Origin: a virus
Taxonomy: Duplodnaviria > Caudoviricetes
Virus record (IMG/VR): IMGVR_UViG_3300027600_000049
Coordinates: 1 to 59,110 of that record
Length of the DNA stretch: 59,110 nucleotides
Reading direction: 5' to 3' (one strand)
Both the position numbers and the translations under genes were made by a program. This document shows, in pieces, positions 1 through 59,110 of this stretch. The notes under the pieces are model-generated. The model was not told where the DNA came from, searched no databases, and saw only the letters and a list, made by a program, of their open reading frames with translations. Each line of letters starts with the position of its first letter. Position 1 is the first letter of the stretch.

Positions 1-160
1 CTTGGTAAAGAGCCTTGGTTCTCCAAGCCCCCAGCAGGGGAGGGAGGGTCAACGGGTTAGGTATGCTTAACTCATCATCCTGTCTGGTAGGTGAAAGCCC
101 TATCTAACTGGTAGATGAATAATGTTGTATAGTAGTGCAACATTGTGAAGGAGAGTACAG

Positions 161-286
161 ATGATGGAGGCAGTGGTAACGTTTTTTTTGCTGGGTGCGC
201 TGTGCGTAGCGGTGGCTGGGATGGTGTTGTACGCACTCGCAGAGGTTTGGTTTTGGATGGATGAACAAGATTGGAGGGATAGATGA
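161..286 (+). CDS. small membrane protein (41 aa, MMEAVVTFFLLGALCVAVAG...)
   Basis: AAGGAG RBS upstream; one hydrophobic helix; ATGA overlap with the next gene; translated by hand. Confidence 0.6.
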   Translation: MMEAVVTFFLLGALCVAVAGMVLYALAEVWFWMDEQDWRDR

Positions 287-537
287 ACAACATATCAGAT
301 TGGCTTAACCGAGCCGACTACACGGCAGAGGAACGCCGCAACATATGCGCTCAACTCCTGTCGGAAGCGCAGTATTGGGATGTGCATCAATACCTGAAGA
401 TGATGCACGACAGCACCAAGCGCCCTTGGGTTGGGCTGACGGAAGAGGACTTGGATTACCTGTGTCATTTGGCATACACAGGTGACGAAGAATTTGCGTT
501 AGCAGTGCAAGCAAAGCTGAAGGAGAAGAACACATGA
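283..537 (+). CDS. hypothetical phage protein ending in a WVGLTEED...AKLKEKNT module
   Basis: ORF track; ATGA-coupled on both sides. Confidence 0.75.
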   Translation: MNNISDWLNRADYTAEERRNICAQLLSEAQYWDVHQYLKMMHDSTKRPWVGLTEEDLDYLCHLAYTGDEEFALAVQAKLKEKNT

Positions 538-800
538 ACGAAGAAGACGAAGCATTTGAGCAGTTGGCCTTAAAGCAGGGCCAATGGGAGCACACATCAG
601 GATGGAGAAAGAAACAAATCATGGACAAAATAGAACAAGCATTTCCTAACCCACACAGGACTGATATGACGGGCATGACCCTGCGGGATTACTTTGCGGC
701 CAAGGCTATGTTAAGAACAAGCGTGGGTTCATCCTACGAACAGCTTGCAAAGAACGCCTACGAAATTGCAGACGCAATGCTGAAAGCGAGGGAAGCATGA
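534..800 (+). CDS. hypothetical phage protein, MTLRDYFAAKAM family
   Basis: GMTLRDYFAAKAM...AYEIADAMLKAR motif, common in phage accessory regions. Confidence 0.8.
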   Translation: MNEEDEAFEQLALKQGQWEHTSGWRKKQIMDKIEQAFPNPHRTDMTGMTLRDYFAAKAMLRTSVGSSYEQLAKNAYEIADAMLKAREA

Positions 801-940
801 AAGCACCACCAGGAAAAGGCGCTTGCCTGATGATGGCAAAGATAACCTATCCCCGCAATCAGGAACTCAGTTGGAAATGGTTGCTGGCATGGGGCTTCTA
901 TGAAATGTATGTTGATGGATGGTATGAAGGCAAAGCATGA
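797..940 (+). CDS. hypothetical protein (47 aa)
   Basis: Fills the gap with ATGA overlaps at both ends; translated by hand. Confidence 0.55.
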   Translation: MKAPPGKGACLMMAKITYPRNQELSWKWLLAWGFYEMYVDGWYEGKA

Positions 941-1137
941 ACAAACCGATTACATCCAATAAGTTTGCAACAGACACTTGGAAAATGGTGCAAATGCTGA
1001 TTGAAGAAGCAGTGCTGGCAGAGCGTGAGGAGTGCGCCAAGATATTGGATGCCAATGCTATGGCTTGTGAAAGTCTCATCATGCGGAGTCTGTTGCAGTC
1101 AAACGCCCAAGCAATTCGGGTGAGGGGACAAGCATGA
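937..1137 (+). CDS. hypothetical protein with an AEREECAK motif
   Basis: ORF track; coupled overlaps. Confidence 0.7.
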   Translation: MNKPITSNKFATDTWKMVQMLIEEAVLAEREECAKILDANAMACESLIMRSLLQSNAQAIRVRGQA

Positions 1138-1496
1138 TTAAGGACGTACTGAAGTATCTTCAACCCAACGCAGTTATTCCCATTGATATGGAGACCACAA
1201 TTATGCTGGTCAACGCACTCAAAGAAGCCTTGGCACAGCCAGAGCAAGAGCCTGTGCAATACAAATGCACGGTGATCGATGACCAACATCCAAACGGGAT
1301 ACCTTTGGAACAGTGGGTGAAACCACCACAGCCAGAGCAAGAGCCAAGGATTGGTTGTGTGAATCACGATTGTGACCAATGCAAAGCACAGCGCACAGAG
1401 CCAGCACAGCAAAAAAAGGTTTGGACGTTTTGGGACTTATCGGGCGGGGATATTGCTGATGCCATCAAAGCCAAACTCAAGGAGAAGAACACATGA
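1134..1496 (+). CDS. mosaic hypothetical protein (ALAQPEQEP...AKLKEKNT)
   Basis: ORF track; internal QPEQEP duplication. Confidence 0.75.
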   Translation: MIKDVLKYLQPNAVIPIDMETTIMLVNALKEALAQPEQEPVQYKCTVIDDQHPNGIPLEQWVKPPQPEQEPRIGCVNHDCDQCKAQRTEPAQQKKVWTFWDLSGGDIADAIKAKLKEKNT

Positions 1497-1645
1497 GACC
1501 AGAAAAAATATTTCACGCAGTGATGCGAAGCAGAGGCTACATCGACACTGACTTCAAGATGGAGAAGGGTAGGTATGTAAACGCCGCCATGCAGACCCGA
1601 TGGAACTATTTCCTTTTGGGCTGGGAAATGCGGGGCGCTGCATGA
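1493..1645 (+). CDS. hypothetical protein (50 aa)
   Basis: ATGA-coupled; similar to 2287-2451 (Y..Q..W..F..GW). Confidence 0.6.
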   Translation: MRPEKIFHAVMRSRGYIDTDFKMEKGRYVNAAMQTRWNYFLLGWEMRGAA

Positions 1646-1803
1646 TTGAGCTTGTCCGCACATGGCAGGTCAGGGAATCTGGTAACACTACCAAGGTATC
1701 CAGCGGTCAGGCATGGCGGTGTACCAGATGCAGTCAACATTTTCAATTCAAAACCCAGGCGGATGCACACAAGTGTGAGGGGGCAAAAGAAAATGATGAA
1801 TAA
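1642..1803 (+). CDS. small zinc-finger protein (CxxC...H.C)
   Basis: WRCTRCSQHF...AHKC; similar to 2005-2166. Confidence 0.6.
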   Translation: MIELVRTWQVRESGNTTKVSSGQAWRCTRCSQHFQFKTQADAHKCEGAKENDE

Positions 1804-2008
1804 ATTTTCTAAATACTTTGTAGATTTTGTGAGGCCCAGAACCCTGCATGAAATCATTGCTAAGGAACTGCGGGAGGCGCAACTGCGAAAGCTGGAGGCC
1901 GAAAGCGGAGTTGAATACGCCAAATCTGTGGTGTCTTACAACGAACAGCGGATTGTGCGCTTATCAAAAAGATTGAATGAACATTCAGAGGAGACACAAG
2001 AACCATGA
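1793..2008 (+). CDS. hypothetical coiled-coil protein
   Basis: C-terminal part of track ORF 1646..2008, from MMNKFSK. Confidence 0.65.
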   Translation: MMNKFSKYFVDFVRPRTLHEIIAKELREAQLRKLEAESGVEYAKSVVSYNEQRIVRLSKRLNEHSEETQEP

Positions 2009-2166
2009 TCGCTGAACAGATACGCAATTTCTTTGGCAGAATCCACCTCCCCCCGGCTGGCATCCAGCCCAAAGGTAGGCTGTGGCAATGCAGCCAATGC
2101 CACTTGTTGTTTTTAAATAAGGCAGAAGGAGACAGACACAAATGCCAAGACCAAAGAGTGATCTGA
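2005..2166 (+). CDS. small zinc-finger protein (WQCSQCHLLF...HKC)
   Basis: GAGGAG RBS; ATGA overlap; translated by hand. Confidence 0.55.
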   Translation: MIAEQIRNFFGRIHLPPAGIQPKGRLWQCSQCHLLFLNKAEGDRHKCQDQRVI

Positions 2167-2321
2167 CGCAATCAGGTCGAGCAGTCGGTGTGCGATTGCG
2201 TGAATGGGAGTATCAAGAATGGCTGAATCTAGGAGGAACAAAATGGTTCCGCAAGCTATTGATGGACAGTTACAAAAGGAGGGTACATGAGCAATATAAA
2301 CAGAACAAGAGCGGCGTTTGA
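2142..2321 (+). CDS. small putative DNA-binding protein (MPRPKSDLT...LGGTKWFRK)
   Basis: AAGGAG RBS; pattern resembles a ribbon-helix-helix protein; translated by hand. Confidence 0.55.
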   Translation: MPRPKSDLTQSGRAVGVRLREWEYQEWLNLGGTKWFRKLLMDSYKRRVHEQYKQNKSGV

Positions 2322-2451
2322 GGGCTGGGCCGCAGCAAGGGGCAGGTCAGGACAATTGAATTGGACTGGCAGCAAGTATGAACATCCAAGAATTCAATCT
2401 CAATGGATTGCTTTTTTGATGGGCTGGACAATGTGCAACAACCAAAGGTAA
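2287..2451 (+). CDS. hypothetical protein (54 aa)
   Basis: AGGAGG RBS; similar to 1493-1645. Confidence 0.6.
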   Translation: MSNINRTRAAFEGWAAARGRSGQLNWTGSKYEHPRIQSQWIAFLMGWTMCNNQR

Positions 2452-2454
2452 AAA

Positions 2455-3249
2455 ATGTTTAACATAGAACTAATTAGCATCGACAAGGGAACACAGTCAC
2501 GGGTAGCCATCAGCCAGGAAACTGTTGATGATTACTCAAGGCAGATGGAAGATGGGGCCAAATTTCCCCCGGTCATAGTCTTCCATGATGGAGTGGAATA
2601 CTACCTAGCGGATGGTTTCCACCGCTACTTTGCCAATCGCAAGCTTAAGAATGACAGCATTGACGTAGACATTGTTAAGGGTACGCTGCGGGAAGCTATT
2701 TTCTATAGCTTGAAGGCCAACAAGGCGCACGGCTTACGTCCAAGCAACGCCGATAAGCGCAAATCCGTAATCATCATGCTCAAAGATCACGAGTGGGTAA
2801 AGTGGGCTGATCGTCAAATCGCTACGCATTGCGGTGTTTCCCATGTGTTTGTAGCCAAAGTGCGCAAAGAAGTGTCGGGCGGTAAGGCCCAGACAACCCG
2901 CAAGTACAAGGGTAAGGGTGGTAACGTTTCCACCTTCACCAACCGCCAACCCCAGGAGCCGGAGCCGGATGCCCCTGTCTATGACCAAAAGCAGGAGATG
3001 ATGGAGGCTTTGGTGGCTGAGAACGAGAAGCTATCAGAGCAGCTAGCCATAGCCACCATCGATGGTACGGCTGAAGAAAAGGACTTGGCAACCACCATGA
3101 TCGGTGAGTTGAAGGAAGAAATCCGTCTGCTCCAGATCGAATTGGTATCAGTCAAGAAGAGTCGGGATATGTTTCAGTCTGAGAATGCCCAGCTAAAGAA
3201 GCAGGTGGCAATGATGCAAAAGAAGTTGAAGGCAGTGGAAAATGCTTGA
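2455..3249 (+). CDS. ParB/Srx-like N-terminal domain + HTH + coiled-coil protein
   Basis: FPPVIVF...YYLADGFHR ParB/Srx motif; HTH-like WADRQIATHCGVSHVFVAKVR; C-terminal coiled coil. Confidence 0.85.
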   Translation: MFNIELISIDKGTQSRVAISQETVDDYSRQMEDGAKFPPVIVFHDGVEYYLADGFHRYFANRKLKNDSIDVDIVKGTLREAIFYSLKANKAHGLRPSNADKRKSVIIMLKDHEWVKWADRQIATHCGVSHVFVAKVRKEVSGGKAQTTRKYKGKGGNVSTFTNRQPQEPEPDAPVYDQKQEMMEALVAENEKLSEQLAIATIDGTAEEKDLATTMIGELKEEIRLLQIELVSVKKSRDMFQSENAQLKKQVAMMQKKLKAVENA

Positions 3250-4714
3250 GCTACGAGGCTACCAGACCGATACGCTGGAGGCTTTGCGCCAGGGGTTTGC
3301 AGCAGGTGCCAATGCTCAGATACTCTACGCCCCCACGGGGGCGGGCAAAACAGAAATGGCTATAGCTTTGCTAGAAGCCACCCGAGCGAAGGGCAACAGG
3401 GCAGCAATGCTACTGGACAGGATCATTCTGTGCGATCAAACCAGTCAGCGGCTGGAGAAGTACCACATTGACCACGGCGTGATGCAGTCAGGTCATTGGA
3501 GATACAGGCCGCATGAAAAGATCCAGGTCTGTTCGGCGCAAACCCTTGAAAGAAAGGGTGAATTTCCAGGTCTAAACCTTTTGATCGTTGACGAGGCGCA
3601 TCAAACCCGGCAGCAGACAATGGAGTTCATCAAGAACAACCCTGAAATCCGTGTGATCGGGCTGACCGCTACGCCATTCACCAAAGGTTTGGGCAAGACA
3701 TACACCAATGTTGTCTCAACAGTCACGACCAAGCAGTTAGTTGAGCAGAATGTGCTTGTGCCTTTGAAGGTGTTCATCTCCAAAGAGATCGACATGACCG
3801 ATGCCAAGAAGGTAGCGGGCGAGTGGAGTCAGAAGGAAGCCACCACCAGGGGCATGAAGATCACTGGCGACATTGTTGCTGAGTGGATTAAGAAGACCCA
3901 TGAGATATTTAAAAAGCCGGTAAAGACCATCGTGTTCTGCTCGGGCGTGAATCATGGCGCTGACCTAGCGAGGAAGTTTGCAGAGCAGGGGTATAACTTC
4001 ATAGCTGTAAGCTACAGGGACGATGACACATTCAAGCGGGATGTGATTGAGGACTTCTCCAAGCCTGACACAGAGATTCATGGGCTGATCGCCACGGACA
4101 TACTGACCAAAGGCTTTGATGTGCCGGATGTTCTGATCGGTATATCAGCTAGGCCGTTCAGTAAATCCCTGTCCTCCCACATCCAGCAGATGGGTCGCAT
4201 CATGCGCGGCTGCGAGGGGAAAGAGTTTGCCGTTTGGCTGGATCACAGCGGCAATTACCTGCGGTTCCGGCAGGATTGGGAAGATGTTTTTGAGCATGGC
4301 GTAGACAAGTTGGATGATGGCAAGGAGAAAACCAAGCCAGAACCCACCGACAAAGAGAAGGAAGCGGCAAAGTGTCCGGCTTGTGGATCGTTGTGGCCCT
4401 CCAGTTCGGATGCTTGCAGTAACTGCGGTCATGTTCGGGAACGAAAGAACAAGGTAGTCGAGTTGCCTGGGGAGTTGGAGGAGTTAACCGGAACCATGTC
4501 CAAGGCAGATAAGCAGGAGTGGTGGTCAATGCTGCAATGGTATGTTCAGACCCAGGGCTGGTCGCATGGTCGGGCGGCTCATGTCTACAAAGAGAAGTTT
4601 GGGGTGTGGCCCAGGGCTTTGTACGACAAGCCTGTCTATCCAAGCCAGGAGATTGTCAAGTTCATCGACAAAGGTATCAGGGCGTACATCCGGCAGATGA
4701 AGAAGGGAAGATGA
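3242..4714 (+). CDS. SF2 (DExH) helicase with a C-terminal Zn ribbon
   Basis: APTGAGKT, DEAH, TAT and QQMGRIMR motifs; CPACG/CSNCG. Confidence 0.95.
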   Translation: MLELRGYQTDTLEALRQGFAAGANAQILYAPTGAGKTEMAIALLEATRAKGNRAAMLLDRIILCDQTSQRLEKYHIDHGVMQSGHWRYRPHEKIQVCSAQTLERKGEFPGLNLLIVDEAHQTRQQTMEFIKNNPEIRVIGLTATPFTKGLGKTYTNVVSTVTTKQLVEQNVLVPLKVFISKEIDMTDAKKVAGEWSQKEATTRGMKITGDIVAEWIKKTHEIFKKPVKTIVFCSGVNHGADLARKFAEQGYNFIAVSYRDDDTFKRDVIEDFSKPDTEIHGLIATDILTKGFDVPDVLIGISARPFSKSLSSHIQQMGRIMRGCEGKEFAVWLDHSGNYLRFRQDWEDVFEHGVDKLDDGKEKTKPEPTDKEKEAAKCPACGSLWPSSSDACSNCGHVRERKNKVVELPGELEELTGTMSKADKQEWWSMLQWYVQTQGWSHGRAAHVYKEKFGVWPRALYDKPVYPSQEIVKFIDKGIRAYIRQMKKGR

Positions 4715-5523
4715 TGGAGTTGGTAGATTATTGTCGGGCGCATGGGATCGTCATTGATTTCCCACCACCCATCGGATACTGGAAACGTTACCACACAGTC
4801 GATCATCCAAAGAAGCGCAATGGTGCTGTGAAATTCATGGGCGACCATGCTTTTGTGCAGAACCATGCTACCGACACAGAGGTTTCCATATGGAAGCCTG
4901 ACTCAATCAGTGAAGGTGCCCGCAGGGATTACGCCCAGCTTGTGCAAAAAGCAGAGCAGGACAAGATTCGGATGCAGGAAAAGGCAGCGATCAAGGCAAA
5001 GGATCTGCTGCAAGGTTCGTTGTTGGGTAGGCATCCATACTTCAAAGCCAAGGGTTTTCCCGATGAAGAGGGGTGGGTCAATGACAAAAGGCTAATCATT
5101 CCGATGCGAGTGGATGGGGTGCTGGTCGGATGCCAAGTGATCGATGCGGATGGCGAAAAGAAGTTTCTGTCAGGGCAGAAGAGTTCGGGCGCATCGTTTG
5201 ACTTCGACAACAAGGGCAAGCATTTTCTGTGTGAGGGGTACGCTACAGGGTTGTCGTTGCGTCATGCGCTGCGGTGCTTGAAGCGCAATTATGTGATCCA
5301 TGTGTGCTTTTCGGCTGGAAATATGCTCAAGCTGGCGCAGAAATTCGGAGGGTATGTCATTGCCGACAACGATGAGAGCGGGACGGGGGAGAGGGTAGCA
5401 AAGCAAACAGGGCTACCTTATTGGATGAGTGATGTGGTGGGAGAGGATGCGAATGATGCACATCAAAGGCTTGGGCTATTTAAATTTACCCAAAGCCTGA
5501 CCCGATCATTGCCTATACGATGA
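4711..5523 (+). CDS. Toprim-domain primase-like protein
   Basis: CEGYATG, FSAGN, IADND and DAND Toprim motifs; coupled to the helicase. Confidence 0.9.
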   Translation: MMELVDYCRAHGIVIDFPPPIGYWKRYHTVDHPKKRNGAVKFMGDHAFVQNHATDTEVSIWKPDSISEGARRDYAQLVQKAEQDKIRMQEKAAIKAKDLLQGSLLGRHPYFKAKGFPDEEGWVNDKRLIIPMRVDGVLVGCQVIDADGEKKFLSGQKSSGASFDFDNKGKHFLCEGYATGLSLRHALRCLKRNYVIHVCFSAGNMLKLAQKFGGYVIADNDESGTGERVAKQTGLPYWMSDVVGEDANDAHQRLGLFKFTQSLTRSLPIR

Positions 5524-5718
5524 CATGGTGCAAGGCTCGACATACAGGGTTTCAGAGAATTTCTCCAGTATGGTCAAGCCTTGCAGTATCTCCATGCCCA
5601 GGTGAAAAGAATGTACGCCTTGCCCTATGTATTCGGTTCGGACGGTAACAATACCTTCCTCATCCTCCATTAGGAACACGGCGAACAAAGTCTTTGCTGG
5701 TTTTTGTTTCATTGACAC
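5506..5718 (-). CDS. hypothetical protein
   Basis: ORF track; last gene of the leftward cluster. Confidence 0.55.
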   Translation of the reverse strand: MSMKQKPAKTLFAVFLMEDEEGIVTVRTEYIGQGVHSFHLGMEILQGLTILEKFSETLYVEPCTMSSYRQ

Positions 5719-5721
5719 AGT

Positions 5722-5904
5722 TTACATACCTTCCGCTATCTGGGCAGCGGCTGCTTTGGATGCTTTAATTTGTTCTTCGGTCATGCCTCGGGCGATCATC
5801 ACGGCAAGCAAAATTGCCAGATCGCTTTTCTCCTCTGTTTCGGCAGTCAATCCAAGGATCAAAGCTTGGGTCAAAGCTTGCGTTCGGCTGGTGATTTCTA
5901 TCAT
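5722..5904 (-). CDS. hypothetical protein
   Basis: ORF track; ATGA-coupled. Confidence 0.65.
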   Translation of the reverse strand: MIEITSRTQALTQALILGLTAETEEKSDLAILLAVMIARGMTEEQIKASKAAAAQIAEGM

Positions 5905-6242
5905 GCTGTTAACTCCTCCGGTACATCCACTTCATCGCCCAGCTTGCTTGCCACATAGCACCGCATAGCGGCGATGAGGGGTGTGGTTCCAGACTCAGTG
6001 TGTTCAATGTAGCCACCCACCGAATCAGCGATGTCGGCAGTCCAAGCGCCGCCTATACGATCTACACTGATACCCTCCCGCTCAATGATCGGACCACCTT
6101 GTGACCAATTTCGGGTCGGGTTCCACTCATCTCCATCCAGCAGGTAGAAGACCCCACTAAAGTGTTTGATGGTTATGTTCTCTGCCCATGCCACCGCCCA
6201 ATCAAGGGCGGCACCTGTTAATTCATTTGTTTTGATCTTCAT
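5901..6242 (-). CDS. NinX/DUF2591-like phage protein
   Basis: LTGAALDWAVA...WSQGGPIIERE...TPLIAAMRCYV motifs. Confidence 0.8.
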   Translation of the reverse strand: MKIKTNELTGAALDWAVAWAENITIKHFSGVFYLLDGDEWNPTRNWSQGGPIIEREGISVDRIGGAWTADIADSVGGYIEHTESGTTPLIAAMRCYVASKLGDEVDVPEELTA

Positions 6243-6250
6243 GGTGTACC

Positions 6251-6742
6251 TTAAAACAAGCAGACAGTGCAGCTAGAGAAGTTTGCACGATAGGTTATGG
6301 TGGCATCGTCCTCACGGATTTTCTTGCCCGCAGCCTTGGTCATGTTTACATTCTGTTCTTTGATCGGGCGCAGCTTTGAATCGGTATAGTCAAAGTCCAA
6401 CACCTTGCGGGTTTTCTTATCGATGGTAACGATTCCATTGCCGCATCCCTTGTACTTTGCCTCCAGCAAAGGCTTGGGGATTGAGAATGTATCTTTCAGT
6501 GCTGCTCTGTTCTGGATGCTTTGGGCAATGGCTTTGTCCACATATTTTTGAAGCACATCGTCCGGTTGCTCTGCTGATAGACCATCATCGTACAGATACA
6601 TTGCCAGAAGGCGGGGGAAATTGGTAACTTCCAATCCCTCCAGAACAAACCCACCCATCATCGACATGATGCGCTCGGCATCATTCATCAAAACGATGCT
6701 CATTACATCGATTGCATTCCATTTTTTGCGAAAATCTTCCAT
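6251..6742 (-). CDS. hypothetical protein
   Basis: ORF track; start MEDFRK after an AGGAG RBS. Confidence 0.65.
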   Translation of the reverse strand: MEDFRKKWNAIDVMSIVLMNDAERIMSMMGGFVLEGLEVTNFPRLLAMYLYDDGLSAEQPDDVLQKYVDKAIAQSIQNRAALKDTFSIPKPLLEAKYKGCGNGIVTIDKKTRKVLDFDYTDSKLRPIKEQNVNMTKAAGKKIREDDATITYRANFSSCTVCLF

Positions 6743-6743
6743 T

Positions 6744-7232
6744 TTAAAAACTCCTAAAGGTTTGAAGTGCCTCGTCAAAAGGCAAAAGGTTAAGGATCAC
6801 ATCAGCTTTTAGCTGCTGCTTAAGGTCTGATTTAGCTAGGGCGGTTTTCAATTCGGCTGCACTCTTAGCATTCGTTGCATAAAGCTTGCCGTCACTTGTG
6901 TAGAGAATCTTGCTGGCAAGAAATCTTTTTAGGTCTTTCTTCATCAAATGATCGTTCATCAGTTCACCAAAAATAATTTCATGGTTCTGGTGAATTTCCC
7001 CTGGTTTACCTGTCGCTGGGTCGATCCATTCGCAGGTAAATGTGGGCAGCGTTTTGGCGTACTCGTCTATTCTTTCTGCCACCTCCCAGGGGTGTACATT
7101 GTCAGAACCACCTCGTCCATCGTTGTCCACAGTCCCGACACGAACCCCATCGATGTAGATGGATGCCTCGTAGCAGATCGTTTCTTGCGATGCGAAAGCT
7201 GAATACTTGACGCCTCTCAATTCAATTTTCAT
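6744..7232 (-). CDS. hypothetical phage early protein (SQETICYEA...NDGRGG motif)
   Basis: ORF track; motif recalled from phage early regions. Confidence 0.75.
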   Translation of the reverse strand: MKIELRGVKYSAFASQETICYEASIYIDGVRVGTVDNDGRGGSDNVHPWEVAERIDEYAKTLPTFTCEWIDPATGKPGEIHQNHEIIFGELMNDHLMKKDLKRFLASKILYTSDGKLYATNAKSAAELKTALAKSDLKQQLKADVILNLLPFDEALQTFRSF

Positions 7233-7492
7233 GCTTCCATCTCATTCTCGGCATCGGTGCCGTGTTCCATCAATTCAATGTTCCTGCGCTCGGTGTATTC
7301 CTCACGCAATTCGGCATCGGTTTGGTTGTCATAGCCAACAAATCCACAACGCAGAATTTCGCAAATCCAACCTTTCATGTAATTTCTATCCAAGTCTTCC
7401 AAATCATCGTCCAGCAAAATGCTGATGATTTCATCGCTGGTTAATTCGTCTGCTGGCAAAGAAAAAATTGTGTCAAATGATTCGATTTTCAT
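7229..7492 (-). CDS. highly acidic hypothetical protein
   Basis: ORF track; D/E-rich. Confidence 0.7.
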   Translation of the reverse strand: MKIESFDTIFSLPADELTSDEIISILLDDDLEDLDRNYMKGWICEILRCGFVGYDNQTDAELREEYTERRNIELMEHGTDAENEMEA

Positions 7493-7674
7493 GGCTTGCT
7501 TTCTGGGTAAAGTTCATGGGCTACTGTTCGGATGGTTGCATCGGTAACACCATTTTTGTAGTCGTGCGATGCCTTGAGGTAGACAAGCACCGACAGTGCT
7601 TGCTCGTCTGTCAAGTCCTGGCGTACATATTGAATGTCAAAGATGCCCCACTTGAGATCAATTAGTTCGCTCAT
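7489..7674 (-). CDS. hypothetical protein
   Basis: ORF track; coupled overlaps. Confidence 0.7.
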   Translation of the reverse strand: MSELIDLKWGIFDIQYVRQDLTDEQALSVLVYLKASHDYKNGVTDATIRTVAHELYPESKP

Positions 7675-8189
7675 TCGTCACACTCCTCTATTCCCATTTC
7701 GTCAGAAATGTCGTGCGGCACACCATCTTTTGATATGTCATAGCAGTCATCTTGACCATCGATCCATCGACCACAAAAATCCATTCCAGGCTCGTAGTAA
7801 TAAGCTGTGATCGTGTAGCCCAAGGCTTTCAGCTTGGCGTATGCGGCGCAGGGCGGCGACCATGCGCTATCAAAGCCAACAGAAAAAGATTTGTTTGTGA
7901 CTATGGCATCATCACCATAGGATGGATCACGACCCACATCCCACTTCGTACCCCATTCAGCGACCCGATAGTCGTACCAATGGGCATAACCATACTTTTC
8001 TAAGTTGGCTGCGACCTTGGCTTTGTTCTCATCATCTCCTGCGTTGCTTGCTTCTGTTTCAATCAGTTCGGAGGGACAGGGGATCATGGTCTGTAAAAAC
8101 TTGCCAGAGTTCCAAGCTTTTGCTGCTTTTTTAATCTTGGCAGCATTGGGGTGGCTGATCGTCATTGTGTTGTTGCACCAGTTCGGCAT
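7671..8189 (-). CDS. DUF1281/Api92-like ferredoxin-fold protein
   Basis: MPNWCNN start, WGTKWD, FDSAWSPP and YYEPGMDFCG motifs. Confidence 0.85.
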   Translation of the reverse strand: MPNWCNNTMTISHPNAAKIKKAAKAWNSGKFLQTMIPCPSELIETEASNAGDDENKAKVAANLEKYGYAHWYDYRVAEWGTKWDVGRDPSYGDDAIVTNKSFSVGFDSAWSPPCAAYAKLKALGYTITAYYYEPGMDFCGRWIDGQDDCYDISKDGVPHDISDEMGIEECDE

Positions 8190-8201
8190 GATATTTTTCC
8201 T

Positions 8202-8375
8202 TTAAATGATAATTTCGGATGAACCACTAACCTCACGCACATAGGTCACACCTTCGCTGTGTTCGGTGTAGTCTGTGAGGTTTTCGTTTACGGCTATTTC
8301 GTAAGCTGCATGAATGTCTGCGGCTTCGACTTCATACTCTCGGATGAATGTCTCGTGTATCAGGAATGAGGGCAT
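8202..8375 (-). CDS. hypothetical protein (EYEVEAADIHAAYEIA)
   Basis: AAGGAACACATC-ATG start context. Confidence 0.65.
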   Translation of the reverse strand: MPSFLIHETFIREYEVEAADIHAAYEIAVNENLTDYTEHSEGVTYVREVSGSSEIII

Positions 8376-8386
8376 GATGTGTTCCT

Positions 8387-8758
8387 TCAATATTCGGATG
8401 GCAGCATATGAGTCCAAGCGATGCCGTTGTAAACGGCAAAGGTCTTGAATTCATCCATTGGGAAATCTGTGAATGGGATGTACTGGGTCATCCAGATCGT
8501 GCCGTTGCCATCGTCTAGCGTCAGTTCGGCATCGTCTGCACCACTCACTTTTTTCAGTTTGGCGCACACAAATTCGGTGTTTTCATTTAGTCCCTGAGTG
8601 GTCAGATGTGAATCGATGGCATCGAATAACCAAAAAGCCCCAGCGGTTTCGGCTACATATTGGGTGCCATCGGTCAAAACTGATCGGGTCAGGGGCGACC
8701 ATCTATAAAATTTGTCCGAACCTGTGAAGTGGGAGAGGTCGAGTTCTGTTTTTTGCAT
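8387..8758 (-). CDS. DUF6876-like protein
   Basis: FTGS...LTDG..Y.AE..GAFWLFDAI...DDGNG...IPFTDFP...MLPSEY. Confidence 0.75.
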   Translation of the reverse strand: MQKTELDLSHFTGSDKFYRWSPLTRSVLTDGTQYVAETAGAFWLFDAIDSHLTTQGLNENTEFVCAKLKKVSGADDAELTLDDGNGTIWMTQYIPFTDFPMDEFKTFAVYNGIAWTHMLPSEY

Positions 8759-8768
8759 GATGTGTTCC

Positions 8769-9071
8769 TTAGTTGTGGTGGGCAAGGGCTGCGGGTCGGA
8801 TGCTGTCAAGCATGGCAAGGGCTGAGGTGTGCTGCCGTTCGACTGCGGGCTTGGTGCATCGTGCGGATTCGGAAATAAGCTGCTGGCTGAAATCTTTGAA
8901 TGGTTCGTACACAAAGAAAATGCCATCTCGTTTGCCGACCTTGGCAGTGGTGGTAATGTTTCCATCATGCCGTTTCATGGTGGTCAGGCAGATGTGCAAG
9001 TTATCGGCTAGCGGGGTCATGGTTTCTGCCATCCAGGTGCCGTAATGTGATTTTTTAATCGTGGTGTTCAT
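8769..9071 (-). CDS. hypothetical protein
   Basis: Start MNTTIKK after AGGAACACC. Confidence 0.7.
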   Translation of the reverse strand: MNTTIKKSHYGTWMAETMTPLADNLHICLTTMKRHDGNITTTAKVGKRDGIFFVYEPFKDFSQQLISESARCTKPAVERQHTSALAMLDSIRPAALAHHN

Positions 9072-9133
9072 GGTGTTCCTCTGTTTAGGCGAAATTGCCT
9101 CCCAAACCCTGCACGCAGGGCTTGAAAAGTCTT

Positions 9134-9301
9134 TCACAAATCCAGGGCGTAATCCTCTAAGCTTGTCACTAGCCCATCGAAATCTTCGGATGATCCGAGT
9201 AGGCTGGCGAGGGTGTACACAATGGTTCTGTCGTATTCTTCGCATAGGCTTTCGAGGTATTCCCTGCGGTTTGCAAAGCCATTAATTTGGTATTCGTTCA
9301 T
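9134..9301 (-). CDS. small acidic phage protein (NGFANRREYLESL...EDFDGLVTSLED)
   Basis: 55 aa, translated by hand; AAAGGAACACC RBS. Confidence 0.75.
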   Translation of the reverse strand: MNEYQINGFANRREYLESLCEEYDRTIVYTLASLLGSSEDFDGLVTSLEDYALDL

Positions 9302-9399
9302 GGTGTTCCTTTCAATTGTTCGGATGGTATCAGGTAGGTTATGGGCTAACCTGTCAGGCAGTATCGGGGTTGTGTTGCTGCCTGTCTAATGAATTTTTT

Positions 9400-9579
9400 C
9401 TATTGGTTTTGGGTTTCTGATAGTCGGGCTTCGGTTCGTCCCTGCTCAATCAGGCGGCGGGCTTCGATCTTAAAATCGATGTGTTCTGATTCGATCATGT
9501 GGCGCAGGGTCTGGGCTGGGGTCTTTCCTTTTTCAAAGGAAAACCCAGCGTTAATGTATTCTGCTGGGGTGTAGTTCAT
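9400..9579 (-). CDS. hypothetical protein (59 aa)
   Basis: Translated by hand; AAAGGCACCCC RBS; ATGA-coupled. Confidence 0.6.
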   Translation of the reverse strand: MNYTPAEYINAGFSFEKGKTPAQTLRHMIESEHIDFKIEARRLIEQGRTEARLSETQNQ

Positions 9580-9827
9580 GGGGTGCCTTTGATCTGGTTA
9601 ATGAGTTTTCTGGCGTGGGCGTGGGTCGGGTGGTTGTGGTGGGCGATATGAAGGGTCAGCAAATCATGGGCGACTGCTAATAACTCAGCGGCTTGTTTTT
9701 CTAGTCGTTCCGCATCGCTTTCGAATTGGTGCATTGAGTGGACAGAATGCCGGAGAAAATTTTTAGATTCTTCTCTGTTTATTTTTGCCAGTGCCAAAAG
9801 GCTAGCGGCTTGGGCTTGGGGTGTCAT
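9576..9827 (-). CDS. hypothetical protein
   Basis: ORF track; start MTPQAQ. Confidence 0.6.
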   Translation of the reverse strand: MTPQAQAASLLALAKINREESKNFLRHSVHSMHQFESDAERLEKQAAELLAVAHDLLTLHIAHHNHPTHAHARKLINQIKGTP

Positions 9828-9838
9828 GGGTCTACCTT

Positions 9839-10129
9839 TCAAAATAGAGGGCGGGTGGTGTCGGCTGCTGGGGCTGCGGGCGAGTGTTGCAGGGTGTAGG
9901 CTGCGGCTTCCTCGGGCTGGTGGTGATCGGCATCGGCTCGGGGCTCAAAATCCCCTGTTGTGCCGTTCCAATAGTGCGTTTTGTGCGGTTCCACTTTGAA
10001 GTGATGCGCTACCTGCAAAACCTCGGCGGCGGTTCGTTTGTAGTCGCAAAGGGGGGATTCTCTGAAAATCAGGCACCAGCCATGGGGTGAGTGGGACAGA
10101 TAGCATTGGGGGGTGTCGGTGGGTTTCAT
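9839..10129 (-). CDS. hypothetical protein (ends TRPLF)
   Basis: ORF track; ATGA-coupled. Confidence 0.6.
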   Translation of the reverse strand: MKPTDTPQCYLSHSPHGWCLIFRESPLCDYKRTAAEVLQVAHHFKVEPHKTHYWNGTTGDFEPRADADHHQPEEAAAYTLQHSPAAPAADTTRPLF

Positions 10130-10293
10130 TGGCTTTGCTTCCATTCATTGCAGGGTCTGCGGCTCATGTAATAGGTCGCAGAGGGGTCGGCTATGCGGTA
10201 TTCGATTAGCATGGCTCGGGCTTCCTTGATTGTGTCGAATTGATCGACTGTTTCAAGCTGGCGGCTGCTGTCTCGGCGTTGGATATAAATCAT
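10126..10293 (-). CDS. hypothetical protein (LETVDQFDTIKEARAMLIEY motif)
   Basis: 55 aa, translated by hand; ATGA-coupled on both sides. Confidence 0.7.
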   Translation of the reverse strand: MIYIQRRDSSRQLETVDQFDTIKEARAMLIEYRIADPSATYYMSRRPCNEWKQSQ

Positions 10294-10745
10294 GCGGGCA
10301 CCTGTTCAAGCGTGGCGGCGGCTTCCGTCATGGCTGCTGCCTGGGCTGCAAGGCGGGCGGCTCGGGTCTTTAATTCGGCTCGGTAATGTTTCCAGGTGTC
10401 GGTGTCGTAGTGCTTTGAATAGTATTTTTCAGCGGCTGCGCTGGTGCTGGTGCATTCGTCAAAGCTGGGGCGAAATACGGCGCACCCGAATAAATCAAAA
10501 ATGACAACCCGAAAACCTCGGCGGCTTTTGTCGTGTTCGGTTGCTACACTTTCGACAATCTTAAAAAATAGTCCGTCATCGGTGGGGCGGGCTGAAATAA
10601 TCCTAGAACCGAAAAAGCGGAGGGTGTCATCGTTCACATAATGGGTGCGTCCGTTTAGGTTCTGCTGTGCGTTGCGTTTTGGGTCGCTGGATTTGTGTCC
10701 AAATAATTCGACATTGGCGGCGGTGCTGATAGTCTTGGGGCTCAT
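10290..10745 (-). CDS. hypothetical phage early protein
   Basis: ORF track; TLRFFGSRI motif; RBS present. Confidence 0.75.
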   Translation of the reverse strand: MSPKTISTAANVELFGHKSSDPKRNAQQNLNGRTHYVNDDTLRFFGSRIISARPTDDGLFFKIVESVATEHDKSRRGFRVVIFDLFGCAVFRPSFDECTSTSAAAEKYYSKHYDTDTWKHYRAELKTRAARLAAQAAAMTEAAATLEQVPA

Positions 10746-10747
10746 GG

Positions 10748-11071
10748 TTATCCTTTGATGATGTTGGCGGCTTTGAATGCTGCCGTCCAGTATTTGGCGG
10801 CTCGGGGTGCATTGCGGTGGGAATAGTGCAAGCTGTAGATGGTTTCTTCCCCTGTTTGGTAGTCGGGCTCACTTTCCCCTGATAACCACTCATCGGGGCT
10901 GCCAGAGGCGGGCGAACAACTAGCGGCGGTGAAACCTTCCATTCGTATCAGGCGCAACAGTTCGCGGAAAGTGTAGGGTTCATCTTCGAAAATAAAACCC
11001 TGCTCTTCTGCCTCTCCGTTTTCTATGCTTTCGGGCGTGTAGGTTTCGAATGTTTTGGATATGAGAATCAT
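10748..11071 (-). CDS. hypothetical acidic protein (TPESIENGEAEEQG)
   Basis: ORF track. Confidence 0.7.
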   Translation of the reverse strand: MILISKTFETYTPESIENGEAEEQGFIFEDEPYTFRELLRLIRMEGFTAASCSPASGSPDEWLSGESEPDYQTGEETIYSLHYSHRNAPRAAKYWTAAFKAANIIKG

Positions 11072-11334
11072 TCTGTTGTCCCTTCAAAGCGTGGCAAGCG
11101 GCGGACAAAGCTATCACTATTGGTGAATTTTTCGGTAATGTTTACAGTCCATCCCTGCCCCTTGGCTGCGTCCAGGTATAACCCTGCATCGCAGTCTTCT
11201 TCTAAAAATGCACGGCTGCCGGAGTGGTAGCTATAGCGGCTCGGGGTAATGTGCAAAGCGTCCAGGTCGGCGAAATCAACCTCTAACCAGCCGTGGCTGG
11301 GGTCGGCGTGAAATATTAATTTTTTGGTGCTCAT
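11068..11334 (-). CDS. hypothetical protein (DPSHGWLEV...LEEDCD family)
   Basis: Motif recalled from phage and plasmid early regions. Confidence 0.75.
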   Translation of the reverse strand: MSTKKLIFHADPSHGWLEVDFADLDALHITPSRYSYHSGSRAFLEEDCDAGLYLDAAKGQGWTVNITEKFTNSDSFVRRLPRFEGTTE

Positions 11335-11738
11335 GGTGTTCCTTTGAGTTGTTTAAGCTTGCGGAGTTGTTGACCGATCCCTAAACCTGCAAGCGGGCGG
11401 CTAAGGGTGGGGAATAGGTGGGCGATGGGGTCGGCGTAATGCTTACCCGCTAGGATGGTTGCGGGCTCAGCGTCCAGGCGTGCGGCTTTGATCTGTTCGC
11501 AAACCATTTGCCCCCAGGTTTTACGCTGGGCGGGTTTCATGCTGGCGAGATATTCATCATAGGGGTCGGTGATTGTGTTGGGGTGAATAAGTCCGTGCTT
11601 TGCGGAGAGAATCCAAAAGGCGCAGCCTTGCAGCCTTGCTATTTCTCGGGCGGCTTTGAATGCTTGCCCCTGGTACAAATCAGCGGCTGGGGCAGCGTGG
11701 GGCAGTTTGGTCATGCTGCAAGCTATAAAGTAATTCAT
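11331..11738 (-). CDS. DUF6884-like protein
   Basis: IACS..K...A.DLY.G...ILSAKHGL...PYD...LAG..Y...GLGIGQQ. Confidence 0.75.
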   Translation of the reverse strand: MNYFIACSMTKLPHAAPAADLYQGQAFKAAREIARLQGCAFWILSAKHGLIHPNTITDPYDEYLASMKPAQRKTWGQMVCEQIKAARLDAEPATILAGKHYADPIAHLFPTLSRPLAGLGIGQQLRKLKQLKGTP

Positions 11739-11911
11739 GCGAACAAATCCGTTTGGGTGGTTTCTTCTGTGGGCGGTGCTTGGTTGCGCTCGTGGGCGAT
11801 TAGCAGCAAGCGGCGTTTTAACTGTGCGGGTGTTAATTCACGGCTCGGGTGCTGTTCCGATTCGGCTAGTTCTTTATATGCTTGTTTTAGTAGTGCGGCT
11901 GTGTTCGTCAT
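11735..11911 (-). CDS. small protein ending in QTDLFA
   Basis: 58 aa, translated by hand; RBS; ATGA-coupled. Confidence 0.6.
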   Translation of the reverse strand: MTNTAALLKQAYKELAESEQHPSRELTPAQLKRRLLLIAHERNQAPPTEETTQTDLFA

Positions 11912-11921
11912 GGTTTGCCCT

Positions 11922-12044
11922 TTAAATTAATTCGGCGTGGGCGTGGATGCCTTGGCTGCGGAGGTGGTAAACCATCGCAATAGCTTCAGCGTATGGCATG
12001 GGCTCGGATGGTTTGCGATAGCTTGCAATTACTCTATACATCAT
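11922..12044 (-). CDS. small hypothetical protein (40 aa), first gene of the leftward cluster
   Basis: AAAGGA RBS; translated by hand. Confidence 0.5.
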   Translation of the reverse strand: MMYRVIASYRKPSEPMPYAEAIAMVYHLRSQGIHAHAELI

Positions 12045-12108
12045 GGCGTTGTCCTTTCGTTTGTTGCTGCCTGTTATATTCACTCACTACCTCACAGGTA
12101 GAACGCTG

Positions 12109-12131
12109 ATTGTCAATGGGGTGTTGACAAT
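12109..12131. promoter_or_regulatory. inverted repeat ATTGTCAA-N7-TTGACAAT (back-to-back TTGACA)
   Basis: Lies in the divergent intergenic region; matching -10 elements are weak. Confidence 0.5.
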
Positions 12132-12170
12132 GCGTCCAATGATATGTTTTTATCGGTTTAGCGGGGGTGA

Positions 12171-12199
12171 TTGATTTTCCCTATCTGTTCCCATATACT
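12171..12199 (+). promoter_or_regulatory. sigma70-like promoter upstream of terS
   Basis: TTGATT-N17-TATACT. Confidence 0.6.
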
Positions 12200-12232
12200 G
12201 CGGGCATCTAAACAAAGCGAAGCGGAGCAGCC

Positions 12233-12958
12233 GTGCATAAGTTATCCAGGAAAGCTATCAATGAAGGATTAGACCAAGTACCAATGGCTGAGATACTTGG
12301 TGTAAGCGTTTCCAAGGGATTAACACACAAGCAAAAGACATTCGCTAAAGAGCTTGCCAGGGGAACCACGAAGGCGGAAGCATATCGCAGGACATATAGC
12401 AGCACAGCTAAACCCAAGACTGCCGGAGACGCAGGTTATAGGCTCTCAACCGATCCCCGAATATCTCAGGAAGTAGATGCCTATAAGTTAGCGTTAGAGG
12501 CTGCGAAACATAGAACACCAGAAGCTTTGCGACAGTTAGTTATCAAAACCTTGGTTGATGTAGCTATATCCCCTGACACAAAAGACAGCGTTAAGGTTCA
12601 AGCGGTTAAGGTGCTCGGCACTGTGGTCGAGGTCGGTGCCTTCCTGGAGAGGCGTGAGGTTATCAATACCAATAGCAGCACTCAGGCAAAGGCTCAGCTA
12701 CTAGAACAACTCAGGGCAATAATGAAGGGCAACGCAGTGGATGCAATAGAGGTAGACGCTGACAGCTTGCTAGCAGAACTGACCCCTGAACCGCTGGAAA
12801 CGCTGCCAGCCGACACCCACCCAGAGCCCACCACCCGAACTGACGAAGCGGAGTCCCAAGTCCTCAAACATACTATTCCACTCAAACGAACTCAAAAATT
12901 TGCCAGTGATAAACAAACCCCCATACAGGAAGACCCCCCCCATGAAAAGTTTGAATAA
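12233..12958 (+). CDS. terS: terminase small subunit
   Basis: LTHKQKTFAKELARG..KAEAYRRTY HTH typical of TerS; lies upstream of terL. Confidence 0.8.
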   Translation: MHKLSRKAINEGLDQVPMAEILGVSVSKGLTHKQKTFAKELARGTTKAEAYRRTYSSTAKPKTAGDAGYRLSTDPRISQEVDAYKLALEAAKHRTPEALRQLVIKTLVDVAISPDTKDSVKVQAVKVLGTVVEVGAFLERREVINTNSSTQAKAQLLEQLRAIMKGNAVDAIEVDADSLLAELTPEPLETLPADTHPEPTTRTDEAESQVLKHTIPLKRTQKFASDKQTPIQEDPPHEKFE

Positions 12959-12995
12959 GGGGGTGGGGGGTACCAAAAAAATTTTTAACAAGCGG

Positions 12996-13271
12996 ATGAT
13001 TCCACGGCCTAGTGATATGACGTATGAGGAGTGTATGGAGATAGAGATGAGTCCTATGCAGAACGAAGTTTTTTTAGTGATTGATGAGTGGTGGAAGAAG
13101 TACCACTATGCACCCACGTTGAGGGATATTGCGTATATACGTGGAAAGATGGGTCTGGCAAATACGAAAAGGTTAGTAGACAGGTTAGTAGACCTTGGTG
13201 TTGTGAAGAAGATAGAGAAGAGAGGTAGGACGGTCAGGCCTGTGTATATTAGGTTCAGGGACTTGGAATGA
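12996..13271 (+). CDS. LexA-like winged-helix DNA-binding protein (no peptidase domain)
   Basis: SPMQNEVFLVIDEWWKKYHYAPTLRDIA...LVDLG...RTVR; start codon uncertain. Confidence 0.75.
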   Translation: MIPRPSDMTYEECMEIEMSPMQNEVFLVIDEWWKKYHYAPTLRDIAYIRGKMGLANTKRLVDRLVDLGVVKKIEKRGRTVRPVYIRFRDLE

Positions 13272-13288
13272 TGCGTTGTAAGAATACT

Positions 13289-13367
13289 GTAAGGTGGAAA
13301 CGTTACCACCTTACGCAAAACTTACGTAAGGATGTTGTAAGGTGGTAACGTTTCCACCGAAACTTAC
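13289..13367. repeat. two 16-bp palindromic sites plus GTAAG/CTTAC repeats
   Basis: GTAAGGTGGAAACGTTACCACCTTAC (13289-13314), CTTACGTAAG (13321-13330), GTGGTAACGTTTCCAC (13342-13357). Confidence 0.9.
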
Positions 13368-13376
13368 AAGGAAGAT

Positions 13377-14867
13377 ATGAAGCTTGAGCAGTTGATTGAT
13401 AAATTGGAGCCGCATGAGTATGAGAAGTTCATGGCTCAGGTGATGGAGTATCGCGGTGCTGTGGAAAGAGAAAAGGCTCAAGATGGGTTTATGAATTATG
13501 TGAAGATGATGTGGCCTGGATTTGTGAGTGGGAGACATCATGCTTTGATGGCTAAGAAATTTGAAGACATTGCCAGCGGGAAAATTAAGCGGGCTATTAT
13601 TAATATGCCGCCTCGGCACACTAAGTCGGAGTTTGCTTCTTATCTACTACCGTCTTGGTTCCTGGGGAAGTTCCCTAATAAGAAGGTCATTCAGTGTTCT
13701 AACACGGCGGATCTAGCTGTTGGCTTTGGCCGTAAGGTTAGAAACCTTGTCGGCTCAGAACAGTATGCAAAAGTGTTTCCGAACGTAGCATTGAGACAAG
13801 ACAGTAAAGCAGCAGGTAGGTGGGCCACCAATGGAGGAGGTGAGTATTTCGCTATTGGCGTTGGGGGAACGGTAACGGGTAAGGGCGCGGATCTATTGAT
13901 TATTGATGATCCGCACTCGGAACAAGAGGCTGCTTTAGCGGCTGGGGATCCGTCTGTTTACGATAAGGTATATGAGTGGTACACCTCTGGCCCTCGGCAA
14001 CGTTTACAACCTGGGGGGTCTATTGTAATAGTGATGACCCGCTGGGGGGATAGAGATCTAACTGGTAGAGTCATTAAGGATGCAGCAGGTAGAGATAAGG
14101 GTGAGGAGTGGGAGATCATTGAGTTGCCTGCTATCATGCCGTCAGGAAAACCTCTGTGGCCTGAGTTCTGGAGTTTTGAAGAGCTGTCTGCTCTAAGGGA
14201 GGAACTTCCGGCTGCTAAGTGGAACGCCCAGTATCAGCAGAACCCAACGGGCGAAGAGGGTGCAATTGTTAAACGGGAATGGTGGAAGAGATGGACAAAA
14301 GAGGATCCACCTGTTTGTCAATTTATTATTCAGAGTTGGGACACGGCGTTTACGAAGAATGAGCGAAGTGACTATTCGGCGTGTACGACTTGGGGTGTGT
14401 TTTATTTGAATGAGAATTCTGACGATGCGAACATTATTTTGCTGGATGCGTTTAAGAAGCGAATGGAGTTTCCTGAGTTGAAGGAAAAGGCCCATCAGAA
14501 TTACACGTACTGGGAGCCAGATGCGTTTGTAATTGAAGCGAAAGCAGCGGGTAGCCCGTTGATATTTGAGTTGAGACAGATGGGGATTGTGGTCAGTGAA
14601 TACACGCCCAGTAGAGGTAACGACAAGTTTGTGCGGATCAATTCAGTTGCTGATTTATTTAGTTCGGGTAAAGTGTGGGCACCTGAGACAAGATGGGCTG
14701 ACGAATTGATTGAAGAGATGGCGGCGTTTCCAAATGCGCCCAATGATGACTTGGTGGATTCTTCTACTCAAGCATTGATCAGGTTCCGCCAAGGTGGGTT
14801 TTTAAGGCTGGCTTCCGATGAACGGGAAGAGCTTAGAAGCTTTCGCAGAAAACACGCTTACTATTGA
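13377..14867 (+). CDS. terL: terminase large subunit
   Basis: MPPRHTKS Walker A, LLIIDDP Walker B, SWDTA and DDLVDS nuclease motifs. Confidence 0.97.
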   Translation: MKLEQLIDKLEPHEYEKFMAQVMEYRGAVEREKAQDGFMNYVKMMWPGFVSGRHHALMAKKFEDIASGKIKRAIINMPPRHTKSEFASYLLPSWFLGKFPNKKVIQCSNTADLAVGFGRKVRNLVGSEQYAKVFPNVALRQDSKAAGRWATNGGGEYFAIGVGGTVTGKGADLLIIDDPHSEQEAALAAGDPSVYDKVYEWYTSGPRQRLQPGGSIVIVMTRWGDRDLTGRVIKDAAGRDKGEEWEIIELPAIMPSGKPLWPEFWSFEELSALREELPAAKWNAQYQQNPTGEEGAIVKREWWKRWTKEDPPVCQFIIQSWDTAFTKNERSDYSACTTWGVFYLNENSDDANIILLDAFKKRMEFPELKEKAHQNYTYWEPDAFVIEAKAAGSPLIFELRQMGIVVSEYTPSRGNDKFVRINSVADLFSSGKVWAPETRWADELIEEMAAFPNAPNDDLVDSSTQALIRFRQGGFLRLASDEREELRSFRRKHAYY

Positions 14868-14874
14868 GGTTTAA

Positions 14875-17268
14875 ATGGACATTGCAAAATCACTCTATGC
14901 TGCTCCCCAGGGTCTTGAGGCATTAGATATGCCGGACATGGAGATTGAAATTGAAAACCCAGATGCTGTTACCGTAGGTATTGATGGGATTGAAATTTCT
15001 TTGGAGCCCGAACGTGAGGAAAAAGAGGGTGAGGAATTTGACTCTAATCTGGCTGAATTCATGGATGAGGGTGAGCTAGAAAAAGTCGGGGCAGATATTG
15101 TAGATATGGTCGAGGCGGACATTAACTCCCGAAAAGATTGGGTGGAGATGCTTGTCAAGGGCTTGGAAGTTTTGGGCATGAAGTATGAAGAAAGAACAGA
15201 GCCTTGGAATGGGGCTTGTGGTGTTTTCTCTACTATCCTGACCGAAGCGGCTGTAAGGTTCCAGAGTGAAACAATCATTGAAACGTTTCCAGCACAGGGG
15301 CCGGTCAAGACAGAAATTATCGGAGCAATCAGTAAGCTAAAAGAAGATGCTGCCGAGCGCGTGCGCACTGATATGAATTATCAGTTGACTGAGGCGATGC
15401 CTGAGTACCGCCCTGAACATGAAAGAATGTTGTTTAACTTAGGGCTAAGTGGATCGGCTTTTAAGAAAGTCTACTTTGATCCGGCCCTGGGAAGACAGAC
15501 CTCTATATATATACCTGCGGAAGATGTGATCATTCCTTACGGGTCTAGTGGAGCTAGAACGGCTGAGCGTGTGACGCACGTTATGCGCAAGACAAAGAAC
15601 GATATACGCAAATTACAAGCGGCAGGATTCTATAGAGATGTGGATCTAGGGGATCCTGTTGCTATACATACTGACGTAGAGAAAAAGAAAGCCGAGGAGC
15701 AAGGCTACTCTTTGACTGACGATGATCGGTATCAGATTTATGAAGTGCAGATCGATTACGAAATGCCTGGGTATGAAGATGAAGATGAAATCGCATTACC
15801 TTACATTGTGTCGATAGATGCCGGGACGGGTAAGGTTTTGTCGATCTATCGTAACTACGATGAAGAAGACGTAATGCGTTTGAAGCGTCAGCACATGGTT
15901 CAGTATGACTACGTTCCTGGGTTTGGTGCTTATGGATTTGGCTACATACATTTGATTGGCGGATATGCACGGGCTGGTACATCGCTGATTCGTCAGTTGA
16001 TCGATGCTGGTACGTTGAGCAATCTACCCGGCGGATTGAAGTCGCGTGGTTTACGAGTGAAAGGTGACGATACACCGATCTCTCCTGGCGAGTTCAGGGA
16101 TGTAGACGTTCCTAGCGGGTCGATTAAAGATAACATCATGGCTCTTCCTTATAAGGAACCGAGTCAAGTATTGGCTGGTTTGTTAGAGCGCATTACTGAT
16201 GAGGGTCGTAGATTGGGATCTATTGCTGACATGAAGGTCAGTGATATGAGCGCAAATGCTCCTGTGGGTACTACGCTGGCTTTGCTTGAGAGGCAGTTAA
16301 AAACGATGTCTGCTGTGCAGGCCCGTGTGCATTTCTCAATGAAGCAGGAATTCAAAATCCTGAAGAGCATTATCCGTGACTATGCTCCGAAAGAGTATGA
16401 GTACGATCCTGAGAGCGGGAACCGTAAAGCCAAGCAAGAAGACTATGACATGGTGGAAGTAATTCCAGTGTCAGACCCTAACTCTGCAACGATGGCCCAG
16501 CGGATCATGCAGTATCAGGCGATCATTCAGTTGTCGCAGCAGGCTCCACAGATTTATAACTTGCCCCAGTTGCACCGTCAAATGATTGAAGTGCTGGGAG
16601 TGAAGAATGCAGACAAGCTAGTTCCCACTAAGGATGATCAGAAGCCACGAGATCCGATCAGTGAAAACATGGCTTTCTTGAGAGGCGAACCCACCAAGGC
16701 GTTTATCTATCAAGACCAAGATGCTCACATCATGGCGCATCAATCATTTATGCAAGATCCAATGATTGCAGCGACTATTGGTCAGAACCCAATGGCCCAG
16801 CAGATGCAAGCTGCGATCATGGCGCACATAGCAGAACACTTGGCATTCAAATATCGCAAGGATGTTGAAGAACAAGTTGGCGTTCCTCTGCCTAATCCAG
16901 ATGCTGATTTGCCGGAAGATGTTGAAGTGCAGTTGTCCCGTTTGGTGGCTCAAGGCTCACAGCAGCTTATGCAGGCCAACCAAGCCAAGGGTCAGCAGCA
17001 GCAAGCTGAGCAAGCTGCACAAGATCCTTTGATTCAAATTCAACAAGCCGAGTTGGAGATTAAGAAGGCCGATGTGCAACGCAAGACGCAGAAGGATCAG
17101 ATTGATTCACAGATCTCTATGGAGAAGTTGCAGCTTGAGAAGCAGAGAATTGATGGCGACATTGCCAAAGAGATGAAACGTATCCAATCCCAGGAATTGC
17201 AAGCCAAGGCACGCATTGAATCAGACATGGTTATTCGGCAATTGGAGTCAATGAAGGGTAAAGAGTAA
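14875..17268 (+). CDS. portal protein
   Basis: 797 aa directly after terL; GSAFKKVY motif; Q-rich coiled-coil tail. Confidence 0.9.
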   Translation: MDIAKSLYAAPQGLEALDMPDMEIEIENPDAVTVGIDGIEISLEPEREEKEGEEFDSNLAEFMDEGELEKVGADIVDMVEADINSRKDWVEMLVKGLEVLGMKYEERTEPWNGACGVFSTILTEAAVRFQSETIIETFPAQGPVKTEIIGAISKLKEDAAERVRTDMNYQLTEAMPEYRPEHERMLFNLGLSGSAFKKVYFDPALGRQTSIYIPAEDVIIPYGSSGARTAERVTHVMRKTKNDIRKLQAAGFYRDVDLGDPVAIHTDVEKKKAEEQGYSLTDDDRYQIYEVQIDYEMPGYEDEDEIALPYIVSIDAGTGKVLSIYRNYDEEDVMRLKRQHMVQYDYVPGFGAYGFGYIHLIGGYARAGTSLIRQLIDAGTLSNLPGGLKSRGLRVKGDDTPISPGEFRDVDVPSGSIKDNIMALPYKEPSQVLAGLLERITDEGRRLGSIADMKVSDMSANAPVGTTLALLERQLKTMSAVQARVHFSMKQEFKILKSIIRDYAPKEYEYDPESGNRKAKQEDYDMVEVIPVSDPNSATMAQRIMQYQAIIQLSQQAPQIYNLPQLHRQMIEVLGVKNADKLVPTKDDQKPRDPISENMAFLRGEPTKAFIYQDQDAHIMAHQSFMQDPMIAATIGQNPMAQQMQAAIMAHIAEHLAFKYRKDVEEQVGVPLPNPDADLPEDVEVQLSRLVAQGSQQLMQANQAKGQQQQAEQAAQDPLIQIQQAELEIKKADVQRKTQKDQIDSQISMEKLQLEKQRIDGDIAKEMKRIQSQELQAKARIESDMVIRQLESMKGKE

Positions 17269-17465
17269 TGGATGTAAAACTGGCAGATGTTTTGAACAAG
17301 AAGATTCAAGAACACATAAATCAACATCTAGGAGTGCTGAGTGATGGCGTAGCTAAAGACTACGCTCATTACAAAGAGCTGTGCGGAGCAATCCGAGGTC
17401 TGCAAACCGCACAGATGGAAATCAATGACCTTGTGCGGAAACTAAAGGATGATGATGATGACTGA
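17268..17465 (+). CDS. small head-region protein
   Basis: ORF track; G...DY..Y...G.I.GL motif between portal and GroES. Confidence 0.75.
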   Translation: MDVKLADVLNKKIQEHINQHLGVLSDGVAKDYAHYKELCGAIRGLQTAQMEINDLVRKLKDDDDD

Positions 17466-17856
17466 GTTTGATGTTCAAGCCGTAGATTTGTCGGGCATTT
17501 TGAATGCTTCGGCGGATGAAAAGGCGAAACAGGTGCCAGATCCAGCTACATACCACTTGTTATGTGTCCTACCTGACATTGATGATGAGTATGAAAGCGG
17601 TTTGGTGAAGGCAAACACGACCATGCACTTTGAAGAGTTACTGTCACCAGTGCTTTTTGTCGTGAAAATGGGGCCAGATGCCTTCAAAGACGATAAAAGG
17701 TTCCCTTCTGGGCCTTCCTGCAAGGTGGGAGACTTTGTGTTGGTTAGACCCAACACTGGTACTCGCATCAAAATCCACGGAAAAGAGTTCCGAATCATCA
17801 ATGATGACTCTGTTGAGGCCGTTGTGCAAGATCCCCGTGGCGTAACACGGGTGTAA
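17449..17856 (+). CDS. groES: GroES-like co-chaperonin
   Basis: VVKMGPDAF...CKVGDFVL...G.R....G.EFRIINDDSVEAVV. Confidence 0.85.
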   Translation: MMMMTEFDVQAVDLSGILNASADEKAKQVPDPATYHLLCVLPDIDDEYESGLVKANTTMHFEELLSPVLFVVKMGPDAFKDDKRFPSGPSCKVGDFVLVRPNTGTRIKIHGKEFRIINDDSVEAVVQDPRGVTRV

Positions 17857-17865
17857 GGAGCAAAA

Positions 17866-18816
17866 ATGGAAAAAACTGAGTACAAATTCCCCGATGAGAT
17901 GGATAAAAAGGCCAAAAAGGGTGATGAAGAGCAGGAAATTAAGATCGAAATTGAAGCCGAGGGTGAAGCCGAGGTAGAAATTGTCGATGACACGCCCAAA
18001 AACAGCAAAAAGATGGAGGAACCTCCTAAAGATGCTGATGAAGAGGAGCTTTCGCAGTACGGCGAGAAGGTCAGACGGCGGATACAGCACCTACAAAAGG
18101 GCTATCACGAGGAAAAACGCCGTACCGAACAGGCTCTGAAGGAGAGAGAAGAGGCTATTCGGGTGGCTCAAACCATCGTAGAAGAGAACAAAAAGCTCAA
18201 AGGATCCCTTAATCAAGGGCAGAATGCTCTGCTGGAGCAGGCCAAAAAGTCTGTTGCTGCGGAGATGGAGGAAGCCCGGCGCAAGTACAAAGAGGCGTAT
18301 GAAGCTGGAGATTCTCAGGCTTTAGTAGAGGCGCAGGAAGATTTGACATCCACCAAGATAAAACTTGACCGGGTGAACAATTTTAAGCCCGCCTCTTTAC
18401 AAGAAGAAGAAACTTCGGTAACAATACCGCAAAGTTCGCCTCCCACGGATCCCAAAGCGGAAAAGTGGAGAGAAACGAATCTTTGGTTTGGGTCGGACGA
18501 TGAGATGACTGGCTTTGCGCTTGTACTCCACAACAAGCTAGTCAAAAATGGAGTGGATCCGACTTCAGATGATTACTACGAGAAGGTAAATTCTCGTATG
18601 CGCCAAGTGTTCCCAGATGCCTTCGAATCTGAGGATCCCGCTGAGAAGCCTGAAAAGGAAGAACGGCGAACAAAATCGAATGTGGTTGCGCCAGCAACGA
18701 GAAGCTCTGCCCCTAAAAAGGTTGTGCTAACTCAAACCCAAGTAAATATCGCCAAACGTCTGGGCGTTCCTTTGGAACTCTATGCGCGTAAGGTTGCGGA
18801 ACAAATGAGGACTTAA
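17866..18816 (+). CDS. capsid scaffolding protein
   Basis: Acidic coiled coil upstream of capsid genes; ends AKRLGVPLELYA. Confidence 0.75.
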   Translation: MEKTEYKFPDEMDKKAKKGDEEQEIKIEIEAEGEAEVEIVDDTPKNSKKMEEPPKDADEEELSQYGEKVRRRIQHLQKGYHEEKRRTEQALKEREEAIRVAQTIVEENKKLKGSLNQGQNALLEQAKKSVAAEMEEARRKYKEAYEAGDSQALVEAQEDLTSTKIKLDRVNNFKPASLQEEETSVTIPQSSPPTDPKAEKWRETNLWFGSDDEMTGFALVLHNKLVKNGVDPTSDDYYEKVNSRMRQVFPDAFESEDPAEKPEKEERRTKSNVVAPATRSSAPKKVVLTQTQVNIAKRLGVPLELYARKVAEQMRT

Positions 18817-18818
18817 AA

Positions 18819-19277
18819 ATGACAGATGCAGTACAAACTCGCGCTAAGCGGGAAACCGAAAGCCGTGCAGGAGCAGAGCGTCCCCGTAAATGGGCACCTC
18901 CCCAACTTCTACCTGACCCTCATCCAGAGGATGGGTATGCGTTCCGTTGGATCCGCTTAAGCACACTTGGTACTTCAGATGCTCTGAATATTTCCTCGAA
19001 ACTCCGTGAAGGATGGGAGCCAGTAAAAGCATCAGAACACCCCGAAATTCGTTTGATGGGCGGACAAGCTAACCGCTTCCCAGACAGTATTGAGATCGGT
19101 GGATTGTTGCTTTGCAAAACCCCAGTGGAATTTACTATAGACCGTGATGCGTATTTTGCTAATCAGGCAGATGCACAGATGGCCTCGGTGGATAACACCT
19201 TCATGCGAGAAAGTGATCCTCGGATGCCTATGTTCAAAGAACGTAGCACCAAGGTCGTTTTTGGTAAAGGTCTTTAA
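18819..19277 (+). CDS. conserved head-region protein
   Basis: ORF track; RWIR...REGWEPV...GGLLLCK. Confidence 0.75.
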   Translation: MTDAVQTRAKRETESRAGAERPRKWAPPQLLPDPHPEDGYAFRWIRLSTLGTSDALNISSKLREGWEPVKASEHPEIRLMGGQANRFPDSIEIGGLLLCKTPVEFTIDRDAYFANQADAQMASVDNTFMRESDPRMPMFKERSTKVVFGKGL

Positions 19278-19296
19278 CTTTTTTGGAGCTTAAAAC

Positions 19297-19893
19297 ATGG
19301 CTTATCCCACTGTCTCAGCACCTTATGGCCTAAAGCCCATCAATTCAATTGATGGCAAGCCATACGCTGGTGCTTTCCGACAGATTCCCGTTGCCGCTTC
19401 TTTTGGCACTGCTATCTTCTCTGGAGATACGGTTCAAATCGACAGCACCGGCTATCTGATTCTCTCAACTACCACTAACTCTGGCACTATTGTCGGCGTG
19501 TGTGTCGGCGGTCAATATGTGAACTCCAGCGGTCAAACCGTTGAAGGTCAGTATTTGCCTGCTTCCATTAGCACCTCGGCTAACCCCGCTTATGCGTATG
19601 TTGTTGATGACCAGCAAGCACTTTTCAAAGTGGCTGTTGTGTCTTCTGGCACTACCATGAGCTCCGCAGGTCGTACCGTTGTCGGCACAAACTTGGCTTT
19701 GGTTCTCAACGCTGGAAGCACTACCACTGGTAACTCTGCTTTCGCTGTGACCTTGACCGGTGCAGGCACTACCGCCACTATCCCAATCCGTGTGATCGAT
19801 GTTGTGCCTGAGACTGCTACCGCAGCTGACACTTACACCGAATTGTTGGTGAAAATCAACACTCACCAATATAACAACACCACTGGTGTTTAA
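19297..19893 (+). CDS. capsid decoration/cement-like protein
   Basis: G/T/A-rich beta protein immediately upstream of the capsid gene. Confidence 0.7.
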   Translation: MAYPTVSAPYGLKPINSIDGKPYAGAFRQIPVAASFGTAIFSGDTVQIDSTGYLILSTTTNSGTIVGVCVGGQYVNSSGQTVEGQYLPASISTSANPAYAYVVDDQQALFKVAVVSSGTTMSSAGRTVVGTNLALVLNAGSTTTGNSAFAVTLTGAGTTATIPIRVIDVVPETATAADTYTELLVKINTHQYNNTTGV

Positions 19894-19903
19894 GGAGTAA
19901 GAA

Positions 19904-20815
19904 ATGGCAATTTCACGCGCACAACTGCTCAAGGAACTGCTCCCCGGCCTAAACGCTTTGTTTGGTTTGGAGTACGCTAAATACGGCGAAGAGCATAAAG
20001 AGATCTACGAAACCGAAACCTCGGAACGTAGCTTTGAAGAAGAAACGAAACTGTCTGGTTTCTCTGCTGCACCTGTCAAGAACGAAGGCTCTGCCATCGC
20101 TTATGACAATGCTCAGGAAGCGTGGACGGCTCGTTACAACCACGAAACCATCGCTATGGGCTTCTCCATCACGGAAGAAGCAGTGGAAGACAACTTGTAT
20201 GACTCGTTGTCCAGCCGCTACACCAAAGCTCTGGCCCGTGGTATGGCTTACACCAAGCAGGTCAAGGCCGCTTATGTGTTGAACAATGCGTTCACCACTA
20301 CAGTGACCTACGGTGACGGCGTTACCTTGTGTAGCACCGCCCACCCCTTGATCTCTGGTGGCGTTAACAGCAATCGCCCCTCCACTGGCGCTGACTTGAA
20401 TGAGACTTCTCTTGAGAATGCCGTCATTCAAATCGCAGGCTGGACGGATGAGCGTGGTTTGTTGATTGCAGCCAAGCCCAAGAAGTTGGTCGTTCCTCCT
20501 TCTTTGATGTTCGTTGCTACTCGTCTGTTGGAAACCGAACTCCGTGTCGGCACCACTGACAACGATGTCAACGCATTGAAGAACAATGGCTCGATTCCAG
20601 AAGGTTACTGCGTTAACCACTATCTGACCGACACCAACGCTTGGTTCCTGATGACTGACGTACCTAACGGTCTGAAGCACTTCATCCGTACCCCGCTGCA
20701 AAACAGCATGGACGGTGACTTCGACACTGGTAACGTTCGTTACAAGGCCCGTGAGCGTTACAGCTTCGGCGTGTCTGACCCTCTGGGCATCTTCGGATCA
20801 CCCGGTTCGTCTTGA
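19904..20815 (+). CDS. major capsid protein (Mu gpT-like)
   Basis: MAISRAQLLKELLPGLNALFG...DFDTGNVRYKARERYSFG; strongly biased codon usage; terminator follows. Confidence 0.93.
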   Translation: MAISRAQLLKELLPGLNALFGLEYAKYGEEHKEIYETETSERSFEEETKLSGFSAAPVKNEGSAIAYDNAQEAWTARYNHETIAMGFSITEEAVEDNLYDSLSSRYTKALARGMAYTKQVKAAYVLNNAFTTTVTYGDGVTLCSTAHPLISGGVNSNRPSTGADLNETSLENAVIQIAGWTDERGLLIAAKPKKLVVPPSLMFVATRLLETELRVGTTDNDVNALKNNGSIPEGYCVNHYLTDTNAWFLMTDVPNGLKHFIRTPLQNSMDGDFDTGNVRYKARERYSFGVSDPLGIFGSPGSS

Positions 20816-20852
20816 TAAATCCCAGTACGGTAGAGGTGACTGGCCTGCCACT

Positions 20853-20880
20853 AGGGCTCCTTCGGGAGCCCTTTTTATTT
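20853..20880 (+). terminator. intrinsic terminator after the capsid gene
   Basis: AGGGCTCC-TTCG-GGAGCCCT followed by a T tract. Confidence 0.92.
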
Positions 20881-20881
20881 G

Positions 20882-20910
20882 TTGCACACCATTTAAAAGC
20901 ATGATATATT
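20882..20910 (+). promoter_or_regulatory. sigma70-like promoter with extended -10
   Basis: TTGCAC-N17-TATATT, with TG upstream of the -10. Confidence 0.65.
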
Positions 20911-20917
20911 GCTTCTA

Positions 20918-20992
20918 AACCGGGAATCCCGGCGTATCAAACAGTCCCGGCTGACTGTCATGCAAGATTGATACGCTTTAACGCATGGAGAA
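20918..20992 (+). ncRNA. structured pseudoknotted RNA, candidate Mu-gpT-DE-like motif
   Basis: GCGTATCAA/TTGATACGC, ACAGTC/GACTGT, CCGGGA/TCCCGG and CATGC/GCATG pairings; downstream of a Mu gpT-like gene. Confidence 0.65.
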
Positions 20993-20998
20993 TTGAAT

Positions 20999-21523
20999 AT
21001 GGGTTTCGCTACTCACCTTGGCCCCTGGCTGTTGGGCACTGTTCGTAACACTACCGGCACCACTGTCGGCACGATTGAAAACTGCGGTGCAACCGTTGTT
21101 TCTCAAACCTTCAAAAAGAACTACACCGGTCAGGCCGCATCGGCTACCACCGACACCATTTGTGTTTTGCCTGCTGGCGCACAAATCGTTGACATCCTGA
21201 TTGATACCACTGTTGCGTTTACCGGCTCAACCGCCGCCAACGTCAGCATTGGTGACGGCACAACCGCCGCCTTGTACTGGGCCGCTACTGACGTAACTTC
21301 CGCTGGCCGTGCGGCTATCAGCAACGCAGCCGCCAAATTGGGCGCATGGTGTGGCGTGACTTCAACTGCTTCGCCTAACGGGATTGGTATTGGCGCAACG
21401 GACGTTAAAGTGATTGCCACCATGACTCCTACCGTGGCCGCAGTGACCGCAGGTACTGTGCAGTACACCATCATGTACGTTGTTGCCGACTCTAACGGTT
21501 CGCAGTTCCCAGCATCCGCTTAA
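20999..21523 (+). CDS. putative virion structural protein
   Basis: MGFATHLGP start; A/T/G-rich; GGAG RBS. Confidence 0.8.
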   Translation: MGFATHLGPWLLGTVRNTTGTTVGTIENCGATVVSQTFKKNYTGQAASATTDTICVLPAGAQIVDILIDTTVAFTGSTAANVSIGDGTTAALYWAATDVTSAGRAAISNAAAKLGAWCGVTSTASPNGIGIGATDVKVIATMTPTVAAVTAGTVQYTIMYVVADSNGSQFPASA

Positions 21524-21531
21524 TTGATCCA

Positions 21532-21555
21532 GGGGGCTTCGGCCCCCACTTTTTA
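21532..21555 (+). terminator. intrinsic terminator
   Basis: GGGGGC-TTCG-GCCCCC followed by ACTTTTT. Confidence 0.75.
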
Positions 21556-21566
21556 GGAGATTGATT

Positions 21567-22073
21567 ATGGGAATGCAAACTGACGTTAAATCAGGACACC
21601 TTAACAACTCAGGGTTTGTTGTTTTAGGGCGAAACAGGCTCAAAGCTGTTTCTATGGTTGGCACAGCCACGGCTGGAACACTGGACATCTTTGACACCGC
21701 CACAGCACCCGTTTCTGCGACATATGAGAGGGCGGCTACGCTTATCACTGTTACCAAGACCGCTCACGGATTGGTTACTGGGGATGTAGTTGGGCTTGCC
21801 TTTGCAACAGCCAGTGGGTCTTCAGGCACGAACGGCAACTACTCGATTACACGCACAGGCGCAAACACGTTTACCGTCACAGACATTAACTCTGGGACTA
21901 TTGTTGCTGGAACGGCGGCTGTATACGCATCACTGTGGCTTGCCAGCTACGATACTGGTGCGGCTGACTTGTTTGGTAATTTTGCGTTGATTCCCGGCGA
22001 AGGAATACTGGTTAAAAACGGTATTTACTTGAGCATGAGCAACCTACTTTCCGCTAATATTTACTATGGCTGA
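21567..22073 (+). CDS. putative virion structural protein
   Basis: MGMQTDVK...IPGEGIL...IYYG. Confidence 0.75.
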   Translation: MGMQTDVKSGHLNNSGFVVLGRNRLKAVSMVGTATAGTLDIFDTATAPVSATYERAATLITVTKTAHGLVTGDVVGLAFATASGSSGTNGNYSITRTGANTFTVTDINSGTIVAGTAAVYASLWLASYDTGAADLFGNFALIPGEGILVKNGIYLSMSNLLSANIYYG

Positions 22074-22809
22074 TAAAAGCTTCAACTTGGTGGGGCGCAA
22101 GCTTATGATTGCGATCCCTTGCTATGACGGCAAGGTCAACATCAAGACCGCTTTTGCCATAGCGCAACTCGTTCCCAAGTTGGACAAGATGGGTGTTGTC
22201 ATTCATTTGGTACACCTGTCTGGATGCTCAATCATCACCAAAGCACGGAACAAGCTGGTATCCAACTTCATGGATTCAGACTGTACCGATCTGCTGTTTG
22301 TGGATGCCGATGTCGTCATCAATGTGGATGCAGTAACACGGCTGTTAGCCTTGGCTACTGACCGGGACGTTGTGGCTGGAACGTATCCCCGCAGGGCAGC
22401 AGATGCCAAATTCTTCTTAGACTTTTACCTGGATGAACACAACCAGTTAGAGTTTGATGAGAACGGCCTGATGCGTGTGGAGAGCGTAGCGACAGGCTTT
22501 ATGCTGATTCGCCGCCATGTGATTGAATCCATGATCGCAGCCCATCCTGAGTGGAAGTACAAGGGTGACGGAGATGGATCAGATGAGTATGCCGTCTTTG
22601 ACTTTGCCATCATTGATGGCGAATACATTGGCGAGGATTACCTGTTCTGCCGCAGGGCCAGGGAGCATGGATTCAAGATCTATCTGGATCCGATGATCAG
22701 CCTGCCACACATTGGCACACAAGAATTCACCCGTAACTTTGAGCAAGATGCTTTGCAGCCGTTGCTCAAAGAACACGCAAAACTGCACTTGAAAGTGGCA
22801 AATGGCTAG
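22066..22809 (+). CDS. GT-A fold glycosyltransferase-like protein
   Basis: IAIPCY, ARNKLV, LLFVDAD (DxD), ATGFMLI and GEDYLFC motifs. Confidence 0.8.
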   Translation: MADKSFNLVGRKLMIAIPCYDGKVNIKTAFAIAQLVPKLDKMGVVIHLVHLSGCSIITKARNKLVSNFMDSDCTDLLFVDADVVINVDAVTRLLALATDRDVVAGTYPRRAADAKFFLDFYLDEHNQLEFDENGLMRVESVATGFMLIRRHVIESMIAAHPEWKYKGDGDGSDEYAVFDFAIIDGEYIGEDYLFCRRAREHGFKIYLDPMISLPHIGTQEFTRNFEQDALQPLLKEHAKLHLKVANG

Positions 22810-23044
22810 CCCAGCATGGCAACGCAAAGAAGGCAAGAACCCAAGTGGTGGTTTAAACGCCAAGGGTCGGGCCTCTGCGAAAAAACAGGGTATGAATCTG
22901 AAGCCTCCTCAACCAGAGGGCGGCAGCAGGCGAGACTCTTTCTGTGCAAGGATGACTGGGATGAAAAAGAAGCTCACATCCGAGAAGACGGCCAAAGATC
23001 CAAACAGTCGGATTAATAAAGCATTGCACGCTTGGAATTGTTAA
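22802..23044 (+). CDS. small basic protein (resembles DUF6321)
   Basis: GGLNAKGRAS...RRDSFCARM...W.C. Confidence 0.75.
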   Translation: MASPAWQRKEGKNPSGGLNAKGRASAKKQGMNLKPPQPEGGSRRDSFCARMTGMKKKLTSEKTAKDPNSRINKALHAWNC

Positions 23045-23063
23045 AACCTATCAAGGAGTAATT

Positions 23064-23732
23064 ATGAAGAAGATGAAACGTTTCGCTGGTCCAGAGGGAA
23101 GCATGATCGGTGGCGCAGAAGATGAGCGCCCTGCGCCTACTGGTATGTCTGAAGCAACGCAACTTGCGCCGGAAGTTACTGTAATTAACGAAAAGACGGG
23201 CGTAAAAGGCGACAAAGGAAATCGCATCGTGACAAAAGAAGAATTAAAAGCTTCTGGTTTGTCATTGCGTGACTTTTTAAACAAAGAGCGTGGCTTAACT
23301 CGCCGTGGTGAATCTGCTCCGGCAAAACCTGCCGCCAAAACTGAAAAAGCTCCTGCAAAACCTGCTCCCAAAGCGGAGGAACCAGTCAAATCTGCACCTA
23401 AAACATCGGAAACTAAGCGTGGGTTTGGCCCATACGGCGTATTTGCTGGGCCTAGCGATGAAGAAAAAGCGGCAACATATGCTCGTTATGAAGAGAATCG
23501 CAAGAAAATGGGTGCCACGGCTGCGCCAAGTGGTTCAGGCAAAATAGCGGATTCTGATTATGCAAAGTCTGTGCGATCTTCACAGGCTGCTAGTGCTGAT
23601 AGCGGGCCGCTTGGTAAGCGTATTCGTGAAGCTCTGGGCTCATCCTACAAAACTGGTGGAAGCGTTTCCAAGGCATCTAGTCGTGCCGATGGTATTGCTC
23701 AGCGTGGTAAAACTCGCGGAAAGATGTGCTAA
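23064..23732 (+). CDS. basic low-complexity protein with a GG...RADGIAQRGKT C-terminal motif
   Basis: AGGAG RBS; C-terminus shared with neighbouring genes. Confidence 0.75.
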   Translation: MKKMKRFAGPEGSMIGGAEDERPAPTGMSEATQLAPEVTVINEKTGVKGDKGNRIVTKEELKASGLSLRDFLNKERGLTRRGESAPAKPAAKTEKAPAKPAPKAEEPVKSAPKTSETKRGFGPYGVFAGPSDEEKAATYARYEENRKKMGATAAPSGSGKIADSDYAKSVRSSQAASADSGPLGKRIREALGSSYKTGGSVSKASSRADGIAQRGKTRGKMC

Positions 23733-23734
23733 TC

Positions 23735-24103
23735 ATGGCCGACACAAGTAAACGCAAAACCATGACCGTTGATGAGTATGAGCGCATGACAAATCGCCCA
23801 TATAAAAGCAAATTTAATTTTGCTGATTATCCAAAGCCTAGCTCTGGGGGTTATACCTACACGGGCGAAGGCGCTTCTGATAAAGCGGGCGCTGGGCGTG
23901 GTGGTCAGGGTGGCCCAACTGCTCAAGAGTTCAAAGAAGCCAACATGAGCGCGGCTGAGAAGAACGCCCGGCAAGATATTCTGGAAGAAAAGTACACCAG
24001 AAAAACCAAAGAGCAAGACTATGCAAAGGGTGGTAAGGTGTCAGCCTCATCCCGTGCTGACGGCATTGCACAACGGGGCAAGACTCGCGGGAAGATGTGC
24101 TGA
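23735..24103 (+). CDS. small protein with the same C-terminal motif
   Basis: Ends YAKGGKVSASSRADGIAQRGKTRGKMC. Confidence 0.75.
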   Translation: MADTSKRKTMTVDEYERMTNRPYKSKFNFADYPKPSSGGYTYTGEGASDKAGAGRGGQGGPTAQEFKEANMSAAEKNARQDILEEKYTRKTKEQDYAKGGKVSASSRADGIAQRGKTRGKMC

Positions 24104-24351
24104 TGGAAATGGCTATCTGGAATGCTATTTTGACGGCCTTTCTGGGGCTACTTGGTTGGAATCTGAAAGAGAAGTCCGATGAGATCAAACGACTTCAGAT
24201 TTTGATCAACAAAACCCGAGAAGAAATGCCAAAAGAATACGTTACCAAGGTAGACTTGCATACAGACATTGATCGGATAATGGATAGATTAGACAGGTTT
24301 GAGAATAAACTTGACCTGTTTATGAAGGAGCAGCGAAGTGCCCTCTCATAG
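24103..24351 (+). CDS. small N-anchored membrane/coiled-coil protein
   Basis: Hydrophobic N-terminus; YVTKVD...DRIMDRLDRFENKLD. Confidence 0.75.
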   Translation: MEMAIWNAILTAFLGLLGWNLKEKSDEIKRLQILINKTREEMPKEYVTKVDLHTDIDRIMDRLDRFENKLDLFMKEQRSALS

Positions 24352-24820
24352 CGCCAAACAGCACAGATTCATGGAGGCGGTGGCCCACAATCCATCGTTC
24401 GCCAAGAAAGCAGGAGTCCCACAATCCGTGGGAAAAGAGTTTGCAAAAGCCGATAAAGGCAAAACATTTTCACGAGGTGGTGACATGAAAGAATCTAAAG
24501 CAATGGTTAAGAAAGAAATTGGCTTTATGAAAGCCAAGGGCGCTCCTAAATCCATGATGAAACATGAAATGTCCGAGATGATGGGCATGAAAAAGATGGC
24601 TGGCGGCGGTATGCCTATGGCTATGAAAGACGGAAAAAAAGTTCCTGCTTTTGCTGCTGACGGCGTAGGCAAGATGAAACATGGCGGCATGGCAAAGAAA
24701 ATGATGGGTGGCGGTATGTCTTATGCCAAGGGTGGTTCTGCATCTAGTCGTGCTGATGGCATTGCTCAAAAAGGCAAGACCAAAGGCAAGATGCTTGCAA
24801 AAGGCGGCAAAGCCTGCTAA
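24338..24820 (+). CDS. K/M/G-rich protein with multiple x-x-x-GG motifs
   Basis: MPSHSAKQHRFMEAVAHNP start; ends RADGIAQKGKTKGKMLAKGGKAC. Confidence 0.75.
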   Translation: MPSHSAKQHRFMEAVAHNPSFAKKAGVPQSVGKEFAKADKGKTFSRGGDMKESKAMVKKEIGFMKAKGAPKSMMKHEMSEMMGMKKMAGGGMPMAMKDGKKVPAFAADGVGKMKHGGMAKKMMGGGMSYAKGGSASSRADGIAQKGKTKGKMLAKGGKAC

Positions 24821-24824
24821 TGCT

Positions 24825-25007
24825 ATGGCAACCTCAAAAACTGAAGCCGGAGTAGCTAGATCTTTAAAAAAAGCTGGGTTTTACGACCCAGGTAAAGATG
24901 CGTCCAAACGGCTAAGTATTATCAACAAAGTTACAACCAAGCCTCAACGGGTAAAGATGGTTGATAAATTGTTTTTAGCCAAAAAAGTTAAAGGTGCTAA
25001 AAAATGA
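24825..25007 (+). CDS. small basic protein
   Basis: C-terminal part of track ORF 24708..25007. Confidence 0.55.
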   Translation: MATSKTEAGVARSLKKAGFYDPGKDASKRLSIINKVTTKPQRVKMVDKLFLAKKVKGAKK

Positions 25008-25279
25008 GAGCAAGCCGTGGTATGGGATCAATAAACCCTTCCAAAATGCCCAAGGGGGTGAGGAAGGCTAGGCGTGATGACACTGACTTCACTCAGTACG
25101 CTGAGGGGGGTAAGGTCAACGCTGCTGGAAACTATACCAAGCCCAGCTTGCGCAAGAAGATTGTGTCGCAGGTCAAGGCAGCGGCAACTCATGGCACGGG
25201 CGCAGGCCAATGGTCAGCCCGTAAGGCGCAGCTTGTGGCTAAGAAGTACAAAGCGGCTGGAGGAGGTTATCGTGATTAA
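25004..25279 (+). CDS. small basic protein (GNYTKP...GQWSARKAQ...GGGY)
   Basis: ORF track; resembles the N-terminal half of DUF5872-like proteins. Confidence 0.7.
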   Translation: MRASRGMGSINPSKMPKGVRKARRDDTDFTQYAEGGKVNAAGNYTKPSLRKKIVSQVKAAATHGTGAGQWSARKAQLVAKKYKAAGGGYRD

Positions 25280-25397
25280 AGGACATATGGACGATTGCGC
25301 CGTGATGCAAGATGGCCCTTGCACTTGTGGCACGGATGAAATTTTAGAAGAGTTGGCACTTGAAGATGCTGGCTTGACCGCTGAAGACTTTGAATGA
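25272..25397 (+). CDS. small acidic Cys-containing protein
   Basis: AGGAGG RBS, GTG start; H.DDC...GPCTCG. Confidence 0.5.
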   Translation: MIKGHMDDCAVMQDGPCTCGTDEILEELALEDAGLTAEDFE

Positions 25398-25627
25398 AAG
25401 CACCGCAGACTTCCCTTAAAAACTGGGGCGACCAGAAATGGCGCACTAAGTCGGGGAAGCCTTCGTCAAAAACAGGTGAGAGGTATCTCCCTGAAGCCGC
25501 TATTAAGTCTTTGTCCCCTGCTGAGTACGCTGCAACAACCAAAGCTAAGCGCAAAGGTAAGGCGGCAGGTAAGCAGTTTGTGGCCCAGCCTAAAGTCATA
25601 GCAAAGAAAACAGCAGGTTTTAGATAA
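25394..25627 (+). CDS. small basic protein (SLKNWGDQKWRTKSG...GERYLP)
   Basis: ORF track; resembles DUF5872-like proteins. Confidence 0.7.
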   Translation: MKAPQTSLKNWGDQKWRTKSGKPSSKTGERYLPEAAIKSLSPAEYAATTKAKRKGKAAGKQFVAQPKVIAKKTAGFR

Positions 25628-26562
25628 TGGCATACAGCACTGGCACTTCAGCGTTCAACATGGAGTTTACGGAGATCGCCGAGGAGGCGTGGGAACGTGC
25701 TGGGCGTGAAATGCGTAGTGGCTATGACTTGCGAACAGCCCGCAGGTCAATGAATTTGATGACCATTGAATGGGCAAATCGTGGTCTAAATATGTGGACT
25801 ATCGAGGCTGGATCATTCCCTTTGACGCCAGGATTGAACACCTATGCGCTGCCATCGGACACCATTGATCTGCTGGATCATGTGATTCGAACGGGTGCAA
25901 ATAGCTCTTCAACCCAGGCAGACCTGACTATTTCCCGCATTAGTGTTTCTACTTATGCAACCATTCCCAACAAATTGCAGCAAGCTAGGCCAATCCAGGT
26001 CTGGATTCAGCGTTTGTCTGGTGAAACAAACCCCACTACTTTGCTGACAAGTGGAAGCGTTACCACCACGGCAACCACGATTACGTTGACTTCCACTGTT
26101 GGATTAGCGTCTTCTGGGTTTATCAAGCTGGACAATGAAATCATTTACTACGGCTACATCTCTGGGAACGAGATAGGTTCATGCTTCCGTGGGCAAGCTA
26201 ACACTACCGCAGCTACGCACACGACTGCTACGGCGGTATTTGTGCCCCAGCTACCAGCGGTAACAGTGTGGCCTACGCCAGATAACTCTACATCGTATGA
26301 GTTTGTGTATTACCGTATGCGCCGGATCCAAGATGCCGGGTCTGGTATCCAGGTTGCAGACATGAATTTCCGTTTCTTGCCCTGTGTAGTATCGGGTTTG
26401 GCTTACTACATTGCCATGAAGGTACCTGAATTGCAGGGCCGCATGGATATGCTGAAGATGGCATATGACGAGCAATTTACTTTGGCGGCTGGTGAAGATC
26501 ACGAGAAAGCGCCGATCAGGTTTGTGCCGAGACAGATGTTCATAGGTGGGAGTACGCCCTAA
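25627..26562 (+). CDS. head-tail adaptor / tail tubular-like protein
   Basis: EEAWERAG...TARRSMNL...EWANRGLN.W...WPTPD...GLAYYIA. Confidence 0.75.
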   Translation: MAYSTGTSAFNMEFTEIAEEAWERAGREMRSGYDLRTARRSMNLMTIEWANRGLNMWTIEAGSFPLTPGLNTYALPSDTIDLLDHVIRTGANSSSTQADLTISRISVSTYATIPNKLQQARPIQVWIQRLSGETNPTTLLTSGSVTTTATTITLTSTVGLASSGFIKLDNEIIYYGYISGNEIGSCFRGQANTTAATHTTATAVFVPQLPAVTVWPTPDNSTSYEFVYYRMRRIQDAGSGIQVADMNFRFLPCVVSGLAYYIAMKVPELQGRMDMLKMAYDEQFTLAAGEDHEKAPIRFVPRQMFIGGSTP

Positions 26563-26975
26563 TGGGTAATGCATACTCATCAGGCAAGTTTGCAATTGCT
26601 GAGTGTGACCGATGCGGGCAGCAGTTCAAACTTAAGAAGCTCAAGACCGAGGTTGTAAAGACCAAGCGGTATGAGATCAAAGTTTGTCCTGAGTGCTGGG
26701 ATCCTGATCATCCTCAATTGTTGCTGGGTATGTATCCAGTGGAGGATCCGCAGGCTCTGAGAGCGCCCAGGCGGGACACAACGTATGTCACGGCAGGGCC
26801 GAATGGCTTGCAGATTGACAATACTGGATTTGGTGGATACCCAACTGGAGGTTCCAGGGATATACAGTGGGGCTGGAGTCCGGTTGGCGGATCTAGCTTT
26901 TTTGATGTAGCACTGACGCCAAACTACTTGGTGGCAACGGCAAGTGTTGGTACAGTAACGGTTAGCACAACTTAG
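26562..26975 (+). CDS. CxxC-containing morphogenesis-region protein
   Basis: ECDRCG...VCPECWDPDHPQL. Confidence 0.75.
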   Translation: MGNAYSSGKFAIAECDRCGQQFKLKKLKTEVVKTKRYEIKVCPECWDPDHPQLLLGMYPVEDPQALRAPRRDTTYVTAGPNGLQIDNTGFGGYPTGGSRDIQWGWSPVGGSSFFDVALTPNYLVATASVGTVTVSTT

Positions 26976-26983
26976 GAGCAGAT

Positions 26984-27160
26984 ATGGACAAGAAGCAAGT
27001 TAAGGCAATTGCCGACACCGAAGCCAAGAAAATGGTCAAAGGCCATGAATCTCGTATGCACACCAAGGGCATGAAAGCCGGTGGCCCTACCAGCATGGAT
27101 CGCAAGATGTACGGGAAGAATCTTTCCCGCGCAATGAACCAGAAATCTGGGAGCAAATAA
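26984..27160 (+). CDS. small basic protein with MKAGG
   Basis: 58 aa, translated by hand; AGGAG RBS. Confidence 0.7.
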   Translation: MDKKQVKAIADTEAKKMVKGHESRMHTKGMKAGGPTSMDRKMYGKNLSRAMNQKSGSK

Positions 27161-27423
27161 TGGCTAAATTTAGCAACAAGATGATGGGCAAGGAAGTTGG
27201 CGATGCGGCAACGTATGCTGTTCCTCATACTATGAAGGGTAAAGCTGCTCCTATGCAGACAAACCCTGGCAAAGAGCCGAATGGTAGTGCAGCCGCAAAT
27301 GTGAATATGTCTGTTGGCAACATCAATCGCAATGGTTACTCTGCACCTAAGACTGACGGCATCAAAATCCGTGGTACTGGCGCAGCCACCAAGGGCGTGA
27401 TGGCAAGAGGCCCGATGGCATGA
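27160..27423 (+). CDS. small protein ending GIKIRGTGAATKG...
   Basis: ORF track; coupled to neighbours. Confidence 0.7.
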   Translation: MAKFSNKMMGKEVGDAATYAVPHTMKGKAAPMQTNPGKEPNGSAAANVNMSVGNINRNGYSAPKTDGIKIRGTGAATKGVMARGPMA

Positions 27424-28079
27424 CTTACAACGAATTGGTCATTGCTGTTTCTGACTACTGTGAGAACACGTTTCCCACGGTAGACATGAACATAATGATT
27501 AAGCAGGCTGAGCAGCGTATCTATAACACTGTTCAGTTGTCTAACTTGCGCAAGAACGTGACGGGGACAATCACGGCAGGCAATCAATACTTGTCAGCCC
27601 CTGATGATCCAAGTTTTCTCTCTGCTTATTCGTTGGCTGTGATTGACGGAAGCGACTATCTTTATTTGCTAAATAAAGATGTTAACTTCATGCGTGAGGC
27701 GTACCCAAATACGTCAGTGGCGTACCGTGGCAAGCCCAAGCACTATGCTATTTTTGGCCCGCAATCAACGGCTGCAACAGAGTTGTCTTTCATCCTTGGC
27801 CCTACGCCAGATGCAACGTATTCAGTTGAGTTGCACTACTACTACTATCCAGAGTCCATTGTGACTGCTGGAACAACATGGCTGGGCGAACACTTTGATT
27901 CTGCTCTGCTCAATGGCACGTTGGTAGAGGCAATTCGATACATGAAGGGTGAGCCAGATCTGGTCAAGTTTTACCAAGATATGTATTTGCAGTCTATTGC
28001 GCTGCTCAAGAATTTGGGCGATGGCAAACAGCGTATGGATGCTTATCGTGATGGTCAGGTCAGAACGGCAGTCCAATGA
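27420..28079 (+). CDS. head-tail adaptor-like protein
   Basis: MTYNEL...AEQRI...GKPKHYA...GPTPD..Y...LLNGTLVEA. Confidence 0.75.
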   Translation: MTYNELVIAVSDYCENTFPTVDMNIMIKQAEQRIYNTVQLSNLRKNVTGTITAGNQYLSAPDDPSFLSAYSLAVIDGSDYLYLLNKDVNFMREAYPNTSVAYRGKPKHYAIFGPQSTAATELSFILGPTPDATYSVELHYYYYPESIVTAGTTWLGEHFDSALLNGTLVEAIRYMKGEPDLVKFYQDMYLQSIALLKNLGDGKQRMDAYRDGQVRTAVQ

Positions 28080-28504
28080 GCATTGTTCAAACACAAACTA
28101 CCAGCTTCAAAGCTGAGCTTTATCAGGGCATCCATGACTTGACCACGGATGTGATCAAGATTGCCCTGTATACAGCGAATGCTAATTTGAATGAAGGCAC
28201 AACCGTTTACTCCACTAGCAATGAGGCAAGTGGGGGAAACTATGCGCCTGGGGGTTTGCAGTTAACACCGATCACGGTGAGCAGTTCTGGATACACAGCC
28301 TATGTAGGCTTTCCAAATGTGTCATGGACAGGTGTAATCACAGCCCGGTGTGCTTTGATCTACAACTCAAGCGTGAAGGAAGGGTTGAGTGGCAGGTCAA
28401 TAGCCGTGTTGGACTTTGGTTCTGACAAGACATCAGTCACCACGTTCTTAATCACGATGCCAGCCAACACATCAACCACAGCACTGATCAGGAGTTCAAA
28501 TTGA
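28076..28504 (+). CDS. tail/virion protein (TSFK..L...KIALYT...LDFG)
   Basis: Paralogous to 28706-29182. Confidence 0.7.
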   Translation: MSIVQTQTTSFKAELYQGIHDLTTDVIKIALYTANANLNEGTTVYSTSNEASGGNYAPGGLQLTPITVSSSGYTAYVGFPNVSWTGVITARCALIYNSSVKEGLSGRSIAVLDFGSDKTSVTTFLITMPANTSTTALIRSSN

Positions 28505-28695
28505 TAGTCACGACCACCAAGGGCGAAATGGATGATTCTTTGCTTGAGAAGCGGGAAGGAACCGTGGACAATGACAATGAGTTGACCACCTGGGTTGAGT
28601 ATTGGCTGGAGGGCGAACTTGTACATCGTTCTGCCCATGTCCAGTTGAAGAAAATGCCGGTTTTTGCCGGTGCTGAAGCCGCATCATTAGGTTAA
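28501..28695 (+). CDS. small conserved protein (GELVHRSAHV)
   Basis: TTG start overlapping the upstream stop; AGGAG RBS. Confidence 0.7.
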   Translation: MIVTTTKGEMDDSLLEKREGTVDNDNELTTWVEYWLEGELVHRSAHVQLKKMPVFAGAEAASLG

Positions 28696-28705
28696 AGGAA
28701 ACATC

Positions 28706-29182
28706 ATGGCAAACACACAAGCAATGACCACTTCGTTCTTGGGCGAGGTTTTGACAGCAACTCACAACTTTGGCACTGCACCGATCCGTGCAGCCACCAC
28801 TGCTGACACGTTTAAAGCGGCCTTGTATCTTGCGTCAGCAACGATCAATGCTTCTACCACGGCTTATTCGGCCTCTGGTGAAGTGTCTGGTACTGGGTAC
28901 TCTGCTGGTGGCGTGACGGTGACCAATGCAACGGCTCCGCTATCTTCAAACACCTCGACAACCGCAGGCACAGCGTACTGGACGCCTTCGGCTTCGATCA
29001 GCTACACCACGGTGACGTTGACCACGGCGTTTGATGCAGTGTTGATCTATAACTCAACACAGAGTAACAAGGCCGTTAGTGTTCACACCTTTGGTTCGCA
29101 GACGATCACGGCTGGAACCTTCACCTTGACGATGCCTTCCAACACGACTTCGACTGCTCTGTTGCGCTTGGCTACCACCTAA
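28706..29182 (+). CDS. tail/virion protein
   Basis: TSF...FKAALY...GY.AGG...LIYN...FG; paralog of 28076-28504. Confidence 0.75.
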   Translation: MANTQAMTTSFLGEVLTATHNFGTAPIRAATTADTFKAALYLASATINASTTAYSASGEVSGTGYSAGGVTVTNATAPLSSNTSTTAGTAYWTPSASISYTTVTLTTAFDAVLIYNSTQSNKAVSVHTFGSQTITAGTFTLTMPSNTTSTALLRLATT

Positions 29183-29193
29183 AGGGGTAAGCC

Positions 29194-30015
29194 GTGTCTC
29201 TCGGGTGGGGTGATGGCACATGGGGGAGTAACGGATGGGGCGGTACTCTTGACCTCACAGGTAATACCGCCACAGGCGCGGTAGGATCTGCCACACCAAA
29301 CCTTATCATTGCGCTCACGGGGGTATCAGCCTCTGGTGCGGTTGGGACGATGGCTCCCAGCACCTCAGAGGGTGAAGACGGCGATATAGCGAATGGATTT
29401 GTTGGTAATGTAGGGGTAACCCTAGAGGTTGCGCTGACGGGTGTTTCTGCGGCGGGATCAGTTGGTAACGTTACCAGCGGTCAAGATGCAGCAATTACCA
29501 GCGTATTGGCATCTGGTGCAGTTGGGTCTATCACGACATCAAGATTGGTGGCGCTGACGGGCGTTGAAGCATCTGGAGCTACTGGTAACGTTACCGGTGA
29601 CAAGAGCAGTGCTTTGACGGGTGTTGAGGCGTCTGGGGCCGTAGGAACGGTTGTTCAGAGCGCAGCGGTCAGTTTGACGGGTAATCTAGCAACAGGATCC
29701 CCAGGCGGAGTAATTGTCCCTCTGCCATCGTTGCAGGCAGATGGTTCCGTGGGAACGGTTGTCAGTGGAATATCCATTGCTTTGTCTGGAGTGTTGGCAT
29801 CAGGATCCGTTGGAACGGTGTCAGTGGCTGCAAGGTCACTGGCTTTGACAGGCGTAAGCGCAGCAGGTGCGGTTGGTGATGTTATTGCGGTTTATTGGAA
29901 ACCTATAGATGACACGCAGGTCGCATCGTGGCAAAATATCAGCAACCCGCAGACTCCTAATTGGTCAAATGTTTCAGACGAACAGACCGCCAATTGGGAA
30001 GAAGTCGTAACTTGA
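29194..30015 (+). CDS. repetitive beta-rich tail-associated protein
   Basis: Tandem LTGVxAxGAVGxV repeats; WGxGxW N-terminus. Confidence 0.75.
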   Translation: MSLGWGDGTWGSNGWGGTLDLTGNTATGAVGSATPNLIIALTGVSASGAVGTMAPSTSEGEDGDIANGFVGNVGVTLEVALTGVSAAGSVGNVTSGQDAAITSVLASGAVGSITTSRLVALTGVEASGATGNVTGDKSSALTGVEASGAVGTVVQSAAVSLTGNLATGSPGGVIVPLPSLQADGSVGTVVSGISIALSGVLASGSVGTVSVAARSLALTGVSAAGAVGDVIAVYWKPIDDTQVASWQNISNPQTPNWSNVSDEQTANWEEVVT

Positions 30016-30023
30016 AAGTGAAA

Positions 30024-30818
30024 ATGCTGGTTTATAAGATCACGAATAACGTAAACGGCCACGGCTACATTGGGATCACTCAATGTGCCTTGGCAAAGCG
30101 TTGGCGTGAACACTTGTGTGCGGCACGAACGGGAAGCGGTAAACGCCTGTACAGGGCCATGCGTAAATATGGCACAGACAACTTCAGCATTGCCGTGTTG
30201 TATGAGGCAAAATCATTTGAAGAGCTTCAAAGGGTTGAGTGTCAACTTATCATTGAACACAACACTCACGCCAAGAATGGCGAGGGGTATAACTTGACGG
30301 CTGGCGGTGAAGGCAAAGACCGCATGGATCAGTTGTTTGGCGAAGCCATTCCAAGCTCACTGCTTACCGAAGAGATTGTGGCATTTGCCAGGGATCCGCA
30401 ACACTGGAACATTTCCAATGCAGATGTGTTGGGCATGATTGCCAAGAAATTTGATCTTGATTGTGCAATTGATACAGTCAAGGATGCCCGTAACGGCAGT
30501 TCATGGACTCATTTAAACGCAAAATACCCGCCAATTAAGCGTGGGCGTGGTGTGCGGCATGATGTAGTCTCTGAAGAAGTGCAATCGGCAAGAAAAGAAA
30601 CACTTGCAAAACACCGTTCTGAAGCTGTTGCGGCATCAGCAAAAACACGTACAGGAAAACGTAGCTGCACCGCTAAGTTGTCTGAGCAGGCGGTATGCGA
30701 TATATTCTTCCATAATGAATCATTGAACAAAACTGCGGCTAAATTTGGCATCAGTAAAAAAATGGTTGTTTTAATTAAACAACGTAAAGCGCATACATAT
30801 TTGACTCAAGGACTTTGA
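30024..30818 (+). CDS. free-standing GIY-YIG homing endonuclease
   Basis: VYKITN..NG..YIGIT...RW.EH...GYNLT.GGEG; C-terminal HTH repeats. Confidence 0.88.
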   Translation: MLVYKITNNVNGHGYIGITQCALAKRWREHLCAARTGSGKRLYRAMRKYGTDNFSIAVLYEAKSFEELQRVECQLIIEHNTHAKNGEGYNLTAGGEGKDRMDQLFGEAIPSSLLTEEIVAFARDPQHWNISNADVLGMIAKKFDLDCAIDTVKDARNGSSWTHLNAKYPPIKRGRGVRHDVVSEEVQSARKETLAKHRSEAVAASAKTRTGKRSCTAKLSEQAVCDIFFHNESLNKTAAKFGISKKMVVLIKQRKAHTYLTQGL

Positions 30819-30819
30819 A

Positions 30820-33177
30820 ATGACCACAGCATATACATCTCTTTTGGGTTTGGCGTTGCCAGTTACGGGCGAATTATCAGGCACGTGGGGTGACACTGTA
30901 AACAATAGTATTACATCCCTATTGGACTCTGCAATTTCCGGTACAACCACTCTTTCGGCAGACTCAGATGTAACGTTGACCACCACTCAAGGATCGTCTA
31001 ATACGGCACGAGAAGCTATTCTTTTGTGGACGGCAGGCGGTTCTGCTACGCGCACTATCACTGCACCGGCACAGTCAAAGATCTATACGGTCATCAATGC
31101 AAGCTCGGGCACACAATCTATTATTCTTGCGGGCGTAGGCCCAACTACAGGCGTAACGATTGCAAAGGGTGAATCAGCCCTGTGCGCTTGGAACGGATCA
31201 GACTTTATCAAGATCAGTAACACTGCTGGCCCAGGCACGTTCACCGATTTGACCGTTACTGGTAACACTACCCTTGGTAACGCTGTTTCAGACACCATCA
31301 CCGTAAATAGCCAATTTGTAACTGGCACGGTACTTAGATCTGCCCAAGCGCTTACCAACACTTTGGCTCTTGCCGCCTACGATGTGGATGGAGCAGCATA
31401 TACCAATCTAATCACTCTTACGGCAGCCAATGCGCCGACTTTGGCTCTTACATCTACGGGTGTGGGAACAATTAACAATATGTCGATTGGTGCCACCACA
31501 GCTTCTACGGGTGCGTTTACTACCTTAACAAGCAATGGAGCAACAACTTTCACCGCAGGTACTGCTTCAACTACTACCGGGACAGGAACACTTGTAATCA
31601 CAGGTGGTTTAGGGGTAAGCGGAAGAATTAACGCAGCCAACTTTGATGGAATTATTGGTGCTAATACTGCGGCTGCTGGGGCGTTTACTACCGTTCAAAT
31701 CGGAACAAATCCTGCTGGTGTTTCAATTGGTGTTTTAGGTATACCAAATCAAAAGCGTGTTTATGGGCGTAATGCGGCAAATAGTGCTGATGTAAACATA
31801 CTGTATGTTGATGGCAGCAATGGTCTTGTTTTTGGCCCTTCTGACTCCGCCGTGATCAACTCCAGCGGTAATGTGGGCGTGGGGACAACTTTAAGCACAA
31901 GCGATGGAACATTAACATTTCAACAAATAGGCCAAACTGCTATTTTTGCTGGTCAACCATCTGCTGAAGCAATGTGGATAGGCAGTAACTATTATTACGA
32001 TGGTGGATGGAAATATAAAACAGCCAATTTTGCATCACAGTTTTATACATCTGGCGGGGCTTTTTATTGGAAAAACATTACATCTGGTTCGGCAAATGCT
32101 GGAATTACTTGGAATAGTCCAATGACCCTTGATGCCAGCGGTAACTTGGGTATTGGGACTACAAGTCCTAGTTCTAGACTTCATGTCAAAGGAGCGGATG
32201 TAAAACTGAATTTTGAAACAGACACTGGCGCTACAGCTTATATTCAGCAACTATCTGCGTCCCCATACGATGTCAGCTTTTTCAATCAAAACGCTGGTTC
32301 ATTGATATTTGGAACCAACAATACCGGTGTCGGCAGGTTTGATGCCAGCGGTAACTTGCTAGTGGGAATTACAACTAACGCATCAGCAGGCAAACTTACG
32401 GTTCAAGGTGGCGCAACTGACCCATTTTCTGGGACTGGATATAGGTTGGCAAGTTTCCATTCAACTTCTGCCGCAAACGCTGACCAGCCGGGAATTGTTC
32501 TTGGCTTTGATACCGCAGGAGCGGGAATTGTTGCCGCCAGAACAAACGCAACTGGGCAACCAATTGCTTTTTGGACATACAACGGGTCTGCTTGGGGTGA
32601 GCGTGCCCGTATCGACTCCAGCGGTAACTTGCTGGTGGGGGTTACTAGCGGAACATCTTATAAGCTGAATTTAAAAACAAGTTCTGCATCACAAAGCGCA
32701 ATTGGTACGGCGGGAACATCTGGCGATACGGCATTTCAAGCAATTCTCATAACCAAGTTTGATAACGATTCAACTACATCGCAAAACTTTATTCAATTTC
32801 AAATTAACAATGGTGGGGCAAACTGCGGCAAAATTACAGCCAACGGCGCAAACACGGCGGCATTTGGTTCAACATCTGACCAACGGGTAAAAGAAAACAT
32901 TGTTGAGTTGCCTTCACAGCTTGACAACATTATGGCCTTGCGCCCTGTTGAGTTTGATTACCTTGAGTCTTACGGCGGTGGGCATCAAATTGGTTTTATT
33001 GCACAAGAAATTCAACAGGTCTACCCAGATGTAATTTCTACAGATGATTCGTCTGAAAAAATCATGTCTATTACTGGATGGAGCAAAACAGAGGCCCGTC
33101 TGGTAAAAGCCATCCAAGAGCAACAAGCCCTCATCACCCAACTCACCGCCCGTATAACTGCTTTAGAAGGAGCATAA
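30820..33177 (+). CDS. tail fibre with a C-terminal intramolecular chaperone (peptidase S74-like)
   Basis: GTWG..N anchor; repeated (D/N)xSGN(L/V)xxG modules; SDQRVKENI...GFIAQE...LVKAIQEQQ. Confidence 0.9.
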   Translation: MTTAYTSLLGLALPVTGELSGTWGDTVNNSITSLLDSAISGTTTLSADSDVTLTTTQGSSNTAREAILLWTAGGSATRTITAPAQSKIYTVINASSGTQSIILAGVGPTTGVTIAKGESALCAWNGSDFIKISNTAGPGTFTDLTVTGNTTLGNAVSDTITVNSQFVTGTVLRSAQALTNTLALAAYDVDGAAYTNLITLTAANAPTLALTSTGVGTINNMSIGATTASTGAFTTLTSNGATTFTAGTASTTTGTGTLVITGGLGVSGRINAANFDGIIGANTAAAGAFTTVQIGTNPAGVSIGVLGIPNQKRVYGRNAANSADVNILYVDGSNGLVFGPSDSAVINSSGNVGVGTTLSTSDGTLTFQQIGQTAIFAGQPSAEAMWIGSNYYYDGGWKYKTANFASQFYTSGGAFYWKNITSGSANAGITWNSPMTLDASGNLGIGTTSPSSRLHVKGADVKLNFETDTGATAYIQQLSASPYDVSFFNQNAGSLIFGTNNTGVGRFDASGNLLVGITTNASAGKLTVQGGATDPFSGTGYRLASFHSTSAANADQPGIVLGFDTAGAGIVAARTNATGQPIAFWTYNGSAWGERARIDSSGNLLVGVTSGTSYKLNLKTSSASQSAIGTAGTSGDTAFQAILITKFDNDSTTSQNFIQFQINNGGANCGKITANGANTAAFGSTSDQRVKENIVELPSQLDNIMALRPVEFDYLESYGGGHQIGFIAQEIQQVYPDVISTDDSSEKIMSITGWSKTEARLVKAIQEQQALITQLTARITALEGA

Positions 33178-33180
33178 ACC

Positions 33181-33474
33181 ATGACTATCGTTTGGAACAT
33201 CAGTCAAACCAACTACGAAACCGCAAATGGTTTCATCACCACAGCCCACTGGCAAGCAAATGCAACAGATGGGGATTACTCTGCATCTGTGTACAGCACT
33301 TGTTCATGGCAACCCGGCACACCCACCATCCCCTATGACAGCGTGACCATGCAAGAAGTTTTGGATTGGTGCTGGGCAGGTGGTGTGGACAAGGATGCCA
33401 CGGAAGCCTCCCTGCTGGCTCAGATTGAGTTGCAAAAGAACCCTGTGACCGCCACTGGAGTGCCTTGGGCATAA
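33181..33474 (+). CDS. tail-fibre-associated small protein
   Basis: Follows the fibre gene; IPYDSVT..EVLDW...GVPW. Confidence 0.7.
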   Translation: MTIVWNISQTNYETANGFITTAHWQANATDGDYSASVYSTCSWQPGTPTIPYDSVTMQEVLDWCWAGGVDKDATEASLLAQIELQKNPVTATGVPWA

Positions 33475-33481
33475 AGGATAA

Positions 33482-33507
33482 GGGCAACCCGCTGGCCCAA
33501 ACAGCGG
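33482..33507 (+). promoter_or_regulatory. H-type RNA pseudoknot upstream of an RBS
   Basis: GGGC/GCCC and CCGCTG/CAGCGG interleaved. Confidence 0.6.
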
Positions 33508-33525
33508 CTTTTTATGGAGAAACGC

Positions 33526-33702
33526 ATGAACGACAAGAAAATTGAATTGACATTGGGCCTTGTGAACGCCGTCATGCAGTATTTGGGTACACGCCCCTAT
33601 GCTGAAGTGGCTGACATGATCCAGGCTATTCGTGAGCAAGCCATCCCCCAGGTTCCAATGCCTGAAGAGGCCAAGCCTGCGGAGCAGCCATTGATCCAGT
33701 AA
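33526..33702 (+). CDS. small protein (LGTRPYAEV motif)
   Basis: GGAG RBS; ORF track. Confidence 0.75.
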   Translation: MNDKKIELTLGLVNAVMQYLGTRPYAEVADMIQAIREQAIPQVPMPEEAKPAEQPLIQ

Positions 33703-34259
33703 CAGCATTTGCCCTGTGTAAAGGGGCATATGAAGGCATAAAGGGCTGCATCAGCGTTTACCAAGACCTGAAGAAAACCGGGTCTGATCTAACAAAGATC
33801 ACAGGTGAGGTTGGTACAGCCCTTTCAAGTTTTTTCAAGGGCCACGCAGAGTTAGAAACCAGCCATGAGAAGGCTGAGTACCAGCGTGAAGAGAATCTGA
33901 AAAAGGGAATAAAAGACGACCTTGCCACACAAGCCATAGACAATGTGATGTATCTGCGGCAGACCAAGCAGTTTTACGCCGATCTTGAGAAAATGGTGCG
34001 CTGGGAGATGGGACAACCCGATCTCTGGCGGGAAATCGTTGAAGAGTATCAACGGCTGTTGGATCAAAAATCGGAGCAAGCGGCACGGGAGTTGCACGAA
34101 AAGCGGGTGAAAGCATGGCGGCGACAAAAGTTAAAAAATCAGATTCTGGACAGGGTGCTGGAAACGGTGCTGGTGGTTTTCGTAGTCGCTTACCTGATAT
34201 GCCTAATGTGGATAATCAGTCTTCATCATCGGGGTCGATTGGATACCTTCTGGTCTTGA
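33690..34259 (+). CDS. coiled-coil protein with C-terminal TM helix, probable ATT start
   Basis: Open frame from ATT-GAT-CCA (IDPVTAFAL...) with GGAG 5 nt upstream; in-frame stop at 33663. Confidence 0.7.
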   Translation: MDPVTAFALCKGAYEGIKGCISVYQDLKKTGSDLTKITGEVGTALSSFFKGHAELETSHEKAEYQREENLKKGIKDDLATQAIDNVMYLRQTKQFYADLEKMVRWEMGQPDLWREIVEEYQRLLDQKSEQAARELHEKRVKAWRRQKLKNQILDRVLETVLVVFVVAYLICLMWIISLHHRGRLDTFWS

Positions 34260-34411
34260 TCCTGTTCGCACTGGTCTTTGTGTTGATGATTCCCTTGGTT
34301 GGGATGCTGTATGTGGACACGATGGTAGTGAAGCGAGAGGCCAAGGCCCAGATGGAAAAAGTTGAAAAGCTGCGTAAGCAGGTTGAAGAGGAAAAGAAAA
34401 AAGATGATTGA
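34115..34411 (+). CDS. membrane protein (one TM helix + coiled coil)
   Basis: ORF track; start uncertain; overlaps the previous gene. Confidence 0.6.
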   Translation: MAATKVKKSDSGQGAGNGAGGFRSRLPDMPNVDNQSSSSGSIGYLLVLILFALVFVLMIPLVGMLYVDTMVVKREAKAQMEKVEKLRKQVEEEKKKDD

Positions 34412-34859
34412 CCTTACCAAAGCCATTGGAGCAGTTGCCGCAAGCGTTGCCGCACTGGGTGGCAGTTATACACTGGCTGACAAGTTTGGCTGGTTTGACC
34501 GTGCAATCATTGAGTGGTCGCCTGAAAACTTCAAGATCGTGGCAGAAGCTGGACAGCCCATCAATGTCACCGTTGCAAGAATAAAGAAACGGGATGACTG
34601 CTCTGTTGAGAGTTTTACCCCAAGCATTCGGGACGCAAATGGTATGGTGCATGAAGCAACCACCACAGCAAGCAGATTCAGCGGCCCCGCAGGGCCAGAG
34701 ATTGATACGTTTACATATCAACTCACGATGGTGAGAAAAGAGAAGATTGCTGAAGGCAAGGCAACTTTACTGGCAACCATCATATACAAATGCCCCGAGG
34801 GGCAACGTGTTGTGCAGTATCCACGCCACCCCAACTTAAGTTTTGAACTGAAAGGTTAA
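34404..34859 (+). CDS. N-anchored membrane protein in the lysis region
   Basis: Hydrophobic N-terminus MIDLTKAIGAVAASVAALGG. Confidence 0.65.
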   Translation: MIDLTKAIGAVAASVAALGGSYTLADKFGWFDRAIIEWSPENFKIVAEAGQPINVTVARIKKRDDCSVESFTPSIRDANGMVHEATTTASRFSGPAGPEIDTFTYQLTMVRKEKIAEGKATLLATIIYKCPEGQRVVQYPRHPNLSFELKG

Positions 34860-34861
34860 TC

Positions 34862-35365
34862 ATGCTCACCCTGTTCTCATCCCTCATCAGCTTCCTCATG
34901 GGTGGCTTGCCCAAAATCCTTGAGTTCTTCCAAGACCGGGCAGACAAAAAACATGAGCTTGCTTTGGCGGCAATGCAGACCGAGCGGGAACTGACCCTGA
35001 AAAAAGCTGGCCTGGAAGCGCAGGAGCGCATTGAACACATCCAGACTGAGCAAATTCAGATTAACGCCGAGGTCACCAATGCCCAGACTGCTATGCAGGA
35101 GCGACAAGCCCTGTACGCACACGATATTGCCTTGGGCCAAGGAGCCAGCACTTGGGTCATCAACATGAGAGCCGCCACCCGTAGCGTCATCACCTACGGC
35201 ATGTTTGCCATGTTTATGTTTGTTGAAATCTTTGGCTTCTACTACGCATGGCATACAAACGTGGAATTTACCGTGGCGCTGGACAACCTGTGGGACGATG
35301 AGACTCAGATCATCTGGGCTTGTATCGTGTCGTTCTGGTTTGGCGGTCAGGCGTTCAAGAAATGA
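34862..35365 (+). CDS. holin-like membrane protein
   Basis: DKKHEL coiled coil, TM helices, SFWFG motif; directly upstream of the endolysin. Confidence 0.7.
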   Translation: MLTLFSSLISFLMGGLPKILEFFQDRADKKHELALAAMQTERELTLKKAGLEAQERIEHIQTEQIQINAEVTNAQTAMQERQALYAHDIALGQGASTWVINMRAATRSVITYGMFAMFMFVEIFGFYYAWHTNVEFTVALDNLWDDETQIIWACIVSFWFGGQAFKK

Positions 35366-35838
35366 ATCTCAGCCCAGAGGCCATCAAGGTCATCTGCCAC
35401 CATGAGGGCATTCGGTACAAGCCGTATCGGTGCCCAGCCCTGCTTTGGACAATAGGAGTTGGACATGTACTTTACCCAGACCAAGCTAAGATACCAATGG
35501 ATCAAAGAGGCGCTTATCAGCTTCGGCCAGAAGATAGCCGCACGTTTTCAAAGGACGAAGTAGATGGGATTCTCAGAAGCGATCTTGCAAGGTTTGAGCG
35601 TGGAGTGGCTCAGTTCTGTCCCGTTCCCCTTACACAAGGTATGTATGATAGCCTTGTTAGCTTTAGTTTCAATGTCGGTCTTGGAACACTCCAGCGTTCA
35701 ACGCTTCGTCAAAAGCTGCTTCGGGGCGATAAAGCGGGTGCTGCGGAAGAACTCCTCAAATACTGTTTAGCTGGGGGCAAAATTTTAAAGGGTTTGCAGA
35801 ATCGGAGGATTGATGAACGAGCTATGTTTTTATCGTAG
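35362..35838 (+). CDS. endolysin, GH24 lysozyme
   Basis: HEG...Y.C....WTIGVGH...DSLVSFSFNVG...GLQNRR..E. Confidence 0.93.
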   Translation: MNLSPEAIKVICHHEGIRYKPYRCPALLWTIGVGHVLYPDQAKIPMDQRGAYQLRPEDSRTFSKDEVDGILRSDLARFERGVAQFCPVPLTQGMYDSLVSFSFNVGLGTLQRSTLRQKLLRGDKAGAAEELLKYCLAGGKILKGLQNRRIDERAMFLS

Positions 35839-36379
35839 GCTTATTCCACTTTTCTTCCGGCCAGTTGGCGTTGATGCGGTATTTCAGCGTCATCCAATTA
35901 ACCCCAAGATGTCTGGCAAGCGTGGCAATAATAAATGGTTTGCCTTGGTAAGTAATGTGCACATTGCTAGATATGTTTGCCTGTTGCTCATGCCGTGTCG
36001 CCCATCTACAATTGAGCTTAAAGTACCCCTTAGAGTTGTCAATACGATCAAGGCTGGTGTTGTTTGGCTTTTCACCCATATCGGCAAGGAACGCTTCAAA
36101 TGTTTGCCATTCGCTTGATACCGTTATCCCCCTTCCTCCATACTGAGCATATGATGCGTGCTGGGGGTTTTCGCATCTTTGGCGCATTGCAACCCATGTG
36201 GAATACGTTTTTGTTGGGGTTGCATTTTTTGCGTGACCGTGTTTGGTGTGTTGTGTCGCCGTCCCGCACGACTTTGAACAAAACTTCCCACGGCCCTCTG
36301 CAACCCTGTTTTCAGATGTTTCAAACGGTGTTCCGCATCGTTGACATTGTGTTTGAATGCGCTTATAAATGGGCTTCAT
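35822..36379 (-). CDS. HNH homing endonuclease
   Basis: W..M.QRC...YGGRGI...F.ADMG...SLDRIDN..GY...NCRWAT; N-terminal CxxC...FCS..C; GGAG RBS. Confidence 0.9.
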   Translation of the reverse strand: MKPIYKRIQTQCQRCGTPFETSENRVAEGRGKFCSKSCGTATQHTKHGHAKNATPTKTYSTWVAMRQRCENPQHASYAQYGGRGITVSSEWQTFEAFLADMGEKPNNTSLDRIDNSKGYFKLNCRWATRHEQQANISSNVHITYQGKPFIIATLARHLGVNWMTLKYRINANWPEEKWNKPTIKT

Positions 36380-36414
36380 ATTTGTCTCCAAAGATGCCTT
36401 ATTGTAATGCAAAT

Positions 36415-36486
36415 ATGGCTGGTGGGAAAATACTCAAAGGGCTGCAAAATCGGCGTATCGATGAACGAGCCATGTTCTTGTCATAG
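36415..36486 (+). pseudogene. orphan duplicate of the endolysin 3' end
   Basis: Encodes AGGKILKGLQNRRIDERAMFLS*, identical to 35770-35838 but with different codons. Confidence 0.85.
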
Positions 36487-36494
36487 GGTTAAAA

Positions 36495-38984
36495 ATGCCA
36501 CTCAAAAAACTTCTGCTCAGGCCCGGTGTAAATAAGGAGAACACCCGTTACACCAGTGAGAATGGGTGGTATGACTGTGACAAGATCCGCTTTCGCCAGG
36601 GTACGCCAGAGAAGATTGGCGGTTGGCAACAAATCTCTGCACAAAAGTTTATTGGTGTGTGCCGCTCCCTGTGGGCATGGGTTACGCTTGGCGCACAAAA
36701 GCTCTTGGGCGTAGGAACCAATTTAAAGTTTTACATCGAAAGCGGTGGCTTTTACTACGATATAACCCCGATCAATCAAACCAACACGCTGACCAATCCA
36801 TTTGCTATGGTGAGTGGATCGTCCACGGTAACGGTCACTGATGCAAACGGCGGGTACTCAAACAATGGCTATGTAACCTTCACGGGCTCATCGTCCAATG
36901 GTGGCATTACTTTGTTAGGGGAATACCTTTTAACCTATACCACCACGGCCAACACTTACACCGTACCCGTTCAATCGGAAGCGTCAATCTCTATTGCTGG
37001 TAACGTTCCCATCGCTGCCGGATCTTTTGTGATTGGTAATTCGTACAGCATAACATTTGTAGGAACCACTGATTTCACGTTAATTGGAGCGTCAGCTAAC
37101 ACTGTTGGCGTAGCGTTTATCGCTACAGGCGCTGGGTCTGGTTCTGGTACGGCCAAAGCAAATACTGTTTTTGCAACGCAGTTTCAGCTTGCAAATGGTG
37201 TGCAAGTAACGTTAACTACCACGGGTGTGCTTCCTTCGCCGTATGTTGCTGGAACAACCTATTACGTAGTAAATACTTCCGGCTACACATTTAGTCTATC
37301 TTTGACTTCTGGTGGAGTTGTGATTGATTCCGCAGGATCAGTTCAATCAGGGATTTGCACGGTAACGGCTAAGGCATCCTCGACTTCTGCTGCTGGTGGG
37401 GGCACTGTTCGGGCTGCTTATCAGATAGCCACTGGTGCTTCATATGCTGCTGCCGTTGTTGGCTGGGGCGGGGGAACCTGGGGATCTGGACTATGGGGCA
37501 TAGGAACATCATCGCAGCAGCCATTCCGTATGTGGAGTCAAAGTAACTTTGGTGAGGATCTTATCTTTGGCCCAAGCGGTGGTGGCATTTACTATTGGGA
37601 TGCAACTTTTGGGTTGACGGGTACGACATTCACTGTGACGATTGCTACGCCAGCAGTTTTGTCTACATCCATTACATTGGCTAATGGCATGGCAATTGTG
37701 CTGACTACAACGGGGGCGCTGCCTACCGGGTTAAATGTTGGTCAGGTGTACTACGTTATAAATTCAACGGGTACAGACTGTAATTTATCGGCTACTTATA
37801 ACGGTGCAGCCATTAATACTACGGGATCTCAATCAGGGGTTCATAAGATTGCCTCCAGGGCCATAGCTGCGGAAGATTACGGTGGCGCAACAGATGTGCC
37901 AATTGCCCAAAACTACATATTGGTATCTGATTCCAGCCGGTTTGTGTTTGCTTTTGGGGCCACGGAGTACGGATCAGCGACATTCAATCCAATGCTCATC
38001 CGCTGGTCAGACCAGGGAGATCCTTTCAATTGGACGCCAAGCCCCACTGTCGATGCTGGATTTACTTACCTTTCTCACGGGTCACAGATTATTACAGCCA
38101 TGCAGGCCCGTCAAGAAATCTTGGTGTGGACTGATTCATCTCTTTATTCTCTACAGTATGTGGGAGCCCCTAATGTATGGGCTCCACAAATTGTTGGCGA
38201 TAACATTTCTATTGCATCAGAAAACGCTGTTGCTTACGCTAACGGCGTGGCGTACTGGATGGGCGTGGATAAGTTCTACAAATACGATGGTAGAACCCAG
38301 ACACAGAATTGCGATCTGCGCCAATACGTGTTTTCAACCATCAATAAATCTCAATTTACCCAGGTTCTTGCAGGAACAAACGAGGGGTTTAATGAGATTT
38401 GGTGGTTCTATTGCTCTGGCACAAGCACCAATATTGACAGCTATGTGGTCTTTAACTACGCAGAAAACCAGGGCCAAGGCTGCTGGTACTACGGCTCAAT
38501 GGCTAGAACGGCTTGGCTGGATAGCGGTCTGCGAGACTATCCCCTTGCTGCCACCTACGACTACAACATCGTTAACCATGAGCAGGGCGTAGACGATAAC
38601 ACTACGGCGGTAACGTTACCAATTGAAGCTTTCATCACATCTGCTGAGATTGACTTGGAAGATGGGGATAGGTTTGGGTTTATTTGGCGTGTGCTGCCTG
38701 ACATTACGTTCAGGGGATCGACTGCGACCAGCCCTCAAGTGACGATGTATCTCAAGCCCATGCAAAACTCAGGCTCTGGGTATAACAGCCCAGCATCTGT
38801 TGGCGGAGAAAACAATGCTACTGTCACCAGAACGGCCATTCTCCCTATAGAGGAATTTACTGGTCAGATCTATACTCGGGTGAGAGGGAGGCAGATAGCT
38901 ATGGAGGTTAGATCTACGGCGGCAGGTGTGACTTGGCAGCTTGGCTCTCCACGTATCGACATCCGCCAGGACGGCAGACGCTGA
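36495..38984 (+). CDS. tail tubular/nozzle-like protein
   Basis: 829 aa; IRFRQG.PEKIGGW, IRWSDQ and YWMG motifs; position before ejection-type genes. Confidence 0.8.
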   Translation: MPLKKLLLRPGVNKENTRYTSENGWYDCDKIRFRQGTPEKIGGWQQISAQKFIGVCRSLWAWVTLGAQKLLGVGTNLKFYIESGGFYYDITPINQTNTLTNPFAMVSGSSTVTVTDANGGYSNNGYVTFTGSSSNGGITLLGEYLLTYTTTANTYTVPVQSEASISIAGNVPIAAGSFVIGNSYSITFVGTTDFTLIGASANTVGVAFIATGAGSGSGTAKANTVFATQFQLANGVQVTLTTTGVLPSPYVAGTTYYVVNTSGYTFSLSLTSGGVVIDSAGSVQSGICTVTAKASSTSAAGGGTVRAAYQIATGASYAAAVVGWGGGTWGSGLWGIGTSSQQPFRMWSQSNFGEDLIFGPSGGGIYYWDATFGLTGTTFTVTIATPAVLSTSITLANGMAIVLTTTGALPTGLNVGQVYYVINSTGTDCNLSATYNGAAINTTGSQSGVHKIASRAIAAEDYGGATDVPIAQNYILVSDSSRFVFAFGATEYGSATFNPMLIRWSDQGDPFNWTPSPTVDAGFTYLSHGSQIITAMQARQEILVWTDSSLYSLQYVGAPNVWAPQIVGDNISIASENAVAYANGVAYWMGVDKFYKYDGRTQTQNCDLRQYVFSTINKSQFTQVLAGTNEGFNEIWWFYCSGTSTNIDSYVVFNYAENQGQGCWYYGSMARTAWLDSGLRDYPLAATYDYNIVNHEQGVDDNTTAVTLPIEAFITSAEIDLEDGDRFGFIWRVLPDITFRGSTATSPQVTMYLKPMQNSGSGYNSPASVGGENNATVTRTAILPIEEFTGQIYTRVRGRQIAMEVRSTAAGVTWQLGSPRIDIRQDGRR

Positions 38985-39652
38985 TGGCAACTATTGTCAC
39001 CCGGTTCCTTCGCAAGTTCAGAGCGCCTGCGTTACCCGCATCACCCCTTGAATACATCCGCACGGACGAGGATCAGTTTCGCAACATCCTGCGTTTGTAT
39101 TTCAACCAGATTGATAGCGCATTTGGGGGTCTTCTGGACACAACCGGGGGAAAGTACGTTAACTTTCCCTACGGGGCATTTTCCTCTAACGCAGATCAAA
39201 CCGCCACGATCAATACAGCTACCCTGATGACGTTGAACACAACGGACTTCTCTAACCAAGTGTCCATGGGCACTGTAGCTGTTCCGTCCAACAGTAAGAT
39301 CACGGTGGCAAATGCCGGTATATACAACCTCCAATTCTCTGCTCAGTTCCAAAACACCGACACTGCTTTTCAAGATGTTTACATCTGGTTGCGGCAAAAC
39401 GGCGTGGACATTCCCGGGTCAACAGGATTTGTATCTATCCCCAACAGACACGCTGGAACAGATGGACACACAATAGTTGGATGGAATTATTTCTTGAGCA
39501 TGGCCGAAAATGATTACATTGAAATATATTGGTCTATACCCAATGCTGCTGTGAGCATCCAACACCTTGCTGCATCGGGTACTCCTACCAAGCCATCAAC
39601 CCAATCGGTTGTGGCTACCCTTTCATTTGTTTCAGCTTTACCGGTGACTTGA
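38984..39652 (+). CDS. tail-associated protein with a C1q-like beta domain
   Basis: LRLYFNQID; GIYNLQFSAQ...IWLRQNG...DYIEIYW. Confidence 0.7.
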   Translation: MATIVTRFLRKFRAPALPASPLEYIRTDEDQFRNILRLYFNQIDSAFGGLLDTTGGKYVNFPYGAFSSNADQTATINTATLMTLNTTDFSNQVSMGTVAVPSNSKITVANAGIYNLQFSAQFQNTDTAFQDVYIWLRQNGVDIPGSTGFVSIPNRHAGTDGHTIVGWNYFLSMAENDYIEIYWSIPNAAVSIQHLAASGTPTKPSTQSVVATLSFVSALPVT

Positions 39653-39653
39653 T

Positions 39654-42600
39654 ATGGCAACACCAGAAGAACTAGCCGCCCAAAGCGCAAATTATTTAAA
39701 TACCAACGTGACGCCCAACACGGGCGGTGATCCAAACGTTTATTTTAATGATGTTTCCGGTCAAGCAATGATTGGCGCAGACGGAAACCAGTATTATTTT
39801 GCTTCACGAGATTATGTAAACAGGGGTTTCATATCTCAAATGAATGGGAAAGATTATCAATTTTACAATGCAAGATTTTTAAATAAAGATGTCTTTGACA
39901 AAGCGCAACAATTTACTGCGCCAGATGGAACTCCTGGTTTTGTTTGGAAAGCGCAAGATGCTATTAATTTAAAAATAGCAAATAGTGAAGGTTTACCTAC
40001 ATATGGCGGCTACGACTTATCTAGTGGGCGTCCGCCAATTGTTGGAATTGGATACCCAAACGCCACGGGAAATGAACACTTAAACACTTTGTCATATGTG
40101 TCCATGCCTCAAAAGGTAAGCGATAAGAGGGTAGAGCAAAACTATATCACCAATGACGGGACGGTATCGGGGGCAAATTTCAGCGGACACCGAGGCTACG
40201 AGTATTATGTAAATGGATGGCTTGCGGACAGATTGAGGGCGGGGCTTCCCACTGTCAATGCAATCATGCCAATTGTGTTGGAGGTGATTTCTCCAGGCAT
40301 GGGATTGGGGGCAATTTATGCCACATACTCTGCCTCCACAGCTGCCACTATTCAAGCGTTAACCACCGGGAATATTGAAAAAGGTGTTGTTGATCTTGCA
40401 AAGATATATGCCGCAGGACAGGTTTCGGATCTTGTATCAAAAGGGGTAAGTGCTTATATGCCCGTTGCTGAGTTGGGCAAAGTGGCAACAGCCATTTTAG
40501 GTAACGCAGGAACAAGCGCTATTGTTGCGGGCATATACGGCAAAGATGTCGGCAAAGCTTTCATTGATGGCGGCATTGCAGCTGGTATTGGTTCCGTTGC
40601 CGGGTCAATATCTGGCTTTTCACAGCTTCCCGTACCAATTCAACGAGTCTTTGCCGCCGCAGTCACAACGAGCTTGCAGGGCAAGTCCCAAAAAGAAATG
40701 GATGCCGCCACATTGCAAGCGGCAATCACTGCTGGCCTGGGTGCTATTGCAAACGGCCTGGAAGCAAACTCCAAGATCCAAAAAGAACTTGGCCGGGAGG
40801 CTACGGCTGATGAATTAAATAAGTTTATCTGGTATACAAACAGAGATTCAAACTTTGACGCAAAAGTTTATAACTATATGGGAGAAGTCAAAAAAAACTT
40901 CTCGCTACAGAATGGCTTTGACACATACACCCTGGACGGTGTTGATTACAAGATCTCCGCTACAGAGCTTAACAATTACGCAATAGGCGAAGACTGGAAA
41001 AATTGGACTGAGAAGCAAAACGCTGCAAAGCAGGGCATAACAGACCCATATGAGTATCGTGATGTTTTGGCACGCAACGAAGGGTGGGGCGGCGATGCGC
41101 AAAAGGCTACAGCAAAGTTAAGCGGCTTTGAAACTCCCGGTGAATACGCAACGGCAAGTACATTGGGCCTTGACTCAATGGCTGAGTATCAAGAATTTCA
41201 AAGCAAAGCCGCTCTGTTTAAAGAAATTACTAGAAGAGATGCCACGCCTAATGACATCAAACCGTTTCTTGCAAACATCCCGACAATCGCAGATGCCCAA
41301 GAGGTGTTGCGTGAAGTCACCAATGACAAAAAACCAAAAGATAAAGATAAAAAATACGACTACGATGGCAATGGCTTAGTTGAGTTGGCCGATGCCCTTG
41401 AGATGCTTAAGGCGGAAAAGGGATTATCTAAGGTCACGCCAAACCCAGACACAATTTGGGGGAAATCTGGCTTAACTGATGCTGATTTCAAAACAAAAGT
41501 AACTGACAGCACAGAACAAGAAAAGATTATTTCTTTTCTTAAAGACAGTGGAATGCAATCCAGCCCTGAGTTGGTTGATGCAATTAAGAAAGATTGGTCA
41601 TTTGATCCTAGTAAACCCACTTCTGGTCTATCTGATGCTGTTGCCAAGTCTGATTCTTTGTACACAGATGCCGATGAGGTAAGGGCGCAATTTAAAGCTG
41701 TGTACAACAGGGATCCGAGCGCAGATGATCTTAAGTCATTGCAGAAGTTTGTTGGCCCACGGGATGAGGAATCGACCTTTGCGGCAATAAATGCTCAGTT
41801 AGATCCTTTGGTAACAGATTCCAGCGAGGCCAAAGACTTTTTGAAGGGTGTGCTTGGTAGAGATCCTACTGATGCCGAGGTACAAAAGTTTATTGGCGAA
41901 CGGCCAGAGTCTCAAACTCTTACAGCCCAGAATGCATATGACACGTTGATTGGGTTTATGGATGCAAACGTGCCTATTGGCAGCTATAACAAAGACATTA
42001 CCTCTGTTGACTTTGATGAAGATTTAGTTGCTGGGCCTGCTGGTGCGCCTAAGCCATTGAGAGCAAATCAAATAGTTGTGGATGCTAATGGTTTGCCCAA
42101 GACCATTGGCATTATGGACTTTGCAACCGGGAAGATTGTTCCTGCTCCTCTTTCACTCAATGCAAATGGTGGCTACTACTACATTGCCGATGGAAGAATA
42201 ATAGGTGTTGATGCAACTGTTTTTGAGCGTGAGTTTGCTAAAAGCAATCCATCAAAATATCTTGAGTTGATGAGTCGGATTTACCCGAAAGATGGCGACA
42301 TAAACGTTACCAATGAGGCGCTGCGCCGCCAAGGATTTTCCTATGGGCCAAATAGAGAAATAACTACTATAAATGTAGATGCAAAAGACTTGACGGCTGA
42401 GTTGGCAAGACAGGGAAGGCCCACTAAACCACTTGATATTGTGCGAATATACGGAGGACTTGACGCCGCCGAAACGGCTATGGGTCTTGAGGTATTGAGA
42501 CAAATCCCAGGAATGTCCTCATTCCTTGCTGGTGGGGATTCATATGCCAGAGAGCTTGTAAAAGCTATTAATGATGCAAAGAATGATCCCAATTCAGCCC

Positions 42601-43691
42601 CTGGATCTTCTCAAGTTTTTAAAGACGAACTTCAAAAGATATTTGATAGAAATCCAGGAATTGTTGACAATCCAATTTTTAACGACATAAATGCCATTCT
42701 CAATCCACCTCTTAAGCCCCTAACGCCGGTTACCTTAACTCCTGAACCGCCTATTCCAACTATAAACGTAGGCGGCGATGAGTTTCTAACTGGCTTTGAA
42801 GACTTTGTAATCATATCCTATGACCCTGCAACAAAGAAAGCTGTAATTGCGCATGACGATGGCAAAGAGGAGACGGTAATACTTCCATATGATGTCAATC
42901 CCAATGAAATCATTAAGATGGATTTGGATACCAAAACAATTGAGCCAAAACCTACGCCTACGCCTACGCCTACAGCCGTGCGTCCGCCTGTAGTAATCGT
43001 AGGGCCAACTCCTACGCCTGATCGTCCGACTGAGCCAACGCCTACTCCAACGCCAACTCCTACAACTTCTCCCACAACTTCACCTACAACTGCGCCCACA
43101 GCTACACCTACAACTTCTCCTACGACTTTACCTACAACTACACCGGAGCCAACACCTAGTCCTAGTCCGACTCCAGTTTCGCCAACACCCACGCCTGTTA
43201 CGCCCACCCCTACACCAGCGGAGCCCACTCCAACGCCGGTTACGCCTACGCCTACGCCGACTGAACCAACGCCTACACCCGTAGTAACTCCTACTCCCGT
43301 TGTAACGCCGGAGCCGTCAGCTACCCCTACACCGACTCCTACGCCCACCCCTACACCGACACCCACGCCGACCCCTGCGCCATCGGTAAAAGTACCAACG
43401 CCTAAAACTAGGCAACAAACGGCTGCGGATAAACTGATCGCTGCAATGACGGCTGGATCGCCTGCTGCGATGACTGCGCCAACAACGCCGCCCTTAGTTG
43501 AGGCGTCAAACATACTTGACTTTAGAGATCCCCTAAATGTGGGCTTCTTTAGCCAACCAACGCCCGAGAAAAAAGATACCCAAGATCAACCGAGGGTAGT
43601 TAAAATTGCCCAGGGCGGCTATATGAATGCGCTTTTTCCCCAGGAAGAAGTTACTATGGACGAAATCCTGCGAATCCTAGAAGGAAGATGA
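39654..43691 (+). CDS. large putative internal virion/ejection protein with PT-rich repeats
   Basis: 1345 aa; G/A-rich hydrophobic helices; repeated (L/Y)xRxPT helical motif; dockerin-like loop; ends IAQGG. Confidence 0.7.
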   Translation: MATPEELAAQSANYLNTNVTPNTGGDPNVYFNDVSGQAMIGADGNQYYFASRDYVNRGFISQMNGKDYQFYNARFLNKDVFDKAQQFTAPDGTPGFVWKAQDAINLKIANSEGLPTYGGYDLSSGRPPIVGIGYPNATGNEHLNTLSYVSMPQKVSDKRVEQNYITNDGTVSGANFSGHRGYEYYVNGWLADRLRAGLPTVNAIMPIVLEVISPGMGLGAIYATYSASTAATIQALTTGNIEKGVVDLAKIYAAGQVSDLVSKGVSAYMPVAELGKVATAILGNAGTSAIVAGIYGKDVGKAFIDGGIAAGIGSVAGSISGFSQLPVPIQRVFAAAVTTSLQGKSQKEMDAATLQAAITAGLGAIANGLEANSKIQKELGREATADELNKFIWYTNRDSNFDAKVYNYMGEVKKNFSLQNGFDTYTLDGVDYKISATELNNYAIGEDWKNWTEKQNAAKQGITDPYEYRDVLARNEGWGGDAQKATAKLSGFETPGEYATASTLGLDSMAEYQEFQSKAALFKEITRRDATPNDIKPFLANIPTIADAQEVLREVTNDKKPKDKDKKYDYDGNGLVELADALEMLKAEKGLSKVTPNPDTIWGKSGLTDADFKTKVTDSTEQEKIISFLKDSGMQSSPELVDAIKKDWSFDPSKPTSGLSDAVAKSDSLYTDADEVRAQFKAVYNRDPSADDLKSLQKFVGPRDEESTFAAINAQLDPLVTDSSEAKDFLKGVLGRDPTDAEVQKFIGERPESQTLTAQNAYDTLIGFMDANVPIGSYNKDITSVDFDEDLVAGPAGAPKPLRANQIVVDANGLPKTIGIMDFATGKIVPAPLSLNANGGYYYIADGRIIGVDATVFEREFAKSNPSKYLELMSRIYPKDGDINVTNEALRRQGFSYGPNREITTINVDAKDLTAELARQGRPTKPLDIVRIYGGLDAAETAMGLEVLRQIPGMSSFLAGGDSYARELVKAINDAKNDPNSAPGSSQVFKDELQKIFDRNPGIVDNPIFNDINAILNPPLKPLTPVTLTPEPPIPTINVGGDEFLTGFEDFVIISYDPATKKAVIAHDDGKEETVILPYDVNPNEIIKMDLDTKTIEPKPTPTPTPTAVRPPVVIVGPTPTPDRPTEPTPTPTPTPTTSPTTSPTTAPTATPTTSPTTLPTTTPEPTPSPSPTPVSPTPTPVTPTPTPAEPTPTPVTPTPTPTEPTPTPVVTPTPVVTPEPSATPTPTPTPTPTPTPTPTPAPSVKVPTPKTRQQTAADKLIAAMTAGSPAAMTAPTTPPLVEASNILDFRDPLNVGFFSQPTPEKKDTQDQPRVVKIAQGGYMNALFPQEEVTMDEILRILEGR
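42950..43400 (+). repeat. Pro-Thr coding repeats
   Basis: PTPTPT/SPTT tracts with mixed codons. Confidence 0.85.
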
Positions 43692-43692
43692 T

Positions 43693-45615
43693 ATGACTGA
43701 TACAGTTGATGACGGCACTTCAATGGGCGACTTTACCTTCGGTGACGGCACCGCAATGGGCGACTTCAACTTTGATTGGTCTGGTGGTGTAGACACATCA
43801 GCATCAGACAAGGTGACGCAATACCAAAATTACCTGGATTTTTACAACAATCCTGCTAACTTGGATCTTATTAACGAGGCTCAAGCTGTTGTTCAAAATC
43901 CAACAGGCAGGCAAGTTATTGAAGATGCCATCAATACTCTGGGTAATGCTGCCGGGTCGTTCATTAAAAACTACCTGTATGACTCAAAGACAAAGCAGTT
44001 TAACGTAGCCGGTATTGCTACGGCTGCTATGGCCCTTAAGGCTTTGCAGGGAGGCGATAAACCACAGTCAAACTCATATCAGGGCAGTATTCCCAACTAC
44101 ACCGCTGTCAGGAAACAGGTTGAATACAACGATCCCAATCGTGTCCCTGGCTCTGCTGGGCGGAGTTACTTTACTGATACTCAGTATGTAACCCCAGGTG
44201 GTGTAGATGCCGCAAATACTGCTGCCGCCACCCAAGCGCAAGGCATTTTGTCAGGGTACAGACCTGCTCCGTCCCCATCGGTTAATCCATACGCGGGCAA
44301 GTTTAGGATGGCATATGAACCTACACCGACTACCACCCCAACTGGTAACGTTACCACTGATGACGCTTCCGGCGTGGCTGCACTGATGCCAGCACAGTTT
44401 GCCCGTGGTGGCGTAGCTAGGTATTTGCAAGGCCAAACAGACGGAATGGCTGACAAGATCCCGTCTTCTATTGATGGGAAGCAAAAGGCCGCCTTGAGTC
44501 ACGGCGAGTTTGTTATCCCTGCTGATGTTGTCTCTCACCTTGGCAATGGAAACTCTGATGCCGGAGCCAAAAAGCTGTATGAGATGATGTCTCGTGTACG
44601 TAAAGCGCGCACTGGAAACCCCGAACAGGGCAAGAAAATCAACCCTGACAAGTTCATGCCAGGGGGGCAGGTTGGCTTTGCTGCTGGTGGTATAGCCAAG
44701 TTTCAAGGCGGCGGGCCAGCAGGCACGGGTGTGGTAACTCCCACCATAACTTCACAAGGCACATCTACTGCTCAAGGTCTTTCTACCTGGGCTGGGCCAA
44801 TGGTGTCTGACTACCTTGGTAAAGGTATGGCTGTAGCCAATACTCCATATCAGGCGTACAAAGGGCCGCTGACCGCTGGTGCCTCAGACCTTCAACAACA
44901 GCAATTTGCCGGTCTGTCTGATGTGGCTAAGACGGGATATACGCCTACGCAATTTAAAGGCGGTATCTTTGACACAAATGCTGCCCAGGCGTACATGAAT
45001 CCATTTCTTGATGTTGCACTCAATCCGCAATTGGAAGAGTTGCGCCGTCAGGGACAGATTACCAACCGGGCAAATCAAGCTCAAGCTACCAAGATGGGAG
45101 CATTTGGCAGTTCCGGCTCGGCACTATCCAAAACAGAAGGTGAGCGTAACGTCCTGGATAAGATGCAATCGGCTCTGGGCCAGGGATACAGTACAGCCTA
45201 CGATAAGGCTATGGCCCAGTTTAACGCCGACCAAACCCGGCAGGCAACAGCAGACCAGAACACAGAAGCATCACGACAGTACGGTGCTAATTTTGGTCTT
45301 ACCACCCTTGATAAGCTGGGTGCGGCTGGCACGGTTCAGCGTGATATTGAGCAGCAAGGTCTTACGGCGGACAAGAAACAGTTTGAAGAAGAGCGGGAAG
45401 ATCCGGCGCAAAAAGTTCAGTTCCAGAAAAACTTGCTTGCTGGTTTGCCTATTACAACGACTGAATCAACAAATATGCAGGGCGAGATTGCAAAGATTAG
45501 CGATCAGATTGCCGGTCTGACTTCGCTGTATCGATCTTTGCAAGGTCTGGGTCAGGCTTCACCAACACCCACCCCCACTCCAACGACAGTTGCTACACCC
45601 ACTCCAACCCGTTAA
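43693..45615 (+). CDS. putative ejection/DNA-transfer protein
   Basis: FARGG...DG.AD.IP...LSHGEFVIPADVVS.LGNG; YMNPF; GAFG motifs. Confidence 0.75.
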   Translation: MTDTVDDGTSMGDFTFGDGTAMGDFNFDWSGGVDTSASDKVTQYQNYLDFYNNPANLDLINEAQAVVQNPTGRQVIEDAINTLGNAAGSFIKNYLYDSKTKQFNVAGIATAAMALKALQGGDKPQSNSYQGSIPNYTAVRKQVEYNDPNRVPGSAGRSYFTDTQYVTPGGVDAANTAAATQAQGILSGYRPAPSPSVNPYAGKFRMAYEPTPTTTPTGNVTTDDASGVAALMPAQFARGGVARYLQGQTDGMADKIPSSIDGKQKAALSHGEFVIPADVVSHLGNGNSDAGAKKLYEMMSRVRKARTGNPEQGKKINPDKFMPGGQVGFAAGGIAKFQGGGPAGTGVVTPTITSQGTSTAQGLSTWAGPMVSDYLGKGMAVANTPYQAYKGPLTAGASDLQQQQFAGLSDVAKTGYTPTQFKGGIFDTNAAQAYMNPFLDVALNPQLEELRRQGQITNRANQAQATKMGAFGSSGSALSKTEGERNVLDKMQSALGQGYSTAYDKAMAQFNADQTRQATADQNTEASRQYGANFGLTTLDKLGAAGTVQRDIEQQGLTADKKQFEEEREDPAQKVQFQKNLLAGLPITTTESTNMQGEIAKISDQIAGLTSLYRSLQGLGQASPTPTPTPTTVATPTPTR

Positions 45616-45632
45616 GTTTCTAAGGGAAAGAT

Positions 45633-47147
45633 ATGAATCTCGTACAAATCAATGAGCATTTAAAAGACGTTCCCATTCAGAAGCTGATGGAGTATGCCAA
45701 CGGCAAAGATCCAATGGTTCCTGCTTATATGGCTACGGGTGAGATGCAACGCAGGGAGGTCATGCAGCAAAGAATGGCCGCAAGCCAACAAGCTGCACAA
45801 GGCAAACAGCCCACTGTTAAAGAGCAAGTTGAGCAGAAGGCTGGACTGATGGCCCTTCAGGCTAAGCAGCAGGAAATGGCTCAGCAACAGCAAGCTCAGC
45901 AGCCTCCGCAGCAGCCCATGCCCGTGCCTCCCGGCATACCCCAGCCTCCCATGCAGGAAGAAGAACAACCTCAGTTTGAGGCCGCAAGTGGTGGTATTGC
46001 CCGTCTACCAGTGCGAGATGATATGTTTCGGTTTGGCAGCGGTGGAATCATTGCCTTTGCTGGGGGCAATCAAGTGCCGGTGGTTGAAGAAACAGAAGAG
46101 GAAAAACGGCGCAAAGCACAATTCGATGAATCTTATGAACATCGGTATGAATTGCCTACGCAAAAGCCAGAACCTGCTGCCGAGAAGCCGCTGAATCTGC
46201 AAGAGATCCTTTCCGATCCATCGGCTAGAAAAGCTGCAATGTCGGTGCTGACTCCTCAACAGTTATCTCAAATCAATGCAGAACGATTGCAAGCCCGTGA
46301 ATTGGCTGGTGTGAAGGGTGAGTACGGAGAAGAGCAGCGGAGACGTTTAGCCCAAGAGGAAGAGCAATACAAAGCAATGCTCAAGGATCGTGAATTTAAC
46401 AGGGCGCTTGCTGTGTTAAGTGGCATGGGTCGTGGCGGTCTGGGTGGTGCAGCCCCTGCTTATTTGCAGTCACAAGCGGCTGAGCAATCTGCGGACATTG
46501 CGCAGAAGCGCCGTATGAATGAGTTGTATGGTGGCCTTGACAAAGCGCAGCGTGAAGAGGCAATGGGTGCTGCTACCGGCATGACAACTGAGCAAGCTCG
46601 GCAAAGGAATTTGGCTGGTACTGTTGGCGGTACGATGTACTCCGCACAAACGCAAGGTCTTGCCGCCTTGGAGGCTGAAGATCGCAGAACAAAGAGCGAG
46701 GCTGAACGTCAAAGACTTTTGCTTGCATCTAACGAGAGAATTGCGCAGCTAAGCAAAGACACGCAAGAAAGAATTGCGCGTCTTGATCGTGATTTACGCG
46801 CAAGGCTGCACAGCACACCATCGGCAACGCTTGAGTCAGAGATGATTGGTTCTTATATGACAGAAGGCTTAAGCAGGACTGAAGCTTACGAAAGAATTCA
46901 GGCTCTTAGGGGCGGATCTAGAGGTGCTTTAACGCAAGATCAAGCTGTTGACAATGTGCAAAAGTTCCTTGAAAGCCCGCTTGGTATGCAGCAAATGACG
47001 CAGGAGAAAAAGAAAGCAGAGCAAGCCGGTGTTCCCTTTGATGCCAAAGCCTTCAGAGATAAATTGATTCAAGAGGAAATGGGTAAATCTAGCCGTCCAG
47101 GCGGTGCTGCTGGTAAAGTAGACACATCCAATCCCTTGCTGAAGTAA
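45633..47147 (+). CDS. putative ejection protein (Q/A/E-rich coiled coil)
   Basis: AASGGIARLP and FGSGGIIAF motifs; position. Confidence 0.7.
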   Translation: MNLVQINEHLKDVPIQKLMEYANGKDPMVPAYMATGEMQRREVMQQRMAASQQAAQGKQPTVKEQVEQKAGLMALQAKQQEMAQQQQAQQPPQQPMPVPPGIPQPPMQEEEQPQFEAASGGIARLPVRDDMFRFGSGGIIAFAGGNQVPVVEETEEEKRRKAQFDESYEHRYELPTQKPEPAAEKPLNLQEILSDPSARKAAMSVLTPQQLSQINAERLQARELAGVKGEYGEEQRRRLAQEEEQYKAMLKDREFNRALAVLSGMGRGGLGGAAPAYLQSQAAEQSADIAQKRRMNELYGGLDKAQREEAMGAATGMTTEQARQRNLAGTVGGTMYSAQTQGLAALEAEDRRTKSEAERQRLLLASNERIAQLSKDTQERIARLDRDLRARLHSTPSATLESEMIGSYMTEGLSRTEAYERIQALRGGSRGALTQDQAVDNVQKFLESPLGMQQMTQEKKKAEQAGVPFDAKAFRDKLIQEEMGKSSRPGGAAGKVDTSNPLLK

Positions 47148-47150
47148 GCC

Positions 47151-50100
47151 ATGCCCACTTTACAAGAAGTCCTTGCTGACCCAAACTATGTAAATGCAAA
47201 CTTTGCTACCAAGCAAGCCATTTTCAATAAGTATGCGTCACAGGACACCAACTACTCCCAGGCCAATGATGCAACCCGCTTTGCCATCCGGCAAAAGTAT
47301 GGGGTAGAAACACCCGTAGCCCAGGAAACGCCTACGGCCAAACCTATTCCTCAAAGGACATACGGCGAAGCTGCCAAGGACGTAGGCGGCAAGTTTGTTT
47401 CTGGCATTGGGTCGTTGGTACAGTTACCGGGCCAGTTGTATGGCTTGGCTACTGGAGACTTCTCTAAAACTGGTCTGTTAGGGGCCGGTGAGGACATTAA
47501 GAAGTACGGAGAAGAGATGCTGTCTCCGGCGCTTAAGGCTAAAGAAGAAGCCAGGGCGCAGAAAGTACAAGAAGCTGAGAAGACTGGGCAGATTGCTGCT
47601 GGTGCTACAGCGTTTGGTGAGACTATCAAAGACCCAGCCTTGCTCGTTGGGTTCTTGGTGGAACAAATTCCACAGATTATCCCTGCCTTATTAACAGGTG
47701 GCGGTACTGCTGCACTTACTGCAGCCGGTATTACTGCACGGGAGGCCGCTGCATTGGTGGCAAGTGGCGCTGCCAAAGAGGCGGCTCAGACTGCGGCTAA
47801 GCAGATCGCTGCCAAGAAGGCTGGTGAGCTTGGTGTTAAGGCTGCTGTTGGTACCGGTGCTGTGCAGCAAGGCGCTGATATAGGTGCCGGTGCATATGAA
47901 AACATCTACAAAGAAGCGATAGCTCAGGGTATGTCTGAGCCTGAAGCTGCTCAGAAAGCTTTGGGATTAGCGCGGGCTGCTGGTGCATCTGGTGCTTTGA
48001 TCTCACTGTTGGCCCAGAGACTTCCCGGCGCACGCACCTTGGAAGAAGCATTTGCTGGCGTACCTGGGAAAACTGGTCGCATTCTGGGTGCTGGTAAGGG
48101 TGCTTTGGGTGAGTCCGTAAGCGAGATGGCTGAAGAGGGTGGCGGTAAATTCACCCAGAATTTAGCTATGCGTGAGGTCAATCCTGAGCAGGATCTGCTT
48201 GCTGGTGTTGGTCAAGCTGCTGGTATGGCTGCTATTGGTGGCGGTGGCATGGGTGCCATTGCTGGTGCAGCACGGCGTCCCGGCACCAAGGTGGAAACGT
48301 TACCACCCGTTACGGGAACGGGGAACCCTCCTACAGACAGTCCAGTTGTAGGCACAACCACGGTAAATGTTGGCGGCAAAGATAGCGTAAAAGTTAATAA
48401 AGCGGATGGAAGTAGCGATATTGATGGCGTCCAAGTCACGCCGCCCACAGAAACGGCACCGGGCGAACCTGCTGCCGTGGAAACGTTACCACCTGCCGAT
48501 CAAGGTGTACCCCCTCCAGCCGAGATCCCTGGTGCGCCTACCGGTGTGGAAACGTTACCACCTGCGGAAGCACCTCCTGCCGCTACACCTCCTGCGCCGG
48601 AGGCTGTTGCGCCTATGGAGCCAGAAGCGCCTGAGTTTGTTCCCATTGAAACTGAGCAAACCAAGCCCAGGGGCGTGGCAAAGGTTGAATTTACCCCTGA
48701 AGAAAAGCAAGAAATAAAAGAGGTGGAAGCCTCGCTGGTTCAGATTAACAAAGAAATAAGAGAAGCTCAGGCTGAAAATGGAAGCCTGTTTAGTATGCTC
48801 AAAGGGAAGCTGGTAGAGCGGCCCGGTGCATTTTCACTTTCCGACATTGACAAAAACAAAAAGAGTTTAAAGCAGCTGTATAGCGCAAGTGGGCAGGGTG
48901 TTCTATTAGAGGACATGGTGGCCGATGGCGAATTGGATGCGTTTTTGCCGGGTGAAAATCGTGCAGTTATTAACGGGGAACAAAATGAAAACTTTGATGC
49001 CCAAGCGGCAATAGAGCATATTGCCGAAAAACTGCGAAACGGCGATTACAGAACCGAATATGCTGCCGCAAAGCTGAAGACTGCTCAAAATCAAAAAGCA
49101 GAGATACAGGCGCAGCTTGAAAAATTGAAATCTGTTCCAAGCACAAACTTAGAACTTAGTGAGATCGCTGAGCAGCCAAAAGGTGAGGCCACAGAAGTAA
49201 GCTTAAAAGATCTTGAGGATGAAGCTCTTTCTGCTGGCGTAGATGTTGATCGCTTGAGAGAAGAATTAAGCGACAGTATGCCCAGTGCATCTATTGAAGA
49301 ATTTAAGGGTGCATATCGCAATGCTTTGTTTGCTGCGACAAGCGGTTCGCAGTCATACACCATTGATAACAGCGAATACACCATAGACGAAATTGCAACA
49401 TACATCAGCGAAGGATTTACCGAAGATGAAATCAACGAACTTATCGCCCAAGCCGAGGCCGACCAAGCAGCAATTGCAAAAGCTGCTCCAATCGCTAAGC
49501 CCAGAACAAAGGGTGGCGGTACTAAAAAAATCCCTCCAGAAGAAAAGCCAACAGTAGGCGCAGGTCTTCCCGCAGACTTGCCAGAGCCAAAAGACTTTAT
49601 AGCAAAGAAATCCTTAGAACAGATTGCCAAAGAAATAAATGGCATGACCGCCACCCAGCTTGCGCAGTGGGCTATTGATAATGCTCCCAACAGTGCAGCC
49701 AAAGCAATTGCTGAAAAAGTTTTTGCGCGGGTTAAAGAGTTGGATGAAAGAGGATTCTTTAAAAAACCTGTAAATGTAATGAACAGGGACGATCTTAAAT
49801 TCAGAGGAAAATTTAGCTACAACATTGGAAAAGACTACCGTTTCGGATATTTCACATTTGCCGGTTTAAAGAATGGCAAAGAACATAGAGGTACAGGCAC
49901 AAGATATATAACCATATTGCATGAGCTGTTGCATTCGGTTACTTCCGCAACATTAGACCCATCATTCTTGGGTAAAAAAAGCAAAGAAGCTAATGATTTG
50001 CAAGTTGTTCTTGATAAAGTCAAGAAACAAATGAAGGCAGATCAAGCTGCTGGTAGAATACATCCCATTCTTGATCGCATCAAGGTTAACAAAACCAATA

Positions 50101-53100
50101 CCGTAAAAGACATTATGGAATTGGTGTCGTGGGGTTTAACAGACCCAGACTTCCAAGACTACTTGTCCAAGGTAAAGGTAGGCAATACCAATGCTTTGAC
50201 TCGCATGGTTGAGATATTCAGGAAGCTATTGGGCTTGGATGCCCAGTATGAAACTGCTTTGGATACGGTTGTCAGAACTGCCGACACTATTCTTGACACT
50301 CCCTTTGAGCAGATTGAAAAAGAGCTTGGCCCCATTGGTACTAAGAAGCCTGCTGCGCCACCCGCCACAACAAAGCCTGCTGCAAATGCTCCTCCCAAGT
50401 TGACTGCGCCTAAAGGGTTCAAGTTAAAAGAAGGCCGCAATGAGCAGGTTGTGCTTGCTGCACGAGAGCTAAAGGCTGGAAACATTACCAAGCAACAGTA
50501 TGATGAGTATGTAAATTACTACACCCCCGTCAGAGAAATACTTGGCGACAAACTAGAAAAGCCAATTAATGATGACTTGATGCGGTTAATTTTGGTAAAC
50601 AAGATTCCGCAGAAGAAAGATCCTAAGCTTGTTAATGCCTCTATTGCAGACGGCACAAAAGTTGGCTTGCGAATGGACATTCCTGCGCTGGAGTGGGGAA
50701 GAGCCAATGGAGTTAATGGCAGCGTAGTGTCTATCCACGAAGGCAAGCCCGCAACCAATGCGGCGGCTGGAAAGAATATCAGCTACAAGTCGGCTGGATT
50801 TTTGAAGAATGCTGTGTTTGCCATCCGCTCTGAAGAGAAGGCGTTTGGTATTGCTCAAATGCAAGAGGGGCGTGCGGGACAAAAAGCACCGCAACAGACT
50901 ATTGAAGGTACTTGGGTCAACATGACGCCAGATGAAATCTTCAAGATGGTCAAAGAAAAGCTGAACGATCCTGCGTGGTCACAGGTCAGCCTTGATCCAT
51001 TGCGTCATTCATTCTTTTACGATAGATCGAACACCAAGCCTGTTGTGTCAGCCGATGAGGTGTTGCAAGTGGGTCGTTTTGTCTTGGCTAAGAACGTCAA
51101 GTATGCGCCTAGAGAAAAGTTTCTTTACGAAGAAGAAAAATCTTCTGAAGAAAGCGTAGGCGACAAAGTAAAAGCCACGGTTTCTACTGCTTTGCAAAGG
51201 CGTGAGCCACTGAATCCAGCAGACTTTAAAGGTGTTCCGCAAGAATTCCTTGACAAAGCAAATCCTGTCTATGCGCCTCAGCATAAGACAATCATTCAGC
51301 GCCTTGAGGAAATGAAAGACCGCTTCTGGCAGCGGCTTTCGCAAGGTATTGCTGACCAGTTCCGCACCATCAAAGAGTACAGCGAAGACGCCTACATTCT
51401 TGCGCGTATGTCCAAGACTGTGGACGGCGCACTTGAAGGTCTGATGTTCTTTGGTCAAGTATTCAATGACGGTGGCGCACTGAATATTAAACAAGGCACC
51501 AAGGGGATGATTGACATTCTCAAGCCGTTAGGTAGCGAAGTTGGCCGCTATCAGATGTGGATTGCCCTGAACCGCGAGGCAGATTTACCGCCAGAAAAAC
51601 GTACTGTATTTATTGACAAGAAGACGGGCGAAGATGTAATGCCCTATTTGGTTACAAATAGGAACACTCTTATTGATGGGGATCTTGACGGCAAGCCCCG
51701 TGAGCAGGTCTATAAAGCTGTGCGCATAGAGATGAACAAGCTGAACCGTTCTGTGCTGAAGGTTGCGCTGGACTCTGGGTTAATTGACTCCACGGCCAAT
51801 GCAATTGACCGGCTGCGTGAGCGCATCAATGTTGCTCAGAACAATGAAAACTTGTCTGACGCCAAGAGAGAAAAAGAGATTGAAGAGCTTGAAGGCCAGA
51901 TTGAGGAGTTGAAGAATAACCCAATCGGCTATGAGCGGTTCATTGAGGACATTAACTACATCCCGTTCTATCGTGAAATGGAAGATGGTGACGTTTCCAA
52001 GGTAATGACCGCTACCGGCTTGTCAAACCAGCACTTCTCCAAGGCTTTGGAAGGTGGTGTTAGCCCGTTTGCCGATCTGATGGAAAACACTCTGCGTAAT
52101 TGGAGTCACATCCTGTCTGCTTCTATGAAGAATCAGGCTGCAGCCGCTACGCTGAATGCTGCCGAGAAGCTAGGCGGTGCAGAGCCAAACCTCAAAGTGC
52201 CGTACTACATGATTGACGGCAAGGTGTACTACCGCAGCAATGATGAGATGGTTGGCGATGGGTCTGTTCGGTCATGGATGACTGAATCCGGCAAGGGCAC
52301 AGTCAAGGCGATGGTCGATGGTCAGCCTGTGTATTACCAAGTGCTTGATCCTTTGCTGCTGGATTCAATTACTTCCATTGGGTACATGGGGCCAAAGTCT
52401 AAGTTCCTGGATGTGGCTAGGGGATTCAAGAATGTCCTCCAGTTTGGCGTGACTATCTCTCCTGCGTTCAAGATCCGCAACTTGTTCCGTGACTCTATCT
52501 CTGCGATGGCTGTCAGTGACCTAAAGAAGAATCCATTTGCTAACGTGGTCAACGGCTGGGCTTTGAGCAACAAGGACAATCCTGCCCATATGTCTGCCTT
52601 GGCTGGTGGTGCTTTGTTTAACTTTGGCTCCATTGTTGAGGGAGATCAGGCTGCGCTGGTGAAGCGGCTGATCAAGATGGGCGTCAAAGAAGAACACATT
52701 CTGGATACGCCCGCAAAGATTAAGAACCAACTTAAAAAGGCGTGGGACAAGTACCAAGAATTTGGTAACAAGTCTGAATCTGCAAACCGCATGGCGCTGT
52801 ATCAACAGATGAAAGACAAGGGCTACGGGCACTTGGAGGCTTCCTACTACGCCAGAGACTTGCTTGATTTCTCTATGCAAGGTTCATGGCCTGCCTTCCG
52901 CCTGCTGACCCAGGTAATTCCATTCTTGAATGCTCGTACACAAGGTCTGTATAAGCTGGGCAGGGATGGTATCAATCCTACTGTGCGGGTGTTCTATAAC
53001 TCCATTACTGGTAAGCCAATTGAGCAGACAGATAAGCAAAAAGCTGAGTCCTTTGGAATCGTTACCGGCGCTGTCTGCCTTGCTTCGCTTGCTCTGTACT

Positions 53101-54005
53101 TTGCATTCAAGGACGATGAAGAGTTTAAAAAGCGGGATGAGTGGGATCGGGATAACTTCTGGTGGTTCAAGCTGCCTGGGATGGAATATGCCCTGCGTAT
53201 CCCCAAGCCATTTGAGATTGGTGCATTTGGTACGTTGGTTGAGCGCACAGCAGAACAAATCTTTGACCAAGGCTCAGAGGGCAAGCAGTTTGAGCAATCA
53301 TTGAAGCGCATGATCACAGACACCTTTGCGGTTAACCTGCCGCAATTCTTCAAACCGCTGGTGGATCTGTATGCAAACAAAGATTCATTCACTGGTGCGC
53401 CGATTGAATCTGCTGGCATGGAGCGTCTGTCCAAGCAAGAGCGTGCCACTGACACGACAAGCCCCTTGGCTATTGCCCTGGGTGGTTTGACCAAGGTAAT
53501 GGTTCCAGGCGAGGGGCTATCCCCTGTGCAGGTGGACTACGCCATCAAGGCTTACTTTGGCTGGCTGGGCGGCACGATTGCTGAGACATCGCACTATGCG
53601 GTCATGCCGTTCAAAGATGGCGCATATCCTGATACCAAGTGGGTGGACAAGGTGAGTGTTGGATTTATCAAGTCATTGCCATCAAACCAATCCAAGTACG
53701 CCACTGCTTTCTATGAGAACAACAAAGAGATCAGTCAGGCGTATGCTGATATGCGGCACTATGCAGAGATCGGGGATTCCGCTAAGGTACTCAAGATTCT
53801 TGAAGAGAAGCAAGACAAGATTGGACTCGCCAAGTTCTATGACAAGACGGCAAAGAACATGGCTAAGGTCAGATTGCAGATCCGCATGATCACCAATGAC
53901 ACCTCTATGGACGGTGCCACCAAGCGTGAAGAGATTGACCGCTTGAAGTCGCTGATCTCAATGATGGCTGAGCAGGCAGAAGATACCCGCAAAGCAATGA
54001 AGTAG
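47151..54005 (+). CDS. large polyvalent/ejection protein with a zincin-like HExxH and LPD38-like C-terminus
   Basis: 2284 aa; TILHELLH; ARDLLDFS...IPFLNA..QG...RDNFWW...RIPKPFEIG. Confidence 0.8.
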   Translation: MPTLQEVLADPNYVNANFATKQAIFNKYASQDTNYSQANDATRFAIRQKYGVETPVAQETPTAKPIPQRTYGEAAKDVGGKFVSGIGSLVQLPGQLYGLATGDFSKTGLLGAGEDIKKYGEEMLSPALKAKEEARAQKVQEAEKTGQIAAGATAFGETIKDPALLVGFLVEQIPQIIPALLTGGGTAALTAAGITAREAAALVASGAAKEAAQTAAKQIAAKKAGELGVKAAVGTGAVQQGADIGAGAYENIYKEAIAQGMSEPEAAQKALGLARAAGASGALISLLAQRLPGARTLEEAFAGVPGKTGRILGAGKGALGESVSEMAEEGGGKFTQNLAMREVNPEQDLLAGVGQAAGMAAIGGGGMGAIAGAARRPGTKVETLPPVTGTGNPPTDSPVVGTTTVNVGGKDSVKVNKADGSSDIDGVQVTPPTETAPGEPAAVETLPPADQGVPPPAEIPGAPTGVETLPPAEAPPAATPPAPEAVAPMEPEAPEFVPIETEQTKPRGVAKVEFTPEEKQEIKEVEASLVQINKEIREAQAENGSLFSMLKGKLVERPGAFSLSDIDKNKKSLKQLYSASGQGVLLEDMVADGELDAFLPGENRAVINGEQNENFDAQAAIEHIAEKLRNGDYRTEYAAAKLKTAQNQKAEIQAQLEKLKSVPSTNLELSEIAEQPKGEATEVSLKDLEDEALSAGVDVDRLREELSDSMPSASIEEFKGAYRNALFAATSGSQSYTIDNSEYTIDEIATYISEGFTEDEINELIAQAEADQAAIAKAAPIAKPRTKGGGTKKIPPEEKPTVGAGLPADLPEPKDFIAKKSLEQIAKEINGMTATQLAQWAIDNAPNSAAKAIAEKVFARVKELDERGFFKKPVNVMNRDDLKFRGKFSYNIGKDYRFGYFTFAGLKNGKEHRGTGTRYITILHELLHSVTSATLDPSFLGKKSKEANDLQVVLDKVKKQMKADQAAGRIHPILDRIKVNKTNTVKDIMELVSWGLTDPDFQDYLSKVKVGNTNALTRMVEIFRKLLGLDAQYETALDTVVRTADTILDTPFEQIEKELGPIGTKKPAAPPATTKPAANAPPKLTAPKGFKLKEGRNEQVVLAARELKAGNITKQQYDEYVNYYTPVREILGDKLEKPINDDLMRLILVNKIPQKKDPKLVNASIADGTKVGLRMDIPALEWGRANGVNGSVVSIHEGKPATNAAAGKNISYKSAGFLKNAVFAIRSEEKAFGIAQMQEGRAGQKAPQQTIEGTWVNMTPDEIFKMVKEKLNDPAWSQVSLDPLRHSFFYDRSNTKPVVSADEVLQVGRFVLAKNVKYAPREKFLYEEEKSSEESVGDKVKATVSTALQRREPLNPADFKGVPQEFLDKANPVYAPQHKTIIQRLEEMKDRFWQRLSQGIADQFRTIKEYSEDAYILARMSKTVDGALEGLMFFGQVFNDGGALNIKQGTKGMIDILKPLGSEVGRYQMWIALNREADLPPEKRTVFIDKKTGEDVMPYLVTNRNTLIDGDLDGKPREQVYKAVRIEMNKLNRSVLKVALDSGLIDSTANAIDRLRERINVAQNNENLSDAKREKEIEELEGQIEELKNNPIGYERFIEDINYIPFYREMEDGDVSKVMTATGLSNQHFSKALEGGVSPFADLMENTLRNWSHILSASMKNQAAAATLNAAEKLGGAEPNLKVPYYMIDGKVYYRSNDEMVGDGSVRSWMTESGKGTVKAMVDGQPVYYQVLDPLLLDSITSIGYMGPKSKFLDVARGFKNVLQFGVTISPAFKIRNLFRDSISAMAVSDLKKNPFANVVNGWALSNKDNPAHMSALAGGALFNFGSIVEGDQAALVKRLIKMGVKEEHILDTPAKIKNQLKKAWDKYQEFGNKSESANRMALYQQMKDKGYGHLEASYYARDLLDFSMQGSWPAFRLLTQVIPFLNARTQGLYKLGRDGINPTVRVFYNSITGKPIEQTDKQKAESFGIVTGAVCLASLALYFAFKDDEEFKKRDEWDRDNFWWFKLPGMEYALRIPKPFEIGAFGTLVERTAEQIFDQGSEGKQFEQSLKRMITDTFAVNLPQFFKPLVDLYANKDSFTGAPIESAGMERLSKQERATDTTSPLAIALGGLTKVMVPGEGLSPVQVDYAIKAYFGWLGGTIAETSHYAVMPFKDGAYPDTKWVDKVSVGFIKSLPSNQSKYATAFYENNKEISQAYADMRHYAEIGDSAKVLKILEEKQDKIGLAKFYDKTAKNMAKVRLQIRMITNDTSMDGATKREEIDRLKSLISMMAEQAEDTRKAMK

Positions 54006-54022
54006 TGGAAACGTTACCACTA
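54003..54022. repeat. palindromic site joining two convergent stop codons
   Basis: TAGTGGAAACGTTACCACTA. Confidence 0.9.
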
Positions 54023-54859
54023 ATCCCCGCAGAAGCAGGCAATGGCCTCCTCTGTGGGGTCGAATAGATTGCTTTGCGCCTTGGAGTAATCAAGCATGGC
54101 GGCGTATCCAGGGCGGTCAGTCCGAAACTTGTCGCCATCTCTAATCTTTGGCTCTGTAATTGACGCCTCTATGTTGGCCCACCACGTTGCCCTGCTTGGC
54201 TTTTCCGCAATCAATGAAAAGATTTGCGATGCGCCCTTGAGAAAGCACAGGTCGCAATTGCCGTGATAGGTAATGCCATTGATATTTGGAAGGCCAAGAT
54301 CAAACGGCTGCGCTTGCCAAAACTTGCTGATGTCTTCTTTGGTTATCCCGTCATCTGCTAGCGGCATATACCTTGTTACGCCCTTGCGTCCGTCAGATGG
54401 GTTGGCCCGTATCTTTGCAACCCGGCGCTGCTCATCGGCTCGGATGCCAATAAGGTTGTCCCATTCTGTCCAGCCGTTGGCCTTCAAGTATCTTTCAAAG
54501 GTCAGGATCTTGAGGTCAACCGTGCAGAACCGTGCTATTGGGTTTGGCAGGTAGCCCTTCTTCTTTACAAGCGCCTCAAACGGCTCCCCATTTCTGCTGG
54601 CGGTTTCGTATGTGACCACCTCAAACGGCGGATCAGCATCCCTGTACTCAAGCCATGTGATGGGTACATTCCAGTTTGTTTCTATGTCATGGCAGAAGCG
54701 TAACGTAGCGTCATCTTCCTTGCCAGTGTTGGCAAACAGGATCACCGCATCCTCTGGAAGACCATTGTTTTCTTGCAGAACACGCCACAACAAATACGCA
54801 GACGTTCTACCTCCGCTAAACGATATGCAGGTGGGAACATCTATTTTGTATGGGTTCAT
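54020..54859 (-). CDS. PAPS-reductase-family (PP-loop) protein
   Basis: SFSGGRTS, FANTGKE, RFCT..LK, GIRADE.RR and GNCDLCF motifs. Confidence 0.88.
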   Translation of the reverse strand: MNPYKIDVPTCISFSGGRTSAYLLWRVLQENNGLPEDAVILFANTGKEDDATLRFCHDIETNWNVPITWLEYRDADPPFEVVTYETASRNGEPFEALVKKKGYLPNPIARFCTVDLKILTFERYLKANGWTEWDNLIGIRADEQRRVAKIRANPSDGRKGVTRYMPLADDGITKEDISKFWQAQPFDLGLPNINGITYHGNCDLCFLKGASQIFSLIAEKPSRATWWANIEASITEPKIRDGDKFRTDRPGYAAMLDYSKAQSNLFDPTEEAIACFCGD

Positions 54860-55119
54860 TGTGTTTCCAACAGCCTTTGAATGGTAACGTTTAGGGCGTC
54901 AAGCTCTTCCATTTTCTTGATCTTCCACATTCTTTTCTGCCCGTGCCACCCCATCATAGAACCCTGGTGGCAGTCTTTGCATAGGGCCACTACGCAATAC
55001 TGCAACGATTGTTCTATGTGGTGAGCATCGGAGGGTGCTGGCGCATCACAGACAGAGCAAGGAAGCATCTTCACTCTGCCTATGTGCGCCTTCTGCTTGG
55101 CGGTTAGATTGTTATTCAA
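54856..55119 (-). CDS. Ref/DUF968-like HNH nuclease
   Basis: PCSVC...AHHI...ALCKDCHQG...GWHG; probable TTG start. Confidence 0.75.
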   Translation of the reverse strand: MNNNLTAKQKAHIGRVKMLPCSVCDAPAPSDAHHIEQSLQYCVVALCKDCHQGSMMGWHGQKRMWKIKKMEELDALNVTIQRLLETQ

Positions 55120-55291
55120 TCTTGTTCTTCTCGTGCGCCGTCCATATCTTGGTCTTGACCAGATCATCGATGATGCTATCGACAAGCCGATCAATTCCCT
55201 CGTATTGCCTGTGCAGCAGTTTGTCATTGAGCATTCTCATGCTCATCTCTGCCCGCAGCAGGTAACTAGCCCAGTCGTTGAAGTCGTTCAT
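55112..55291 (-). CDS. hypothetical protein (59 aa, MNDFNDWASYLL...)
   Basis: Translated by hand; AAGGA RBS. Confidence 0.55.
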   Translation of the reverse strand: MNDFNDWASYLLRAEMSMRMLNDKLLHRQYEGIDRLVDSIIDDLVKTKIWTAHEKNKIE

Positions 55292-55484
55292 TTCGTTCCT
55301 TTATCATGTCTTCTGCCATGTCATAGGCGGTTGCTGCAAAGTCAGGCATGGTCATACCTGTCTCGCTGACCAAGGCTTGCATTACCTTGGCCGCAAAGTA
55401 ATCCATCAGCAACATACCCTCATCGTACCCCTCAGAGATGGGTGCCATCTGCCGCCAGTTGTTGGTGGGGAATGCACTCTTCAT
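55266..55484 (-). CDS. DYFAAK-family protein
   Basis: AFP...GMLLMDYFAAKVMQ...AYDMAEDMI. Confidence 0.75.
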   Translation of the reverse strand: MKSAFPTNNWRQMAPISEGYDEGMLLMDYFAAKVMQALVSETGMTMPDFAATAYDMAEDMIKERNERLQRLG

Positions 55485-55678
55485 ATTCTCTTACCTCGTT
55501 CTTTCATCATGGCCTCGGCCCTATCAAAAGAATGCTTTGCTGCATCTTCATCTGCGGCAAACTCATTGTTTATTAGAGCAAAGGCTGCATACCAATCAAG
55601 CATTGTGATTTCTTGAATGGACACAGGCTCAACTTTGGAAACAAGGGACTCAATCCCTTCAGACTTTTTTCTTGCCAT
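55481..55678 (-). CDS. divergent DYFAAK-like protein
   Basis: ITMLDWYAAFAL...SFDRAEAMMKER. Confidence 0.7.
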   Translation of the reverse strand: MARKKSEGIESLVSKVEPVSIQEITMLDWYAAFALINNEFAADEDAAKHSFDRAEAMMKERGKRI

Positions 55679-55976
55679 TCTTGACTCCTACGGATTGATT
55701 AAGAATCATGGCCTCAATCTGCTTGGAAAGAATGTCAGCAATGGACTCTCCGTCTATGGAGATGCTGCTGGCTCTTTCGTTGTCTTTGATGACGGCGATG
55801 GCATCTCGCAGCCCCTTGTTATAGCCACCATTGAATACATCATCTCCTTCTACGATCAATGTGATGGCGTCCCGAACCAGTGCCGTTGCTTTGCGCTGCC
55901 CTGCTGCCGCTTTCAGTTTCAAATAGATGTCCTCTCTCAGATGCACTGAGTAAGGTACTAGCCGTTTCGTTTCCAT
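55659..55976 (-). CDS. putative ribbon-helix-helix DNA-binding protein
   Basis: YSVHLREDIYLKLK...TALVRDAI. Confidence 0.65.
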   Translation of the reverse strand: METKRLVPYSVHLREDIYLKLKAAAGQRKATALVRDAITLIVEGDDVFNGGYNKGLRDAIAVIKDNERASSISIDGESIADILSKQIEAMILNQSVGVKNGKKKV

Positions 55977-56377
55977 GCTTTGAATTCCTCGTTGATATTT
56001 AATAAAGTCTTTGCGGCTTCTGGATTTGTTTTGAGTTCTGCGCGGGATTTAACGCCCAACTCAGATCTCAACCAATCCGTTGCCACTGTTGCATTGGGTA
56101 CTTCAATGAACCCCAGGCCAAATAACCAGTCGTGAAACCTCTGGTCGTTGCATAAGATTCCAGCAAGCTGCACCACATCTTTTGGCAGGTCTTGCTCCCT
56201 GTTCATAGGTTTCTCTTCGCCGTTCAAGCGAACCATTACCACCTGATACCTAGCCCCAACAAAGTCACGCATGACCTCATTAGGGATCTCATCTGGGTGA
56301 ATGGACAGGGTAAGTACATACCCAGTCTTGTCTTGTTTAATGGCTACCTTGACGGCCTCAAACTGACTTGTCTTCAT
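55958..56377 (-). CDS. hypothetical protein
   Basis: ORF track; AGILCND..F...LGVKSRAEL. Confidence 0.75.
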   Translation of the reverse strand: MKTSQFEAVKVAIKQDKTGYVLTLSIHPDEIPNEVMRDFVGARYQVVMVRLNGEEKPMNREQDLPKDVVQLAGILCNDQRFHDWLFGLGFIEVPNATVATDWLRSELGVKSRAELKTNPEAAKTLLNINEEFKAWKRNG

Positions 56378-56379
56378 GG

Positions 56380-56814
56380 TCAGAAGGCCTCTCTCAGTTC
56401 TTTGTGCCGTTGCTTATGGCACGGCTGGCAGAGCCACATAACTTCCAAAGGCTTGTCATAGTCCTCGTGATGAGCGACCGATTTTGTTTCTCCGCACCTG
56501 ATACATGAATCTCGTACCATTGTCCCGGCGCGTAAAGCCTGGGCAACGGCGCTATGAGCGGCGTACCTTCTTTTATCCTCAAGCCGCCAAATACGTGTGA
56601 CTTCCGCTGTCGCCTTAATGCGCTCTGGGATTTTTCCCCTCTCCCGGTCATAGGCACGGATCCTCTCAATATTCTTATTCCTGTTGGCTGTAACATCATT
56701 TTTGTTGCACTCCTTGCATTTGTTTACATGACCGTCAGCCATCATTGAATGTTTGTAAAACTCCTCTAATGGCTTAACGGCTTTGCACTTAAAACATTCT
56801 TTAGAACGAACCAT
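56380..56814 (-). CDS. HNH endonuclease with an N-terminal Zn finger
   Basis: CFKC...CKEC; CIRC...AHHEDYDKPLEVMWLCQPCH; AGGAG RBS and TATAAT (56843-56848) upstream. Confidence 0.85.
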   Translation of the reverse strand: MVRSKECFKCKAVKPLEEFYKHSMMADGHVNKCKECNKNDVTANRNKNIERIRAYDRERGKIPERIKATAEVTRIWRLEDKRRYAAHSAVAQALRAGTMVRDSCIRCGETKSVAHHEDYDKPLEVMWLCQPCHKQRHKELREAF

Positions 56815-56856
56815 GTTGTACTCCTGTGCTGGTAATACAACCATTATAGACCCGTT

Positions 56857-57162
56857 CTAATTAAAAGGTATGTCTTGGTCATCAATAACCTGCTGCCGTG
56901 GCTTCTCCTGGCGTGGCGGGACATATGGGTTGTCCTTTGGCTTGGGCTTGTAGTTGTTCCAAGACATACGAAACCATTCGCCGTATTGGCCGCTCATCTT
57001 CCACGCCCCCAGCTTGATCACGATGTCATCGGAATCTGTTTCTTCCAGCAGTGTGCGCAGCGCAGACCTGTCCATAGTCAACTCGCCCACCATGTCGGGC
57101 TTGTTGGGTGCGTCCTTGTACCTGTTTGCCGATAGTTTTCCAGAATTAGGGTACTGTGCCAT
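56857..57162 (-). CDS. putative single-stranded DNA-binding protein
   Basis: PD..G...AW core; acidic DDQDIPF tail; adjacent to Erf. Confidence 0.7.
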   Translation of the reverse strand: MAQYPNSGKLSANRYKDAPNKPDMVGELTMDRSALRTLLEETDSDDIVIKLGAWKMSGQYGEWFRMSWNNYKPKPKDNPYVPPRQEKPRQQVIDDQDIPFN

Positions 57163-57832
57163 TGCTTTCCTCCTTCAGTTCGTCTTTGCGTTTCTTGAAA
57201 TCGCCCAGGATGGCGACATGATCCTCTTCGGATTCTGCTTTCAGGCGATCAAAGATCACCCGATTAACCTTGAAGATGTCCAACACATCTTTCTCTGACT
57301 TGGCCTGACGCAGTGCCATGCGTGTAGCCTCGACAACAATGTTTAGCCAATCTTGCAGACCTGCTGATTCATCTGTTGTGATTGAAAGCTGCCAGGGGCT
57401 ATCCGCTCCGGCGATCTTTGCTGGTGGCTTGACCTTGACCTTCACCGGCTCTGGCTTTTCCTCTTGCTTCTCAGCGTCCACCGCATCAGACTCAACGATC
57501 TCCATCGCCATTAACCACAGGTAACGGCGCAAGTAGGTATGAGTGCTACCCAGCATTTGAATGGGCTGGCCCTTGGCGGCTTCTGCATACACGATGGGTG
57601 TAGAAAATTCAATCTTGCCATCACTCTCGGCGTCATAGATTGTTAGGGTTGCTGTCTCTCCAAACGTCACTACGCCACACAATCCAACTGCGTCAAACAG
57701 TTTGTGGACTGTAGGAATGAAGTCGCCCAGTTCGTAATAAAACCAGCCGCCATAGCTGTTGTGTCCCGTCTTCTTGAGGTTGGCTTTTGAAAGCTCATGT
57801 CTTGCTGCTTGCAGCTTTTTATACACTGTCAT
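57146..57832 (-). CDS. erf: ERF-family ssDNA annealing recombinase
   Basis: KTGHN...YYEL.D...Q.LGS..TYLRRY...D.VD. Confidence 0.88.
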   Translation of the reverse strand: MTVYKKLQAARHELSKANLKKTGHNSYGGWFYYELGDFIPTVHKLFDAVGLCGVVTFGETATLTIYDAESDGKIEFSTPIVYAEAAKGQPIQMLGSTHTYLRRYLWLMAMEIVESDAVDAEKQEEKPEPVKVKVKPPAKIAGADSPWQLSITTDESAGLQDWLNIVVEATRMALRQAKSEKDVLDIFKVNRVIFDRLKAESEEDHVAILGDFKKRKDELKEESNGTVP

Positions 57833-58697
57833 TTTTTTCCTTCAGATATTTTTGGTATTGAGAACAGAAGCCGCTGACCTGACAATACTTCTCGCAGCGT
57901 GTGCGTTCGCCCGGTCTGACTTCAATTGCATAGCCCTTAAGCTGGCCCAGTGAAGCTTGTGCCTCCTCCAGTGTCTTGTGAACACTCTTGGCACGTACAC
58001 CATCAATCTTTTTGACGGCATAGGTTGTTTGCTTTTCCCACATCTCCTCTGGTGTGCAGTCGGTGATCTCGCCTTGAGTCTCGCTTTCAAAGTAAGCGTG
58101 GCTGTGCAGGTTGATCCTGTCTTTAACATACGCCTCTCGCTGCTCAAACGACCATAGAGGAATGTCAATCGTGGCGATGGGGGATGATGGGTAGTTTTCT
58201 TTAGCGGTGTCTCTAGCGACCCAATCACGCACGATGGCAATGATCTGGAGTTTCTTGACAGGCTTGTTCTTTACCTTCTCCACCAGCCATGCGTAAACGT
58301 TTAGCTGGTTGTGCCAATCTTGTTTCTCGTTCATCACTGACCATGCGCCTGTCACCTTGTAGTCGGAGATGATGATTCCATCGTCTTCAACTTCTTGTAG
58401 GTCAATCGCACCGCTCAGCTTCCATCCATCGAATTCAGTGAAGATGCGTTCTTCAACAACGTGGTGGGTGTCCTTACCATGCTCCAAGATGTTGTGAACG
58501 GCAGAGCCGAACAGTGACCAGACCATCTCACTGGCATCAGTCTCAATCTCATCCCAATGCTTGCGCTTGAGTTGAACGATACGAGGGCTGTTGAGCAATT
58601 CTGTCGCTGATATGTTTGCAGCCCCCTTGCTGTAGGTGGGCCGATGTATAACGTTAACGAACGTCTGTGGCAGTCCAAATTTGTTTGTGAGTTTCAT
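57819..58697 (-). CDS. PD-(D/E)xK exonuclease (Cas4/RecB-like)
   Basis: GSAVH.ILE, GAID...DYK and QLNVY motifs; C-terminal C...C.....C; AGGAG RBS. Confidence 0.88.
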   Translation of the reverse strand: MKLTNKFGLPQTFVNVIHRPTYSKGAANISATELLNSPRIVQLKRKHWDEIETDASEMVWSLFGSAVHNILEHGKDTHHVVEERIFTEFDGWKLSGAIDLQEVEDDGIIISDYKVTGAWSVMNEKQDWHNQLNVYAWLVEKVKNKPVKKLQIIAIVRDWVARDTAKENYPSSPIATIDIPLWSFEQREAYVKDRINLHSHAYFESETQGEITDCTPEEMWEKQTTYAVKKIDGVRAKSVHKTLEEAQASLGQLKGYAIEVRPGERTRCEKYCQVSGFCSQYQKYLKEKNDSV

Positions 58698-58725
58698 GTT
58701 TCTCCTGTCTGTTGGTTGAGCGTGT

Positions 58726-58754
58726 AATGTACCTGATGAATTGTGTGGTGTCAA
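58726..58754 (-). promoter_or_regulatory. sigma70 promoter for the recombination cluster
   Basis: TTGACA-N17-TACATT on the minus strand. Confidence 0.8.
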
Positions 58755-58803
58755 CAGGTGTGTTATAACTGGTATAAATTAACTTCCCTGGAAACGTTAC
58801 CAC

Positions 58804-59110
58804 ATGAATTTACCGCTAATTTCCGTGATGATGATTGCCTACAACAACGTGCAATTCATCAAAGCTGCCATCGAAAGTGTCCAGGCGCAGACCTATCCCA
58901 ACTGGGAATTGGTGATCAATGATGACTGCTCTACCGATGGCACCTATGAATTGGCCCAAAAGCTAGCAGAAAAAGATGAACGAATAAGGGTTTACCAGAA
59001 TGAACGGAACCTGAAGACCCCAGGGAACAGGGCTGCTGCGATGGCCCATATCAGGGGGGATTTCGTTGGGCACCTGGACACGGACGATATGCTGTACCCC
59101 CATGCCCTGG
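58804..59110 (+). CDS. glycosyltransferase family 2 (truncated by the window end)
   Basis: PLISV...YN...AIESV.AQTYPNWELVINDDCSTDGT...LDTDD; translated by hand. Confidence 0.88.
   Translation, partial: MNLPLISVMMIAYNNVQFIKAAIESVQAQTYPNWELVINDDCSTDGTYELAQKLAEKDERIRVYQNERNLKTPGNRAAAMAHIRGDFVGHLDTDDMLYPHAL

What the first reader, a model, noticed from the sequence alone, without database searches (positions are those of the whole stretch)
2455..58803. Genome-wide 16-bp palindrome plus orphan ParB-like protein: candidate phage ParB/parS-like system
Seen: the core GG(A/T)AACGTT(A/T)CC, usually as GTGG(A/T)AACGTT(A/T)CCAC, occurs at least 13 times. The 16-mers start at 2918, 4779, 13294, 13342, 29462, 29582, 38607, 44342, 48291, 48477, 48546, 54005 and 58788. 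One-mismatch copies lie near 6423, 8950, 10380, 15277, 23656, 26051, 36997, 50476 and 51985. At uniform composition ~0.01-0.02 exact cores are expected in 59 kb. Inside genes the motif is read in all three phases (GNVS/GNVT, WKRYH, VETLP/AVTLP), so selection acts on the DNA rather than the peptide. One copy sits in the ParB-like gene just after its HTH. Known: ParB and Noc are CTP-dependent clamps loaded at 16-bp palindromes (parS, NBS), which are often intragenic. Inference: the 2455-3249 protein loads on these sites to coat, organise, protect or regulate the phage chromosome. No ParA is seen in the window, and the gene heads the helicase-primase operon. Alternative binders are the LexA-like protein or a host LacI-family regulator (the AAACGTTT core resembles LacI/PurR operators).
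Basis: partly seen in the sequence, partly recalled or inferred. Interest (0 to 1): 0.88.

Follow-up and report, generated by a model that had tools for sequence, protein, structure and literature searches.

The report
Phage ParB-like protein and its palindromes
A probably lytic 59-kb phage carries about twenty copies of one 16-bp palindrome that appears to be the binding site of its own ParB-like DNA-binding protein, and related phages carry matched protein and site variants, as if each had a private DNA address code.

Summary
The core GGWAACGTTWCC occurs 13 times (0.02 expected), or 23 times with up to one mismatch (0.31 expected). Nine cores lie in coding sequence, against a mean of 0.21 in 300 codon-preserving shuffles.

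The 2455-3249 protein misses Pfam ParB_N, but a profile search and a predicted structure place it with ParB, Noc and KorB. It has a ParB/Srx N-domain, an HTH and a coiled-coil tail.

Five otherwise unrelated motif-rich phage records share only this protein and the adjacent helicase with the window. I also took 80 viral loci chosen only by ParB-like similarity. Of the 26 with recognition-helix start SH[V/P][F/Y][V/I], 22 carry the core, against 4 of the other 54. Other helix types go with other half-sites: SHTFV with GGCAAC, SHTY[V/I] with GTAAAC and GGCAAC, SAE[F/Y]V with TGCAAC.

The LexA-like protein and a host LacI-type regulator are disfavoured. No ParA or tyrosine integrase was found.

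Not shown: actual binding, which nucleotide is used, and the biological role. My best guess for the role is a KorB/Noc-like genome-wide loader or regulator tied to the helicase-primase module. I rate it a new variant of a known kind, in a large uncharacterised family (9,917 representatives at E<=1e-30).

The parts
2455..3249 (+). ParB-like protein, 264 aa. ParB/Srx N-domain (about 1-95, with GxxR as G54-F-H-R57), HTH (helices 119-126 and 130-140, recognition helix starting S129-H-V-F-V133), disordered linker 144-177, coiled coil 178-263.
   Evidence: phrog_1033, 4.6e-16; ParB 7o0n, E 7e-8; Foldseek top hits ParB, Noc, KorB
3242..4714 (+). SF2 helicase (ResIII/DEAD, RadD-like) with a four-Cys zinc ribbon. 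It lies next to or close to the ParB-like gene in every genome examined.
4519..5523 (+). Primase-like ORF (weak Toprim match, PHROG DNA primase). It hosts the site at 4779.
2918..2933 (.). Site, exact 16-mer, inside the ParB-like gene (linker, residues 155-160).
4779..4794 (.). Site (CTGG...CCAC) in the primase ORF. A site at the same residue position (aa 89-90) occurs in G001 and G016.
13294..13309 (.). Site, exact 16-mer, intergenic upstream of the large terminase gene. It sits inside a 26-bp palindrome GTAAGGTGG...CCACCTTAC.
13342..13357 (.). Site, exact 16-mer, 48 bp from the previous one and in the opposite A/T orientation, 20 bp before the TerL start codon.
29462..29477 (.). Site with palindromic core GGTAACGTTACC and divergent flanks, read as GNVT.
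29582..29597 (.). Site with palindromic core, 120 bp from the previous one. The pair is conserved in G001.
38607..38622 (.). Site with palindromic core in ORF 36495-38984.
44342..44357 (.). Site in ORF 43693-45615. A site at the same position (aa 213-219) occurs in G001, G002 and G003.
48291..48306 (.). Site, exact 16-mer, first of three in the 2284-aa ORF.
48477..48492 (.). Site, exact 16-mer, second of three.
48546..48561 (.). Site, exact 16-mer, third of three. G001 has three and G016 has two in the same part of the ORF.
54005..54020 (.). Site, exact 16-mer, at the junction of the convergent + and - gene blocks.
58788..58803 (.). Site in the divergent early intergenic region. It starts 9 nt after a TATAAA box and abuts the ATG of the GT2 gene. 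It is conserved in G001 and G002.
6425..6436 (.). Core with one mismatch.
8952..8963 (.). Core with one mismatch.
10382..10393 (.). Core with one mismatch.
15279..15290 (.). Core with one mismatch in the portal gene. Exact cores lie at the same position (aa 127-135) in G002, G016 and G011.
23658..23669 (.). Core with one mismatch. Exact cores lie at the same position (aa 200) in G002 and G011.
26053..26064 (.). Core with one mismatch.
36999..37010 (.). Core with one mismatch.
50478..50489 (.). Core with one mismatch.
51987..51998 (.). Core with one mismatch.
53055..53066 (.).

Best explanation
The 16-bp near-palindrome (G/C)TGG(A/T)AAC|GTT(A/T)CCAC is the cognate DNA site of the phage's own orphan ParB-family protein (2455-3249). 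I infer that a dimer, probably held together by the C-terminal coiled coil, places one HTH on each TGGWAAC half-site. Residues 129-133 at the start of the recognition helix would read the outer half-site bases. The roughly 20 dispersed sites would then act as loading or operator sites over the whole 59-kb genome. They include one site in the protein's own gene, one in the divergent early promoter region, a pair in front of the terminase gene and many inside late genes. This resembles KorB on plasmid RK2 and Noc on the Bacillus chromosome. The kept GxxR phosphate motif suggests that an NTP controls the N-domain; which NTP cannot be told. The gene always travels with an SF2 helicase, usually with a primase as well, and the phages look lytic. 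I therefore think the role is to organise, mark or regulate the phage chromosome during replication and expression, not plasmid-type partition. What is shown: enrichment, DNA-level selection, fold, helix/half-site co-variation and conserved site positions. What is inferred: physical binding, dimer geometry, NTP switching and the biological role.
For: Enrichment: 13 cores against 0.02 expected; 23 with up to one mismatch against 0.31; 9 coding cores against a mean of 0.207 and a maximum of 2 in 300 codon-preserving shuffles. Fold: profile against PDB gives ParB 7o0n at E 7e-8; Foldseek top hits are ParB, Noc and KorB over about 140 columns covering N-domain plus HTH. G54 and R57 (GxxR), Q14 and R16 are invariant and N89 and H92 nearly invariant in 14 homologues. 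Unrelated backbones: of 91 window proteins, only the ParB-like protein (34-42% identity) and the helicase hit all five motif-rich unrelated records (G017, G022, G023, G018, G024 with 23, 23, 21, 12 and 8 cores). Test not selected on the motif: 80 loci chosen by ParB-like similarity. Helix class SH[VP][FY][VI] has 22 of 26 loci with a core against 4 of 54 for the rest (Fisher p 6e-12). Collapsed to distinct helix strings this is 14 of 17 against 4 of 42 (p 1e-7). In total 56 cores in 348 kb against 5 in 748 kb. Specificity matrix: SHTFV goes with GGCAACGTTGCC (14 in 103 kb), SHTY[VI] with GTAAACGTTTAC, GGCAAC and mixed sites, SAE[FY]V with TGCAACGTTGCA (7 in 88 kb). Sister contrasts on a tree built without the HTH: L297, L279 and L280 (SHPFV, one core each) against L313 and L315 (SHTFV, none); G024 (THPFV, 8) against G010 and G006-G008 (none). 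Eight of 9 motif-bearing genomes have a core inside the ParB-like gene: 9 cores against 2.1 expected, at four different residue positions. Sites sit at orthologous positions in proteins only 38-60% identical. Helix positions 130 and 131 are hypervariable (2.67 and 3.23 bits) between conserved V128, S129, V133 and R137 in 144 representatives.
Against: No binding experiment exists. Co-variation in related genomes is partly shared ancestry: the independent-pairs test found only 3 pairs on well-supported branches and has no power (median p 0.5). Four class-A loci have no core (L261, L291, L311, L334; 6.6-20.8 kb pieces), and 4 non-class-A loci have 1-2 cores. The helicase is co-inherited with the ParB-like gene, so presence/absence cannot exclude it, and I did not test its co-variation. 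Pfam ParB_N does not match, and the canonical GERRxRA box is reduced to DGFHRYFA. About 80% of cores are intragenic, which does not fit a simple promoter-operator role. In the window itself the spacing is no more even than random (CV 1.00). Some relatives (G006-G008, G004) have longer, spaced palindromes of a different architecture whose binder is unknown.
Confidence: 0.8

Rival explanations
1. The ParB-like protein does bind the sites, but it works as a replication initiator or helicase loader. The dispersed sites would be multiple entry points where it recruits the adjacent RadD-like helicase and the primase. The type-specific helix/site pairs would resemble initiator/origin pairs of lambdoid phages.
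For: The order ParB-like, helicase, primase recurs in the window, its relatives, G024 and GenBank record MW202545. G022 has ERF, ParB-like, then helicase. A site lies inside the binder's own gene in 8 of 9 genomes; that origins lie inside initiator genes in lambda and SPP1 is recalled, not from a call.
Against: Twenty or more origins in 59 kb would be unusual. Sites are conserved inside late structural genes. No AT-rich unwinding region or iteron array was looked for or seen.
Confidence: 0.2
2. The ParB/Srx protein is a site-specific enzyme or enzyme activator. It would nick or help modify DNA at the palindromes, as the phage ParB that activates a thymine dioxygenase does, or DndB-type systems do, rather than act as a clamp or regulator.
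For: According to the abstract of PMC13229309, a phage ParB homologue activates its cognate 5mYOX on double-stranded DNA. The window encodes a PAPS-reductase-like protein, and G022 encodes a Mom-like protein.
Against: That ParB lacks a DNA-binding domain, whereas this one has an HTH. No dioxygenase was found among the ORFs scanned. The PAPS-reductase gene occurs in only 2 of 18 genomes compared (G000 and G005), so it is not part of the conserved module.
Confidence: 0.08
3. The LexA-like winged-helix protein (12900-13271) binds the palindromes.
For: It lies directly upstream of the paired sites at 13294 and 13342. It has a weak LexA_DNA_bind match (E 7e-4, 19.7 bits, below the 23.7 cut-off).
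Against: It has no tblastn hit in 5 of 5 unrelated motif-rich records (G017, G022, G023, G018, G024). It is present at 36-61% identity in 6 of 6 relatives without enrichment (G004-G010; G009 has a single core).
Confidence: 0.03
4. A host LacI/GalR-family regulator binds the sites. The TGnAAnCGnTTnCA resemblance is recalled, not from a call.
For: The half-site TGGAAAC fits the recalled LacI-family consensus.
Against: The motif changes with the phage protein's helix among close relatives. It occurs in phages of 40%, 49%, 52% and 68% G+C, which are unlikely to share a host regulator. No LacI-type protein was found in the ORFs scanned.
Confidence: 0.03
5. The repeats are by-products of repeated peptides (GNVT, VETLPP) or of recent duplications.
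For: Three of the four palindromic cores encode GNVT, and the three copies in the giant ORF all encode VETLPP.
Against: The codon-preserving shuffle gives 0.207 against 9 observed. The flanks of the copies are unrelated. Three reading phases are used and four copies are intergenic.
Confidence: 0.01

Closest known systems
KorB of IncP plasmid RK2
   Same: It is a ParB-fold protein that binds palindromic operators on a mobile genome and is known as a regulator (sliding clamp and repressor). Foldseek matches KorB structures 8qa8 and 8qa9 at E 2e-5. The clamp and repressor role comes from the title and start of the abstract of PMC11790492 in the search listing. That RK2 has 12 OB sites, some of them intragenic, is recalled and not from a call.
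   Different: KorB has the partner IncC (a ParA), KorA and TrbA, and full CTP-binding motifs. Here there is no ParA, no known clamp-locking partner, a reduced Box II (DGFHRYFA), a coiled-coil C-terminus, and a phage that is probably lytic.
Noc (nucleoid occlusion protein) of Bacillus
   Same: It is an orphan ParB paralogue without ParA. It is a top Foldseek hit (7ol9 and 7ng0, E 1e-6). That its 16-bp palindromic binding sites are scattered over the chromosome, many inside genes, is recalled and not from a call.
   Different: Noc is chromosomal, has canonical CTP motifs and a membrane-targeting N-terminus (recalled), and arose by duplication of ParB (passage of PMC12704722). The phage protein is far outside Pfam ParB_N.
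Chromosomal or plasmid ParB with parS
   Same: The domain order is the same: ParB/Srx N-domain followed by an HTH. The site is a 16-bp palindrome. A site lies inside the parB-like gene itself; that this is also true of the Bacillus spo0J gene is recalled.
   Different: There is no ParA and no ParA-binding motif at the N-terminus (sequence). No canonical C-terminal dimerisation domain was detected. Only 2 loci turned up in one genome each of 185,579 species, and no tyrosine integrase was found, so there is no sign of a plasmid-prophage lifestyle.
Phage ParB activators of thymine dioxygenases (5mYOX-ParB)
   Same: These are phage-encoded orphan ParB-fold proteins with cognate-pair specificity (abstract of PMC13229309).
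   Different: They lack an obvious DNA-binding domain and act through an enzyme partner. This protein has an HTH and cognate DNA sites, and no dioxygenase was found.
Stoperators of cluster A mycobacteriophages and C1 operators of P1 (recalled)
   Same: One phage-encoded binder has many dispersed sites, including intragenic ones, and specificity diverges between related phages.
   Different: Those binders are immunity repressors of temperate phages, not ParB-fold proteins. Here no repressor or tyrosine integrase was found.

Membership tests
ParB-CTPase / ParB-Srx fold superfamily | ParB/Srx N-terminal fold | tested here: met
   Profile A1 against PDB: ParB 7o0n E 7.3e-8, sulfiredoxin 6ky4 E 3.6e-7, Spo0J 1vz0 E 1.1e-4. 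Foldseek: ParB, Noc, KorB, PadC and Srx, all at probability 1.00. Model mean pLDDT 79.4.
ParB-CTPase / ParB-Srx fold superfamily | P motif GxxR (Box II), whose arginine is needed for NTP binding (passages of PMC12704722) | tested here: met
   G54 and R57 are invariant in 14 homologues; the sequence is DGFHR.
ParB-CTPase / ParB-Srx fold superfamily | Match to Pfam PF02195 (ParB_N) at the curated cut-off | tested here: not met
   No hit even at E<=10 or in a six-frame search of the record at E<=1. Only PHROG phrog_1033 'ParB-like partition protein' matches, at 4.6e-16.
Canonical CTP-dependent ParB clamps (ParB, Noc, KorB) | Full GERRxRA arginine patch and ENxxR Box III | tested here: not met
   GERRWRA aligns to DGFHRYF/LA, so one of three arginines is kept (alignment). 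Box III reads A-N-x-x-H-G, with N89 and H92 nearly invariant.
Canonical CTP-dependent ParB clamps (ParB, Noc, KorB) | CTP binding and hydrolysis, with N-domain gate closure | not testable with these tools
   Passages of PMC12704722 state that neither sequence inspection nor AlphaFold3 reliably predicts NTP specificity.
Canonical CTP-dependent ParB clamps (ParB, Noc, KorB) | HTH DNA-binding domain directly after the N-domain, recognising a roughly 16-bp palindrome | tested here: met
   Helices 119-126 and 130-140. Foldseek alignments of about 140 columns span both domains. Helix/half-site co-variation. Physical binding was not tested.
ParABS partition system | Partner ParA (Walker-type ATPase) | tested here: not met
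   PF13614 gives 0 matches in the record while all 14 control genomes match. None was seen in the 55 ORFs scanned with Pfam (47 of the window, 8 of relatives). The record is 94% complete, so a gene in the missing part cannot be excluded.
ParABS partition system | Low-copy plasmid or prophage lifestyle that needs segregation | tested here: not met
   No tyrosine integrase (PF00589). Only 2 related loci, both on MAG contigs, in the genome collection. Serine integrases and protelomerases were not searched specifically.
LacI/GalR operator bound by a LacI-family repressor | A LacI-type HTH protein encoded by the phage, or a site that stays constant within a host range | tested here: not met
   No such domain in the ORFs scanned. 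The site varies with the phage ParB-like helix.

The most novel reading that the evidence does not exclude
A large, uncharacterised family of phage orphan ParB-fold proteins forms private 'self-address' systems. Each phage lineage would evolve its own recognition helix and a matching set of about 20 dispersed, positionally conserved palindromes. An NTP-gated ParB-like clamp would then load only on that phage's DNA and cover it. This would mark self DNA for the linked helicase-primase and recombination machinery, or shield or silence it, during lytic infection. The specificity would diversify as in immunity or incompatibility groups.
Probability: 0.25. Interest if true: 0.9.

Novelty: new variant of a known kind. 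Interest (0 to 1): 0.72.

Why it matters
ParB-fold NTP switches are being recognised well beyond chromosome segregation (KorB, Noc, VirB, phage enzyme activators). This finding adds a very large, mostly metagenomic phage family: 9,917 cluster representatives at E<=1e-30. Pfam ParB_N misses the window's member, so it would probably be missed by a survey seeded with that model. For this family the DNA partner can be read straight from the genome. The natural matrix of helix variants and half-site variants is a ready-made specificity code for a ParB-type HTH. It predicts single-residue swaps, such as position 131 V/P against T, that should retarget the protein. It also raises a testable question about why probably lytic phages keep about 20 positionally conserved binding sites inside their structural genes.

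Tried and rejected
Near-identity search of the first 25 kb against cultured phages found one 50-bp hit only. tblastn of the protein against 50,697 phage records found 7 records, all below 42% identity over about half the protein. Some are annotated as StrR-like regulators or ParB-like nuclease domain proteins, so no characterised close relative exists there.

A strict perfect-palindrome census (6+6 bases, spacer 0-10) was too strict to find the variant motifs.

A search for a repeated translation-initiation word in the window (GATGAGTATG) gave nothing convincing: 8 matches against 3.1 expected, none at gene starts.

Complex prediction of helicase plus ParB-like protein returned 'no answer' (score 0.00, mark 0.32). 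It counts neither for nor against binding.

The independent-pairs test on the tree had only 3 pairs on supported branches and no power.

Evenness of spacing: the window, G001, G002 and G016 are not more even than random. G017, G022 and G023 are (CV 0.56-0.69; fraction of random placements at or below the observed CV 0.007-0.043), but they are one lineage.

Intergenic enrichment by a crude ORF caller: 29 of 139 cores touch non-coding DNA against about 8.8 expected. The caller misplaces some genes, for example it dropped the primase ORF.

Literature: three searches. For PMC13229309 I saw the abstract and outline. For PMC12704722 I saw passages only. For the other titles I saw search listings only. 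In what I read, no paper described a phage ParB-like protein with genome-wide cognate palindromes; the word stem 'palindrom' occurs 0 times in PMC12704722.

Not done: co-variation analysis of the helicase; a search for serine integrases or protelomerases; annotation of every late gene; identification of the host.

Full report
THE RECORD. The window is a whole IMG/VR virus record of 59,110 bp. It is classed as linear and CheckV estimates it 94% complete. It has no close cultured relative.

Gene blocks:
- A rightward early block at 283-5968 holds small ORFs, the ParB-like gene at 2455-3249, a RadD-like SF2 helicase at 3242-4714 and a primase-like ORF ending at 5523.
- A leftward block of small ORFs lies at 5901-12083.
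- A long rightward late block at 12233-54005 holds a TerS-like ORF, a LexA-like winged-helix ORF at 12900-13271, TerL at 13377, portal at 14875 and a 2284-aa ORF at 47151-54005.
- A leftward block at 54020-58754 holds a PAPS-reductase-like gene, ERF and a PD-(D/E)XK nuclease.
- A GT2 glycosyltransferase gene starts at 58804 and is cut by the end of the record.

No ParA-type ATPase and no tyrosine integrase were found. Forty further window ORFs, mostly small early ones, gave no HTH family in Pfam.

GGWAACGTTWCC occurs 13 times against 0.02 expected. With up to one mismatch there are 23 against 0.31 expected. Seven of the 13 are the exact 16-mer GTGGWAACGTTWCCAC.

In 300 shuffles that permute synonymous codons within each gene, coding cores average 0.207 with a maximum of 2, against 9 observed. 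The DNA word itself is therefore under selection, not the peptides that host it. Four of the 13 cores lie in the roughly 3% of the record outside my curated ORF list:
- a pair 48 bp apart just before TerL (13294 and 13342);
- one at the convergent junction at 54005;
- one in the divergent early region at 58788, starting 9 nt after a TATAAA box and abutting the ATG of the GT2 gene.

The site is slightly asymmetric. Nine copies are GGAAACGTTACC or its complement, four are GGTAACGTTACC and none is GGAAACGTTTCC.

THE PROTEIN. Pfam gives nothing for 2455-3249 even at E<=10. A six-frame search of the record with PF02195 finds nothing, and NCBIfam finds nothing. PHROGs gives 'ParB-like partition protein' at 4.6e-16.

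A profile of 14 homologues hits ParB structures in the PDB (7o0n at E 7e-8, Spo0J 1vz0) and sulfiredoxins. An AlphaFold model (mean pLDDT 79.4) has this layout:
- an alpha/beta N-domain;
- two HTH helices at 119-126 and 130-140;
- a disordered linker at 144-177;
- a long coiled coil at 178-263.

Foldseek ranks ParB (M. xanthus, Caulobacter, Bacillus), Noc and KorB first, with about 140 aligned columns covering the N-domain and the HTH.

The canonical GERRxRA box reads DGFHRYFA. The minimal GxxR P motif is invariant in the family (G54 and R57, with Q14 and R16; N89 and H92 nearly so). Passages of PMC12704722 say its arginine is required for NTP binding in this fold. The same paper says nucleotide specificity cannot be predicted from sequence or AlphaFold3, so I make no claim for CTP.

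WHO BINDS THE SITES: COMPARATIVE EVIDENCE. There are five lines.

First, relatives found through TerL (597 of 599 candidates confirmed, best 80 kept) split. Of 15 longer records searched, 5 have the core at all: G001 14, G002 16, G003 6, G011 5, G009 1. Ten have none. Several of those ten are enriched for other words, such as GTGGAACTTGTTCCAC (9 copies in G010) and a 24-bp palindrome in G004.

Second, scanning all viral contigs for the exact 16-mer found phages with many copies. G017, G022 and G023 have 23, 23 and 21 cores in about 60 kb. The fragment G018 has 12, G024 has 8 at 68% G+C, and G016 has 10. I ran tblastn with 91 window proteins against 18 genomes.
- G017, G022, G023 and G018 share only the ParB-like protein (34-37% identity), the helicase (24-26%), a remote TerL match (26-29%) and, in two of them, a DUF6884 protein.
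- G024 shares five proteins, including the ParB-like protein (42%), the helicase (41%) and the primase (29%).
- The proteins common to all five are the ParB-like protein and the helicase.
- The LexA-like ORF hits none of the five, yet it is present in all six relatives that lack the enrichment.

Third, the alignment shows that all 9 motif-bearing genomes that contain the gene start their recognition helix with (S/T)-H-(V/P/A)-(F/Y)-(V/I). The six motif-less relatives read SVTLV, SQRFV, S(A/N/K)(M/A)TV or SHMTI.

Fourth, I ran a test that did not select on the motif. I took the 80 viral loci most similar to the ParB-like profile (554 of 598 candidates confirmed, best 80 kept; pieces of 4-21 kb). 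I read the helix from tblastn and counted cores.
- Class SH[VP][FY][VI]: 22 of 26 loci have at least one core, against 4 of 54 for the rest (Fisher p 6e-12).
- Collapsed to distinct 23-residue helix strings: 14 of 17 against 4 of 42 (p 1e-7).
- Totals: 56 cores in 348 kb against 5 in 748 kb.
- Exceptions among class-A loci without a core: L261, L291, L311, L334.
- Non-class-A loci with 1-2 cores: L269, L289, L306, L324.

Fifth, other helix classes have their own enriched, ACGT-centred palindromes.
- SHTFV: 8 loci, 103 kb, 14 copies of GGCAACGTTGCC and 3 of the GGW type.
- SHTY[V/I]: 5 loci, 73 kb, 6 copies of GTAAACGTTTAC, 4 of GGCAACGTTGCC and 8 mixed.
- SAE[F/Y]V: 6 loci, 88 kb, 7 copies of TGCAACGTTGCA.
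- The remaining classes have none or one of any of these.

Changes at helix positions 130-132 thus go with changes at the outer half-site bases, while the AAC|GTT centre stays. That is the pattern expected of a cognate protein and site pair.

LIMITS OF THIS EVIDENCE. Related phages inherit gene and sites together. I built a tree from the N-domain only, leaving out the HTH (92 rows, 111 columns, poorly resolved). On it the class-A helix needs 12 changes on the best tree, of which only 3 are forced by well-supported branches. The independent-pairs test therefore has no power (median p 0.5).

The argument rests on three things: the unrelated backbones, the sister contrasts visible in that tree, and the multiple distinct helix/half-site pairs. 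The sister contrasts include L297, L279 and L280 against L313 and L315, L270 and G016 against L269, and G024 against G010 and G006-G008. The helicase always travels with the ParB-like gene, so presence/absence cannot exclude it. It has a conserved four-cysteine ribbon, and I did not test it for co-variation. No binding has been measured.

ANATOMY OF THE SITE SET. Site positions are conserved at orthologous places in proteins that have diverged to 38-60% identity:

| Host gene | Position | Genomes |
|---|---|---|
| ParB-like gene | aa 156-180 | G000, G001, G011 |
| Primase | aa 89-90 | G000, G001, G016 |
| Portal | aa 127-135 | G002, G016, G011; one-mismatch copy in the window at 15279 |
| ORF 43693 | aa 213-219 | G000-G003 |
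| Giant ORF | aa 383-468 | three copies in G000 and G001, two in G016 |
| Region before TerL | intergenic | G000, G002 (G003, G011 and G016 have a core in the adjacent TerS or winged-helix ORF) |
| Before the GT2 start codon | intergenic | G000, G001, G002 |

Eight of 9 motif-bearing genomes have a core inside the ParB-like gene itself. That is 9 cores against 2.1 expected, at four different residue positions in four lineages. In the window the copy sits in the disordered linker.

By a crude ORF caller, 29 of 139 cores in ten genomes touch non-coding DNA against about 8.8 expected. Most sites are nonetheless intragenic. Close pairs 45-126 bp apart recur. In the lineage of G017, G022 and G023 the sites are more evenly spread than random (CV 0.56-0.69; largest gap about 6 kb against about 9.5 kb). 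In the window and its near relatives they are not.

WHAT IT PROBABLY DOES. The nearest analogues in behaviour are KorB of RK2 and Noc. Both are orphan or regulatory ParB-fold proteins, and both rank among the top structural hits. That both have dispersed, partly intragenic palindromic sites is recalled.

Several features argue against plasmid-type partition:
- there is no ParA, no tyrosine integrase and no repressor;
- only 2 related loci, both on MAG contigs, turned up in a collection with one genome for each of 185,579 species;
- the gene is linked to a helicase and usually a primase in unrelated backbones.

These point instead to a role on the replicating or expressed phage chromosome. I put about 0.8 on 'this protein binds these sites'. 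Conditional on binding, I put about 0.4 on NTP-gated loading or spreading, about 0.35 on global transcriptional control, about 0.2 on helicase or primase recruitment, and about 0.1 on directing a nick or a modification. The last idea has a precedent in the phage ParB that activates a thymine dioxygenase (PMC13229309 abstract), but that protein has no DNA-binding domain and no dioxygenase was found here.

SIZE OF THE FAMILY AND NOVELTY. A profile search of 1.84 billion cluster representatives finds 26,795 proteins at E<=0.001, 18,539 at E<=1e-10 and 9,917 at E<=1e-30. The best 150 are mostly 250-300 residues and match end to end. In 144 of them the helix start takes 84 different five-residue forms. 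Positions 130 and 131 are hypervariable between conserved V128, S129, V133 and R137.

Cultured representatives are few and distant. The recent survey of the ParB-CTPase fold was seeded with PF02195 (passage), which does not detect this protein.

I therefore rate this as a new variant of a known kind. It is ParB-fold and KorB/Noc-like in behaviour. It lies outside the canonical family by motif and by partner, it sits in phages that look lytic, and its natural specificity code can be tested directly.

Noticed in passing
window 13270-13376: The two sites before TerL are embedded in repeated GTAAG/CTTAC pentamers, at least four of each orientation. The first site forms a 26-bp palindrome GTAAGGTGG...CCACCTTAC. 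This could be a second binding element, for example for TerS or the winged-helix protein, or a pac-type element.
   Followed up: partly
G004 (L102) 8082-8190, 8981; L103 1564, 8822: A relative without the AACGTT motif has six copies of a 24-bp near-palindrome, (G)TAGAAATCATTAATCATTTCTA(C). Three are clustered between its TerS and winged-helix genes. Its ParB-like helix reads SVTLV.
   Followed up: partly
G010 (L119-L122); G007 (L112-L115); G006 and G008: G010 has 9 copies of GTGGAACTTGTTCCAC: the same outer bases with a different centre, and helix SHMTI. G007 has 7-8 copies of CAACATTAACAG-NN-GTTAAAGTTG. G006 and G008 are enriched for CAAC(T/A)GTAACAG. Whether the ParB-like protein binds these longer, spaced repeats is open.
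   Followed up: partly
relatives L269-L332; G004 9944-13018: Many early genes in relatives are preceded by one long conserved translation-initiation word. It is AGGAGATCAGACGATG in several lineages (up to 28 copies in 92 kb) and AGGAGACCATCCGATG five times in G004. No equivalent was found in the window.
   Followed up: partly
window 54020-54859 (-): A PAPS-reductase-like protein matches only positions 154-398 of the 460-position phrog_424, so it lacks that family's N-terminal part. The gene is present in only G000 and G005 of the 18 genomes compared.
   Followed up: partly
window 58804-59110 and L090 13577-16280: The first gene of the rightward early operon is a GT2 glycosyltransferase cut by the end of the record. 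In relative G001 it is 250 aa and is followed by a class I SAM methyltransferase. There is no obvious Shine-Dalgarno sequence between the ParB-type site and its ATG.
   Followed up: partly
G009 (L124) 6069-6350: In G009 the ORF at the ParB-like position is only 93 aa and matches just the coiled-coil tail. This genome has a single core and no enriched AACGTT palindrome. Instead AGACGCGGCCA-type words are frequent (TGGCCGCG 17 times).
   Followed up: no
G002 (L094) 8493-8560: There is a tandem 12-bp repeat, CTACTGTTACAC, of 5-7 copies inside a late gene. It is probably a peptide repeat.
   Followed up: no
window 47151-54005: A single 2284-aa ORF hosts three exact sites and three one-mismatch sites. 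Its function was not examined.
   Followed up: no
L246 18858-19427 (G022): The unrelated motif-rich phage G022 encodes a Mom-family protein (E 1.8e-37) about 5.5 kb downstream of its ParB-like gene and 3 kb past the helicase, so its DNA may carry a base modification.
   Followed up: no
L338 (GenBank MW202545.1): A spring-water siphovirus has the same ParB-like, helicase and primase order. Its helix reads SQSFV, and it has its own palindrome around TCTGACTAGTCAGA, with its 10-base words counted 4 times each in 30 kb.
   Followed up: partly
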